This document shows positions 1 to 24,000 of a stretch of DNA of 24,000 nucleotides, piece by piece. The notes beneath the pieces are model-generated. The model was given only the letters and a program-made list of their open reading frames with translations. It was not told the origin of the DNA and searched no databases. The stretch spans positions 1 through 24,000 of the forward strand of contig CALRBD010000006.1 in assembly GCA_943353855.1 (NCBI GenBank), in the 5' to 3' direction. Source of the stretch: an uncultured Candidatus Saccharimonas sp. (lineage in GTDB: Bacteria; Patescibacteriota; Saccharimonadia; Saccharimonadales; AWTP1-31). Numbering within the stretch: the stretch's first letter is position 1; each line of letters starts with the position of its first letter. Made by a program: the position numbers and the translations under genes.

Positions 1-104
1 ACTGTGAATATGATAATTGCCAGGCCAAAGTTATGCCCTGGGATAATTGCGTAAATAAAAACCAGAAGGTTAAAGATAGGATTAACGATAAGTGCATTAA
101 ACAT
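1..104 (-). CDS. yidC: membrane protein insertase YidC, first 34 codons only (gene runs off the left edge)
   Basis: Own translation of the minus strand from the ATG at 104-102 gives MFNALIVNPIFNLLVFIYAIIPGHNFGLAIIIFT. This resembles the conserved first TM segment of short YidC/Oxa1 insertases. It sits in the canonical position downstream of rpmH-rnpA. It is too short to appear in the ORF track. Confidence 0.6.
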   Translation of the reverse strand, partial: MFNALIVNPIFNLLVFIYAIIPGHNFGLAIIIFT

Positions 105-212
105 GCGAGCTCCTCTATGTGTAGGTTAGTATATTGGACTATTCGGTAAAGCTATGTAAACTCACGTCGAAAGCTATAGTTATAATACCATGATTATCAC
201 TGTTAGGCAGGG

Positions 213-554
213 TTATTCCTGATATTGCTGAAGTAGCTTTAAAACTGTTTCTTCAAGTTCAGAGGCAGACATTGTCGCAACCTGATCGGTGTAGACGGTC
301 ACTATGATGTCAGTATGCGCAGCGATATGTTTTTCATTCTTTCGAATAATCTCATATAGCCGGCGGCGCATTCTGTTGCGCTTAACTGCAGATTTACTAA
401 TTTTCTTACTAACAACAACTGCGCAGCGATAATTCGCAGTTCGTGCGTTATCGACAATACGGAGCGCTAAAGCTGTAGAACGGTATGTTTTTCCGTTTGT
501 ATACACGAATCGCAGACTATTGCGTCCGTGAAAGCGGTGTTTATAGGAAATCAT
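213..554 (-). CDS. rnpA: ribonuclease P protein component
   Basis: 113-aa basic ORF carrying the RNase P protein RNR signature (SKSAVKRNRMRRRLYE). It lies between rpmH and yidC in the widespread rpmH-rnpA-yidC arrangement. Confidence 0.9.
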   Translation of the reverse strand: MISYKHRFHGRNSLRFVYTNGKTYRSTALALRIVDNARTANYRCAVVVSKKISKSAVKRNRMRRRLYEIIRKNEKHIAAHTDIIVTVYTDQVATMSASELEETVLKLLQQYQE

Positions 555-591
555 ATTACTAGTATATGCAGTTTTCTAAAGAATAATATCT

Positions 592-729
592 TTAATGTGT
601 GAGTCGTGCTCGACCTTTGTTGCGGCGTGCACGTAGAATGTTACGGCCAGCTTTGGTCGCCATTCGTTTTAAGAATCCGTGTTCGCGTGAGCGGTGTCGT
701 TTCTTCGGTTGGTATGTTCTTTTTGGCAT
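592..729 (-). CDS. rpmH: 50S ribosomal protein L34
   Basis: Own translation, below the ORF-track size cut-off: [45 protein letters not shown] followed by a stop. This is close to consensus L34. ATG at 729-727, TAA at 594-592. The listed plus-strand ORF 599..784 is its antisense shadow. Confidence 0.92.
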
Positions 730-1058
730 AGTGTTACTGTATCCTTATTTGCTTACTTATCCAAGTTTACTGTCGAAAGTATGACTCTGTTGTACGAAGT
801 ACTTAGTTCTGTGACAAATATTACTACGTAGTTGAGTCAAATTGACAATATTTAACCCACTAATTCTATCAAGTTTTCCACCATACTCCAAGTCTTTTCC
901 ACAGATTACAAGAGAGGGCCCTCCTCTGTGCACAAGTTTACTACTGTTTGCAAGACTTTTTATATGCCACCCCTAAAAGAAATTCTGGCTTGTGGAAAAC
1001 TCAGTCTTTTTTGTATAGAATACATTTATACCAATTAGATAGGGCGGTAGTAGGGGTT
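730..1058. promoter_or_regulatory. candidate oriC part 1 and rpmH/dnaA divergent promoter region with a DnaA-box cluster
   Basis: Non-coding spacer between divergent rpmH and dnaA. Matches to the DnaA box TTATCCACA: TTATCCAAG 757-765, TTTTCCACC 874-882, TTTTCCACA 895-903, TGTGCACAA 927-935 (reverse orientation, 2 mismatches) and TGTGGAAAA 991-999 (reverse orientation, 1 mismatch). Confidence 0.5.
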
Positions 1059-2426
1059 ATGAAAGACAGTTTATGGAAGTCAGTACTCGGTGAGATTGAA
1101 CTTACTGTTTCTCGTGCCAGTTTTATTACCTGGTTTAAAAACACTGAGTTACTCACAAATAAAGACGGCTTACTTGTAGTGGGTGTCCCTACTGTTTTCG
1201 TTAAGAATCAATTAGAGCGAAAATTTAATGACCTTATTATAGATACCCTAAAAAAGAATGGCGTTGAACCTACTAAGGTTGATTACAAGATCCATACAAA
1301 AGGAAAGAGCACACTACACAAGCGAAGTAGTGAGGAAACTGTCATGGTAGTCGCTCCTCAGCAAACTGACACAAAACCAAAATCTAGCTCCAGTGTTCGC
1401 CATTCATATCGACAAGGTTTGAATGAGAAATATACTTTTGATAACTTTATCGTTGGTTCTGGAAATGAATTAGCCTATGCTGCCTGCCAAGCTATCGCTA
1501 GCGCACCAGGAACAAGGTATAACCCACTCTTTCTATACGGTGGAGTAGGTATTGGTAAGACACACCTTATTCAGGCTGTTGGTAATGCGATTCTATCTAA
1601 CGACCCTAAAGCTCATGTTGTCTATATTTCTTCCGAGCAATTTGTCCAGGAATTCTTAGACGCAATTCGTTATAAGAAAAATACTGACTTTGCAGGATTC
1701 TATAGAAGTGCAGATGTTCTTATTGTGGATGATATGCAGTTTATTGCGGGTAAAGAGAAGACTCAGGAAGAATTCTTCCATACATTTAACGCACTACACC
1801 AAGCAAATAAGCAGATTATTATTAGTAGCGATAAACCACCTAAAGATATTCCTACACTGGAAGAGCGTCTTAGATCTCGATTTAACTGGGGAATGAGTAT
1901 TGATATGCAAATTCCAGATTTCGAAACTCGCTGTGCTATTGTCCAGACAAAGTCCACAACTCATGGAATTACATTAGAACCGAGCGTTGTTGAATATCTA
2001 GCAACTCACGTCCAAACAAACATTAGAGAATTAGAAGGGGCCTTAAATCAATTATTAGCTTTTTGTGAAATGAGGGGTCTACAACCTGAACTTCAAATTG
2101 CTACAAGCTTACTTGGATCCAGTAAGGTCCGTCCTAAGCACATTAATGCTAAGCAAATAGTTGAAAAGACTGCAAAACATTACCATGTCAGCATGGAAGA
2201 TATTATGGGTCCTAAGCGAGATAAAGATATTGTAGTACCAAGACAAATAGCAATGTATATATTACGCAGTGAGCTTCATTTAAGTTTTCCAAAAATCGCA
2301 AGGGAGCTTGGACGTAAAGATCATACGACAGCAATTCATTCAGTCGAAAAAATAGCTAAAGAAAGTACACTTGATGCCGACCTAAGAACTGCAATTTCTG
2401 AAATAAAGGATCGCTTGTATGCATAG
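1059..2426 (+). CDS. dnaA: chromosomal replication initiator protein DnaA
   Basis: The translation has the DnaA N-terminal motif (WKSVLGEIELTVSRASFITWFKNTELL), an AAA+ Walker A (GGVGIGKTHL), Walker B (LIVDDMQF) and the C-terminal DNA-binding helix (DHTTAIHSVEKI). I chose the ATG at 1059, preceded by AGGGG at 1052-1056. The track's TTG at 948 would read through the DnaA boxes. Confidence 0.95.
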   Translation: MKDSLWKSVLGEIELTVSRASFITWFKNTELLTNKDGLLVVGVPTVFVKNQLERKFNDLIIDTLKKNGVEPTKVDYKIHTKGKSTLHKRSSEETVMVVAPQQTDTKPKSSSSVRHSYRQGLNEKYTFDNFIVGSGNELAYAACQAIASAPGTRYNPLFLYGGVGIGKTHLIQAVGNAILSNDPKAHVVYISSEQFVQEFLDAIRYKKNTDFAGFYRSADVLIVDDMQFIAGKEKTQEEFFHTFNALHQANKQIIISSDKPPKDIPTLEERLRSRFNWGMSIDMQIPDFETRCAIVQTKSTTHGITLEPSVVEYLATHVQTNIRELEGALNQLLAFCEMRGLQPELQIATSLLGSSKVRPKHINAKQIVEKTAKHYHVSMEDIMGPKRDKDIVVPRQIAMYILRSELHLSFPKIARELGRKDHTTAIHSVEKIAKESTLDADLRTAISEIKDRLYA

Positions 2427-2714
2427 TAAAAATATAGTCTTGTACTGTGGACAAGCTGTGCAGCGTATATGGACAGCTTGTAGTATAACTACGAGTTTTG
2501 TCCCCTCCCCTGCTTTTTGCACACATTTTGTGCGCAGCCTGTGTGTAAATAGTGGTACTTTTACACTACTTATGCCCCTATCTTTTACTCGTCTTATTGT
2601 CGGTTTCTTCCCTGTTAGTAACGACTTATACTCATTACCCACAGGCCCTACTATAAGTACTATATTTCTAAATAAGAATTCATTTAATAATAAGACAATG
2701 GCAAGGAGCTGTGT
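2427..2714. promoter_or_regulatory. candidate oriC part 2 (dnaA-dnaN spacer with a DnaA box, an inverted repeat and an AT-rich stretch)
   Basis: 288-bp spacer, long compared with the tight packing elsewhere in the window. It contains TGTGGACAA at 2447-2455 (reverse DnaA box, 1 mismatch), a related TATGGACAG at 2468-2476, an inverted repeat ACAAGCTGT 2451-2459 / ACAGCTTGT 2473-2481, and an AT-rich run at about 2655-2700 that could act as an unwinding element. Confidence 0.4.
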
Positions 2715-3806
2715 ATGAAATTGCAAGTAACTCAAGAAAATCTAAATAAAGCACTATCAAGTGTTGCCCGTATTGCTAATACCCGCGGCACATTACCGAT
2801 TCTAGCTAACGTAGTTTTAAGGACAGTTGGTACGAGATTAACAATCGCTGCAACAAACTTGGATATTGCAATAACCCACTATATTGGATCAAAAGTTAGT
2901 GAAGAAGGAAGTATTACCGTTCCAGCCCGACTCATGCAAGATTTTGTAGGTAGTCTACCTAGTGGTGTCATTGAACTTAAGCTAGATGACTATAAGCTGC
3001 ATATTACTACCGATCAATACAATTCTGTAATCAATGGTGTATCTGCTGAAGAGTTCCCTGTTATGCCAGCAATTACTGAAGGAAAAAATTGGACAATACC
3101 GGTGAAAGTTTTCAAGAAAGGACTTCAGCAAGTACTTGTAGCTGCCAGTAATGATGAAGCAAGACCAGTTCTTACTGGTCTTTATATCCACACATCTGGT
3201 GGAAAACTATACATTGCGTCCACAGATAGCTACCGTTTAGCTGAAAAAGAAATTATGCCACTTGAGGAAGATATAAATATTCTCGTGCCGGCAAGTTCAA
3301 TGCAGGAGCTACTTCGCGTTATTGGAGATCAGGATACGGATATCGAAATAATACATGACGATCAGCAAGTTCTATTTAAGGTCGGTGAAGTTGAACTTAT
3401 GACTCGACTTATTGATGGCAATTACCCTGACTACAAGAAACTGATTCCTAGTACTTTTGCAGTTACCGCTACATTGAAGCGAGCAGATTTCGTGAATATC
3501 ACAAAAGTGTCGAGCTTGTTTGCGAAAGAAAGCGCCGGAAGCGTCACTATTCACGCTGACCCAGAAGCTAAATCTGTCAGTATTCGCTCTGTTGCCTCTC
3601 AACTCGGAGAGAATACTGCTCAAGCTGACGCCGATATTACAGCTGAGGGCTCAATTACCTTGAACTCTCGATATCTTCTAGATGCACTCGGAACGCTCAA
3701 TAGTGATATGGTCATGCTCTGTTTTAACGGTAAACTTGAGCCCTGTGTTCTTAAGGAAGCAAAATCAACAGATTATATCCATGTGATTATGCCGCTCAAG
3801 AGTTAA
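2715..3806 (+). CDS. dnaN: DNA polymerase III beta sliding clamp
   Basis: 363-aa ORF with typical DnaN features (MKLQVTQENLNKALSSVARIA, TRLIDGNYPDYKKLIP, LNSRYLLDAL). Canonical position after dnaA. Confidence 0.95.
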   Translation: MKLQVTQENLNKALSSVARIANTRGTLPILANVVLRTVGTRLTIAATNLDIAITHYIGSKVSEEGSITVPARLMQDFVGSLPSGVIELKLDDYKLHITTDQYNSVINGVSAEEFPVMPAITEGKNWTIPVKVFKKGLQQVLVAASNDEARPVLTGLYIHTSGGKLYIASTDSYRLAEKEIMPLEEDINILVPASSMQELLRVIGDQDTDIEIIHDDQQVLFKVGEVELMTRLIDGNYPDYKKLIPSTFAVTATLKRADFVNITKVSSLFAKESAGSVTIHADPEAKSVSIRSVASQLGENTAQADADITAEGSITLNSRYLLDALGTLNSDMVMLCFNGKLEPCVLKEAKSTDYIHVIMPLKS

Positions 3807-3815
3807 AGTAGTAGT

Positions 3816-4868
3816 ATGATTTCTGATTTACGGCTTCAAAGCTATCGTTCATATGGCGATGCTACTTTTGAATTTGGCGAAGGAGTGAACATTATCGTTG
3901 GAGCTAATGCTAGTGGTAAAACAAATCTTCTTGAAGCTATTCTGGTTCTTTGTCGTGGATCATCTTATAGAGCTAAAGATATAGATCTTATTTCTTTTGA
4001 TGCACCATGGACTAGGTTAGATATGACAACTCAAGACGGAAAACGGACTGTCACATTAGAACGTAAAGATACTAACTCTGAAAAAAAGTATGTAATTCAA
4101 TCAGTACCACTTAAACGCCTTGTTTTAAATAAAACGATTCCAGTTGTAGTCTTTGAGCCAGACCACCTGCGACTACTGAGTGGTGGACCTGAAAGACGTC
4201 GAGAATATATAGATGGAATACTAGAACAAACAATTACCGGATATGCGACTCTGAGGCGAGAGTATAAAAGAACATTAGCTCAACGAAATAGATTACTTAA
4301 AAGTATGTATATAAATAATGATGAAATGTTCGTCTGGAACGTACGTCTGTCTGAGTTGGCAGGAAAAATAGTTCTATACCGTACTATCCTCATCGATAAG
4401 CTTCAAGAAGAGATTTCAGATATATATCAATCTCTTTCTAAAACTAATAATGAGATAACGATTAATTACTTAAGTAGCTGTAATATTTCTAATTACTCTA
4501 CGGATCTAATGAAACATCTCGAACAGAACATAGACGAGGATAAACAACGCGGCTTTACGTCATATGGGCCGCATAGAGACGATATTATTATAAAAATAGA
4601 TTCACACCCAGCTGCGATTAGTGCGTCCCGTGGAGAGAGTCGTACGATCTTATTAACACTAAAAATTCTCGAACTAAAAATTATAGAAAAAAGCCGGAAC
4701 AAGAAACCTATTTTTCTACTTGATGATGTCTTTAGTGAATTAGATGGTTCAAGACGTAAAGCCTTAACAAACTATCTTCAAGACTACCAAACGTTTATAA
4801 CAACTACAGACGCCGACATAGTCGTACATCACTTTATGGATAAGTGTAGAATTATACCGATTACCTAA
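3816..4868 (+). CDS. recF: DNA replication and repair protein RecF
   Basis: 350-aa ORF with an N-terminal Walker A (GANASGKTNLLEAI), an SMC-like signature region (SRGESRTILLTLKI) and Walker B (IFLLDDVFSELD). Canonical dnaA-dnaN-recF order. Confidence 0.9.
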   Translation: MISDLRLQSYRSYGDATFEFGEGVNIIVGANASGKTNLLEAILVLCRGSSYRAKDIDLISFDAPWTRLDMTTQDGKRTVTLERKDTNSEKKYVIQSVPLKRLVLNKTIPVVVFEPDHLRLLSGGPERRREYIDGILEQTITGYATLRREYKRTLAQRNRLLKSMYINNDEMFVWNVRLSELAGKIVLYRTILIDKLQEEISDIYQSLSKTNNEITINYLSSCNISNYSTDLMKHLEQNIDEDKQRGFTSYGPHRDDIIIKIDSHPAAISASRGESRTILLTLKILELKIIEKSRNKKPIFLLDDVFSELDGSRRKALTNYLQDYQTFITTTDADIVVHHFMDKCRIIPIT

Positions 4869-5446
4869 TCTACCAAGTTTTCATTGTTAATTGGAGGAGG
4901 ATTAGTCACTATACCTGAATCAAACACGAGTTTCGTTCCTTGGTTTAGTTTAAGTTGAATATCTGCAACTCCAGAGTATGTGACTACGGCAGATAATTTT
5001 TCTTTCCTTTGGATGAGTGTATCGAAGGATATAGATGGATTACCGCCTGTTTCTCTATCGATTGGATTAGAGGTAACAGAGTCTACGTAGACACTAACTT
5101 CTTTTTTACCGTTATCGCCTTTACCTAAGTAAGTATTGAAGGCAATTTTTAAATTGGTAAGTTGATCCTGAGAAAGCCCGTATTGAATCAATTTACCAAA
5201 ACCTAAAAATACCGGCTCAGTCGATGCATTATCTTCAAGTATTTCAGGAGTCTTATCTGCCTTATCGTCAATAGTTTCTTTTGATGCAGGATCGTAGTAT
5301 ACATCCGTTTTGTTTTGTGTTTCTTTACCTAGGAATGACACAAATAATACAATAAGCCCAATAACTATAAAAGCCCCAATCGCTATACCTATTTTTTTAT
5401 TCCTGGAAAGATTAACATTCTCTTGAAAATTACTTAGTAATTGCAT
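4865..5446 (-). CDS. hypothetical bitopic membrane protein, last gene of the T4SS-like operon (possible VirB8/PrgL analogue)
   Basis: 193-aa ORF with a short N-terminus, one TM helix (IGIAIGAFIVIGLIVLFVSFL) and an extracytoplasmic domain of about 150 aa. Its start overlaps the upstream gene by 17 nt. Its stop overlaps the recF stop by 4 nt. Confidence 0.6.
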   Translation of the reverse strand: MQLLSNFQENVNLSRNKKIGIAIGAFIVIGLIVLFVSFLGKETQNKTDVYYDPASKETIDDKADKTPEILEDNASTEPVFLGFGKLIQYGLSQDQLTNLKIAFNTYLGKGDNGKKEVSVYVDSVTSNPIDRETGGNPSISFDTLIQRKEKLSAVVTYSGVADIQLKLNQGTKLVFDSGIVTNPPPINNENLVD

Positions 5447-6686
5447 AAGTACTACCTCCTGGCATTGCGCTTAATATTTGTTGAGGATCCCATTCTTGCG
5501 TATTGGCAGCTTCATGTGCTGAATCTCCCACTAGTAATTTACCTGAGGCTGTAACTGCCCGAATAACGATATAGTGTCCACCTTTACTGAAAGGCACTGG
5601 ACCTTTACCTGAAGTTATAACTAGTCCACCAGCTTGCAAAGTTTGAGTTATTCTTGCAAGATCTTTTCCTATTGGTGTTGCTTTTAGTCCCCAGTTTTGA
5701 GCTAAGACTGGCGCTATACTCCATGAGCTTCCTGAGCCTGGTATGTATAGTCCTTTACTAGCAGCAAAGTTTGCAGTTTCTGGCGGCTTTACGCTTTTAC
5801 CTGTTAAGTTAGTTATAATCATTGCCATTGCGGAAGGCCCACAGCCTGACTCACCAATCGTGCTGGAAGAGTATGGCAAATTCCTCCAGGCTGGATCGTA
5901 CTGACTATAAACTGTAAAACCATCTATATATTTTGTGTTTTCTCCGGCTCCTGTTGCAGGTCCACAATTAGCACTTGGCGATTCTGTAGATGAAGTAGTT
6001 GTAGTGCCTTGTACTGCCCCACCGTATGTAGCAAGCGTCTTATTACCTGCATCAATACGTTTCGCCAAACCCTGAACATTAGTTAAGGGTACTTTACTGG
6101 TACTACCATCAATAATTGCGACCTCAAAGAACCTACCCCAATACCAAGCTGAAAGATCTACAGATGGCTGCGGCTTAATACCTTCGATATTACCCCTACT
6201 CTCAGCCTCATACCAAGCAAACTGCAATTGACCGTCAAGCGATAGCGGATCTAAATTCTTTTCAGCTGTCCATTTCTTTAGGTTCGCAAACCTACCTTTG
6301 GTATCCCACTGGAACATTCCTGAAAAACCACCGCTCTTAGAGACTGAGTTTGGGTTAACGCCTGATTCAGCAATTGCATTTCCAGTTATTCCCGCAGCTT
6401 GTTCTTTCGTGAGACCTTTTGATACAAAAAACCTGAATGTTTTTTCGGTGTTGTCGTTACCATTTAGGTCTATCGACACTGCACTATCAGGCACAGAACA
6501 TTTAGCCTCTACTGCACAACTGAGGTTAATTGCTCCAATATTTCTCAAATAACTTTGATCACATTGCCTATCCGTTAGTGCGAATGCAGCCCTCGGTACA
6601 AGTGCTGAAATACTGAAAACACTAATAAACATTAATATCTTAAGTGTCTTGAGAATATTTAATAAATATTTATGGTAGTACTTCAT
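5430..6686 (-). CDS. secreted two-domain cell-wall hydrolase: phage-tail-lysozyme-like domain plus C39-like papain-fold cysteine peptidase domain
   Basis: Signal-peptide-like N-terminus (MKYYHKYLLNILKTLKILMFISVFSISALVPRAAFA). Residues about 90-230 (GLTKEQAAGITGNAIAESGVNP...GMFQWD...LDGQLQFAWYE) look like the Phage_tail_lysozyme family. A Thr/Ser linker follows. Then comes a C39_2-like domain with catalytic-looking Cys (GESGCGPSAMAMI) and His (GGHYIVI). I chose the start at the ATG 6686-6684. The ATG at 6632 is an alternative. Confidence 0.8.
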   Translation of the reverse strand: MKYYHKYLLNILKTLKILMFISVFSISALVPRAAFALTDRQCDQSYLRNIGAINLSCAVEAKCSVPDSAVSIDLNGNDNTEKTFRFFVSKGLTKEQAAGITGNAIAESGVNPNSVSKSGGFSGMFQWDTKGRFANLKKWTAEKNLDPLSLDGQLQFAWYEAESRGNIEGIKPQPSVDLSAWYWGRFFEVAIIDGSTSKVPLTNVQGLAKRIDAGNKTLATYGGAVQGTTTTSSTESPSANCGPATGAGENTKYIDGFTVYSQYDPAWRNLPYSSSTIGESGCGPSAMAMIITNLTGKSVKPPETANFAASKGLYIPGSGSSWSIAPVLAQNWGLKATPIGKDLARITQTLQAGGLVITSGKGPVPFSKGGHYIVIRAVTASGKLLVGDSAHEAANTQEWDPQQILSAMPGGSTYAITK

Positions 6687-9600
6687 AGCCCTGGTATAGT
6701 CCTTTTGAAATATCAATAAATCTTGCTTTTACATCAGCCGAACAAGCATCTCTACTGCATTGGGCCCTACCCTTACCTTTCATAGCATCAAAATGTAGAT
6801 GCGGTGGTGAATTACAGGCAGCCGGCGATGATCCTACGACCCCAATCTTATCTCCTGGTTTTAATACTGCACCTTTAGCTACGCCTCCTGCACCAGGATC
6901 CATATGTTGATAGAAATACGTAGCATCATTCACAGAATCATATACTGTAACAGTGAATGCTGATCCAAAACCGTGGCCACAATCACCTTTATCGGCCTTT
7001 AATACCGTTCCAGAGGAGGCTGCAAGAACTGGTGTACCTGGAGCTGCAAATAGATCATGTGCTTTATACTTATGGCCAGCATCACATATTGATTTTTGAG
7101 CTATCTGTAGACATGAACCGAGAGAGCTTTGAACCTGTGCTTTAGATTGCTGAAGCGGCCAAGTTAGTCCCGCTGACACGCCAGCACCTGCAGCTGGAGG
7201 AGGCCCTAATTGTGAAATAAGAAAAGTAGACTTTGCGGCATAGCCCGCACCGTTTAAATGTATTCCATCACCAGCACCAGGATATTTGGCTTTGTTTTTC
7301 GCGTATTCAGAACTCCAATCAATAACCTTGAATTTTAATGCCAATGATTGAAGAAGTAAGCTAGAATTGTCCGCCGCATAGTCTTGTTTATCTGTACGAG
7401 AATTCATCCAGACTATATTAGCCGTTGGATTTATCCCTCGTATAGTGTCGACCATCTGCTTTATTTTTTCTGCATATCCAGTAGACGCATTCGTACCAAG
7501 CATTACAACTACCGTTCCTGCCTGAGCTACTATTGCGCTATCTACAGTAACTTTAGTTATAGCCTGTTCAGTTCTGTCCCCAACAGTCGCTTCAATATCT
7601 GTTGAATCCCAGCCTGCAGCAGTGTATTTATCCCTTAGTCCTCCGGCATCCCGCATACCAACTGTAAGAGAATCACCAACCGTGTAGACTTTATTGTTAC
7701 CCGATCCTATAGCTGCCGAGTCTGCTGCAGATGGAGTATCTATATCTTCAGGAAAGAACTCAGCCTCAAACGCATCTGTTGTATCTAGATAAGCTAGGTG
7801 AGCCTTGAATTGCTTAGTCTGCTGCTTTTCTGCAAGGCAGTCAGACTCATCGGATTCCTCGATCTGCGTAAGTATATCGGTATTTTCTACACAATTTTCA
7901 ACATGTCTCGCAAAGGCGCTGCCCTCAATTGGTAGCAGGGTCTGGGCGTCGATCTGATTATCCGCAATTAAGGCATCGGAGTTAGGCTCAGGATCAATTG
8001 CTTCAATATCTGGCCGCATAATAACCTGAAGATTACCAGCAGGGTCCGTAGCTAAATCAGTTTTTTTACCATTACTTCCATTTAGCGTATAAGTATCGTA
8101 AGAAACCTCATCACCAACTTCAGCTGAAACTCTACCCGTAAATAAGTTACCCAAGGTGCTCAAGTATCTGCCTGGATTTAGTACTGAAGATGCAAGAGAC
8201 ACGGAAGCATCCTTACTACTGTTAACTAAGCCAGTAACACTTGTTGGTGTTGCTAATGCGAGATTAAACATCAGGTTGTTGGGTTGCTCCGGATTAAGTA
8301 ATTTTTCTTTAAAACTCAAATTTTTAAATTGCTCATTTCTCCAAGCTATATACTCACCTTCAGCTGCAGCGTATTGCTGAGTCGTTGCTGGCACCATACC
8401 AGCAGACAGCGACCTTTGTTTATTGGAGGCACCCGCACCGGCTACTAGAATATCTCCCAGTTGACCACCTTTCTCTTGTCCAGTAAAAGGTAGTGTGAGC
8501 TGTTTTTGAACATAAGCCTGCATGTAACCCATGAATGCCTCGAATCCAAGATTTCCAATAGCCCCTAAAGCAACTTGTTTTAATGCCTGTTTTGAAATTA
8601 TTGAAGCTACTATATCTTTTACTACCGTCTGAAGCGCTATCTTGAAAGAGCCTTCAGCAAGCAAAATAGCAACTTCACTTTGTCCGCCCGAAAAGACTCC
8701 CGCAACCACACTAGCCGCACCAGCACCTACTTGTACTATTGGGTTCTGTACGACTGGACAACCGGCTCCAAGTCCTGGGGTCCCGTCAAGCTTTTCGTTT
8801 ATTCCACCTACTACTCCAGTTAGTTTGCCGTCCACTGCTACGGATTGCTTTGTTTGTTTATTTCTGCTTTTGCTAAACTTACTCTTCATCATATATGCAA
8901 AACCTGGCGACCCCCCAATAGAATTTCCATTAGAATCCTCTGACATAACACGCTTCATAAGTGAATTAAGAAGCTTGGGGTCAGCGTTTCCTCGTCTTGT
9001 ATCGTCTGCTGCATTAATGAAAACCATAGCATAGCGGATAAGTTTAATGGATCTTGCAGCCCTAGCTAACTGTATAGCGGTCTGTGCACGCTTCTTTATA
9101 GTGCAGACTTTATCTAATATATCTAGTGGGTTTAGTAACCCCTTAGCTCCTGCGGTAAATTTTGATCCAAAGGAAACGCTTGCAGCTCCATTTTCTAGAC
9201 TTTCTTGAAGGGCTTCATCTATAGTCCCAGATGCAATTCCCGCAGCAATACCTTTAGTGTTTACATCTGCACCTTCAGTAAGTATAGCTTTACGTTCGGC
9301 ATCTAGCTCTTCAGTAAGTGCTCCGCCAGTATCATTGGCTTTTGCTGCTCGTTCTTCATAGGATTGTTTTTCTTCTGGTGTCTTACCATCCGTATCATTT
9401 GTAGTATTAATTGCGTCTATCTCCCCTTTTTTATTGGGGTCAAGTACTTCCGTAGCAACATTTTTATTAACCTGATTATTTGCTGGAAGATCTTTGTCAG
9501 GACTATTTTTTGCTTTTGCTGCATCTATAACTGAGGTACTTGTAACACCATATATCTTTTTAAAAGCATTCATCCGTTTAGTTTTCCAACGCGAGGATCT

Positions 9601-10221
9601 AAATGGATGTCTTTGGTCCATCCATGCCTCCACATTATCGCCTATAGCATTTCCAATAAGGCCGTTTGCTCCTCTAGATGTCTGAAGACCTATGAGTGAA
9701 CCTTTCTTGTAACTTAATATATAGCCATCTGCCGCTAGCTCGTCTACCATCTTATTGGCCATGCGACCACCAGGTTTAAAGAAATTTTTCATCTTAGGAA
9801 TTTTCCCTTGCCGATATTTTCTTTGCTGGTACATTTGCACATTGCCAATCCGGCCAATGAGCATTTCCTTGAGCTGGTTGACTAGTAAGTTTGGAATTTG
9901 TAAGAAAATTAATATAAATCCAGTGATTAATGAAGAAGCGATACCAAAACCAATTGCTGCTCTTTTTTTGGAAAGCCTTGATTTAAAGGAATTACCTTTC
10001 GGCTTCCCTGGTTTGTATAACGAGCCCCCTTCGGATTTGTCTGCTTTAGTTGAAGAGGACTTCGCTCCCGATTTTTCCTTAGCTTGAATGTCTTTCGATG
10101 ACATGGCATCACTAGAAGATCCTTCATCCCCAGTTTCGCTTGTTTTGTCTAGGGACGTTTTCCAAGCGGGCTTATCCTCGTCGTAGATTCCTGCATTTCG
10201 TTCTTCTAGATCTGTCGCCAT
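6670..10221 (-). CDS. 1183-aa membrane-anchored multidomain protein with C-terminal SGNH/GDSL hydrolase and M23 (LytM) metallopeptidase domains
   Basis: Acidic/Ser-rich N-terminus of about 85 aa, one TM helix (AAIGFGIASSLITGFILIFLQIP) and a region of about 730 aa with no recognisable family. The SGNH domain (nt 7207-7698) has blocks GDS (VGDSLT), GxN (LGTNA) and DxxH (DGIHLN). The M23 domain (nt about 6673-7090) has HxxxD (HKYKAHD) and HxH (HLHF) motifs. The gene starts 3 nt after the virB4 stop. Confidence 0.85.
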   Translation of the reverse strand: MATDLEERNAGIYDEDKPAWKTSLDKTSETGDEGSSSDAMSSKDIQAKEKSGAKSSSTKADKSEGGSLYKPGKPKGNSFKSRLSKKRAAIGFGIASSLITGFILIFLQIPNLLVNQLKEMLIGRIGNVQMYQQRKYRQGKIPKMKNFFKPGGRMANKMVDELAADGYILSYKKGSLIGLQTSRGANGLIGNAIGDNVEAWMDQRHPFRSSRWKTKRMNAFKKIYGVTSTSVIDAAKAKNSPDKDLPANNQVNKNVATEVLDPNKKGEIDAINTTNDTDGKTPEEKQSYEERAAKANDTGGALTEELDAERKAILTEGADVNTKGIAAGIASGTIDEALQESLENGAASVSFGSKFTAGAKGLLNPLDILDKVCTIKKRAQTAIQLARAARSIKLIRYAMVFINAADDTRRGNADPKLLNSLMKRVMSEDSNGNSIGGSPGFAYMMKSKFSKSRNKQTKQSVAVDGKLTGVVGGINEKLDGTPGLGAGCPVVQNPIVQVGAGAASVVAGVFSGGQSEVAILLAEGSFKIALQTVVKDIVASIISKQALKQVALGAIGNLGFEAFMGYMQAYVQKQLTLPFTGQEKGGQLGDILVAGAGASNKQRSLSAGMVPATTQQYAAAEGEYIAWRNEQFKNLSFKEKLLNPEQPNNLMFNLALATPTSVTGLVNSSKDASVSLASSVLNPGRYLSTLGNLFTGRVSAEVGDEVSYDTYTLNGSNGKKTDLATDPAGNLQVIMRPDIEAIDPEPNSDALIADNQIDAQTLLPIEGSAFARHVENCVENTDILTQIEESDESDCLAEKQQTKQFKAHLAYLDTTDAFEAEFFPEDIDTPSAADSAAIGSGNNKVYTVGDSLTVGMRDAGGLRDKYTAAGWDSTDIEATVGDRTEQAITKVTVDSAIVAQAGTVVVMLGTNASTGYAEKIKQMVDTIRGINPTANIVWMNSRTDKQDYAADNSSLLLQSLALKFKVIDWSSEYAKNKAKYPGAGDGIHLNGAGYAAKSTFLISQLGPPPAAGAGVSAGLTWPLQQSKAQVQSSLGSCLQIAQKSICDAGHKYKAHDLFAAPGTPVLAASSGTVLKADKGDCGHGFGSAFTVTVYDSVNDATYFYQHMDPGAGGVAKGAVLKPGDKIGVVGSSPAACNSPPHLHFDAMKGKGRAQCSRDACSADVKARFIDISKGLYQGYEVLP

Positions 10222-10223
10222 AA

Positions 10224-12137
10224 TTATGATCCTGGGGTTAGTCTATTAGTAAGATCAATTGTACCTTGAGGTTGATTTAATTCACCCTGCTGCTCTATCG
10301 CCTTAACCTGATCAGGGTTAGTCGTAATAAGTGCGGTTTCAGTCGGGCTGCCGCTAATCTGTATGTGCACGTGACTTTGACCTGCAAAGAAGAGACCCTG
10401 ACCGACTGGGAATTGACTAAGACGCTTCTTTTCCTCACTTGTTAATTTAAATACTTCAGCTAGCTTATCTATAGCAGATGATGACTGCTTGAGAAGAAGC
10501 TGCATACTAGCGTTAGCCACGATCGCACGGCCCATTCGACTATTCATGAAATCTTCAACATCCTGGCTTATAGTTGTAATACCAAGGTTATATTTACGAG
10601 AACGTTTAGCTAGGCTGAACATGAAGTTTGCTGAATCTTCGTATTTCATGAGCTGCCAGGCCTCATCGATAATCAGGATACGTCTTTTCTTATCGCTCTT
10701 AGTCTTATTCCAGATGTAGTTCAGAACAATATACATAGCAACTGGACGTAGTTCATCTTCTAGGTCACGAATGTTAAAAACAACCATCGGATTGTTAATA
10801 TTAGTATTAGACTGTTGGCTAAATATTCCTGCGAAAGTTCCAGTAGTATATTTACGTAATCGTTGAGCAAGCTGAGGGCCAGTACCTCCCATGTGCAATA
10901 AGACATCGTAAAGATCTACGATTGTTGGCGGCAGTGCTTTATGTGTTAGTGGATCGTTTGTAATGCCGGCTTTTGAGTAAGTTTCAATAAGGGCAGCATC
11001 AAGATCAGATTCTTCTACCGGGTTAAGCGCAGGCATCGAAGCTGTTCCGCCTGAAACCATTTGTGATTGTGCTCCACCCATCATGAGGCGTAGCAAACCA
11101 TGGAGCGTTATGATGTTACTTCGAAGGGCATTGTCTGCATCTTCGTTATCAATAACTAACGGAAGGTCAAAAGGGTTAATGCGTGTTGCTGAGTTTAGGC
11201 TTAATCTTACGTATGAACCTCCAACAGCTTCACACATCCTTTGGTATTCGTTCTCTGGGTCAATAATAAAGATCTCAGTACCGAACATTAAACTTCGAAG
11301 TGCCTCAAGTTTTACTGCAAAAGATTTTCCTGCTCCAGACTTAGCAAATACAACAGAGTTTCCATTTTCAAGACTAAATCTATCAAAAATAACTAAGCCC
11401 GAGTTGTGCATGTTTATGCCATATAATATTCCATTATCTTGACTTAAATCCGCACTAGTAAATGGAAAACTTGTGCTGATAGCACCTGTGTTCATATTTC
11501 TTCTAATTAGAAGTTGATCTGTAAATTGCGGTATTACACTGTTAAAGGCTTGCTCCTGCTGAGACGTTGCTGCTTTAGAATAAACTAGCTGTTGACCTAG
11601 TACTGACTCAATTTTATGTGTTACAAACTCTAGCTCATCCAGGCTAGACCCGTAAATAGTGAAATACATACCAAACCGGAAGAAACGTTCTTCACCCACT
11701 TGAAGCTTATCTCGCATTTCTTCGGCATCTTGAATTGCAGCCTGCTTACCTGGGTCACGTGTTCTACCCTTCTCTGCATCAATCTGTAAACCAGCTTCAA
11801 GCTGAGTAACCTTTTTTCTGAGGTTTTCAAGCACAACCTGACTTTCTACGGGGTAAATATACATAGAAAGATCCATAACCTCATCCATATTAACCATACT
11901 ACTCAGCCAGCCTGTGAAAACTTGTCGAGGGTATCCATATACATATAGGGTTCGTGCGAAACGGGTTCCAATATGAAAGAAATTATTTTCATAGACTAAA
12001 GAGCTTGGTGCAATAAAATCGCGTAGTGCGGTAACACCTTTTTGGAAGGCTGCACCTACCTCTTGCTCTTCTTTGACTTTTTGAGCTTGAGCTATCGCTA
12101 CAGGATCTGCAGCTTGTTTTTTCTTTCCGAACGCCAT
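10224..12137 (-). CDS. virB4: VirB4/TraE/PrgJ-family type IV secretion ATPase
   Basis: 637-aa ORF with a VirB4-type N-terminal domain (ARTLYVYGYPRQVFTGWLSSM), Walker A (AKSGAGKSFAVK) and Walker B (RILIIDEAWQL). The start ATG overlaps the stop of the upstream gene (TAATG). Confidence 0.9.
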   Translation of the reverse strand: MAFGKKKQAADPVAIAQAQKVKEEQEVGAAFQKGVTALRDFIAPSSLVYENNFFHIGTRFARTLYVYGYPRQVFTGWLSSMVNMDEVMDLSMYIYPVESQVVLENLRKKVTQLEAGLQIDAEKGRTRDPGKQAAIQDAEEMRDKLQVGEERFFRFGMYFTIYGSSLDELEFVTHKIESVLGQQLVYSKAATSQQEQAFNSVIPQFTDQLLIRRNMNTGAISTSFPFTSADLSQDNGILYGINMHNSGLVIFDRFSLENGNSVVFAKSGAGKSFAVKLEALRSLMFGTEIFIIDPENEYQRMCEAVGGSYVRLSLNSATRINPFDLPLVIDNEDADNALRSNIITLHGLLRLMMGGAQSQMVSGGTASMPALNPVEESDLDAALIETYSKAGITNDPLTHKALPPTIVDLYDVLLHMGGTGPQLAQRLRKYTTGTFAGIFSQQSNTNINNPMVVFNIRDLEDELRPVAMYIVLNYIWNKTKSDKKRRILIIDEAWQLMKYEDSANFMFSLAKRSRKYNLGITTISQDVEDFMNSRMGRAIVANASMQLLLKQSSSAIDKLAEVFKLTSEEKKRLSQFPVGQGLFFAGQSHVHIQISGSPTETALITTNPDQVKAIEQQGELNQPQGTIDLTNRLTPGS

Positions 12138-13090
12138 TAGTGCATCTCCCTATCTAGACCTGGTTGTGGTGCTTCACCAACACCTTTAGATACTACAGGT
12201 ACTGAAAGATCTTCAAAATTCTTAAGTGGTTGGCGGGTCGCAGTGTCGGGGTTGTAGCTGTCATAGTAAAGTTCAATTAACTCTTGGGTATCAAGTGGTA
12301 GGCCTTGAATACCGCACTGCATAAGTCCTCCTAATACCGCCTGCACTCTGTTACGTAGCTCATCCTTTGCCTTCACTAGATCAGCTTCATTAATCAGCAC
12401 CTGGTTTTGTGGTTTCTTACTGAAAAGTGCTGAGACACCCTTAACGAGACCCTTACTTGAAGACAATGCTTTTTGTACATCAACCACAGGATAGTAAGGA
12501 ATAACTACATAGAACTTCTTGTCCATGATATTAACTTGCTGGCTTATAGTGTCCATGTAATTAATGTAGTCATCCATAAGTACCGCTAAGAGCATATTGT
12601 CATGCTCTGAGCGTATTTTATCGAGCTTTTGAATGTAGGGTCCGAGATCAACCTTTTGAGACCGAATCGTAATTTGAATAGGAAAATATAAAGAGTTTAA
12701 AAAGCCCTGATAGCTAAATTCAACTGATTCCCTTTCCTCAGGACTCATAAGATCAAAATTAATAGATTTAACCATGATAATCGAACGGAAGCTGCCGTCA
12801 TTCATAATTACAATACCGTCACGTATCTCTGCCATCTGCAAAGCGTTTTGTGTGCTATTAGGATTTGATTTGGGCGCAGCAACTGGAGTTTGTATTACGC
12901 CTGGCTGCTGTGAACCTGATCTAGTCTGGGGTGCATACATATTTCCAGGAATATTTGTTACTGGCACTGAACCGGGCATAGCAATAGACTGAGAAGCAAC
13001 GCCACTCGTCGGAGGAGGCCCATAAGGATTAGATGGGACGCCAGTTGTATTTGCTTGACCCATTTGAGGTTGATTATAAGAAGGATTCAT
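12137..13090 (-). CDS. hypothetical T4SS-associated protein: Pro/Gln/Asn-rich N-terminus plus a globular domain resembling a VirB4 N-terminal domain
   Basis: 317-aa ORF translationally coupled to virB4. The first 85 aa or so are low complexity (NPSYNQPQMGQ...PGVIQTPVAAPK). The rest (IRDGIVIMNDGSFRSIIMVKSINFDLMSPEERESVEFSYQGFLNSLYFPIQITIRS...KKFYVVIPYY) follows the same strand/helix pattern as the first 180 aa or so of the adjacent VirB4. It has no Walker motifs. Confidence 0.6.
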   Translation of the reverse strand: MNPSYNQPQMGQANTTGVPSNPYGPPPTSGVASQSIAMPGSVPVTNIPGNMYAPQTRSGSQQPGVIQTPVAAPKSNPNSTQNALQMAEIRDGIVIMNDGSFRSIIMVKSINFDLMSPEERESVEFSYQGFLNSLYFPIQITIRSQKVDLGPYIQKLDKIRSEHDNMLLAVLMDDYINYMDTISQQVNIMDKKFYVVIPYYPVVDVQKALSSSKGLVKGVSALFSKKPQNQVLINEADLVKAKDELRNRVQAVLGGLMQCGIQGLPLDTQELIELYYDSYNPDTATRQPLKNFEDLSVPVVSKGVGEAPQPGLDREMH

Positions 13091-13120
13091 ATATTTGTTT
13101 GCTACCCACCCGCTCTAGTA

Positions 13121-14107
13121 CTAATGAAGAGAAACAATTACTTCTTCGTCGAGTTGCCCATGAGCTTGATTGGTCTCACGCGCAAGACTTTCAACGGTTC
13201 TATCATTGTTCCTTGCAAGTTCAATTGTAACAGGGTCAGGGGCTACTGTCACTTGTGAAACTGGACTTTTTTGCGTTGGAACATCACTAATAGGTGCCAA
13301 TGATTTATGGTTTCTGAATGATTGACCAAATTGACTTTTATTCTCATGAATTTCATCAAGAAAAGCTTTTTCATTTGGATCGAGACCGCTTTCTTTATTC
13401 TTAAAAGCAGCTGGAAGATCCCCGTCATTACTAGGATTATTCTGCATAAACCAATTTGGTCGGGCATCATCTGGTTTATGCATCTGCTCTATTATTTCAC
13501 TCTTATGTTTTTGACTGTTTTCTTCTATTTTTGCAGCTATCTGAGCGGCTTGCGGATTATCAAATATATCCTCACTATCCGGGATATCTACAGCCGATAT
13601 TACAGAAGGAAGCATTGTAGGGTTCATCAATCTATCGCTAGCAGCCCCTCCAGCTGCAGCATAGGCAGGATTACTAACGATATTTTTAGTAGCCCAGCCT
13701 CGAGTATCTACAGTCTCTGCTAATGCTCTAAGCCTTTGTCTTACCTCATCTTGCGATAGGTTATCGCTAGTATATTGCGCCACTACTTTAGGAACATTAA
13801 TCTTTACTAGTTCTTGAATTCCAGTCTGATCCCATATTCTTTTACGTGGCTTAAAGTAAAATCGCAGTTTAGCTAGAAGCCACGTCTCTGTTGGCTGGTC
13901 TCTTCCCCACGGGAAGGCTAGAAAACCTGTAACAAGAATAAGTGGAAATAGTGGGATCGCCAAAAGCGGTAAGCCCTTTGTTATAAAAAGAAAACTCAAA
14001 TATGAACTCACTAATGCGATTGAACCAAAGATAAATTGTTTTAAGGTTAAGGGCCCTAAAAACTTATCTTCTGCTTCTATATCTTGTAATACTTTGTATG
14101 TTGCCAT
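13121..14107 (-). CDS. PrgI-family (VirB3-like) membrane protein with a long C-terminal extension
   Basis: The N-terminus MATYKVLQDIEAEDKFLGPLTLKQFIFGSIALVSSYLSF matches the PrgI-family signature (D-I-x-x-x-E-D-K-x-x-G-P-x-T-x-[KR]-Q-F-I). Two TM helices follow. The remaining 230 aa or so are polar and low complexity. Position upstream of virB4 fits a VirB3 role. Confidence 0.7.
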   Translation of the reverse strand: MATYKVLQDIEAEDKFLGPLTLKQFIFGSIALVSSYLSFLFITKGLPLLAIPLFPLILVTGFLAFPWGRDQPTETWLLAKLRFYFKPRKRIWDQTGIQELVKINVPKVVAQYTSDNLSQDEVRQRLRALAETVDTRGWATKNIVSNPAYAAAGGAASDRLMNPTMLPSVISAVDIPDSEDIFDNPQAAQIAAKIEENSQKHKSEIIEQMHKPDDARPNWFMQNNPSNDGDLPAAFKNKESGLDPNEKAFLDEIHENKSQFGQSFRNHKSLAPISDVPTQKSPVSQVTVAPDPVTIELARNNDRTVESLARETNQAHGQLDEEVIVSLH

Positions 14108-14167
14108 TTACTTATATATTAGCAAAGTTTTAGTGCTCTAAGTAGAGTATTACAAAAAAACCATAAG

Positions 14168-15007
14168 CTATTTTGACGATATCTCACTTTTTAAGTCTTC
14201 ATGCGCTTCCCTCTTTCGAGTAACTGCATTTCTATTTCTAGCTTGCTGACGCCCTTTTCTCATAACTTGTTTTTCAGCACGTCTAGTTTTACGGTGTGCT
14301 CTTCGCATAATTAAGCGAGAATAGTCTCCAACTCCTTCTTGCTTTTTCCGCTCTTTTGAGACGCTTCTAGTAGTATGGCGATCAACTTTAGTTATAATGG
14401 TACGATCAGCCTCCCTAATCCTGCGCCTTGCAGTTGAAGCGTCTACAGTTCCCGTAAGAAAATCACGACCTGCACTAAGCTTTCCAGTTATCTTGTTTAA
14501 CCTGGTTCTCCGAATGTTGGTAATCGGTCCTCTTGCGGATCTTTGTTTTTTTGCATATACTTTTGCATCTCTATATTTTTCGATTTTTCGATTCATTCGC
14601 CAATCTTTTAATTGCGTATAAAGATTACTAGATTCACGATCCGGTGCTTGTCTACCGCTACGACTATATATGTCTGATGTAAGCAGTGCTTCCATTCCTA
14701 TAGACCTGACAGTCTTCTGAGTCGAAATTGCCTCCTGATGACTGTCGGCGGCACTGTCTAGTGCTCTCTCGCCTCTTGCTTCCCTGACCAATGTAAGCCT
14801 TACGCCGGCAGCAGACAAAGCAAGCCTGCCTACATCAAAGGCCTGTTCCGCCCTCTCGCCAACGCGTTCCGCTCTCTCGCCTAATTCTTCCCCGATCAAT
14901 GTAAGCCTTGCACCGGCAGCAGACAAAGCAAGCCTGCCTACATCAAAGGCTTGTTTCGCTATTTCGCCAACGCGTTCCTTTATTGGCTTAGGTGACTCAC
15001 TACTCAT
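14168..15007 (-). CDS. hypothetical highly basic soluble protein with a tandem 36-aa N-terminal repeat
   Basis: 279-aa ORF with no TM segment. It has two copies of AFDVGRLALSAAG[AV]RLTL embedded in ERVGE...GERA units. The C-terminal half is very Arg/Lys-rich (RRTRLNK, RRRIREADR, RRAHRKTRRAEKQVMRKGRQQARNRNAVTRKR). It lies between the VirB6-like and PrgI-like genes. Confidence 0.7.
   Translation of the reverse strand: MSSESPKPIKERVGEIAKQAFDVGRLALSAAGARLTLIGEELGERAERVGERAEQAFDVGRLALSAAGVRLTLVREARGERALDSAADSHQEAISTQKTVRSIGMEALLTSDIYSRSGRQAPDRESSNLYTQLKDWRMNRKIEKYRDAKVYAKKQRSARGPITNIRRTRLNKITGKLSAGRDFLTGTVDASTARRRIREADRTIITKVDRHTTRSVSKERKKQEGVGDYSRLIMRRAHRKTRRAEKQVMRKGRQQARNRNAVTRKREAHEDLKSEISSK
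14766..14981. repeat. two tandem copies of a 108-bp unit inside the basic-protein CDS
   Basis: Copy A spans 14766-14873 and copy B spans 14874-14981. Both share the identical core CCGGCAGCAGACAAAGCAAGCCTGCCTACATCAAAGGC and the ends CTCTCGCC / AACGCGTTCC. The period of 108 bp equals 36 codons, so the repeat is in frame. Confidence 0.85.
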
Positions 15008-15056
15008 AATATTTCCATACTAACATCATTAATAATTAGTACAAATAATCCTTTTT

Positions 15057-18000
15057 CTAAGACTTGATTTCCGAGCTTATTACTACTGAACTTCGCTTCT
15101 TAAATTCAGCATAAGTAATAAAATCTATGTCAATACGAGAGTAGTAGACCTTATAATATCCCCATTTATCTACAGTTACTGCTTCTGGATATTGTTTGGC
15201 TATTTCTTGAGCAATAACACCAACATACTCAACTTCACTCCATAGGTACTTATATCTATATACTTTAATGCCAGAATCGTTGGTGTAAAAGTATTTAATC
15301 TCTTTTTTGAGCCGACGATCACTCGTAGTTGGCTGGCTAGAAGTTCTAGATCGCATGGTAGGATCAATAAGCTCTGCAACACGACCGTTGGATAGAATAC
15401 TCATTCTTCCTGCACGACTTGGATCTGTAGTATATCCAAAATGGTTTGCGAGCATTTCTGTTACAGCTGGCTGTCCCAAATCGGGATCTATGCCAAGGTC
15501 TTGCAACATACCAATCGCTTCGTCCCTACTCTCACCAAGAGAACCTTGGTATAAGCCCGTTATGAGCTCATGTCCAAATGTAAAGCTGTCTGCTCGGTCT
15601 TCATCCAGCATAGTAGGATCCATCGTGGCAACTCGTGCTGCGTCTGTTCGAACTATATCCCGTGTTGCTGCAGCCGATTCAGCGTTCGTGACCATTGCCG
15701 CTGCACCAACTCTTTTACTTGTATCCTTGTAGGCATTTCGTCTCGCTCTGTAAGTATCTGGATTTGCAGCGGCATCTCCTAAGCCTCCACCTATATCCAT
15801 TCTCTGTGCACCACGAAGGCTGAAGGCTGCCGCACCACGAAGATCTTCTTGTTCAAGTGCCGAACCGCCCATTCGCGCGATACCACGTTCAAATGATCCG
15901 ACATCACCGTTAGCAATACCCATGCCCTTATTCGCACCCATATTTGCTATTGCAGCTGCCGAGTTAGTCTTGGAGAAGCCTTGTACTGCCGCCGCCTGAT
16001 AGGCTCTATTGAATCTAGCAGTTTGGGTCGCTTCGAATTCATCCCGTGCTTGTGCGGTCGCACCCGGATTTTGTCTGTCGAAAGTTTCCATCTGGCCTCT
16101 TACAAGATCGTTTACGGCTTCTCTTCCGCCCGCAGTAGTTCCTCCAGAAAGGGCGCTCACAGTTGCAGCCTCGCCATCTCTAGTAAGAAAATTTTGGAAA
16201 GCCGGGTCTTTCGCAGCATCTCCTGAAATGTTACTTAAATTACGCTTCCTAGCTTCATTACCTTTAGTTCCTATACCAAAGCGACCGCGAGTACCTGTCG
16301 CTAATCCAGATACGCCACGGTTAAGGCCTGCCGAAATACTCTGCCCATACCTGCCGCTACGAATTAAATCTCCGGTCTTTGCATCTCTACCCATCTGAGC
16401 ATATCCTTGTTGTCGGCGCTTACGAAGCTTGTCAAGGCCTGGACGTCCAGTATCCTGAATCTTCGATGCTACTGCACCAAAAACACCGCCAGCAGCTTTA
16501 AATGTAAATGGAATAAGTGCATAAGGGATAACATAAGCAGTCAGTTTAATGATTGTTCCGTAAAGGCCAGTAAAAGCGCCGGCAGCTGAAAAAGCGAATA
16601 TACGTCCTGCTCCTATTAATGCCATTACCATTGGATACATTAGAAGAAGTTTAGTAAAATTGCTCCACCAAAACTGCCACGCTTTAGCACTACCAGGAAA
16701 AATCCATGCAAGAATAGCTAGCGGAGCGAAAAGGATTAGTACAATTATGAACATTTGTCTTGCTATTAAAGTCACAAATGCCATCAGCAAAACAAGTAAT
16801 GCGCCCCCTAGCCATGTCCCGACAATCCCTAGGGCTCCTGAAGTGGCGAATATGCTGACTGCACCTACAAAAAGTACACCACCTTGAAGTGCCCCGTCAG
16901 CCCCGTCCACTTTAAATAACGTGCTTATATTTTCGTTGCCTATGTTTCCAAAAGGAGCTTGCATTATACCTAAAAGACCTTGACCTATAGAAGTTGTGAC
17001 ATCAATAAGTAAAATACATAGCCACCATGACAGGAGTATGAATATAATTGAAGCAATCAATTTAGGGAATGCTTTTTTAACTGTGTAGGCGTCCAGGAAG
17101 CTGAGACCCAGGGCTGTGCTGATAACTATTATCATCATAGCTGCTACAAGTAACGATAGAGCGATATTTCGAAAGCCTGTCCATGCAGACTTAAGGCCAG
17201 CATTTTCTTTATATTGATTGGGTTGTAGCACCATAAGATTTTGCACTTGATCGTCAATCCAAGTAGTAGTAGAGCCAATAATATTGATAATTGGGCAACC
17301 AAACCAACCTGTTACCCCTGATTGTCCTTCGCAAGAATCGTCTGCTCCACCAGTTGTTGACCCTGAGTCGCTATTAGCTATGCCAGGAGGAATTTGATCC
17401 TTGTTGCCAGTAACCTTAGCGTAGGCTGCATAGTTGTTACTCATCCTATTACCTATATTTACACAACTTTGCTCTCCGTCTTCCACGCCATGTGTTCCGT
17501 AACCAACTGAAGCTGTTCCATTGTCATCGTTTACTGTATAAGTTTTGTCACCTATTGTTACAGTATCACTGTTTGATCCATAGACATTTGTCACAATCTT
17601 TGCACCACAGCCCTTAACGAACGCCGCCGAATAATTAAGATAAGTCATAGCCTTTTTCTCATCGTCACTTACGCCTTCATTCTGTTTCTTAATAGAAGCA
17701 TTTATCTGGTCTTTAACCTTGGCTTTAGCTGGACCTCCGGTCTTGCCGGTCAAAAAACCATCCGATTCTTTGTATGTGTAGTTTGGTACATTATTCCTAT
17801 TTATAAAATAAAGTGAATTATCATTTTTTTTAAGATTACCGGTCGAAGGGCCAGCATAAGGATTATCTCCACTATACCAACCAGTGTAACGCTTGCTGTC
17901 ACTTCCGTTTACGAGGAGAAGCTTAAACCAGGCATCTTGTCTTGAACTTTTTCCGTCCTCACAGTCCCAATCTCCATACTGTTGCTCAACTATATGGCCA

Positions 18001-18263
18001 ACTTTAACAGTGGCGCCCCCAGTACTCAGAAAGCCTTCATTAAAGGGCCCACTCCCTGCCTTGATTCCGTCAGAATTCAGCTTGTCTTGCACGCATCTAG
18101 CCATTGCTTCAAGCTTTAAAATCGTAGAGACTTTAGTAGTTAGCTGGCTTTCGTTTAATGCCGCACTGGCTTTTTGGGGTGATAATAAAGAGACTCCAAC
18201 AAAACTAAGTATAAAAACAAATGTTAGAGTTATCGATGAAATTTTGTTCATATATTTATTCAT
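15057..18263 (-). CDS. VirB6/TrbL-like polytopic T4SS channel protein with a large N-terminal ectodomain, a Gly/Ala/Arg-rich C-terminal region and a terminal S74 intramolecular-chaperone domain
   Basis: Signal/anchor sequence MNKYMNKISSITLTFVFILSFVGVSLLSPQKASA, then a Cys-containing ectodomain of about 340 aa. A block of hydrophobic helices at nt about 16415-17180 (e.g. LVLLMAFVTLIARQMFIIVLILFAPLAILAWIFPG) is typical of TrbL/VirB6. A tail of about 360 aa follows. The last 88 aa (nt 15060-15323) read SDRRLKKEIKYF...YVGVIAQEIAKQYPEAVTV...YYKVYYSRI, a good match to the endosialidase/tail-fibre chaperone (Peptidase_S74) domain. I moved the start to the ATG at 18263 because the track's GTG at 18332 overlaps a good promoter. 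Confidence 0.8.
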   Translation of the reverse strand: MNKYMNKISSITLTFVFILSFVGVSLLSPQKASAALNESQLTTKVSTILKLEAMARCVQDKLNSDGIKAGSGPFNEGFLSTGGATVKVGHIVEQQYGDWDCEDGKSSRQDAWFKLLLVNGSDSKRYTGWYSGDNPYAGPSTGNLKKNDNSLYFINRNNVPNYTYKESDGFLTGKTGGPAKAKVKDQINASIKKQNEGVSDDEKKAMTYLNYSAAFVKGCGAKIVTNVYGSNSDTVTIGDKTYTVNDDNGTASVGYGTHGVEDGEQSCVNIGNRMSNNYAAYAKVTGNKDQIPPGIANSDSGSTTGGADDSCEGQSGVTGWFGCPIINIIGSTTTWIDDQVQNLMVLQPNQYKENAGLKSAWTGFRNIALSLLVAAMMIIVISTALGLSFLDAYTVKKAFPKLIASIIFILLSWWLCILLIDVTTSIGQGLLGIMQAPFGNIGNENISTLFKVDGADGALQGGVLFVGAVSIFATSGALGIVGTWLGGALLVLLMAFVTLIARQMFIIVLILFAPLAILAWIFPGSAKAWQFWWSNFTKLLLMYPMVMALIGAGRIFAFSAAGAFTGLYGTIIKLTAYVIPYALIPFTFKAAGGVFGAVASKIQDTGRPGLDKLRKRRQQGYAQMGRDAKTGDLIRSGRYGQSISAGLNRGVSGLATGTRGRFGIGTKGNEARKRNLSNISGDAAKDPAFQNFLTRDGEAATVSALSGGTTAGGREAVNDLVRGQMETFDRQNPGATAQARDEFEATQTARFNRAYQAAAVQGFSKTNSAAAIANMGANKGMGIANGDVGSFERGIARMGGSALEQEDLRGAAAFSLRGAQRMDIGGGLGDAAANPDTYRARRNAYKDTSKRVGAAAMVTNAESAAATRDIVRTDAARVATMDPTMLDEDRADSFTFGHELITGLYQGSLGESRDEAIGMLQDLGIDPDLGQPAVTEMLANHFGYTTDPSRAGRMSILSNGRVAELIDPTMRSRTSSQPTTSDRRLKKEIKYFYTNDSGIKVYRYKYLWSEVEYVGVIAQEIAKQYPEAVTVDKWGYYKVYYSRIDIDFITYAEFKKRSSVVISSEIKS

Positions 18264-18303
18264 ATTTTTTTGAGTTAAGCGCCCAGACTTATTTGATAAA
18301 GTA

Positions 18304-18332
18304 ATTATAGTGCTTATGCATGATGCCCACAA
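18304..18332 (-). promoter_or_regulatory. candidate sigma70-type promoter of the minus-strand T4SS operon
   Basis: On the minus strand: TTGTGG (18332-18327), a 17-nt spacer, then TATAAT (18309-18304). This lies about 40 nt upstream of the ATG at 18263. Confidence 0.4.
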
Positions 18333-18384
18333 CTATTATATTAAGATAAATAAAATATATTAACAATGTATCACTAGTAAGTAA

Positions 18385-18414
18385 TTGTAATTATCATGGC
18401 CGTCTGCTTATAAT
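18385..18414 (+). promoter_or_regulatory. candidate sigma70-type promoter of the pilin operon
   Basis: TTGTAA (18385-18390), an 18-nt spacer, then TATAAT (18409-18414). This lies about 40 nt upstream of the ATG at 18455. Confidence 0.4.
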
Positions 18415-18454
18415 GAAAAGAAGCATAAATATAAAGTAGTACCAAACAATATAG

Positions 18455-18898
18455 ATGACCCTATCAAATACTAGAACAACGATATTCACGACACTGGCTA
18501 TAGTTATAGCTAGTATATTTTTAATTTTTGCGTTTTGGGCACCTACAAAAGTACAAGCTGGCGGTAATCCTGCTGATAATCCCGACACTGCACAGCCTAC
18601 TGATGTGCCTCCTAAAAGAACAGACCCGACTGCTGAATGCCAAAAAGGAATAGAAGATTATGAAACCTGCGGCGTTACAAGAAATATAGTCCTGTTGATC
18701 AATGTTTTATCTGCGACACTTGGAGTTGTGGTTACCGCAGTCATTATTATTGCAGGAATACAATACTCAGCTTCAGCGGGTAATCCACAGGCCGCTGCTG
18801 CTGCTCGTCAAAGAATTGTTAATGCTGCCCTTGCACTATTATTTTTTGCAGGAATGTATGGTTTTCTACAGTGGATTGTGCCTGGAGGATTACTATGA
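18455..18898 (+). CDS. VirB2/TrbC-like T4SS pilin paralog 1
   Basis: 147 aa. Signal/anchor sequence ending VQA, a variable region with a Cys pair (AECQKGIEDYETCG), then a two-helix hairpin with the loop motif GIQYSASAGNP shared in variant form by the five downstream genes. Confidence 0.75.
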   Translation: MTLSNTRTTIFTTLAIVIASIFLIFAFWAPTKVQAGGNPADNPDTAQPTDVPPKRTDPTAECQKGIEDYETCGVTRNIVLLINVLSATLGVVVTAVIIIAGIQYSASAGNPQAAAAARQRIVNAALALLFFAGMYGFLQWIVPGGLL

Positions 18899-19356
18899 AG
18901 CGGTTAGGCTTTTTTTCAATAACCTTGTTAACTATGTGCCTTGTTTTTACAGTTACACCTAAGGTCCAAGCTGCCGTAGCTCCTGGTTGCGATAAGAGCT
19001 CCGCATTCCTCGGGATGCCTGTTTGGTATAAATACCTTGATGTTGGACCAGAAACATTACAAGATAATAAAGTCGACCCATGCGCAATAACAGGGCCAAA
19101 GAATGCTGAAGGTGGATTAGACATCCAGAAGGCGATTCCCCGAGTTGGTCTTGCGGTAGTTGAAATATTATTAAGAATTGCTGGAATGGTAGCCGTAGCT
19201 TTTGTAATATACGGAGGTTTTAAGTTCGTTACTAGCCAAGGTGAACCTGAAGCCTACAAGACAGCTCAACGAACAATAATTAACGCATTGATAGGTGTCG
19301 CAATTTCGGTCCTAGCGGTAACCATTGTTAGTGTTATTGGAGGGGCGATATTATGA
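18895..19356 (+). CDS. VirB2/TrbC-like T4SS pilin paralog 2
   Basis: Start moved to the ATG at 18895 (GGAGGA at 18884-18889, ATGA overlap with paralog 1). Signal peptide MKRLGFFSITLLTMCLVFTVTPKVQA, a Cys pair (APGCDKS...VDPCAI) and a hairpin with GGFKFVTSQGEP. Confidence 0.8.
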   Translation: MKRLGFFSITLLTMCLVFTVTPKVQAAVAPGCDKSSAFLGMPVWYKYLDVGPETLQDNKVDPCAITGPKNAEGGLDIQKAIPRVGLAVVEILLRIAGMVAVAFVIYGGFKFVTSQGEPEAYKTAQRTIINALIGVAISVLAVTIVSVIGGAIL

Positions 19357-19655
19357 TCCATCGTTTAACCCATTTCAAGCAAATAGCACAGACTGTAATT
19401 GACTCTAAAAAATTAAATATTCCACAAAAAGGATTAACTAATGATACAGTAGACAACATTTCGAAAATTGTCTTTGGTACGCTAGGTGCTGTAGCGCTTA
19501 TTATCATTATTATCGCTGGCATTAAATTTATGACATCACAAGGTAATCCAGAAGCCCTTGCCAAGGCGCGCAATACTATAATCTATGCGGCAGTCGGACT
19601 GGCAGTAGCAGTTGGAGCCTTCAGTATCGTTACGTTTGTAATAGGTAGACTGTAG
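19353..19655 (+). CDS. VirB2/TrbC-like T4SS pilin paralog 3 (short form, no signal peptide, no Cys)
   Basis: 100 aa with an ATGA overlap with paralog 2. Hydrophilic N-terminus (MIHRLTHFKQIAQTVIDSKKLNIPQKG), then the conserved hairpin with AGIKFMTSQGNP. Confidence 0.75.
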   Translation: MIHRLTHFKQIAQTVIDSKKLNIPQKGLTNDTVDNISKIVFGTLGAVALIIIIIAGIKFMTSQGNPEALAKARNTIIYAAVGLAVAVGAFSIVTFVIGRL

Positions 19656-20078
19656 ATGAAGAAATATATATCTATTATCGCTGCATTTTTTTTACTCACG
19701 TCTCTTAGTACTGGAAACGTGTTTGCAGCCGTCGTGGATCCTCCTGCGGGGTACGCGGGCCCTTACGCAGAGGTTTGCGCCGATAACCCTAGCGCTACGG
19801 TCTGTCAAGATCAGGAGAAGCTTTCAACAGATACGAATACATCGCCAATATACGGTCCTGACGGTGTTCTTCCAAAAGTGGCAAACATTCTGGCTATTGC
19901 AGCGGGAATAATTGCGGTAGTAATGATCATGGTAAGTGGTCTTAAGATGATTACATCAACTGGAGATAGTAAGAAATTTGGCGATGCCCGAAACGGTATC
20001 ATATATGCCTCAGTCGGTCTGGTCATAGTTTTGATGGCAAGAGTAATAATAGAATTTATATTGAGGACAATAGCATGA
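19656..20078 (+). CDS. VirB2/TrbC-like T4SS pilin paralog 4
   Basis: 140 aa, starting immediately after the paralog 3 stop. Signal peptide MKKYISIIAAFFLLTSLSTGNVFA, a Cys pair (EVCADNPSATVCQD) and a hairpin with SGLKMITSTGDS. Confidence 0.8.
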   Translation: MKKYISIIAAFFLLTSLSTGNVFAAVVDPPAGYAGPYAEVCADNPSATVCQDQEKLSTDTNTSPIYGPDGVLPKVANILAIAAGIIAVVMIMVSGLKMITSTGDSKKFGDARNGIIYASVGLVIVLMARVIIEFILRTIA

Positions 20079-20470
20079 AATACACACAAAAATTATTAAG
20101 AGCAACTAGCATTTTTATAATGTGCCTTTTCATTATAACTCCCCATATTGCACTTGCAGCATCCGGCGCATCCAAAGATGCTTTATGTGGTGGAGCTGGA
20201 CTAGTTGGTGGTGGTACCGGTTGCACGGCTCCGCCAGGATCCTCATCAGTAGATTCAGTAATTAAAAAAAGCATAAACATCTTTAGCGCAGTAATAGGCA
20301 TAATTGCAGTAGTAATGGTCATGGTTGGAGGATTGAAATATATTACTTCACAGGGCGATGCAGCTGCTACTGCTACTGCTAAAAATACCATACTCTATGC
20401 CGCCGTTGGCCTTGTAGTTGTTGCTCTTGCTCAAGTTATTGTAAGATTTGTTCTAAGTAGGTTTTCCTAA
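20075..20470 (+). CDS. VirB2/TrbC-like T4SS pilin paralog 5
   Basis: 131 aa with an ATGA overlap with paralog 4. Signal peptide ending ALA, a Cys pair (DALCGGAGLVGGGTGCT) and a hairpin with GGLKYITSQGDA. The C-terminal helix is nearly identical to that of paralog 6. Confidence 0.8.
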   Translation: MKYTQKLLRATSIFIMCLFIITPHIALAASGASKDALCGGAGLVGGGTGCTAPPGSSSVDSVIKKSINIFSAVIGIIAVVMVMVGGLKYITSQGDAAATATAKNTILYAAVGLVVVALAQVIVRFVLSRFS

Positions 20471-20486
20471 TATGTAGCAAAACCAC

Positions 20487-20516
20487 TTGTAATTACTAAA
20501 ATAGTTATGGTATAAA
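20487..20516 (+). promoter_or_regulatory. candidate internal promoter for pilin paralog 6
   Basis: TTGTAA (20487-20492), an 18-nt spacer, then TATAAA (20511-20516) preceded by TGG (extended -10). The -35 hexamer and spacing match the candidate promoter at 18385-18414. Confidence 0.35.
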
Positions 20517-20544
20517 AATAAGTAAGATTAACGAAAGGTTCATA

Positions 20545-20955
20545 ATGATCAAGAAAATAAAAATAACTTTAATAGGACTAATGGCAGCGGCAGCATTAAT
20601 CGTTCCCCTAACTATCCCGGCTAGCGTATACGCTGAGGACATACAAAAGAGTCTATGCGGAGGTACAGACCTAACTCTTGCTAAAGATGGTGGCAACTGC
20701 ACAAACCCAGATGCCGAGCTTAAAGTAAACAACACTATTACTCTTGCTCTTAATGTATTCTCTGCAATTGTTGGTATTATTGCTGTCGTCATGATTATCG
20801 TTGGAGGTGTGAAATATATTACTTCACAGGGTGAATCCGCAAATATAACATCAGCTAAGAATACGATTCTTTATGCTCTAGTAGGACTTGTTGTGGTCGC
20901 ACTGGCTCAAGTTATCGTAAGATTTGTACTCACTCGATTCGTTGGCAATAACTAA
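20545..20955 (+). CDS. VirB2/TrbC-like T4SS pilin paralog 6
   Basis: 136 aa. Signal peptide MIKKIKITLIGLMAAAALIVPLTIPASVYA, a Cys pair (SLCGGTDLTLAKDGGNCT) and a hairpin with GGVKYITSQGES. It is separated from paralog 5 by a 74-bp spacer. Confidence 0.8.
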   Translation: MIKKIKITLIGLMAAAALIVPLTIPASVYAEDIQKSLCGGTDLTLAKDGGNCTNPDAELKVNNTITLALNVFSAIVGIIAVVMIIVGGVKYITSQGESANITSAKNTILYALVGLVVVALAQVIVRFVLTRFVGNN

Positions 20956-20971
20956 CGCAGCCTAATGTTTC

Positions 20972-20997
20972 AAAACCCCCACCAGGGGGTTTTATTC
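20972..20997 (+). terminator. rho-independent terminator of the pilin operon
   Basis: AAAACCCCC (20972-20980), loop ACCA, GGGGGTTTT (20985-20993), followed by a T-rich run. Confidence 0.75.
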
Positions 20998-21028
20998 TAA
21001 CTAAATATCTTTATTGATACAAGCATAT

Positions 21029-21057
21029 AGAAAAGCCCCTATGTTAGGGGCTTTTCT
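21029..21057. terminator. bidirectional hairpin terminator, probably serving the minus-strand hsp20 gene
   Basis: AGAAAAGCCCCT (21029-21040), loop ATGTT, AGGGGCTTTTCT (21046-21057). This is a perfect 12-bp stem flanked by A/T runs, 20 nt beyond the hsp20 stop. Confidence 0.75.
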
Positions 21058-21076
21058 ATATGAGTTAGGAATTACC

Positions 21077-21547
21077 CTAAAGGACTTGAATTTTCTTTAC
21101 TGAATCTTGCTTAAGCTTAGCAAAGCTAATAGTCAAGACTCCGTCTTTAAGCACAGCTTCAATCTCTTCTTCTTTTACAGGAACAGGTAGAGTGATACTA
21201 CGAGAGAACTCTCCCCAATAACATTCTTGTACAAAGTAGTTCTCTACGTCGTCTTCGTTGCCTGCAGAAAGCGTTCCACGAATACTTAGAGTATTGTCTG
21301 CAATACTTACATCGAGTTCGCTCTTGTTGACTCCAGCAGTTCTTGCCTTAACGACAATCTTCTCTTTTGTCTCATAGACGTCTACTGCAAGCTGTCCTGG
21401 AACTGCTTCTTCTTCATCCCACTCTTCTGCAATTGCTACTGTTTCTTCGACTGGTACAGAAGCAGATGGAGCATCGTCTTCGCCTAAAAAGGCTGCAGTT
21501 AGCTCATCTTCCATTAGTAGATCTTCATCGCGGTTTCTTCGCGCCAT
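21077..21547 (-). CDS. Hsp20/alpha-crystallin family small heat-shock protein
   Basis: Alpha-crystallin domain (GQLAVDVYETKEKIVVKARTAGVNKSELDVSIADNTLSIRG...ITLPVPVKEEEIEAVLKDGVLTISFAK) after an acidic N-terminus. Start set at the ATG 21547-21545, preceded by GGAGGG. The track's longer form (to 21637) would run through the promoter. Confidence 0.9.
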   Translation of the reverse strand: MARRNRDEDLLMEDELTAAFLGEDDAPSASVPVEETVAIAEEWDEEEAVPGQLAVDVYETKEKIVVKARTAGVNKSELDVSIADNTLSIRGTLSAGNEDDVENYFVQECYWGEFSRSITLPVPVKEEEIEAVLKDGVLTISFAKLKQDSVKKIQVL

Positions 21548-21608
21548 TTTAGTTATTACCCTCCACGTATCAGATATATTATTATTTCTACATTTTTGTC
21601 TTACCTGA

Positions 21609-21637
21609 AGTATACGTGAGGTATATAGGAGTCGCAA
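21609..21637 (-). promoter_or_regulatory. candidate hsp20 promoter
   Basis: On the minus strand: TTGCGA (21637-21632), a 17-nt spacer, then TATACT (21614-21609). I did not recognise a CIRCE- or HAIR-type operator. Confidence 0.35.
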
Positions 21638-21720
21638 GTAATGACAGCATATTTACAACACAATATCTACAACACCTCTTTAGTTCCTAGCCGTAACCAG
21701 TGATGTCAACAGAACTAGTC

Positions 21721-21749
21721 TTGTTCTAGGGTCTATTCCCTGCTATAAT
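21721..21749 (+). promoter_or_regulatory. candidate promoter of tRNA-Ser(UGA)
   Basis: TTGTTC (21721-21726), a 17-nt spacer, then TATAAT (21744-21749). This lies 12 nt upstream of the mature tRNA 5' end. Confidence 0.5.
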
Positions 21750-21761
21750 CACCCCTGTTGA

Positions 21762-21851
21762 GGAAGGGTGTCCGAGTGGTCGAAGGAAACGGTCTTGAAA
21801 ACCGTCGTGCCGGCAACGGTACCGTGGGTTCGAATCCCACCCCTTCCGCCA
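21762..21851 (+). tRNA. tRNA-Ser (anticodon UGA), CCA encoded
   Basis: Acceptor stem GGAAGGG/CCCTTCC, anticodon loop CTTGAAA, a long class-II variable arm (TCGTGCCGGCAACGGTACCGT), T-loop GGTTCGAATCC and a 3' GCCA. Confidence 0.9.
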
Positions 21852-21862
21852 GTAATCAAACT

Positions 21863-21890
21863 AAAGAGTTCATATGAGCTCTTTTTATTT
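21863..21890 (+). terminator. hairpin plus T-run after tRNA-Ser(UGA)
   Basis: AAAGAGTTC, loop ATAT, GAGCTCTTT (one G-T pair), followed by TTATTT. Confidence 0.5.
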
Positions 21891-21904
21891 ACCTTATTTT
21901 ATCT

Positions 21905-21933
21905 AAAAATTAAAAAACCCTAGTTTAACTAGG
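21905..21933 (-). terminator. rho-independent terminator after tRNA-Arg (minus strand)
   Basis: On the minus strand: CCTAGT, short loop, ACTAGG, then GTTTTTTAATTTTT. Confidence 0.55.
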
Positions 21934-21941
21934 ATCTTAAG

Positions 21942-22018
21942 TGGTGTACCCGACAGGATTCGAACCTACGACCTTCGGCTCCGCAAGCCGACGCTCTATC
22001 CAGCTGAGCTACGGGTAC
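21942..22018 (-). tRNA. tRNA-Arg (anticodon GCG), CCA encoded
   Basis: The reverse complement reads GTACCCGTAGCTCAGCTGGATAGAGCGTCGGCTTGCGGAGCCGAAGGTCGTAGGTTCGAATCCTGTCGGGTACACCA. Acceptor stem GTACCCG/CGGGTAC, anticodon stem TCGGC/GCCGA and loop TTGCGGA (anticodon GCG). A in the D-loop at the position-20 region and discriminator A fit arginine identity. Confidence 0.8.
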
Positions 22019-22073
22019 AAACAACAGGGGTTATAATACCATGATATACATATTTGTTCCAGTTAAACTGCTG

Positions 22074-22583
22074 CTAGAACCTTAGGCGGTGCATAAGACG
22101 GTCTATTGGATCTAATTTTCTTTCCTCGTAAGGAATGAATGTGCCAAGTAGATTGACGATCTTCTGACCTTCTTCAGGAGAGAAATAAATACTAAGGCCC
22201 GGAGCAAAGCGTTGCATTGGCATGAACCATACGCTTTGTATGCCCTCTTCCTGAATTATAGAGAAAGACTTAAAGTTACTATAACTATACAGCTTTTTAT
22301 CTACCTTAACTCCCTCGCTACTAATTAAATAAGGTAGTTCACGAGGTTTCTTTGAGGCTATATATCCAAAAAGGATTGCCGACAATAGTACGATTACCGC
22401 AGTAAAAATGTCTGCAAAAATAAATGCTAAAGCTGTTAGACCTACACTAATAAAACCAAGAATTATATACCAGCCAGCATTTTTTTTGTGTTCAATAAAT
22501 TCAGAAGCCGTCCACGAAAGTTCTTCGGAGGCTTTAGGGCTTTCTTTAGTTAGGGGCTTCTCTTGTAGATCTTCGTTCTGCAT
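22074..22583 (-). CDS. hypothetical membrane protein (two TM helices plus a C-terminal soluble domain)
   Basis: 169-aa ORF with a polar N-terminus, a hydrophobic hairpin (GWYIILGFISVGLTALAFIFADIFTAVIVLLSAILFGYI) and a C-terminal domain of about 90 aa. I recognised no family. Confidence 0.55.
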   Translation of the reverse strand: MQNEDLQEKPLTKESPKASEELSWTASEFIEHKKNAGWYIILGFISVGLTALAFIFADIFTAVIVLLSAILFGYIASKKPRELPYLISSEGVKVDKKLYSYSNFKSFSIIQEEGIQSVWFMPMQRFAPGLSIYFSPEEGQKIVNLLGTFIPYEERKLDPIDRLMHRLRF

Positions 22584-22715
22584 GTATCTATTGTATATAA
22601 TAATCCATCACTATGCTATGCATAACCAGTAACTAAGAGAAAGACTGGCACTCTTATACCCTTTGATGGTATAATTGGCCTCTGTTAGGTATCATAAGAA
22701 GCCTAGTACAGTTGC

Positions 22716-22808
22716 GGAGGGGTACCCAAGTGGCTTAAGGGGACGGTTTGCTAAATCGTTAGTGGGGCGCAAGTTCCAGCGAGGGTTCGAATCCCTCCTC
22801 CTCCGCCA
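22716..22808 (+). tRNA. tRNA-Ser (anticodon GCU), CCA encoded
   Basis: Acceptor stem GGAGGGG/CTCCTCC (one G-U pair), anticodon stem ACGGT/ATCGT with loop TTGCTAA, a long variable arm (TAGTGGGGCGCAAGTTCCAGC), T-arm GAGGGTTCGAATCCCTC and a 3' GCCA. A TGGTATAAT extended -10 element lies about 45 nt upstream. Confidence 0.9.
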
Positions 22809-22821
22809 TAAAGCCGTTTCT

Positions 22822-22856
22822 AAAAAGACTAACTGTTACGTTAGTCTTTTTTTATC
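22822..22856. terminator. bidirectional terminator shared by tRNA-Ser(GCU) and the convergent minus-strand CDS
   Basis: AAAAAGACTAAC (22822-22833), loop TGTTAC, GTTAGTCTTTTT (22840-22851), followed by further T residues. A/T runs lie on both sides. Confidence 0.65.
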
Positions 22857-24000
22857 CTCTTTTTCCTCTTCCACCCTTGCGAGTACGATCCCTTCGACCA
22901 CTGCCGCCAGCAGCTTGTGGCCTATTTTTGCTGAAGTTTAGTTCTCGCGGCTGTATTATGCGTTTTGCCCCCGGTGAGCTATCTTTTCTCCCGGGACCTT
23001 TCGTAAGTATTTCCTGTCTTGACCTTTGTCTTGGTCGAGGAGTTGAAGTAGGGGTTTCCTCTGGCGGAGGTATTGGGGTTGGTTTTACTTCAATTGTTCC
23101 TGGGCCGCCAGGTATTGGCCTAGGACCAAATCCTGCAGGCGGTCTTGGTCCAACTGATGTTGGACGAGGTGCTCTAGGACTAATACCTCCCCTTATAGAA
23201 CCTAATCCTGCTCCAATTCCAACGGCTGCCAGTAATAGCAAAACTTCTCCCGGGATCTCTATTCTAAATAGCCAGCTATTCTTCTCGATAGAAGGCTGTA
23301 CAGTCGCTCGAACTTCTGGAGGTAGTTCCACTACAGTTGTTATAAAAGTACCGTCTTCTACAGTTTCAGTCTTAGATGCATGAATTTCATACGCCACGCC
23401 ACGGTTATTCACTAGAGTCTCCATTAGTAGTTGGGTCTGTTCTGGATTTAGTCCACCAACATGGGTATTAAAGCGTTCCGTTAGTTCGCCGACACTTATA
23501 CCAAGCTCTTTGGCAGCTGAAGTTAATTGCGCCATTTGTTCTAATGTCGGCTCTACTTCATTTCCTCCGACCATAATCGGAACTCCCGATAACTCAACGC
23601 CTTGCTTTTCCATCTCAGTCTGTAATGCGTCGGCGCCTCTTTGCCCTCTTTGTTCGGCAAGTTGTATATTGTTGAGTGAAGGTTCGCCAATATTGGCAGA
23701 AGGACTATTCACTGTATGATCTTCCCCGCTCGCTTTACCAGTGACACGAACAGAAGTAACAGTGTATCCATTCTTAATAAGGTCAAGTGTCTCCTGAGTG
23801 ATTTTTTCGGCGGGAGTCAGTGCCTGCTCAAAGGTTGCAATGTCCGTTTCGAAGTCACGCTCGTACTGAGTATTTCCTTTATCTTCACCAGATATTGATG
23901 TTTCAGTAGTAACTTCTTTAGTACCCGGAGTTATGACCGTCTTAGTTCCGCCATCTACAGTTTCATACGTTGTTTCGCCGGGAGTAGTTTCTGTAGACTC
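22852..24000 (-). CDS. hypothetical tail-anchored protein, 5'-truncated by the window edge: Thr/Glu-rich region, possible OmpA-like motif, TM helix, Pro-rich basic tail
   Basis: The track starts this ORF at a GTG at 23712. I translated the same frame upstream and found no stop up to nt 24000 (...ESTETTPGETTYETVDGGTKTVITPGTKEVTTETSISGEDKGNTQYERDFETDIATFEQALTPAEKITQETLDLIKNGYTVTSVRVTGKASGEDHTV-NSPSANIG...), so the gene probably begins beyond the window. It contains NNIQLAEQRGQRGADALQTEMEKQGVELSGVPIMVGGNEVEP (loosely OmpA_C-like), a TM helix (VLLLLAAVGIGAGLGSI), then PRPTSVGPRPPAGFGPRPIPGGPG and a polybasic end (RRDRTRKGGRGKRG). Confidence 0.55.
   Translation of the reverse strand, partial: ESTETTPGETTYETVDGGTKTVITPGTKEVTTETSISGEDKGNTQYERDFETDIATFEQALTPAEKITQETLDLIKNGYTVTSVRVTGKASGEDHTVNSPSANIGEPSLNNIQLAEQRGQRGADALQTEMEKQGVELSGVPIMVGGNEVEPTLEQMAQLTSAAKELGISVGELTERFNTHVGGLNPEQTQLLMETLVNNRGVAYEIHASKTETVEDGTFITTVVELPPEVRATVQPSIEKNSWLFRIEIPGEVLLLLAAVGIGAGLGSIRGGISPRAPRPTSVGPRPPAGFGPRPIPGGPGTIEVKPTPIPPPEETPTSTPRPRQRSRQEILTKGPGRKDSSPGAKRIIQPRELNFSKNRPQAAGGSGRRDRTRKGGRGKRG

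What the first reader, a model, noticed from the sequence alone, without database searches (positions are those of the whole stretch)
4865..20955. oriC-adjacent T4SS-like locus with no relaxase or coupling protein, mixing monoderm-type and diderm-type parts
Seen in sequence: two divergent operons fill 16 kb starting directly at the recF stop codon. The minus-strand operon has eight genes joined by overlaps or gaps under 60 nt: VirB6/TrbL-like, basic repeat protein, PrgI/VirB3-like, Pro/Gln-rich protein, VirB4, a 1183-aa hydrolase, a lysozyme/C39 hydrolase and a bitopic protein. The plus-strand operon encodes six VirB2/TrbC-like pilins. The only NTPase I can find is VirB4. There is no VirD4-type coupling ATPase, relaxase, integrase, partition or replication gene, and no flanking direct repeats. 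Established knowledge: conjugative T4SSs need a relaxase and a coupling protein. PrgI, giant wall hydrolases and a VirB6-like protein with a large ectodomain are hallmarks of Gram-positive-type systems. VirB2 pilins are classically a diderm feature. Inference: this is a chromosomally fixed, non-conjugative contact, injection or uptake apparatus. In an epibiotic CPR bacterium it could mediate attachment to, or exchange with, the host cell. The exact gene set is not a standard described T4SS architecture.
Basis: partly seen in the sequence, partly recalled or inferred. Interest (0 to 1): 0.85.

Follow-up and report, generated by a model that had tools for sequence, protein, structure and literature searches.

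The report
Known Saccharibacteria type IV secretion locus
This is the chromosomal type IV secretion system with a six-gene pilin array that all Saccharibacteria carry next to dnaA-dnaN-recF; it has been described since 2020 and shown essential for epibiotic growth in 2023, so the reading is correct but not new.

Summary
Fourteen genes in two divergent operons fill 4865-20955, starting at the recF stop. The minus operon holds a VirB4 ATPase, a TrsD-like protein that is in effect a detached VirB4 N-domain, PrgI/VirB3, a VirB6-like polytopic protein, two multi-domain wall hydrolases, a bitopic protein and an orphan basic protein. The plus operon holds six VirB2-type pilins. The window has no relaxase, coupling protein, integrase or flanking repeats.

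The locus is not novel. It is the ortholog of SEML1_0006-0019 of Southlakia epibionticum ML1, which has the same gene order, sizes, six pilins and Hsp20 neighbour. That locus was described by McLean 2020, shown essential by Tn-seq in Wang 2023, and surveyed phylum-wide by Quinonero-Coronel 2025. Those papers already report the missing relaxase and T4CP, the mix of monoderm and diderm parts, and the position near dnaA.

My scan found recF-dnaN next to the locus in 47 of 47 full-length Saccharimonadales loci, with VirB4 79-98% identical.

The function is still unknown. I favour a T4CP-independent conduit to the host.

Three small points appear to be unreported: a self-cleaving Peptidase_S74 domain at the VirB6-like C-terminus, a hypervariable cassette carrying the basic orphan gene, and no VirB8-like protein detected.

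The parts
3816..4868 (+). recF. It marks the left boundary and is the last gene of the rnpA / dnaA-dnaN-recF replication-origin neighbourhood.
   Evidence: ORF and translation. recF and dnaN flank the T4SS in 47 of 47 full-length related loci.
4865..5446 (-). 193-aa bitopic protein of unknown role, with one TM segment at about residues 16-44 and an acidic ectodomain. Last gene of the minus operon.
   Evidence: No family hit. Only 5 homolog clusters in 5.8 billion proteins. Hits in 6 of 80 loci. The AlphaFold model was unusable at pLDDT 34. TM prediction.
5430..6716 (-). 428-aa exported wall hydrolase, a functional VirB1 analogue: phage-tail lysozyme domain plus a C39-like cysteine peptidase.
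   Evidence: Pfam PF18013 E=5.9e-22 and PF13529 E=1.3e-12. Candidate catalytic Cys292 lies in GESGCGPS. The lysozyme part is shared with about 31 loci and the C39 part with about 9.
6670..10221 (-). 1183-aa membrane-anchored protein with a TM segment near residues 87-115, a long region of unknown fold, then an SGNH/GDSL esterase (848-996) and an M23 metallopeptidase (1053-1150).
   Evidence: Pfam PF13472 and PF01551 above threshold. Motifs GDSL(849), DGIH(985) and HLH(1141). It matches SEML1_0007 in position and size, but that protein has a different C-terminal peptidase. The GDSL part is shared with 19 loci and the M23 part with 2.
10224..12137 (-). VirB4-family ATPase of 637 aa. It is the only T4SS motor in the window and lacks the N-terminal domain of full-length VirB4.
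   Evidence: NF045971 conju_CD1110 at 355.7 bits (cut-off 325), aligned from model position 185. Pfam P-loop_TraG, AAA_10 and DUF87. Walker A AKSGAGKS and Walker B ILIIDE. 79-98% identical in 80 Saccharimonadales loci.
12137..13090 (-). 317-aa TrsD-like protein: a Pro/Gln-rich N-terminus followed by a domain homologous to the VirB4 N-terminal domain. With the next gene it forms a split VirB4; the two genes overlap by 1 nt.
   Evidence: NF041427 TrsD E=1.4e-6, plus matches to the N-terminal positions of three VirB4 models, all below curated cut-offs. Precomputed PF26593 TraC-like on the near-identical L081 ortholog, which differs by 2 non-synonymous changes. Hits in 78 of 80 loci.
13121..14107 (-). 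PrgI/VirB3-like membrane protein of 328 aa, with a conserved 230-aa C-terminal extension.
   Evidence: PF12666 E=1.5e-11. TM hairpin at residues 24-68. Full-length conservation in about 70 loci.
14168..15007 (-). 279-aa orphan basic protein: pI 11, no TM segment, no signal peptide, two 36-aa N-terminal repeats and an Arg/Lys-rich C-terminal half. It is the variable 'slot' gene between virB6 and prgI.
   Evidence: No family hit. Only 3 relatives of similar length (279-299 aa), plus one compositional hit, in an exhaustive search of 1.84 billion proteins. dN/dS is 0.19 against L081 with no indels. Absent from L001. The tandem DNA repeat is at 14763-14978.
15057..18263 (-). VirB6-like 'extended' polytopic protein, 1068 aa from the ATG at 18263. 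It has a signal/anchor segment, a Cys-rich variable ectodomain (about residues 55-380), a conserved core of 5-6 TM segments (about 385-615), a long variable tail, and a C-terminal Peptidase_S74 self-cleaving chaperone domain (nt 15057-15323).
   Evidence: The start codon follows the 100% identical database protein P0001. The core is conserved in 62 loci. The top 5 Foldseek PDB hits are TrwI/VirB6 of R388, with probability 0.69-0.96 and E=0.02-0.16. TrbL is hit weakly in 3 of 38 orthologs. PF13884 at E=5.7e-8 and 33.4 bits against a cut-off of 22. SDRRLK motif at residue 1004.
18264..18454 (.). 191-nt divergent intergenic region with one promoter-like site facing each operon.
   Evidence: Sigma-70-like matches on the + strand at 18385-18414 and on the - strand at 18363-18335, 10 of 12 positions each. 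These are consensus matches only and are not enriched over shuffles.
18455..18898 (+). Pilin 1 (147 aa): signal peptide plus a VirB2-type hydrophobic hairpin.
   Evidence: PF18895 at 24.8 bits, just below the 26.6 cut-off. 38% identical to pilin 3. TM pattern.
18871..19356 (+). Pilin 2 (161 aa from the GTG; an ATG at 18895 is an alternative start).
   Evidence: PF18895 E=3.1e-9.
19353..19655 (+). Pilin 3 (100 aa). It is the only pilin without an N-terminal signal peptide.
   Evidence: PF18895 E=8.8e-11 and TrbC PF04956 at 28.7 bits, above the 27.9 cut-off. N-terminus.
19656..20078 (+). Pilin 4 (140 aa).
   Evidence: PF18895 E=7.1e-10.
20075..20470 (+). Pilin 5 (131 aa).
   Evidence: PF18895 E=3.6e-12. 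52-54% identical to pilins 6 and 4.
20545..20955 (+). Pilin 6 (136 aa).
   Evidence: PF18895 E=1.9e-12.
21024..21062 (.). Perfect 18-nt inverted repeat with a 3-nt loop between pilin 6 and hsp20. It is a likely bidirectional terminator and the right boundary of the locus.
   Evidence: Inverted repeat I6, 100% complementary.
21077..21637 (-). Hsp20 small heat-shock protein. It is a conserved convergent neighbour of the pilin array, and whether it belongs to the system is uncertain.
   Evidence: PF00011 E=1.8e-19. Found beside the pilins in 40 of 80 loci. The ML1 counterpart SEML1_0020 is adjacent and essential.

Best explanation
The locus is the chromosomal, vertically inherited type IV secretion system of the class Saccharimonadia (Saccharibacteria/TM7, Patescibacteria), here in an uncultured Candidatus Saccharimonas species. 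It is the ortholog of SEML1_0006-0019 of Southlakia epibionticum ML1.

Shown here: the gene set, its homologies, its conserved synteny, and the absence of mobility genes in the window.

Inferred mechanism: a split VirB4 (the TrsD-like N-domain protein plus the ATPase) docks through PrgI/VirB3 onto a VirB6-like polytopic channel in the single membrane. Five of the six pilins are exported by Sec and processed, and all six are assembled on this platform into a VirB2-type pilus or tube. The anchored lysozyme, cysteine peptidase, M23 and SGNH hydrolases open the epibiont's own wall and possibly the host's.

The system has no relaxase and no locus-encoded coupling protein. This matches the minimal VirB2/3/4/6 logic of the known T4CP-less systems: ComB and Ced, which import, and Ptl, which exports Sec-delivered cargo. 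I therefore think it is most likely a T4CP-independent conduit between epibiont and host, not a conjugation machine.

My split for its role is about 0.4 for acquiring host macromolecules (nucleic acids or nucleotides), about 0.3 for delivering effectors, and about 0.15 for acting only as an adhesive pilus. The direction of transport is not established by anyone.
For: A VirB4 scan of 185,579 species genomes found 527 relatives. The best 80 are nearly all labelled Saccharibacteria, Saccharimonadales or Patescibacteria MAGs (a few carry only a generic 'bacterium' label and L073 is labelled Burkholderiaceae), at 79-98% identity.

The order dnaA-dnaN-recF | hydrolases-virB4-trsD-prgI-virB6 | pilins | hsp20 is conserved. 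recF-dnaN is adjacent in 47 of 47 full-length loci and the pilin array is present in 44 of 47.

The ML1 gene table shows the same order, gene sizes, six PF18895 pilins and Hsp20, and nearly all of these genes are essential in Tn-seq.

The phylum-wide survey reports the same features: a VirB4 clade sister to MPF_FATA, TrsD, PrgI, VirB6, pilin arrays of 2-11 genes at a mean 25% and maximum 54% identity, rare relaxases, t4cp genes usually located elsewhere, and proximity to dnaA. The window's pilins are 24-54% identical to each other.

There are no att-like repeats. Exposed parts diverge much faster than cytoplasmic parts between near relatives, as expected for a host-contacting surface machine.

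A 2026 preprint reports tubular structures at a Patescibacteria-host interface that 'may be T4SS pili', together with uptake of host RNA. In ML1, comEC is dispensable while the T4SS is essential.
Against: The VirB6 assignment rests on weak statistics: Foldseek E=0.02-0.16, TM-scores 0.2-0.37, model pLDDT 63, and no Pfam TrbL hit on the window protein itself.

No VirB8-like (NTF2) component was found in the window, and the test on the bitopic protein failed.

The absence of a T4CP and relaxase cannot be checked beyond 24 kb. Strain ML1 does carry a distal, non-essential t4cp homolog.

No pilus has been shown to be made of these pilins. An older reading treated the array as Ptx-like secreted subunits. 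No substrate and no transport direction are known.

Nothing has been tested experimentally in this organism.
Confidence: 0.85

Rival explanations
1. The locus is an integrated conjugative element, or a decayed remnant of one, whose relaxase, coupling protein and integrase lie just outside the window.
For: The VirB4 belongs to a conjugation-type family (CD1110/CTn2). tRNA genes, which are common integration sites, lie 0.8-1.8 kb to the right. The window covers only 24 kb.
Against: The same genes sit in the same place between recF and hsp20 in 47 of 47 full-length loci from different species, which indicates vertical inheritance. The locus has no direct repeats or partial tRNA copies at its ends. 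GC content is uniform at about 0.36-0.46. The genes are essential in ML1. In the phylum-wide survey, relaxases were found in only 103 genomes and lie near virB4 in 15 cases.
Confidence: 0.03
2. The six small proteins are not pilins. They are Sec-exported toxin or effector subunits released by the T4SS in two steps, as pertussis toxin is by Ptl. This was the reading of McLean 2020.
For: Five of the six have cleavable signal peptides and variable, Cys-containing mature N-termini. The system lacks a T4CP, like Ptl.
Against: All six match the T4SS_pilin profile and four also match TrbC/VirB2. Their conserved part is the two-helix hydrophobic hairpin typical of VirB2. The similarity to Ptx S1 reported in the literature was 11% identity.
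Confidence: 0.07
3. The apparatus is only an adhesion or host-recognition pilus with no transport role, and the pilin paralogs supply host-strain specificity.
For: The pilins and the VirB6 ectodomain are hypervariable between near relatives. Conjugative pili act mainly as attachment organelles.
Against: Saccharibacteria already use two type IV pili for adhesion and motility. The large hydrolase arsenal and the conserved VirB4/VirB6/PrgI channel parts suggest a trans-envelope conduit.
Confidence: 0.12

Closest known systems
T4SS of Southlakia epibionticum ML1 (SEML1_0006-0019; Wang et al. 2023) and the Patescibacteria-clade T4SS of Quinonero-Coronel et al. 2025
   Same: It starts right after dnaA-dnaN-recF and has two divergent operons. 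The lysozyme/peptidase gene, the roughly 1100-aa hydrolase, virB4, a roughly 300-aa TrsD-like gene, prgI and a roughly 1070-aa VirB6-like gene come in the same order, followed by six PF18895 pilins and a convergent hsp20. The locus has no relaxase or T4CP.
   Different: The window has one VirB6-like gene where ML1 has two (SEML1_0011 and 0013). It has no counterpart of the NTF2-like SEML1_0012 and carries an unrelated basic orphan gene in that region. The big hydrolase ends in GDSL plus M23 domains where ML1 has a DD-peptidase-like domain. The VirB6-like protein ends in a Peptidase_S74 domain. One small gene lies next to recF, against two in ML1.
Conjugative MPF_FATA systems of monoderms (pCF10 Prg/Pcf, pIP501 Tra, pGO1 Trs, CTn2)
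   Same: It shares a VirB4 of the CD1110 family, PrgI/VirB3, TrsD, a VirB6/PrgH-like polytopic protein and multi-domain wall hydrolases comparable to PrgK/TraG. It has no outer-membrane core.
   Different: The locus has no relaxase, oriT or T4CP. No VirB8-like PrgL/TraM and no PrgB-type adhesin were found. It carries VirB2-type pilins, which those systems lack. It is chromosomal, vertically inherited and essential, not mobile.
T4CP-less T4SS relatives: H. pylori ComB (DNA uptake), archaeal Ced (DNA import), B. pertussis Ptl (toxin export)
   Same: It has a minimal VirB4 plus VirB6-like plus small membrane protein/pilin set, with no coupling protein or relaxase. This shows that such a set can import DNA or export Sec-delivered cargo.
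   Different: There is no specific sequence relationship. The CedB and CedD models are hit only in the P-loop region, at 53 and 24 bits against cut-offs of 700 and 600. ComB and Ptl have VirB7-10 outer-membrane cores that are absent here.
Phage tail-spike / endosialidase intramolecular chaperone domain (Peptidase_S74) and eukaryotic MYRF
   Same: The C-terminal 58-residue S74 profile is matched over its full length. The Ser-x4-Lys dyad motif S-D-x-R-[LF]-K is conserved in all six S74-bearing VirB6-like tails.
   Different: Here the domain sits at the end of a polytopic T4SS membrane protein, not a tail fibre or a transcription factor. Self-cleavage and trimerisation are untested.

Membership tests
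Patescibacteria/Saccharimonadia chromosomal T4SS (SEML1_0006-0019 type) | VirB4 ATPase related to the MPF_FATA class | tested here: met
   NF045971 CD1110-family model at 355.7 bits, above the 325 cut-off. 79-98% identical to VirB4 of 80 loci, nearly all labelled Saccharibacteria/Saccharimonadales MAGs. No phylogeny was built.
Patescibacteria/Saccharimonadia chromosomal T4SS (SEML1_0006-0019 type) | TrsD-like protein encoded next to virB4 | tested here: met
   NF041427 TrsD E=1.4e-6, plus matches to VirB4 N-terminal model positions, all below curated cut-offs. PF26593 TraC-like on the L081 ortholog. The gene overlaps virB4 by 1 nt.
Patescibacteria/Saccharimonadia chromosomal T4SS (SEML1_0006-0019 type) | PrgI/VirB3 homolog | tested here: met
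   PF12666 at 45.1 bits, above the 27 cut-off.
Patescibacteria/Saccharimonadia chromosomal T4SS (SEML1_0006-0019 type) | VirB6-like polytopic protein | tested here: inconclusive
   The five best PDB fold matches are all R388 TrwI/VirB6, but at E=0.02-0.16 and TM-scores of 0.37 or less, from a model with pLDDT 63. TrbL is hit in 3 of 38 orthologs at E>=4e-4. There is no hit on the window protein itself. Position and size match SEML1_0013, which is annotated TrbL/VirB6-like.
Patescibacteria/Saccharimonadia chromosomal T4SS (SEML1_0006-0019 type) | Adjacent array of divergent VirB2-like pilins (PF18895/PF04956) | tested here: met
   Six genes, five of them above the PF18895 threshold. Pairwise identity is 24-54%, matching the published range.
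Patescibacteria/Saccharimonadia chromosomal T4SS (SEML1_0006-0019 type) | Wall hydrolases immediately downstream of virB4 | tested here: met
   Lysozyme plus C39-like domains, and GDSL plus M23 domains.
Patescibacteria/Saccharimonadia chromosomal T4SS (SEML1_0006-0019 type) | Chromosomal position beside dnaA-dnaN-recF, conserved across the class | tested here: met
   recF-dnaN is adjacent in 47 of 47 full-length loci and dnaA lies within 10 kb in 43 of 47.
Patescibacteria/Saccharimonadia chromosomal T4SS (SEML1_0006-0019 type) | Required for epibiotic growth | not testable with these tools
   Shown only for strain ML1 by Tn-seq.
Conjugative MPF_FATA T4SS / integrative conjugative element | Relaxase and oriT | tested here: not met
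   No ORF of 60 aa or more in the window has a relaxase hit. The rest of the genome was not available.
Conjugative MPF_FATA T4SS / integrative conjugative element | VirD4/TcpA-type coupling ATPase | tested here: not met
   The only P-loop proteins in the window are DnaA, RecF and VirB4. A distal copy cannot be excluded.
Conjugative MPF_FATA T4SS / integrative conjugative element | VirB8-like (NTF2-fold) bitopic protein (PrgL/TraM/TcpC) | tested here: inconclusive
   No profile hit. The only bitopic candidate (4865-5446) gave an unusable model at pLDDT 34.
Conjugative MPF_FATA T4SS / integrative conjugative element | Integrase and flanking att direct repeats, with patchy distribution among relatives | tested here: not met
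   No integrase ORF and no flanking repeats. Synteny is universal among relatives.
Diderm MPF_T (VirB/D4) T4SS | Outer-membrane core VirB7/9/10, VirB11 ATPase and VirB5 tip protein | tested here: not met
   Pfam and NCBIfam give no hits to these proteins on any locus protein. Only the VirB2-type pilins are shared.

The most novel reading that the evidence does not exclude
The stretch from the VirB6-like C-terminal tail to the basic orphan gene (14168 to about 16400) is a strain-specific, recombining cassette. One metagenomic relative has a PrgI gene 97% identical in DNA, but its basic protein is only 30% identical and its tail only 43% identical, with a sharp break at the prgI start. Another relative lacks both the basic gene and the S74 tail.

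The tail ends in a Peptidase_S74 self-cleaving trimerisation domain with an intact Ser-Lys motif. About a quarter of related loci carry a non-homologous but equally Arg/Lys-rich soluble protein in the same slot.

The most novel reading not excluded is that this cassette encodes the system's exchangeable cargo or cargo adaptor: a basic, nucleic-acid-binding or positively-charged-tail substrate, paired with a processed VirB6 tail. That would give the first handle on what this essential T4SS moves.
Probability: 0.12. Interest if true: 0.65.

Novelty: already known. Interest (0 to 1): 0.3.

Why it matters
This machine is one of the few systems shown to be essential for the epibiotic life of Patescibacteria, a group estimated to make up roughly a quarter of the bacterial domain. 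Its cargo and transport direction are still unknown, so the system matters. This window adds only another ortholog.

Its practical value is modest:
- It confirms the conserved core (split VirB4, PrgI, VirB6 core, pilin array) against the fast-evolving exposed parts.
- It flags a self-cleaving S74 domain and a recombining basic-protein cassette as candidates for experiments in the cultivable strains.

Tried and rejected
- The AlphaFold model of the 193-aa bitopic protein, meant to test for a VirB8/NTF2 fold, reached only pLDDT 34 and was unusable.
- A profile of 38 VirB6-like cores searched against PDB sequences gave only chance matches to the haemagglutinin HA2 fusion peptide, at E>=0.013.
- PF19590, precomputed on 13 of the 15 VirB6-like homologs, is not in the local Pfam copy and appears in no paper. 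I therefore did not use its name as evidence.
- An HMM of the four g7-family proteins found no homolog among the basic 'slot' ORFs of other loci. They resemble each other only in composition.
- PADLOC gave no defence-system hits. Rfam found only the three tRNAs.
- The ICE hypothesis was rejected because the locus has no att repeats or integrase and its synteny is universal.
- DnaA-box enrichment was not significant, so oriC itself is not located. GC skew follows gene strand and does not inform on the origin.

Full report
**What is in the window**

ORF listing and translation give this map:
- rnpA (213-554, -), dnaA (948-2426, +), dnaN (2715-3806, +) and recF (3816-4868, +).
- Eight minus-strand genes from 4865 to 18263/18332.
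- A 191-nt divergent intergenic region.
- Six plus-strand genes from 18455 to 20955.
- A perfect 18-nt hairpin at 21024-21062.
- hsp20 (21077-21637, -) and three tRNAs.

recF and the first minus-strand gene converge with a 4-nt overlap. Gaps inside the minus operon are 60 nt or less.

**Component identities**

- **VirB4 (10224-12137).** It passes the curated cut-off of NCBIfam NF045971, the CD1110/CTn2 VirB4 family (355.7 against 325 bits), and hits Pfam P-loop_TraG, AAA_10 and DUF87. Its Walker A (AKSGAGKS) and Walker B (ILIIDE) motifs are intact. The match starts at model position 185, so the N-terminal domain is missing.
- **TrsD-like protein (12137-13090).** This 317-aa protein overlaps virB4 by 1 nt. 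It hits TrsD (E=1.4e-6) and the N-terminal positions of three VirB4 models. A near-identical ortholog carries a precomputed PF26593 TraC-like hit. The pair therefore behaves as a split VirB4.
- **PrgI/VirB3 (13121-14107).** It matches PF12666 above threshold, and its 230-aa extension is conserved across about 70 loci.
- **Pilins.** All six plus-strand proteins hit PF18895 T4SS_pilin, five above threshold, and four also hit TrbC/VirB2. Five have signal peptides followed by the two-helix hydrophobic hairpin; the 100-aa third pilin has no signal peptide. Pairwise identity is 24-54%.
- **Hydrolases.** The two genes carry Phage_lysozyme2 plus a C39-like cysteine peptidase, and SGNH/GDSL plus M23 domains, with catalytic motifs present.
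- **VirB6-like protein (15057-18263).** This is the least secure call. Pfam and NCBIfam give nothing but a C-terminal Peptidase_S74 domain. TrbL is hit weakly in 3 of 38 orthologs. An AlphaFold model of the conserved 5-6-TM core (pLDDT 63) has R388 TrwI/VirB6 as its five best PDB matches, with probability 0.69-0.96, E=0.02-0.16 and TM-scores of 0.37 or less. I treat VirB6 homology as likely but formally inconclusive.
- **Unassigned proteins.** The 193-aa bitopic protein and the 279-aa basic protein have no family.

The window has no relaxase, coupling ATPase, integrase, partition or replication-initiator gene other than dnaA, and the locus has no direct repeats at its ends.

**Comparative evidence**

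A scan of one genome per species (185,579 species) with VirB4 found 527 relatives. The best 80 are nearly all labelled Saccharibacteria, Saccharimonadales or Patescibacteria MAGs, 79-98% identical. The closest is an uncultured Candidatus Saccharimonas sp..

tblastn of every window protein against these loci shows the same order in essentially all of them: dnaA-dnaN-recF | variable hydrolases - virB4 - trsD-like - prgI - VirB6-like | pilin array | hsp20.
- recF-dnaN is adjacent in 47 of 47 loci that span the full 22 kb.
- Pilins are present in 44 of 47.
- hsp20 is present in 40 of 80.

This is vertical inheritance of a fixed chromosomal locus, not a mobile element.

**It is already described**

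- McLean et al. 2020 reported the Saccharibacteria VirB4/VirB6/PrgI region with an array of 4-6 small Sec-signal proteins, conserved across the group.
- Wang et al. 2023 defined the T4SS of Southlakia epibionticum ML1 as SEML1_0006-0019, directly after dnaA, dnaN, recF and two small genes. Its gene table shows a lysozyme/cysteine-protease gene, a 1113-aa hydrolase, VirB4, a 293-aa protein, PrgI, two VirB6-like genes of about 1000 aa, an NTF2-like gene, six PF18895 pilins and then Hsp20. Almost all are essential in Tn-seq. The paper explicitly notes the pilins and the lack of coupling and relaxase proteins.
- Quinonero-Coronel et al. 2025 surveyed the phylum. They report a distinct VirB4 clade sister to MPF_FATA, with TrsD, PrgI, VirB6, VirB2-like arrays of 2-11 genes, few relaxases, t4cp genes mostly far from virB4, and proximity to dnaA, dnaN and rnpA.
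- A 2025 FEMS review presents the system as the exception among monoderm T4SSs for having pilins and being essential.

Its statement that the architecture is undescribed is wrong.

**How it most likely works (inference)**

The split VirB4 is anchored by PrgI to the VirB6-like channel. The pilins are assembled into a pilus or tube, five of them after export by Sec and processing. The hydrolases clear a path through peptidoglycan.

The locus has no T4CP or relaxase, as is also true of the importers ComB and Ced and the two-step exporter Ptl. This favours a T4CP-independent conduit over conjugation.

The field has not settled the function: 'completely unknown' according to the 2024 PNAS perspective. 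Three observations bear on it:
- The competence channel ComEC is dispensable in ML1 while the T4SS is essential.
- These organisms lack nucleotide synthesis.
- A 2026 preprint sees tubes that may be T4SS pili at a parasite-host interface, together with use of host RNA.

On this basis I lean to acquisition of host material (about 0.4) over effector delivery (about 0.3) or pure adhesion (about 0.15).

**What differs from ML1, and what I noticed**

1. The window has one VirB6-like gene, not two, and no NTF2-like (VirB8-like) gene. My attempt to test the bitopic protein failed.
2. The VirB6-like protein ends in a full-length Peptidase_S74 intramolecular-chaperone domain (33.4 against 22 bits). Its S-D-x-R-[LF]-K dyad motif is conserved in all six tails that carry the domain: the window, L013, L030, L048, L081 and L082. 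The papers I read do not mention it.
3. The 279-aa basic protein is a real gene. Against L081 its dN/dS is 0.19, with 24 synonymous and 16 non-synonymous changes and no indels. An exhaustive search of 1.84 billion proteins finds only three relatives of similar length plus one compositional hit.
4. L082 has a prgI 97.4% identical in DNA. Similarity stops at the prgI start, beyond which its basic protein is 30% identical and its VirB6 tail 43% identical. L001 (VirB4 98%) lacks both the gene and the S74 tail. This looks like cassette replacement by recombination.
5. About 14 other loci hold a soluble Arg/Lys-rich ORF of 240-470 aa in the same slot. It is not detectably homologous to the window's gene.
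6. Exposed parts evolve far faster than cytoplasmic ones. Against L081, VirB4 and TrsD are about 99% identical, the VirB6 TM core 78-98%, the VirB6 ectodomain 35-54% and the big hydrolase 74%. The hydrolase domains are shuffled between species.

**Verdict**

Interest for a scan is low to moderate. The S74 tail and the basic-protein cassette are the only leads worth passing on.

Noticed in passing
window 15057-15323 (-), C-terminal 88 aa of the VirB6-like protein: A full-length Peptidase_S74 (phage endosialidase / tail-spike intramolecular chaperone) domain with the Ser-x4-Lys self-cleavage motif SDRRLK. The same domain and motif occur on the VirB6-like tails of L013, L030, L048, L081 and L082, but not on most orthologs. 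It explains the NCBI name 'tail fiber domain-containing protein' for one homolog.
   Followed up: partly
window 14168-15007 (-); L081 2588-3427; L082 1003-1902: An orphan basic protein (pI 11) under purifying selection sits in a hypervariable cassette. L082 has a near-identical prgI (97.4% nt) but a protein only 30% identical here, with the break exactly at the prgI start. L001 lacks the gene. About 14 other loci have non-homologous Arg/Lys-rich ORFs in the same slot.
   Followed up: partly
window 14763-14978: A tandem 108-nt direct repeat (89% identical) encodes the duplicated 36-aa N-terminal motif of the basic protein.
   Followed up: no
window 12137-13090 and 10224-12137 (-): VirB4 is split. 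The ATPase aligns from position 185 of the 752-position CD1110 model, and the upstream TrsD-like protein aligns to positions 8-100. The two genes overlap by 1 nt.
   Followed up: partly
window 19353-19655 (+): The third pilin (100 aa) has no signal peptide, unlike the other five, yet it gives the best TrbC/VirB2 score. A short pilin of about 100 aa sits at the same position in L001 (99 aa) and ML1 (SEML1_0016, 312 nt).
   Followed up: no
window 21077-21637 (-): hsp20 lies convergent to the pilin operon in 40 of the 80 related loci and is adjacent and essential in ML1. It may be a dedicated chaperone for the hydrophobic pilins or simply a conserved neighbour.
   Followed up: no
window 5430-10221 compared with L001-L080: The hydrolase genes are modular. 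The lysozyme and GDSL parts are widely shared (about 31 and 19 loci), while the C39-like and M23 parts are rare (about 9 and 2 loci). ML1 has a DD-peptidase-like domain where this window has the M23 domain.
   Followed up: partly
L042 2644-4245 and 5622-6653: This locus has two VirB6-like paralogs, as strain ML1 does. The window and most other loci have one.
   Followed up: no
L073 (JAYVTZ010000002.1, 193 kb): A contig labelled 'Burkholderiaceae bacterium' MAG carries a Saccharimonadales-type VirB4 (81% identical) with prgI and the VirB6-like gene. It is probably a binning or labelling error.
   Followed up: no
window 1-3000: DnaA-box matches are not enriched over shuffles (11 against 6.7 +/- 2.8). 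The origin itself is therefore not located, and 'oriC-adjacent' rests only on the dnaA-dnaN-recF gene neighbourhood.
   Followed up: partly

Follow-up and report, generated by a model that had tools for sequence, protein, structure and literature searches.

The stretch of DNA analyzed here (24,000 nucleotides, hereafter the window) comes from an uncultured Candidatus Saccharimonas sp. and contains the following genes of interest, listed with coordinates and strand:

4865..5446 (-): small conserved exported protein of 193 amino acids at the end of the cluster, positional counterpart of SEML1_0005
5430..6632 (-): Sec-exported partner protein with a Phage_lysozyme2 muramidase and a Peptidase_C39_2 cysteine peptidase domain (Pfam)
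6670..10221 (-): the large gene, 1183 amino acids, inferred counterpart of SEML1_0007
10224..12137 (-): C-terminal part of VirB4, upstream T4SS core
12137..13090 (-): TraC/TrsD-like N-terminal part of VirB4, upstream T4SS core
13121..14107 (-): PrgI/VirB3-like gene, upstream T4SS core
15057..18332 (-): polytopic membrane protein, VirB6-like, that ends in a Peptidase_S74 chaperone domain
18455..20955 (+): six VirB2-like T4SS pilin genes in a row, transcribed divergently

The upstream T4SS core as a whole covers 10224..14107 (-), and the large gene begins 2 nt past the VirB4 stop codon. An earlier interpretation made from the letters alone (the sequence-only reading) had described an open reading frame of 1183 amino acids within a T4SS operon, followed by a separate lysozyme-like gene. 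The coordinates 6670..10221 (-) were verified, the two-part VirB4, PrgI, the VirB6-like protein and the six VirB2-like pilins provide the operon context, and the Phage_lysozyme2 and Peptidase_C39_2 domains of the next gene were found with Pfam. A protein of identical sequence to the large one is encoded on 11 metagenome contigs, in which the partner gene is called as 400 amino acids, and a longer TTG open reading frame of the partner gene, reaching 6716, is probably an artefact.

The order PrgI, TraC-like gene, VirB4, large gene, lysozyme gene, small exported protein and recF-dnaN-dnaA is found in the window and in loci L001, L003, L005, L009-12 and L026-29. The large gene lies between VirB4 and a lysozyme-type gene in the window and in L001-L008, L014, L015, L017-L019, L022 and L026-L029, and this gene order is kept even by members that are only 20-25% identical. 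From synteny and architecture, that is, gene order and lengths and a C-terminal DD-peptidase, we infer that the gene is the counterpart of SEML1_0007 of Candidatus Southlakia epibionticum ML1, a 'hypothetical protein' of ~1100 amino acids (Wang et al. 2023, PMC10633639); genes SEML1_0005-0010 were scored as essential for epibiotic growth by Tn-seq (PMC10633639; likewise PMC12102498). SEML1_0007 also lies directly downstream of a split VirB4 and PrgI, only its C-terminal wall peptidase can be annotated, and it is followed by a lysozyme and cysteine-protease gene and then by a small exported protein, with gene lengths of SEML1_0005-0010 matching those at the window locus. In contrast, the ML1 protein ends in a VanY/DD-peptidase and lacks an SGNH module, whereas the window protein ends in SGNH and a variant M23, and the ML1 neighbor encodes two lysozyme-like domains.

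Within the large gene the following parts were distinguished:

9961..10221 (-): cytoplasmic N-terminal tail, aa 1-87 (topology predicted with the positive-inside rule)
9886..9960 (-): single transmembrane anchor, aa 88-112 (Kyte-Doolittle maximum of 2.2 in the query)
7726..9885 (-): conserved extracytoplasmic domain without a recognisable fold, aa 113-832 (profile search, AF2, Foldseek)
9142..9519 (-): variable acidic low-complexity linker within the ectodomain, aa ~235-360 (alignments A1, A2 and A6)
8494..8742 (-): Gly/Ala-rich hydrophobic helical hairpin, aa 494-576 (Kyte-Doolittle, AF2)
8407..8493 (-): best-conserved motif of the family, LPFTGQEKGGQLGDILVAGAGASNKQRSL, aa 577-605 (alignment and AF2)
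7234..7680 (-): predicted SGNH esterase module, aa 848-996 (Pfam Lipase_GDSL_2, alignments)
7189..7209 (-): LGPPPAA linker, aa 1005-1011, the M23/VanY exchange junction (alignment)
6673..7194 (-): variant M23 peptidase module, aa 1010-1183, with the Pfam core at aa 1053-1150 (Pfam, alignments)

The N-terminal tail is of low complexity and contains 18 K/R and 15 D/E residues, while its start is partly conserved (MxxDLxxR..IYDD). It is followed by one strongly hydrophobic helix, in agreement with the single N-terminal anchor that had been proposed; in 48 homologues this helix has a median Kyte-Doolittle value of 2.1 and 0% charged residues. Since eight K/R residues lie just N-terminal of the helix and only two after it, the N-terminus would be located inside the cell.

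The class of proteins to be compared are the VirB1-like hydrolases of Gram-positive T4SSs: PrgK, TraG of pIP501 and CwlT of ICEBs1. The large gene sits at the position that PrgK occupies on pCF10 (order PrgI-VirB4-X), which supports the earlier reading of a T4SS-operon wall hydrolase. Like PrgK, it directly follows PrgI and a CD1110-type VirB4 and has an N-terminal cytoplasmic segment and one transmembrane helix. The LytM-muramidase-CHAP series of PrgK is mirrored by M23 in the large gene and then by Phage_lysozyme2 and a cysteine peptidase in the next one, and the partner gene has a lysozyme motif in common with the muramidase domain of PrgK. Differences are that the toolkit is here spread over two genes, as Pfam detected no SLT or muramidase domain in the 1183-aa protein and the glycan-cleaving domain lies in the next gene, and that PrgK has no SGNH module and nothing that corresponds to the ~720-aa ectodomain (hhalign probability of 0.1% for ectodomain versus PrgK; no significant HSP with BLASTP). 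The operon position and the PrgK-like anchor would fit a VirB1/PrgK equivalent that opens solely the producer's peptidoglycan to let channel and pilus assemble, and tethered PrgK reaches only mid-wall (PMC11323569). Also, the Patescibacterial T4SS derives from monoderm conjugation machinery. The missing homology between the ectodomain and PrgK speaks against such an equivalence, to which we return with the C-terminal modules.

What defines the protein is its ~740-aa ectodomain rather than its enzymes. A profile search recovered 675 clusters of this family at E ≤ 1e-3. The middle region of about 730 amino acids, in which the sequence-only reading could place no motif, indeed gave no Pfam match for aa 86-832 even at E ≤ 1, and the Foldseek search proposed for it, run with the AF2 model against PDB and BFVD, returned no match at E ≤ 0.001. 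According to this model, which is confident (pLDDT 77.4, pTM 0.81), the ectodomain is mostly alpha-helical and compact. Four Cys residues (373, 488, 777 and 795) are invariant and the domain is probably disulfide-bonded. The linker at aa ~235-360 shows weakly conserved columns in A1, A2 and A6 and patches of low pLDDT. The Gly/Ala-rich stretch described earlier, VGAGAASVVAGVFSGG, was found at aa 498-513 as part of the hairpin, which is almost without charge, borderline in transmembrane hydrophobicity (family-mean KD of 1.35-1.38 over aa 494-513) and modeled with the lowest confidence of all parts (pLDDT 35-45 at aa 497-525 and aa 545-557). A faint, sub-threshold match to SseC was seen for the hairpin region of one homologue. 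The adjacent motif LPFTGQEKGGQLGDILVAGAGASNKQRSL is modeled with pLDDT >90 and its residues G581, Q582, E583, G585, I591, L592, G595 and G597 are invariant.

M23 or lysozyme modules also occur in phage tape-measure or ejection proteins, for example T5 Pb2. Like these, the protein is long and helical, has hydrophobic segments rich in Gly and ends in a wall hydrolase, and tape-measure PHROGs were matched by the neighboring lysozyme-like gene. However, this analogy was rejected, as the best BFVD hit (E 0.16, TM ~0.09) amounts to noise and the compact AF2 shape contains no extended coiled coil. PHROGs matches of the large protein itself were confined to its M23 part, with none for the long helical region, tblastn of the protein against phages found nothing, and no similarity to phage or plasmid proteins was found in the searches.

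The SGNH module was matched by Lipase_GDSL_2 (PF13472) at aa 848-996 with 35.2 bits when the whole protein was searched and 41.3 bits for the isolated domain (cutoff 32.9). Its SGNH residues are S851 (GDS), G881, N911 (GTN), and D985 and H988 (DGIH), encoded within nt 7252-7677. GDSLT at aa 849-853 is invariant in nine aligned sequences, the G, T, N, D and H of Blocks III and V are invariant as well, and no SGNH-bearing homologue has lost the Ser-Asp-His triad or the Asn. The catalytic set noted before, GDS, GxN and DxxH, is kept throughout. The Block II Gly is G881 in the query but a Ser in the close homologues P0002 and P0006; a Ser at this position is known from SpOatA (PMC9487903).

The best solved relative of the module is the C-terminal domain of S. 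aureus OatA (6VJP, identified from PMC9487903) with an E value of 1.5e-10, and 5UFY, 4K3U and 7TRR are also among the solved matches. The next hits, with lipases, TesA and thioesterases among them, score 2.5e-6 or worse, a gap of about four orders of magnitude. The module groups with wall-acting enzymes and not with lipases; a grouping with lipases would have spoken against the earlier proposal. With the S. aureus domain the likeness extends end to end over an SGNH domain of ~160 amino acids and includes the GDS/GTN/DGIH blocks; both domains are associated with peptidoglycan and extracytoplasmic, which for the window protein is a prediction. S. pneumoniae OatA (5UFY), Ape1 (4K3U) and PatB are more distant kin, and alignment to the water-coordinating Asp of SaOatA is ambiguous at that position. 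OatA is a transferase, not an esterase (PMC9487903), and possesses an AT3 acetyl-donor membrane domain. Fusion to or partnership with such a donor domain (AT3 or MBOAT) is what defines the transferases. The protein and the whole 24-kb window gave no AT3 or MBOAT domain, and since no AT3 membrane domain supplies acetyl groups, hydrolysis by an esterase appears more plausible than transfer. The Pfam SGNH-AT3 model did not match the module, so that generic Lipase_GDSL_2 is its sole family-level match, and its subfamily is only weakly assigned from sequence.

With this generic match, with lipases and thioesterases as the next-best solved relatives, and with SGNH-AT3 relatives that acetylate O-antigen too (PMC9487903), the substrate might be something other than peptidoglycan O-acetyl groups, such as acetylated teichoic or capsular polysaccharide, arabinogalactan-linked acyl groups or lipids of an actinobacterial host envelope. 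We consider this somewhat unlikely in view of the lead of the OatA domain over all other solved structures and of the genes with which the module travels. It occurs in 12 of 16 loci, a small sample whose members are phylogenetically non-independent, and is mostly fused to the muramidase or SLT domain of the neighbor gene, directly so in eight loci other than the window. The SGNH of the neighbor gene, with Phage_lysozyme2 or SLT as partner, is the same module (40% identity, E 2e-35, GDSLTVGMRD in common), and the module has moved between two adjacent genes. Two loci, in which the neighbor combines a glucosaminidase that would cut the glycan with an amidase, lack the module. A muramidase without SGNH occurs in three loci (L026, L015 and, from the literature, ML1). 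The SGNH-M23 pairing had been called unusual; this does not hold for the SGNH module as such, which is common, and what is specific to the clade is solely that it stands next to M23 in the large protein. O-acetylation inhibits muramidases (PMC9487903; PMC11323569), and the earlier idea of an esterase that acts ahead of a lysozyme gains support from the eight fusions to muramidase or SLT, from the absence beside glucosaminidase and amidase, and from the kinship with OatA. Together, these data suggest that the SGNH module may act on 6-O-acetyl-MurNAc.

For the M23 module, Pfam Peptidase_M23 scored 47 bits at aa 1053-1150 (cutoff 28.7). Of the zinc ligands described from the sequence alone, the HxH motif stands (H1141-L-H1143), as does the M23 domain itself, but a regular-expression search found no HxxxD anywhere in the 1183-aa protein. 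The sequence reads G-H1050-K-Y1052-K-A-H1055-D1056, with H-x5-D as first ligand motif, and alignments with HMMER and MAFFT to lysostaphin, 6YJ1 and canonical family members place Tyr1052 at the canonical zinc His. At least 13 family members keep this variant H-x-Y-x-A-x-D; D1056, H1106 and H1141-L-H1143 are invariant, as are six Cys of the module, and even distant members keep the displaced H1050 without exception. The D, the middle His and HxH have aligned equivalents in lysostaphin, LytM and 6YJ1, whereas the Tyr for the canonical His, a CGHG insertion and the six conserved Cys distinguish the module from lysostaphin and LytM. Because the canonical first zinc ligand is a Tyr, peptidase activity is not assured. 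Gram-positive T4SS hydrolases had been said to be built usually from muramidase/SLT, CHAP or NlpC-P60 domains, which is incomplete, as PrgK has a degenerate LytM domain (PMC11323569) and T4SS hydrolases with M23-like domains have been described before. Both zinc motifs are gone from PrgK LytM, whereas the M23 module keeps three of four elements.

This C-terminal position is not restricted to M23. The same position holds VanY, M14, M23, NlpC/P60-like enzymes, amidases, CHAP or no enzyme at all, and the cassette type changes at least 25 times on a tree of 80 sequences, also between proteins that are ~75% identical. Among close relatives with M23 or VanY cassettes (alignment of P0001-P0008), the transition is sharp and comes right after FLISQLGPPP, and a family member in L004 is a complete 872-aa open reading frame without an enzyme tail. 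The C-terminus is a slot for exchangeable modules that are predicted to cleave peptidoglycan. [quoted passage not shown] We regard this as decidedly unlikely, since the M23 module retains D1056, H1106 and HxH, unlike PrgK LytM, and offers an invariant alternative His two residues upstream, the SGNH triad and Asn are intact in every copy, and VanY and M14 cassettes score well against models of active-enzyme families.

An N-terminal region that stays conserved while the C-terminal enzyme modules are swapped recalls polymorphic toxins and phage lysins, and some Patescibacteria lyse their hosts, as one report describes for the host Gordonia amarae (PMC11880426). An effector whose ectodomain serves delivery or trafficking and whose C-terminal enzymes are lytic toxins, released onto the host so as to kill or lyse it, is nevertheless very improbable, given the transmembrane anchor with its cytoplasmic tail, the fixed position inside the T4SS core operon, the tail-less member, the lack of detected similarity to phage or plasmid proteins, and the fact that no immunity-like gene varied with the cassette in the loci read. 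Cassette turnover also bears on the view that only the producer's wall is opened. The domain content of VirB1-type enzymes varies among conjugative elements too, and the diversity might then be neutral shuffling. However, at least 25 enzyme changes among 80 relatives, at a locus that is chromosomal, dnaA-adjacent, vertically syntenic and essential, are hard to square with a single stable self substrate. An exclusive action on the producer's wall still keeps a substantial share of the probability, though less than an even one.

With moderate confidence we favor the reading that the Patescibacterial (MPF-FATA-derived) T4SS has this protein among its core subunits, anchored in the membrane. Its SGNH and M23 modules and the product of the next gene, a secreted muramidase of phage-tail type plus a cysteine peptidase, would together make up a wall-opening toolkit. 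The cytoplasmic tail and transmembrane helix would hold it in the epibiont membrane beside VirB4, VirB3 and VirB6, and the helical ectodomain would be the family-defining structural part. The SGNH module might strip 6-O-acetyl groups from MurNAc, which would let the muramidase cut glycan strands, and M23 and the cysteine peptidase might cut peptide stems or cross-links, the possible outcome being a local hole in the wall for T4SS channel and pilus. We put the probability that the host wall is cut, either by itself or together with the producer's own, only just short of even; the rapid turnover of the cassettes is indirect evidence for it. What is left after the two wall targets falls to something else. 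A host-aimed, envelope-breaching T4SS tip, with a membrane-insertable Gly/Ala-rich hairpin and with fast-evolving wall enzymes, in the C-terminal slot and the neighboring gene, that match the peptidoglycan chemistry and O-acetylation of the host, and whose cassettes help to set host range, is possible but unlikely.

The T4SS is needed by Saccharibacteria for growth on host bacteria, Patescibacteria account for a large share of uncultured bacterial diversity, and no T4SS before theirs had been shown to be indispensable to its carrier bacterium. The family described here is central to this T4SS and combines a large domain without a fold match in the searched libraries with rapidly exchanged wall enzymes. 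Migration of an OatA-like SGNH module, always beside muramidase/SLT-type enzymes, is one more argument that de-O-acetylation has to precede the breaching of a wall by a secretion system. If only the producer's wall is remodeled, the protein would be an ordinary, though elaborately built, VirB1 equivalent. If the cassettes track the wall chemistry of the host, they would provide a marker of host range that can be read from sequence. Swapped cassettes and point mutations in Saccharibacteria, which are now tractable, would also offer a direct experimental handle.

The large protein is encoded within a T4SS cluster that lies beside the origin region, where the relevant genes are arranged as follows.

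948..4868, plus strand: dnaA, dnaN and recF, the origin region, adjoining the T4SS cluster
4865..18332, minus strand: T4SS cluster of eight genes, starting with a VirB6-like gene and ending with a small exported protein
15057..18332, minus strand: VirB6-like polytopic T4SS membrane protein with a C-terminal Peptidase_S74 domain (aa 1004-1053, Pfam E 5.7e-8)
14168..15007, minus strand: very basic 279-aa protein between the VirB6-like gene and PrgI, with two tandem repeats of about 36 aa (ERVGE..AFDVGRLALSAAG.RLTL)
10224..13090, minus strand: VirB4 in two parts whose stop and start codons overlap, the N-part TraC/TrsD-like (317 aa) and the other an ATPase part (637 aa)
6670..10221, minus strand: large protein, 1183 aa
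5430..6632, minus strand: lysozyme-type neighbouring gene, 400 aa in gene calls on identical contigs, separated from the large-protein gene by 37 nt

On the minus strand the order is VirB6-like protein, basic 279-aa protein, PrgI/VirB3, TraC/TrsD-like VirB4 N-part, VirB4, large protein, Phage_lysozyme2 + Peptidase_C39_2 protein and small exported protein, and six VirB2-like pilin genes are divergently transcribed. The start codon of the large protein lies 2 nt past the VirB4 stop. For the neighbouring gene, a longest-ORF alternative (5430..6716, TTG start at 6716) would overlap the large-protein gene by 47 nt, and the called start lies 84 nt further in. The Peptidase_S74 intramolecular-chaperone module is characteristic of phage tail spikes and fibres that cleave themselves, and its occurrence on a T4SS channel protein is unexpected; the same VirB6-like protein also matches tail-fibre and virion structural PHROGs. 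No family match was obtained for the basic 279-aa protein; a gene of 279 aa also lies at the edge of locus L028, and locus L001 has no ORF of at least 150 aa at that position. The VirB4 split is kept in all related loci read, and the cluster lies beside dnaA-dnaN-recF also in L001, L003, L005, L026 and L028, a location noted by Quinonero-Coronel et al. Saccharibacterial T4SSs of this type have been described (Wang et al. 2023, PMC10633639; Quinonero-Coronel et al. 2025).

What the sequence-only reading had observed in the large protein was largely right, except for one motif, HxxxD. The 1183-aa ORF was confirmed and is encoded identically on 11 metagenome contigs. The proposed single N-terminal anchor corresponds to the one strong hydrophobic helix in a Kyte-Doolittle scan (aa 88-112), preceded by eight K/R within 18 residues and followed by two, an excess which suggests that the N-terminal 87 residues are cytoplasmic and the remainder is outside the cell. 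With such an anchor in the protein, we consider it very unlikely that it is a released lytic effector. The Pfam matches that exceed their gathering scores are Lipase_GDSL_2 (aa 848-996) and Peptidase_M23 (aa 1053-1150), and the middle region that could not be placed by eye (aa 86-832) has no Pfam match even at E<=1.

This middle region is the conserved part of the family. Close homologues (n = 27, all Saccharibacteria) have the first ~830 residues in common and differ in their C-termini. When the N-domain by itself served as query, an exhaustive profile search retrieved 675 clusters at E<=1e-3, of which 77 reach E<=1e-30. Almost all are 800-1300 aa long, and members at only 20-25% identity are still located between VirB4 and the lysozyme gene. 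Cysteines 373, 488, 777 and 795 are invariant in a 69-sequence alignment and all ten cysteines of the large protein lie outside the membrane, as would fit an exported, disulfide-bonded domain. In the AF2 model built from the same alignment (an earlier 14-sequence run was weak, pLDDT 58.7), the lowest-confidence part is a Gly/Ala-rich, nearly uncharged hairpin (aa ~494-576), whose hydrophobicity is borderline for a TM segment and is kept family-wide. The Foldseek comparison that had been proposed for this region returned no fold match in PDB or BFVD. An analogy of the helical region with tape-measure or ejection proteins was rejected, since there was no BFVD/PDB fold match, the AF2 model is compact and tblastn gave no phage match. 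Homology of the ectodomain with PrgK, the wall hydrolase of the pCF10 T4SS, was rejected after direct profile and sequence comparison, and tblastn (E<=0.01) found no ectodomain on conjugative plasmids. One homologue, P0048, has a faint Pfam match to SseC, a T3SS translocon family, at aa 513-654 (23.7 versus a gathering threshold of 30.2 bits; window protein aa ~494-640), spanning the Gly/Ala-rich hydrophobic region and a TGQEKGG motif; Pfam gives no such match in the window protein itself, and the resemblance is a hint only.

Behind the ectodomain, the enzymes change. The alignment of homologues P0001-P0008 is unbroken through FLISQLGPPP and then turns to M23 or VanY. Of 100 members with a near-complete N-domain, 91 have a C-terminal tail of 60 aa or more; among these we counted 50 VanY, 11 M14, 8 M23, 8 SGNH+M23, 3 SGNH+VanY and 11 others, a class that may conceal divergent types. 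The picture is the same in Pfam scans of 97 cluster representatives, which add single cases of NlpC/P60, CHAP, Amidase_2 and Amidase_3. On a crude neighbour-joining N-domain tree of 80 sequences, peptidase type switches at least 25 times and SGNH arises at least 2 times. Locus L004 encodes at 1981..4599 a complete 872-aa member (P0043) without any C-terminal enzyme, so the ectodomain can exist without a fused hydrolase; the neighbouring gene there carries SGNH + Phage_lysozyme2 + C39_2. Judged by these alignments, the C-terminus of the family is an exchangeable cassette slot. Cassettes turn over very fast here, in an essential locus that is inherited vertically and lies near the origin, which speaks for a variable target outside the cell; that the host wall is attacked, alone or together with the producer's own, has in our estimate just short of an even chance.

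The SGNH catalytic set had been described as complete, and GDS (S851), GTN (N911) and DGIH (D985/H988) are indeed kept in every SGNH-bearing homologue. [quoted passage not shown] A substrate other than peptidoglycan is unlikely in our view. A word-indexed homologue search with the domain alone returned three proteins only. In most loci the module resides in the neighbouring gene, fused to Phage_lysozyme2 or SLT (L004, L005/L019, L006, L017, L018 (weak), L022, L027 and L029); in the window, L001, L028 and L008 it is within the large protein and the neighbouring genes lack it. The window copy and the neighbouring-gene copy of L006 are 40% identical (E 2e-35) and have a GDSLTVGMRD motif in common. 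No SGNH occurs anywhere in L002 and L003, where the neighbour is a glucosaminidase + amidase. The module is thus present in 12 of 16 loci, a small and phylogenetically non-independent sample (genome and metagenome pattern scans gave 8 and 9 loci), in all but one clearly with a muramidase- or SLT-type enzyme; the glycan-cleaving domain of L018 is ambiguous, with a weak sub-threshold glucosaminidase match. Muramidases without SGNH are found in L026, the distant L015 and Southlakia epibionticum ML1 (PMC10633639). As MurNAc 6-O-acetylation inhibits muramidases (PMC9487903, PMC11323569), the simplest reading is that the SGNH module would be a de-O-acetylase paired with a glycan cutter. Neither the large protein nor the 24-kb window contains an AT3 or MBOAT acetyl-donor domain, which makes hydrolysis more likely than transfer.

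The lysozyme-type neighbouring proteins of the window, L004, L005, L006, L017, L018, L022 and L027 have in common, straight after the signal peptide, a Cys-rich motif (C-x-E-x2-LR-[DN]-[LI]-G-x-A-x3-C-x5-6-C) followed by varying enzymes; the motif might dock these proteins to the T4SS or to the large protein. In L017 (9047..9646), L018 (4787..5404), L022 (4326..4919) and L024 (4660..5256), the genes for the large protein and the SGNH-lysozyme protein are separated by an extra gene of ~200 aa without Pfam match, which the window lacks; L017 and L022 are M14-type loci. In L015, the locus of a distant member, the neighbouring gene (5560..8460, 966 aa) is a Glyco_hydro_43 + Phage_lysozyme2 fusion, hinting that some lineages may also target a non-peptidoglycan polysaccharide.

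For the M23 module, the domain and the HxH ligands had been called correctly, with D1056, H1106 and H1141-x-H1143 intact, whereas a pattern search found no HxxxD in the protein. The first motif reads GH1050-KYKAH-D1056, and in every alignment Tyr1052 occupies the position of the first zinc-binding His of lysostaphin, LytM and 6YJ1. H-x-Y-x-A-x-D is invariant in the clade of the window protein and recurs in P0095 and P0106, whose N-domains are only ~22% identical; canonical HxGxD is present in other family members. The variant therefore looks like a conserved sub-type with putative metal binding rather than decay. We regard it as improbable that the C-terminal modules are non-catalytic binding modules.

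In S. epibionticum ML1, SEML1_0007 lies directly downstream of VirB4, encodes a 1113-aa 'hypothetical protein' scored as essential, has a C-terminal DD-peptidase as its sole recognised domain and is followed by a lysozyme + cysteine-protease gene (PMC10633639). From the same gene order, gene sizes and architecture, rather than from sequence alignment, we infer that the large protein is its counterpart. The pCF10 order is PrgI-VirB4-PrgK, and in PrgK a cytoplasmic domain and a TM helix precede a degenerate LytM, a muramidase of phage-tail-lysozyme type and CHAP (PMC11323569). The Saccharibacterial pair, M23 in the large protein and then Phage_lysozyme2 + cysteine peptidase, keeps this order of activities; it differs from PrgK in that they are distributed between two genes, as L026 shows most plainly, and in an unrelated 720-aa ectodomain after the anchor plus the SGNH module. 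The PrgK precedent and the tethering of the large protein speak for action on the producer's own wall; that this wall is the only target we place somewhat below even.

The interpretation given by the sequence-only reading thus finds support in part. The idea of an esterase acting with a lysozyme gained support, and neither partner of the SGNH-M23 pairing, taken there to look unusual, is in itself new: PrgK already carries an M23-like LytM, and SGNH association is likewise not new within this clade of systems, as far as the compared loci indicate. Peculiar to the window lineage, on the same comparison, is that SGNH has moved into the large protein, beside a variant M23. We consider it fairly probable that the large protein is a membrane-anchored scaffold integral to the T4SS, and that its tip, with the neighbouring product, would open peptidoglycan by removing O-acetyl groups and by muramidase and peptide cleavage. 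As a T4SS-associated wall hydrolase from a gene family flagged before as essential, it is of a known kind. New here are an ectodomain without fold match in the libraries searched, a conserved variant M23 motif, an OatA-like SGNH module that hops between genes, and a C-terminus that behaves as a cassette.

What the first reader, a model, noticed from the sequence alone, without database searches (positions are those of the whole stretch)
15057..18263. VirB6/TrbL-like channel protein fused to a phage tail-fibre intramolecular chaperone (S74) domain
Seen in sequence: the last 88 residues (nt 15060-15323) read SDRRLKKEIKYFYTNDSGIKVYRYKYLWSEVEYVGVIAQEIAKQYPEAVTVDKWGYYKVYYSRIDIDF. This contains the S-D-x-x-L-K start, the G-x-I-A-Q-E core and the P-E-x-V motif of the endosialidase/tail-fibre chaperone domain. 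It ends a Gly/Ala/Arg-rich tail of about 360 aa that follows the polytopic TrbL/VirB6 block. Established knowledge: S74 domains drive trimerisation of phage tail spikes and fibres, then cleave themselves off at the conserved Ser. Inference: the VirB6 tail may assemble into a trimeric fibre or needle-like appendage that is autoproteolytically matured. That would graft a phage-fibre assembly module onto a T4SS channel subunit. I am not aware of this fusion being characterised.
Basis: partly seen in the sequence, partly recalled or inferred. Interest (0 to 1): 0.85.

Follow-up and report, generated by a model that had tools for sequence, protein, structure and literature searches.

The report
Secretion-channel protein with self-cleaving phage-type cap
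A core membrane subunit (VirB6-like) of the type IV secretion machine of a tiny parasitic bacterium (Saccharibacteria) really does end in the self-cleaving, trimer-forming "chaperone" domain best known from phage tail fibres. The part it caps looks like a helical domain rather than a fibre, and only about one in ten related bacteria carry the cap.

Summary
Window 15057-18263 (- strand) encodes one 1068-aa protein with these parts:
- a signal peptide;
- a Cys-rich ectodomain;
- a 7-helix VirB6/TrbL_3-like core;
- a Cys-free, Ala/Gly/Arg-rich all-alpha tail;
- a disordered linker;
- a C-terminal Peptidase_S74 domain (Pfam 33.4 bits against a cutoff of 22) with the Ser981/Lys986 dyad intact.

The gene lies in an origin-proximal chromosomal T4SS of Candidatus Saccharibacteria, together with pilin paralogues, PrgI/VirB3, TrsD, VirB4 and wall hydrolases.

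The fusion is not an artefact. The identical protein is on 8 contigs. Eighteen of 166 family members, and 8 of 80 species-level genomes, carry the same C-terminal S74, scattered across the family tree.

- The tail is predicted as short packed helices.
- A flexible linker separates it from S74.
- The positive-inside rule places it in the cytoplasm.
- Solved VirB6 assemblies are pentamers.

My best reading is an accessory, transient trimerising and self-cleaving cap on the VirB6 tail. This is inferred, not shown.

No paper I could find describes the fusion. I class it as a new variant of the extended-VirB6 kind, with interest about 0.55.

A notable side finding is that the virB6/pilin region is a hypervariable cassette within an otherwise conserved T4SS.

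The parts
15057..18263 (-). Complete gene for the 1068-aa VirB6-like/S74 protein (stop codon 15057-15059). The ORF is open upstream to a TTG at 18332, but ATG 18263 matches the database protein.
18162..18263 (-). Signal peptide, aa 1-34 (MNKYMNKISSITLTFVFILSFVGVSLLSPQKASA|A), with a hydrophobic core and an A-x-A site.
   Evidence: Read from the sequence; hydropathy; helix 2-27 in the model. The cleavage site is inferred.
17202..18161 (-). Extracytoplasmic N-terminal domain, aa 35-354: mixed alpha/beta, 6 Cys, with invariant C311 and C323 near the membrane. aa 35-300 are hypervariable: 23-37% identity to relatives whose membrane core is 93-97% identical.
16449..17201 (-). VirB6/TrbL_3-like core, aa 355-605: seven long hydrophobic helices. 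Invariant residues are Y393, P400, R502, P514, P544 and P580.
15405..16448 (-). Basic juxtamembrane helix (aa 606-640, 11 K/R against 4 D/E) followed by an all-alpha, Cys-free, Ala/Gly/Arg-rich tail (to aa 953). Conserved motifs are GM-NDRS-G-FDR (aa ~600-612) and aGR-D-GG-G-G (aa ~819-830).
15324..15404 (-). Disordered linker, aa 954-980 (pLDDT <50). It is Ser/Thr/Pro-rich here and Gly/Pro/Ala/Gln-rich in other carriers.
15060..15323 (-). Peptidase_S74 (intramolecular chaperone auto-processing) domain, aa 981-1068, including a C-terminal helix (aa ~1051-1067).
15306..15323 (-). S-D-R-R-L-K: predicted scissile and nucleophilic Ser981 (15321-15323) and general-base Lys986 (15306-15308). The predicted cut between Thr980 and Ser981 would release an 88-aa fragment.
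   Evidence: S, D and K are invariant in all 18 carriers. The SDxxxK catalytic motif is described in PMC10769870. Cleavage itself is inferred.
14168..15007 (-). 279-aa Lys/Arg-rich protein of unknown function between virB6 and prgI. It lies inside the variable island and has no family hit.
   Evidence: Its presence is not specifically tied to S74.
5430..14107 (-). The rest of the T4SS operon: PrgI/VirB3 (13121-14107), TrsD/TraC-like (12137-13090), VirB4 of the CD1110 family (10224-12137), a 1183-aa GDSL + M23 hydrolase (6670-10221), and a lysozyme + C39-like VirB1 analogue (5430-6716).
18455..20955 (+). Six divergently transcribed T4SS_pilin/VirB2-like paralogues.

Best explanation
The gene encodes the VirB6-type subunit of the chromosomal, origin-proximal type IV secretion system of a Candidatus Saccharibacteria bacterium. 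It is an 'extended VirB6' with a signal peptide, a hypervariable disulfide-type ectodomain, a seven-helix VirB6/TrbL_3 core, and a roughly 350-aa all-helical tail. In this allele a flexible linker joins the tail to a catalytically intact Peptidase_S74 domain.

Proposed mechanism (inferred). After membrane insertion the tail lies on the cytoplasmic face. S74 domains of three neighbouring subunits associate into the canonical S74 trimer and bring three tails together. Once the trimer is correctly formed, Ser981 (activated by Lys986) cuts the Thr980-Ser981 bond and the 88-aa cap is released. S74 would thus act as a transient oligomerisation and quality-control cap on the tail during assembly of the T4SS inner-membrane complex, not as the seed of a fibre.

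The module is accessory and swappable. It has been gained or lost many times within the family, and close relatives run the same machine without it.
For: Shown by tools.
- S74 domain: the match is above Pfam's curated cutoff. The S-D-x-R-[LMV]-K motif is invariant in 18 carriers. The predicted fold matches viral ICA domains.
- VirB6 identity: TrbL_3 precomputed hits; seven hydrophobic helices; the best PDB fold hits are R388 TrwI/VirB6 chains at probability 0.85-0.97, with DotA also listed; the synteny pilins | VirB6 | PrgI | TrsD | VirB4 | hydrolases is conserved in L001-L005.
- Tail structure: all-alpha with a disordered linker before S74. It has no structural relative in the PDB.
- Topology indicators: loop 386-401 carries +3/-1 and loop 523-538 carries +2/0. 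The post-helix-7 segment carries 11 K/R against 4 D/E, and the family median net charge there is +7 over 165 proteins. Net charge is about -13 for the ectodomain and about +2 for the tail. Cys per 100 aa is 2.14 in the ectodomain and 0.01 in the tail.
- Accessory nature: 18 of 166 family members and 8 of 80 GTDB species loci carry S74. Carriers sit at 14 separate positions in a tree built on the core domain. L002 has VirB4 at 98%, TrsD at 96.5% and PrgI at 95% identity but a VirB6 with no S74. L064 has an in-frame TGA inside the S-D-x-R-L-K motif.

From established knowledge.
- S74 domains trimerise and self-cleave at the Ser of SDxxxK, and Ser-to-Ala mutation blocks this (PMC10769870; PMC8326128).
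- They fold in the cytoplasm in phages, and in MYRF they act on the cytoplasmic side (the MYRF topology is from my own knowledge).
- The Agrobacterium VirB6 C-terminus was mapped to the cytoplasm (Jakubowski et al. 2004, from my own knowledge).
Against: Known S74 domains sit directly against a triple beta-helix that they help fold. Here they follow a floppy linker, so 'chaperone of the tail' is not structurally obvious.

VirB6 is pentameric in R388 and Dot/Icm (PMC9259494, PMC12857230), which mismatches a trimer.

In the R388 structure only helices alpha1-alpha2 of VirB6 are in the membrane and the other helices sit in the periplasm. A classical 7-TM reading, and hence a cytoplasmic tail, may therefore be wrong for the assembled state.

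The near-total absence of Cys from the tails (0.01%) is below the 0.16-0.88% seen in cytoplasmic proteins of this window. The tail also diverges fast. Both would fit an exported or translocated segment as well.
Confidence: 0.45

Rival explanations
1. The tail is extracytoplasmic. S74 nucleates a trimeric fibre or needle built from the VirB6 tail, which matures by autoproteolysis and contacts or penetrates the host cell.
For: S74 is intact and C-terminal, as in fibres. In R388 most VirB6 helices are periplasmic in the assembled machine. Tails are Cys-free and diverge fast. The whole virB6/pilin region is a hypervariable island, as expected of host-facing parts. Predatory Bdellovibrio uses S74-capped fibres to handle prey. 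F-plasmid TraG has a periplasmic C-terminal domain (from my own knowledge).
Against: The tail is predicted as about 17 short packed helices with no beta-helix or long coiled coil. A disordered linker separates it from S74. The basic juxtamembrane segment and the odd number of hydrophobic helices predict C-in. About 90% of orthologues lack S74. VirB6 assemblies are pentameric.
Confidence: 0.12
2. S74 acts as a release or switch module, as in MYRF. Oligomerisation-dependent self-cleavage is a checkpoint that either frees the tail's C-terminal end to activate the T4SS, or liberates the 88-aa S74 trimer, which is itself the functional product.
For: The closest S74 relatives are about 90-180-aa stand-alone proteins that are little more than a leader plus S74. 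Some carry a TM helix, a lipobox or a Tat-type leader directly before S-D-x-R-L-K, so cleavage would free the S74 domain. MYRF uses the same domain for trimerisation-dependent release from a membrane (PMC8326128). The flexible linker suits an autonomous module.
Against: Only 28 of 106 complete small relatives have a hydrophobic N-terminus. No function is known for a free S74 domain. The dispensability of the domain across orthologues argues against an obligatory activation step.
Confidence: 0.18
3. S74 is a passenger with little or no function. It is a small, self-folding terminal module that recombination repeatedly tacks onto the low-complexity C-terminal end of VirB6 tails and that is readily lost.
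For: Its distribution is patchy, at 14 separate tree positions. It is present or absent between near-identical T4SS backbones. Non-carriers end in the same kind of G/P-rich low-complexity sequence that precedes S74 in carriers. One locus carries a nonsense codon in the motif.
Against: The catalytic S, D and K and 21 columns are invariant across carriers that share only 30-50% identity in the domain. This indicates purifying selection on an active domain.
Confidence: 0.2
4. Artefact: the S74 segment belongs to a separate gene and was joined by a frameshift, misassembly or phage contamination.
For: In two of eight GTDB loci the S74 part is not in one clean ORF with the core. L049 is interrupted by a 10-N scaffold gap, and L064 by an in-frame TGA.
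Against: The ORF in the window is uninterrupted. The identical protein is on 8 contigs from different assemblies. Six GTDB loci and 17 other proteins show the same single-ORF fusion. There are no phage genes nearby; the neighbours are T4SS genes and dnaA/dnaN/recF.
Confidence: 0.01

Closest known systems
Extended-VirB6 proteins (for example F-plasmid TraG, Rickettsiales VirB6 paralogues, the 700-900-aa VirB6 homologues of MPF-FA systems such as pCW3 TcpH), and the Patescibacteria T4SS VirB6 described in PMC12102498
   Same: These have a polytopic VirB6/TrbL-type core of at least five hydrophobic helices plus large hydrophilic extensions. The gene lies next to virB3/virB4. In Patescibacteria the system is chromosomal, origin-proximal and carries VirB2-like pilins, and the virB6 gene was essential in Ca. 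Southlakia epibionticum.
   Different: None of the papers I searched, nor any extended VirB6 I know of, mentions a Peptidase_S74 terminus (otherwise my own knowledge). This protein also has a roughly 320-aa hypervariable N-terminal ectodomain in addition to the C-terminal tail.
Phage tailspike and tail-fibre C-terminal intramolecular chaperone domains (endosialidase endoNF of phage K1F, T5 pb1/L-shaped fibre, T4-like long tail fibre tips; Pfam PF13884)
   Same: The domain is C-terminal, has an SDxxxK Ser-Lys motif and a G-x-I/M-A-Q-E core, and its predicted fold matches.
   Different: There is no triple beta-helix or fibre upstream; an alpha-helical domain and a disordered linker sit there instead. 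The host protein is a membrane channel subunit in a cellular operon. The nearest sequence relatives are small bacterial proteins, not phage fibres.
MYRF (myelin regulatory factor) ICA domain
   Same: A membrane-anchored protein uses an S74/ICA domain for trimerisation-coupled self-cleavage. It is the best PDB sequence match to the family profile, though weak (7dc3, E=0.87).
   Different: In MYRF the ICA domain lies between the released N-terminal factor and the membrane anchor, and is preceded by a beta-helical stalk (PMC8326128). Here the anchor is N-terminal, so cleavage would release only the cap.
Bdellovibrio bacteriovorus MAT (mosaic adhesive trimeric) fibres with S74 termini (PMC10769870)
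   Same: This is a cellular, non-phage use of S74 by a bacterium that lives on other bacteria. Within one protein family, S74 and non-S74 termini alternate, and tips are swapped.
   Different: MAT proteins are secreted beta-helical trimeric fibres with a conserved N-terminal anchor domain. The present protein is a T4SS membrane subunit with a helical tail.

Membership tests
Peptidase_S74 / intramolecular chaperone auto-processing (ICA) domain (PF13884) | Profile match above the curated gathering score | tested here: met
   33.4 bits against a cutoff of 22, E=5.4e-8, full profile 1-58/58. 8 of 31 and 18 of 166 family members also match.
Peptidase_S74 / intramolecular chaperone auto-processing (ICA) domain (PF13884) | Catalytic Ser-Lys dyad in an S-D-x-x-x-K motif at the start of the domain | tested here: met
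   S981-D-R-R-L-K986. S, D and K are invariant in 18 carriers. The motif is defined in PMC10769870.
Peptidase_S74 / intramolecular chaperone auto-processing (ICA) domain (PF13884) | The fold of the domain | tested here: met
   The AF2 model has pLDDT 85-96. BFVD Foldseek hits to ICA and endosialidase-chaperone domains reach probability 1.0 and rmsd 1.6 A over 71 columns. Both sides are predictions, and the model is a monomer.
Peptidase_S74 / intramolecular chaperone auto-processing (ICA) domain (PF13884) | Trimerisation and autoproteolytic release of the domain | not testable with these tools
   This needs multimer modelling or expression of wild type against S981A.
Phage tail fibre / tailspike (S74-capped trimeric fibre) | A trimeric beta-helical or otherwise fibrous shaft immediately upstream of S74 | tested here: not met
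   Upstream are about 17 short alpha helices and a 26-residue disordered linker. Linkers in other carriers are low-complexity with no consistent Gly-X-Y repeat. PHROG and BFVD similarity is confined to the S74 part.
Phage tail fibre / tailspike (S74-capped trimeric fibre) | A phage or prophage gene context | tested here: not met
   The neighbours are T4SS genes plus rnpA, dnaA, dnaN and recF.
VirB6 / TrbL family (T4SS) | Profile match to a TrbL/VirB6 family | tested here: inconclusive
   Precomputed PF19590 TrbL_3 at E<=1e-5 for this exact protein and for 29 of 31 homologues. One of 31 homologues hits PF04610 TrbL at 7.8e-5. A direct scan of the Pfam-A copy at hand gave no TrbL-type hit, and NCBIfam gave none either.
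VirB6 / TrbL family (T4SS) | A polytopic protein with five or more hydrophobic helices | tested here: met
   Seven helices between aa 355 and 605. R388 VirB6 also has seven long helices.
VirB6 / TrbL family (T4SS) | Encoded next to virB3 and virB4 within a T4SS gene cluster | tested here: met
   PrgI, TrsD-like and VirB4 (CD1110 family, E=5e-106) lie directly downstream, and VirB2-like pilins lie upstream. The same order is seen in L001-L005.
VirB6 / TrbL family (T4SS) | Structural similarity to a solved VirB6 | tested here: inconclusive
   The top four PDB hits are TrwI/VirB6 chains covering the whole target (probability 0.66-0.97), but the E-values are 0.05-0.3 and TM-scores 0.28-0.38. DotA ranks 11.
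VirB6 / TrbL family (T4SS) | Pentameric assembly at the base of the channel | not testable with these tools
   Multimer prediction and experiment were unavailable.
Extended-VirB6 subfamily | A VirB6 core plus one or more large hydrophilic domains | tested here: met
   A 320-aa N-terminal ectodomain and a 460-aa C-terminal extension. The definition is quoted in PMC12857230.

The most novel reading that the evidence does not exclude
In a subset of Saccharibacteria, the essential host-dependent T4SS has co-opted a phage-type self-cleaving trimerisation module as an assembly or activation checkpoint on its VirB6 subunit. Alternatively, and less likely, the module builds a three-fold, autoproteolytically matured appendage from VirB6 tails that engages the host cell. 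Either way an S74 protease would be a working part of a secretion-system core component, imposing three-fold symmetry on a subunit thought to be pentameric.
Probability: 0.25. Interest if true: 0.8.

Novelty: new variant of a known kind. Interest (0 to 1): 0.55.

Why it matters
Patescibacterial T4SSs are essential for the epibiotic lifestyle, but their mechanism is unknown, and the roles of the hydrophilic extensions of 'extended' VirB6 proteins are an acknowledged open question (PMC12857230).

A catalytically intact S74 domain on VirB6 gives a simple handle on that question. A Ser981Ala mutant, detection of a 10-kDa cleavage product, and trimer against pentamer stoichiometry are all directly testable. 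The answers would show where the tail sits and how it oligomerises.

The finding also widens the known cellular, non-phage uses of the S74 module beyond MYRF and the Bdellovibrio MAT fibres.

Separately, virB6 (especially its ectodomain) and several pilin genes form a hypervariable cassette inside an otherwise 95-98% conserved machine. This points to these parts as candidate host-specificity or immune-evasion determinants.

Tried and rejected
1. Direct Pfam and NCBIfam scans of the whole protein and of its three segments gave no TrbL/VirB6 hit. I relied instead on precomputed TrbL_3 hits, synteny and fold.
2. PDB sequence searches were uninformative. The single C-terminus gave nothing. The family S74 profile gave only weak MYRF and T4 fibre matches at E~1. 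The whole-family profile gave spurious influenza HA2 fusion-peptide matches to the Gly-rich juxtamembrane motif, which I treat as compositional chance.
3. A Foldseek PDB search with the tail model gave only insignificant alpha-solenoid hits. The tail has no recognisable solved relative.
5. I asked whether the extra basic-protein gene between virB6 and prgI is a partner of S74. The window's 279-aa protein and L001's 466-aa protein are unrelated in sequence. An extra gene is present in 7 of 8 S74+ loci and in 37 of 58 S74- loci, so it is not specific.
6. I asked whether the small stand-alone S74 relatives share a membrane-anchor-plus-S74 architecture. Only 28 of 106 have a hydrophobic N-terminus, so it is not general. 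Their gene contexts are ordinary cellular loci.
7. A collagen-like Gly-X-Y reading of the pre-S74 linkers fails because no consistent register exists across carriers.
8. A homologue search with the tail alone found only two fragments of the same family, so there is no evidence that the tail occurs outside VirB6-like proteins.

Full report
**1. What is there**

The minus-strand ORF at 15057..18332 is uninterrupted. Starting from the ATG at 18263 it encodes 1068 aa. That product is identical to a database protein called on 8 contigs from several metagenome assemblies.

The last 88 residues (nt 15060-15323) begin S-D-R-R-L-K. They match Pfam Peptidase_S74 over the whole profile at 33.4 bits, against a curated cutoff of 22, with E=5.4e-8. 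PHROG tail-fibre and virion families hit only this stretch.

A frameshift or misassembly is excluded.

**2. Anatomy**

| Residues | Feature |
|---|---|
| 1-34 | Sec-type signal peptide (…KASA\|A) |
| 35-354 | Mixed alpha/beta ectodomain with 6 Cys; C311 and C323 are invariant in the family |
| 355-605 | Seven long hydrophobic helices with invariant Y393, P400, R502, P514, P544, P580 |
| 606-640 | Very basic helix (11 K/R against 4 D/E) |
| ~640-953 | About 15 further short helices (9-25 residues), predicted with good confidence (many blocks at pLDDT 85-97) |
| 954-979 | Disordered linker (pLDDT <50) |
| 981-1068 | S74 domain (pLDDT 85-96) |

- The tail model has no significant relative in the PDB.
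- The S74 part superposes on viral 'intramolecular chaperone auto-processing' domains in BFVD. The best local match covers 71 columns at rmsd 1.6 A, 45% identity and probability 1.0.

**3. Is it VirB6?**

- The Pfam-A copy I could scan gave no TrbL hit.
- The precomputed annotation of this exact protein and of 29 of 31 homologues is PF19590 TrbL_3 at E<=1e-5. One homologue hits PF04610 TrbL.
- The model of aa 1-680 finds R388 TrwI/VirB6 chains as its top PDB matches: probability 0.85-0.97, whole target covered, but E-values of 0.05-0.3. Legionella DotA is further down the list.
- The gene sits between six divergently transcribed VirB2-type pilin genes and PrgI/VirB3, a TrsD-like protein, and VirB4 (CD1110 family, E=5e-106). 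Two large wall hydrolases follow.
- The same gene order recurs in L001-L005.

Taken together, the protein is the VirB6-type subunit of this T4SS, of the 'extended VirB6' kind defined in PMC12857230.

The window also carries rnpA, dnaA, dnaN and recF. Homologous loci are almost all from Candidatus Saccharibacteria/Saccharimonadales MAGs. This is therefore the chromosomal, origin-proximal Patescibacteria T4SS described in PMC12102498. That paper reports VirB6 homologues, essential in Ca. Southlakia epibionticum, but never mentions S74, a chaperone or a tail.

**4. How common is the fusion?**

- The family is very large. A profile search of 1.84 billion cluster representatives found 12,841 at E<=1e-3 and 7,328 at E<=1e-30.
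- Among the 166 long members I held, 18 end in S74.
- Among 80 GTDB species-level loci, 8 do. Six have S74 in one ORF with the core. One is broken by a 10-N scaffold gap. One has an in-frame TGA at the x of S-D-x-R-L-K.
- All 18 keep S, D and K. In all of them S74 follows 20-40 residues of Gly/Pro/Ala/Gln-rich (here Ser/Thr/Pro-rich) low-complexity sequence.
- Non-carriers typically end in the same kind of low-complexity sequence.
- On a neighbour-joining tree of the core domain, carriers sit at 14 separate positions.
- A close relative, L002, has VirB4 at 98%, TrsD-like at 96.5% and PrgI at 95% identity. Its VirB6 is only 47% identical over aa 18-779, has nothing alignable beyond that, and has no S74.

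The module is recurrent, under constraint where present, and dispensable for the machine as such.

**5. Where did the domain come from?**

A profile of the family's S74 domains finds small proteins as its best matches (E down to 1e-38). These are 90-180 aa long, come from diverse bacteria, and consist of little more than a leader and an S74 domain. Some carry extra copies of the SPEPP-SDIRLKRDI motif.

The two I looked up lie in ordinary cellular loci. 'Grafted from a phage fibre' is therefore not established. The immediate relatives are cellular.

**6. Mechanism**

Established knowledge: S74 domains trimerise, assist folding of the trimer upstream, and then cut themselves off at the Ser of SDxxxK. 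Ser-to-Ala mutation blocks this (PMC10769870; PMC8326128).

Shown here: the catalytic motif and the fold are intact.

Inferred: three S74 domains of neighbouring VirB6-like subunits associate. This brings three tails together. The Thr980|Ser981 bond is then cut and an 88-aa cap is released.

I do not think this builds a fibre, for four reasons.
- The tail is a set of short packed helices.
- It is insulated from S74 by a floppy linker.
- The charge pattern of the loops, and a family-wide net charge of about +7 after the last helix, predict an N-out, seven-helix, C-in topology. This puts the tail in the cytoplasm next to VirB4, TrsD and PrgI.
- The ectodomain and tail also differ sharply in Cys content (2.14 against 0.01 per 100 aa) and in net charge, which fits two different compartments.

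It is accessory and swappable. I put confidence at about 0.45.

**7. What weakens that reading**

- In the R388 cryo-EM structure only helices alpha1-alpha2 of VirB6 are in the membrane. The other five form a periplasmic pentameric dome (PMC9259494). Classical topology rules may therefore mislead for the assembled state.
- A trimeric module mismatches a pentamer.
- The almost complete exclusion of Cys from tails is stronger than expected for cytoplasmic proteins of this genome, which have 0.16-0.88%.
- The tail evolves fast.

I therefore keep four rivals:
- a MYRF-like switch or release model (about 0.18);
- a near-neutral passenger module (about 0.2);
- an artefact (about 0.01).

**8. Side finding: a hypervariable cassette**

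DNA identity to L002 is about 86% over window 4196-14115 and 19905-24000. It collapses across 14116-19904, which holds the 279-aa gene, virB6 and the first pilin genes.

Within the closest clade the protein is mosaic:

| Compared with | Core | Ectodomain aa 35-300 | Tail | S74 |
|---|---|---|---|---|
| P0002 | 95% | 25% | 75-83% | 93% |
| P0003 / P0005 | 93-97% | 23-37% | ~48% | ~48% |

The wall hydrolases are also less conserved than the ATPase module, at 58-76%. The outward-facing parts of this T4SS are diversifying by recombination, which is what one expects of host-interaction determinants. The tail and S74 are inherited together.

**9. Novelty**

Full-text searches found nothing describing the fusion. 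I combined S74, intramolecular chaperone, endosialidase or tail fibre with VirB6, type IV secretion, Saccharibacteria or Patescibacteria.

Automatic annotation already flags the domain. NCBI names P0002 'tail fiber domain-containing protein', and precomputed Pfam lists PF13884 with PF19590. The architecture is thus visible in databases but uninterpreted.

I classify it as a new variant of a known kind: an extended VirB6 with an S74 terminus. Interest is about 0.55. It is a real, recurrent and directly testable oddity in an essential and poorly understood machine.

Noticed in passing
window 14116-19904 (compared with L002): This stretch is a hypervariable island inside a conserved T4SS. The flanks are ~86% identical in DNA to a relative, with VirB4 at 98%, TrsD at 96.5% and PrgI at 95% aa identity. 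The 279-aa gene, virB6 and the first three pilin genes are barely alignable. VirB6 is 47% identical in aa, and the pilins about 65% in nt.
   Followed up: partly
window 17364-18161 (aa 35-300 of the VirB6-like protein): The protein is mosaic. The N-terminal ectodomain is only 23-37% identical to homologues whose membrane core is 93-97% identical (P0002, P0003, P0005). Even the signal peptide switches between about 21% and 97% identity. This suggests recombinational swapping of a host-facing domain.
   Followed up: partly
window 15060-16460 (tail); family-wide over 165 proteins: Cys is almost completely excluded from the C-terminal tails: 0.01 per 100 aa, and 97.6% of tails have none. The ectodomains have 2.14 per 100 aa, and cytoplasmic proteins of this window have 0.16-0.88%. 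I have no explanation for this. It could mean the tail is exposed to an oxidising compartment or is translocated.
   Followed up: partly
P0032, P0037, P0041, P0045, P0047, P0051; loci L006 and L007: There is a large set of 90-180-aa stand-alone S74-domain proteins in diverse bacteria. Some have a TM helix, a lipobox or a Tat-like leader right before S-D-x-R-L-K. Nineteen of 120 carry 2-4 copies of the cleavage-site motif, seen as an SPEPP..SDIRLKRDI repeat in the examples read. The two loci inspected contain no recognisable phage structural genes (L006 does hold an IS-type transposase pair). Their function is unknown to me.
   Followed up: partly
L064 6545-6556: In one GTDB Saccharibacteria genome the VirB6-like ORF is interrupted by an in-frame TGA exactly at the x of S-D-x-R-L-K (acg tca gac TGA cgc ttg aaa). 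This could be a CGA-to-TGA nonsense mutation removing S74, a sequencing error, or read-through.
   Followed up: partly
window 18455-20955 (+): Six tandem VirB2/T4SS_pilin paralogues are transcribed divergently from virB6. The first overlaps the second (18455-18898 and 18871-19356). The promoter-proximal ones lie in the variable island.
   Followed up: partly
window 14168-15007 (-): A 279-aa Lys/Arg-rich protein with no family hit. Its N-terminus contains an internal direct repeat (…QAFDVGRLALSAAGARLTL… occurs twice). Unrelated basic proteins of 338-466 aa occupy the same slot in other loci (L001, L049, L064). The slot is empty in L002.
   Followed up: partly
window 213-4868: rnpA, dnaA, dnaN and recF lie next to the T4SS operon. 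The system is thus at the chromosomal replication origin, as reported for Patescibacteria T4SSs (PMC12102498).
   Followed up: yes
window 5430-10221 (-): There are two large secreted-type wall hydrolases in the operon: GDSL lipase/esterase + M23 peptidase (1183 aa), and phage-type lysozyme + C39-like peptidase. They are much less conserved between relatives (76% and 58%) than the ATPase module. In L001 they are replaced by VanY and PlyCA_N/NlpC_P60 enzymes.
   Followed up: no
window ~16420-16480 (aa ~595-615, motif GGvFG-laGM-NDRS-G-FDR): The conserved Gly-rich end of helix 7 and the start of the juxtamembrane helix gave weak profile matches (E~0.006) to the influenza HA2 fusion peptide ([20 protein letters not shown]). 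This is probably compositional chance, but the motif is the most conserved part of the post-core region.
   Followed up: no
window ~15770-15810 (aa ~819-830): A conserved aGR-D-GG-G-G motif sits in the otherwise fast-evolving tail. Its role is unknown.
   Followed up: no

Follow-up and report, generated by a model that had tools for sequence, protein, structure and literature searches.

The six small ORFs lying in tandem at 18455-20955 on the + strand of the window (the whole 24,000-nucleotide stretch of DNA analysed here) are the VirB2-like pilin module of a chromosomal, origin-proximal T4SS of a Saccharimonadia (Patescibacteria) bacterium. Together they form a gene-for-gene ortholog of SEML1_0014-0019, the six-pilin T4SS array of Southlakia epibionticum ML1 (Wang et al. 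2023, PMC10633639). We propose, at a probability of roughly 0.6, that the six pilins are obligate and distinct subunits of one heteromeric assembly, with the last gene product (P6) as the major subunit and P1-P5 as minor subunits. Saccharibacteria are very small and live on other bacterial cells, and few systems besides this T4SS and its pilin array have been demonstrated to be essential for that epibiotic life. The window array is no discovery in itself; comparison with related loci replaces the loose picture of "several divergent pilins" by a model, testable in the genetically tractable S. epibionticum, of six fixed and non-interchangeable subunits, three of them neighbours, one leaderless and one a major subunit with its own promoter, whose heads vary among strains.

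All six ORFs and their junctions were verified, as the earlier note had described them (consecutive, with ATGA or zero-spacing joins); leaders are listed as predicted:

18455-18898, + strand: P1, 147 aa; leader, two-Cys head (C-x9-C), pilin hairpin, GIQYSASAG loop, C-terminal VPGG
18895-19356, + strand: P2, 153 aa; leader, Cys-pair head (31 residues apart), pilin hairpin
19353-19655, + strand: P3, 100 aa; no leader and no Cys, short N-terminal helix, conserved [LI]-P motif, hairpin
19656-20078, + strand: P4, 140 aa; leader, two-Cys head (C-x8-C), pilin hairpin
20075-20470, + strand: P5, 131 aa; leader, two-Cys head (LCGG...C), pilin hairpin
20545-20955, + strand: P6, 136 aa; leader, two-Cys head (LCGG...C, 14 apart), pilin hairpin; proposed major subunit

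ATGA overlaps were found at three junctions (P1/P2, P2/P3 and P4/P5), the P4 start abuts the P3 stop codon with zero spacing, and 74 nt separate P5 from P6. P2 starts at an ATG, and a GTG at 18871 likewise lies in its open frame. The six proteins have in common a C-terminal hairpin of two hydrophobic helices (~30 residues each) joined by a short polar loop, and in our alignment the loop motif given by the earlier note, G-x-[KQ]-[YFM]-x-[TA]-S-x-G-[DEN], fit 6/6 copies. Overall identity of the paralogs to P1 was 20-30% in the alignment.

Profile searches (PF18895, NF045849 and hhalign) agreed with the VirB2/TrbC-type T4SS pilin family that had been assigned from the letters. The Pfam T4SS_pilin model PF18895 (cut-off 26.6 bits) was passed by five of the six copies (P2, 37.4; P3, 42.2; P4, 39.3; P5, 46.6; P6, 47.5 bits), with P1 slightly under it (24.8 bits). 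P1 is nevertheless tied to the family by hhalign, which matched a profile of its orthologs to that of the P3 family at 98% probability and to that of the P6 family at 99%. P3 additionally scored above the cut-off of PF04956, the VirB2/TrbC/TraA pilins (28.7 bits), and NCBIfam NF045849 (cut-off 40) was hit by all six (P3, 40.8 bits, barely past the cut-off; the others, 22-33 bits, short of it). An AF2 model of P3 (mean pLDDT 78) placed helices at residues 30-61 and 66-99, with pLDDT of 84-93 there, and a model of P6 placed them at 55-93 and 98-133. Foldseek comparison of the P3 model with the PDB returned generic helical hairpins only (E >0.8), and therefore the fold adds no independent support; searching PDB sequences with a profile of the P3 family gave no meaningful match.

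The array sits inside a T4SS gene cluster, with VirB4, VirB3 (PrgI) and VirB6-like homologs encoded on the opposite strand within 8 kb:

10224-12137, - strand: VirB4-type ATPase (PF19044, 93.2 bits)
12137-13090, - strand: separate TrsD/TraC-like N-terminal-domain ORF preceding the VirB4 ATPase (weak NF041427 TrsD match; precomputed PF26593)
13121-14107, - strand: PrgI/VirB3-like T4SS component (PF12666, 45.1 bits)
15057-18263, - strand: polytopic membrane protein of the VirB6/TrbL type, with a Peptidase_S74 chaperone domain at its C-terminus, divergent from the pilin array

The VirB6-like ORF matched Pfam PF13884 at residues 1004-1053, and its open frame extends to a TTG at 18332; an identical copy in L002-L005 is called as 1068 aa and carries a precomputed PF19590 (TrbL_3) assignment. 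The pilin/T4SS cluster adjoins dnaA-dnaN-recF. A tblastn search of PLSDB plasmids with P3 gave no match, an Rfam search found three tRNAs and nothing else, and the accessible part of a Patescibacteria survey (PMC12102498) reports neither a relaxase nor a coupling protein for the T4SS of this lineage.

By setting the array against T4SSs with one VirB2, the earlier note had implied that it was unusual. For this lineage it is usual: the six-pilin array has been published and surveyed across Patescibacteria (PMC10633639, PMC12102498 and PMC12857230, as far as their available text goes), with arrays of 2-11 pilins in 383 assemblies (Quinonero-Coronel et al. 2025, PMC12102498). The S. epibionticum genes measure 399, 558, 312, 381, 384 and 417 bp and are followed by hsp20 and tRNA-Ser (PMC10633639). 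As in the window, six tandem PF18895 genes diverge from a VirB6-like gene near dnaA, hsp20 and tRNA-Ser lie downstream of the pilins, the third gene encodes ~100 aa with the pilin domain from about residue 38, and a gap of ~80 nt precedes the last gene; the window differs in coming from a different, uncultured species. All six S. epibionticum genes were essential by Tn-seq (scored GD/ES/ES), and, in the portions of the literature available, this experiment is the sole source on the essentiality of single pilin genes (PMC10633639). Polar operon effects could contribute to the Tn-seq essentiality of the upstream pilin genes.

We compared the array with 80 species-level loci of Saccharimonadia, 65 of them with complete arrays. 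Exactly six pilin domains in fixed order were present in 49 of the 65; the other 16 carried seven (11 arrays), eight (3), ten (1) or four (1), and composition is therefore not rigid. A best-hit position matrix fell on the diagonal in 88-94% of cases for positions 1, 2, 3 and 6, the positional ortholog accounting for 93% of comparisons for P1, 94% for P2 and 90% for P6, and positions 4 and 5 were not cleanly orthologous, mixing with position 6. Single ORFs with two pilin domains were found at 12/80 loci, joining P1 to P2 in eight and P2 to P3 in four; where P2 and P3 are fused, the outward-ending second helix of P2 leads into the N-region of P3. P6 had 1377 homologs; the best 120 listed showed identities of 52-100%, and most of them aligned across 96-100% of P6. 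The nearest GTDB representative was 69% identical in P3.

Leaders were called by a hydrophobicity heuristic, which predicted an N-terminal hydrophobic leader with an A-x-A-like end site in five copies. Each of the five has exactly two Cys in its mature head, spaced 10, 31, 9, 12 and 14 residues apart in order, and P2 and P5 have an additional third Cys within the leader. The five leadered, two-Cys copies of the earlier note thus stand by this heuristic; its spacing of 10 to ~37 residues gives way to the measured 9-31. Across the 80 loci, the Cys count was even and above zero in 390 heads, odd in 12 and zero in 73, which makes the Cys-pair heads seen in the window a family-wide rule. The N-terminal heads had been called unrelated in sequence; this is partly right, as P5 and P6 share an LCGG...C motif and the P2 head contains a P-x-W-Y-K-Y-L motif that is enclosed by its Cys pair and kept in 50/80 orthologs. 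P3 lacks both signal peptide and cysteines, as had been read. Rather than an odd variant, the leaderless copy proved to be a conserved member at the third position across related loci (n = 78 homologs, nearly all 90-111 aa). We rejected the idea that P3 starts further upstream than annotated, since no in-frame start codon is present there. A C-x6-10-C pair is present in the N-region of some P3 orthologs that lack a leader.

The promoter-like element that the earlier note had assigned to the last copy was strongly backed by conservation in other species. The following signals are predicted:

18385-18414, + strand: candidate P1-P5 operon promoter, TTGTAA-N18-TATAAT, 10/12 consensus matches
20487-20515, + strand: P6 internal promoter, TTGTAA-N15-TGGTATAA, extended -10, followed by a GAAAGG ribosome-binding site
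20972-20996, + strand: terminator-like hairpin after P6, AAAACCCCC-ACCA-GGGGGTTTT, then ATT

The P6 promoter and terminator were read from the sequence, outside the fixed rules of our scanner, and then tested by conservation; the consensus scanner missed the promoter because its hexamer ends in A. We found the motif TTGNNN-N14-17-TGNTATAA between the last pilin gene and the one preceding it at 52 of 74 species-level loci (~0.003 per gap expected by chance), at a median distance of 33 nt from the ATG. Its sole other + strand copy in the window lies before tRNA-Ser. The median length of this gap is 75 nt, and in 94% of arrays it reaches 40 nt or more; the median junction is -1 nt within P1-P4 and 9 nt for the P4/P5-type junction. 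In line with separate expression of P6, TM7x transcriptomes are reported to show that members of the homologous six-gene set differ in their growth-phase response. A perfect hairpin with a T-run follows the last pilin gene within 120 nt at 60/78 related loci. At 47/72 related loci, a generic -35/-10 pair precedes the first pilin gene by at most 150 nt, and 18385-18414 may, on weak evidence, be the P1-P5 promoter. With a promoter of its own and a terminator behind it, P6 would be the major subunit, a role that we propose on the ground of promoter conservation.

In the model that we propose, a single operon with translational coupling would yield P1-P5 in small and roughly equal amounts, and P6 would receive additional transcription from a strong promoter of its own with an extended -10 element, closed by the terminator. 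Each pilin would hold both its N-terminal head, stapled by a disulfide, and its C-terminus outside, with the conserved K-[YF]-[IM]-T-S-Q-G loop facing the cytoplasm or the lumen; the short N-tail of P3 would reach the outside with no signal peptide being cleaved, for which the P2-P3 fusions and the Cys pairs in some P3 orthologs speak. As the P1-P2 and P2-P3 fusions suggest, these three subunits would be neighbours in the assembly. The six would build a heteromeric pilus or conduit that stands on the VirB6-like platform and touches the host bacterium, with the exposed heads, that of P6 above all, diversifying among strains. An elaboration that we put forward only as a long shot is that P1-P5 form a stoichiometric, hetero-oligomeric cap or nucleating layer that replaces the VirB5 pentamer, beneath which P6 polymerises; the fusions would then mark ring neighbours, and the headed copies would descend from P3 as the ancestral monoderm form (compare the Mycoplasma ICE protein below). 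Solved conjugative pili have five-fold layer symmetry, which a P1-P5 layer would match.

Like the VirB2/TrbC/TraA pilins (PF04956) of diderm T4SSs, the window proteins are small, two-helix hydrophobic hairpins with a short polar loop, and they share with them the company of VirB3, VirB4 and VirB6 homologs; the N-terminal leader of those pilins is predicted in five of the six copies here. Those diderm systems, however, have one pilin gene each, a VirB5 tip protein and an outer-membrane core complex, and their mature pilins, often cyclised or acetylated, carry no disulfide head, whereas the window comes from a monoderm with an MPF-FATA-like machine and no VirB5. Another related protein is the Mycoplasma ICE pilin-like protein (NF045849, Mbov_0395 family), a leaderless two-helix protein of ~80 aa from a monoderm MPF-FATA-type conjugation system, which differs in being, judged by model name and description, a mobile-element protein; NF045849 has no disulfide head because the 80-position model spans the hairpin only.

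That this wall-less Mycoplasma protein, for which no pilus is known, is the closest curated NCBIfam model is one reason to consider that the six proteins are membrane-embedded parts of the translocation channel or stalk and form no polymer outside the cell, or else that they are Sec-exported effectors. Further reasons are that monoderm MPF-FATA systems are normally without pili (PMC12102498, available part), that the TM7x papers label the homologous genes putative effectors, that the Foldseek search was uninformative and that a VirB2-type pilus has never been observed in the lineage. The accessible literature reports no VirB2-type filament on any Saccharibacterium, and the thin filaments of Mycosynbacter solved to date are unrelated Pam pili; a preprint from 2026 announcing a "novel pilus system in CPR" was set aside because the Ig-like Pam pili that it describes are unrelated. 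Soluble effectors fit poorly with the two ~30-residue hydrophobic helices of every copy. Against a non-pilus role in general, the profiles resemble those of pilus-forming TrbC/VirB2, the fast-evolving and predicted disulfide-stapled heads argue for surface exposure, and the strong promoter predicted to serve one copy alone is what a subunit that polymerises would need. We regard a non-pilus role as rather unlikely.

How the copies have diverged bears on whether they are interchangeable. P5 and P6 are identical at 25 of 26 residues in the AKNT...RFVL stretch, and the 30-codon segment that holds it (97-126) is saturated at synonymous sites (pS 0.74, pN 0.11), with values of ~0.75 and 0.15 for the P5/P6 comparison. 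Saturated pS with low pN indicates an old duplication under purifying selection, in line with the earlier note, which had read the similar helices in this way rather than as a recent duplication. The longest P5/P6 DNA repeat is 176 nt at 73% identity; recent gene conversion between the two was rejected given the saturated synonymous sites and the absence of long identical tracts. We scanned the array for invertible segments, silent cassettes and long identical or inverted repeats and found none.

In eight independent metagenome contigs, all six frames were intact and 100% identical over 2.8 kb. Near-strain variants were taken from the 90% cluster of P3, contigs with an identical P6 being uninformative (all eight were 100% identical). 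The near strains carry the same six genes and are 93-100% identical to the window across the array, with the P6 head at 60-69% and the P2 head at 77-78%; the P6, P2 and P1 heads are strain-level hot spots, and divergence is concentrated in P6 and P2. The strain comparison that the earlier note had suggested therefore revealed head-region variation (P6 and P2) and no copy-number variation, and its "hypervariable heads" hold for parts of some heads among close strains and not for the rest. The window P6 head is closer to that of a more distant genome than to those of near strains, which suggests allele exchange. Against the nearest GTDB genome (L009), heads were 26-73% and hairpins 66-87% identical. 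Hairpin dN/dS was 0.04-0.31, and head dN/dS was <1 wherever estimable, the comparison with L009 being limited by saturated synonymous sites. Positional orthology, fusions, Cys parity, the last-gene promoter and strain-level head hot spots were not found in the accessible portions of PMC10633639 and PMC12102498.

Head diversification could also mean that the paralogs are alternative pilins, each building its own filament or tip and so widening host range or evading recognition. The trwL copies of the Bartonella Trw system and the virB2 paralogs of Anaplasma are lineage-specific amplifications of variable copy number that are read as variant surface forms. Like the window array, they are tandem VirB2-like paralogs of a T4SS that serves host interaction and not conjugation, and the Patescibacteria survey, which proposed alternative pilins for this lineage, cites them (PMC12102498, in the part available). 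The window set is unlike them in being ancient and ordered, with a leaderless member and with individually essential counterparts in S. epibionticum. Faster divergence of heads than of hairpins (as against L009), strain hot spots in the P6, P2 and P1 heads and the suggested P6 head exchange speak for alternatives, yet diversification of a major-subunit head fits our heteromeric model equally. Fixed order with positional orthology over 80 species-level genomes, six domains kept even where genes fuse, the essentiality of all six genes in S. epibionticum, one conserved leaderless copy, the lack of silent cassettes, invertible segments and long identical tracts, and head dN/dS below 1 make alternative pilins improbable. 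The antigenic or phase alternatives of the earlier note fit poorly for the same reasons: ancient ordered orthologs, all essential in S. epibionticum, fusions and no cassettes. That the copies are decaying duplicates of one functional pilin gene has next to no likelihood, since the sub-threshold Pfam score of P1 and the missing leader of P3 are set against frames intact and identical in eight contigs, orthologs of each copy across the class, low hairpin dN/dS and six essential genes in S. epibionticum; pseudogenisation of array copies was accordingly rejected as refuted by conservation (intact frames, low hairpin dN/dS).

The six VirB2-like pilin genes (P1-P6) are arranged in tandem as follows:

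18455-18898, + strand: P1, ORF of 147 aa
18895-19356, + strand: P2, ORF of 153 aa
19353-19655, + strand: P3, ORF of 100 aa
19656-20078, + strand: P4, ORF of 140 aa
20075-20470, + strand: P5, ORF of 131 aa
20545-20955, + strand: P6, ORF of 136 aa

In the window sequence, ATGA overlaps join P1/P2, P2/P3 and P4/P5, P3 and P4 abut, and 74 nt separate P5 from P6. A six-protein alignment showed that ~65 C-terminal residues are alignable among all copies and include the loop G-x-[KQ]-[YFM]-x-[TA]-S-x-G-[DEN] (6/6 copies). Using a hydrophobicity heuristic, we found an N-terminal leader in five of the six, ending V-Q-A, V-F-A, A-L-A or V-Y-A. The mature N-terminal regions (heads) of these five contain exactly two cysteines each, at a spacing of 9-31 residues, and the leaders of P2 and P5 hold a further one. 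For P3, neither a leader, a cysteine nor an alternative upstream start was found in the window. An earlier note's account of the ORFs, their overlapping or zero-spaced junctions, the loop, the five two-cysteine leader-bearing copies and a P3 devoid of signal peptide and cysteines (by heuristic and ORF reading) is therefore accurate, save for its upper limit of ~37 residues on cysteine spacing.

Profile searches against TrbC/VirB2 and T4SS_pilin, the check that note had proposed, matched Pfam PF18895 (T4SS_pilin; cut-off 26.6 bits) to all six copies, at 37-47 bits for P2-P6 and, below the cut-off, 24.8 for P1. PF04956 (TrbC/VirB2) was weaker, and only P3 passed its cut-off. Judged by profile comparison, P1 is a true member of the family, because its ortholog profile matched the P3 and P6 family profiles at hhalign probabilities of 98% and 99%. 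P3 and P6 are each predicted by AF2 to fold as a two-helix hairpin, and a PDB fold search returned no informative match to this fold since helical hairpins resemble many structures.

The array adjoins genes of a type IV secretion system (T4SS):

213-4868: rnpA, dnaA, a 99-aa ORF, dnaN and recF
5430-10221, - strand: two large putative wall-degrading proteins, which close the T4SS block
10224-12137, - strand: VirB4 ATPase ORF, 637 aa
12137-13090, - strand: TrsD/TraC-like ORF, 317 aa
15057-18332, - strand: VirB6/TrbL-like membrane protein with a C-terminal Peptidase_S74 domain

Gene order thus runs from rnpA, dnaA, dnaN and recF, which place the T4SS beside the replication origin, to a minus-strand block of two cell-wall hydrolases, VirB4 with a separate TrsD-like N-domain ORF, a PrgI/VirB3-like gene and the VirB6/TrbL-like gene; downstream, the pilins are followed by an Hsp20 gene and tRNA genes. 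P1-P6 are very likely the VirB2-like pilin array of a Saccharibacterial T4SS, orthologous to that of Southlakia epibionticum. According to Wang et al., 2023 (PMC10633639), SEML1_0014-0019 of that species (399, 558, 312, 381, 384 and 417 bp) are divergent from the VirB6-like gene SEML1_0013, with Hsp20 and tRNA-Ser coming after them; each of the six carries PF18895 and each was scored essential. The window shares this layout, down to a third gene of ~100 aa with its pilin domain from about residue 38. Quinonero-Coronel et al., 2025 (PMC12102498) report 441 VirB2 arrays of 2-11 genes each in 383 Patescibacteria assemblies, commonest in Saccharimonadia, with 25% mean identity and often near dnaA, and also report the T4SS near the replication origin. 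The TM7x literature names homologous genes 'putative effectors'. The six-pilin array type is thus already known from published work.

A custom HMM then served to locate pilin domains across 80 Saccharimonadia loci, each at species level. All related loci came from Saccharibacteria/Saccharimonadia assemblies, the closest species-level genome having 69% P3 identity. Exactly six domains were present in 49 of the 65 arrays uncut by contig ends; the others had seven (11 arrays), eight (3), ten (1) or four (1). In 45 six-gene arrays, the best match of each gene in other genomes lay at the same position for positions 1 (93%), 2 (94%), 3 (88%) and 6 (90%), while 4 and 5 were not cleanly separated from 6. 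The P5 and P6 hairpins are saturated at synonymous sites (pS 0.76, pN 0.15) and a DNA repeat comparison found no long identical tract between the two genes, in agreement with the earlier note that they are not recent duplicates. By these comparisons, the six-pilin set is old and ordered. Head features are also position-specific (e.g. P-x-W-[YF]-x-[YF]-L in 50/80 P2 orthologs), and 390 pilins have an even number of head cysteines, 12 an odd number and 73 none, which suggests that the heads are extracytoplasmic and joined by disulfides.

The 78 homologs of P3 are, with few exceptions, 90-111 aa long, and all but one have a precomputed PF18895 match. Its orthologs sit at the corresponding place in the array, mostly without a classical leader, and have in common a short hydrophobic or amphipathic segment at the N-terminus; an [LI]-P motif occurs in 72/80, and some have a C-x6-10-C pair in the N-region. 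Five-gene arrays still carry six pilin domains, because in every complete one P1-P2 or P2-P3 are fused. P1-P2 form a single ORF in eight genomes (L038, L048, L059, L064, L066, L078, L082, L088) and P2-P3 in four (L044, at 9736-10447; L062, L073, L080), making 12 of 80 Saccharimonadia genomes with fused neighbours, two of them complete (CP025011.1, CP064992.1). In P2-P3 fusions the second helix of P2, whose end lies outside the cell, leads into the N-region of P3, so the P3 N-terminus is most likely outside too. Both fusion types also make P1, P2 and P3 likely neighbours in the assembly.

Transcription appears to set the last gene apart, and the following elements were read in the window:

20487-20515, + strand: promoter of P6, conserved motif TTGNNN-N14-17-TGNTATAA
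20972-20996: hairpin and T-run after P6
21024-21062: perfect 18-nt inverted repeat with 3-nt loop, between P6 and convergent hsp20
21721-21748, + strand: second copy of the motif, upstream of tRNA-Ser (21762-21851)

In related arrays, the genes from P1 to P4 overlap or lie a few bases apart (median -1 nt) and the median spacing at the P4/P5-type junction is 9 nt, whereas the last gene is preceded by a gap of median length 75 nt (≥40 nt in 94% of arrays). The motif occurs in 52/74 such gaps (~0.003 expected per gap), a median of 33 nt from the start codon with a GAAAGG-type ribosome-binding site between, and this phylogenetic footprint establishes the promoter that the earlier note had placed before the last copy. 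Its only other occurrence on the window's + strand is the tRNA-Ser copy, and it may be a strong housekeeping promoter type of the lineage. A hairpin and T-run follow the last gene in 60/78 loci, and the 21024-21062 repeat is probably an hsp20 or bidirectional terminator. In L017, L032, L033, L013, L047, L037 and L058, a terminator-like GC hairpin with T-run also precedes the promoter; there the last gene would form a transcription unit entirely of its own. On the footprint evidence, at least part of P6 expression is independent, from which we infer that it may be the abundant subunit.

Between strains, eight contigs from different samples were identical to the window over 2.8 kb. Two near relatives reached via the P3 cluster (L090, L092) are 93-100% identical to the window along most of the array, but identity falls to 60-69% in the head of P6 (20600-20700) and to 77-78% in that of P2 (19000-19100); the P1 head of L089 has 63% protein identity. 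Among near relatives, pS (~0.5) and pN (~0.3) are both raised in the P6 head, and the window's P6 head resembles its counterpart in the more distant L009 (73%) more than those of near strains (45-58%), suggesting that head alleles were exchanged or have long persisted rather than arising by simple point-mutation selection. Wherever estimable, dN/dS was below 1.

The best-supported reading is that five coupled minor subunits (P1-P5) and a separately transcribed major subunit (P6) would build one non-redundant heteromeric assembly, its disulfide-stapled heads outside and its exposed loops varying by strain. That the proteins instead stay in the membrane as channel parts is rather unlikely, and is kept because no such pilus has been reported in this lineage. 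The conserved order, the essentiality of the S. epibionticum array, the gene fusions and the absence of switching machinery speak against the antigenic or phase alternatives that the earlier note had entertained.

All six pilins match NCBIfam NF045849, the model of a leaderless pilin-like protein for conjugal transfer in Mycoplasma ICEs, and P3, itself leaderless, reaches its cut-off. This hints that a VirB2-like protein may not be foreign to monoderm MPF-FATA systems; the six matches sit uneasily with a statement in PMC12102498 that such systems lack VirB2-like genes. The 99-aa ORF (2419-2718) had no Pfam match. VirB4 appears split across 10224-13090 (- strand), where the end of the TrsD/TraC-like ORF and the start of the ATPase ORF share one base. 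Of the wall-degrading candidates, the 1183-aa protein has GDSL lipase and M23 peptidase domains and the 428-aa protein phage-tail lysozyme and C39-like peptidase domains (Pfam). Peptidase_S74 is the domain that acts as intramolecular chaperone in endosialidase and phage tail fibres; it normally brings about trimerisation before cleaving itself off, and is odd on a T4SS platform protein. It matched residues 1004-1053 of the VirB6/TrbL-like protein (about 15174-15323) at 33.4 bits (cut-off 22), and the same weak match is recorded for the identical gene on other contigs.
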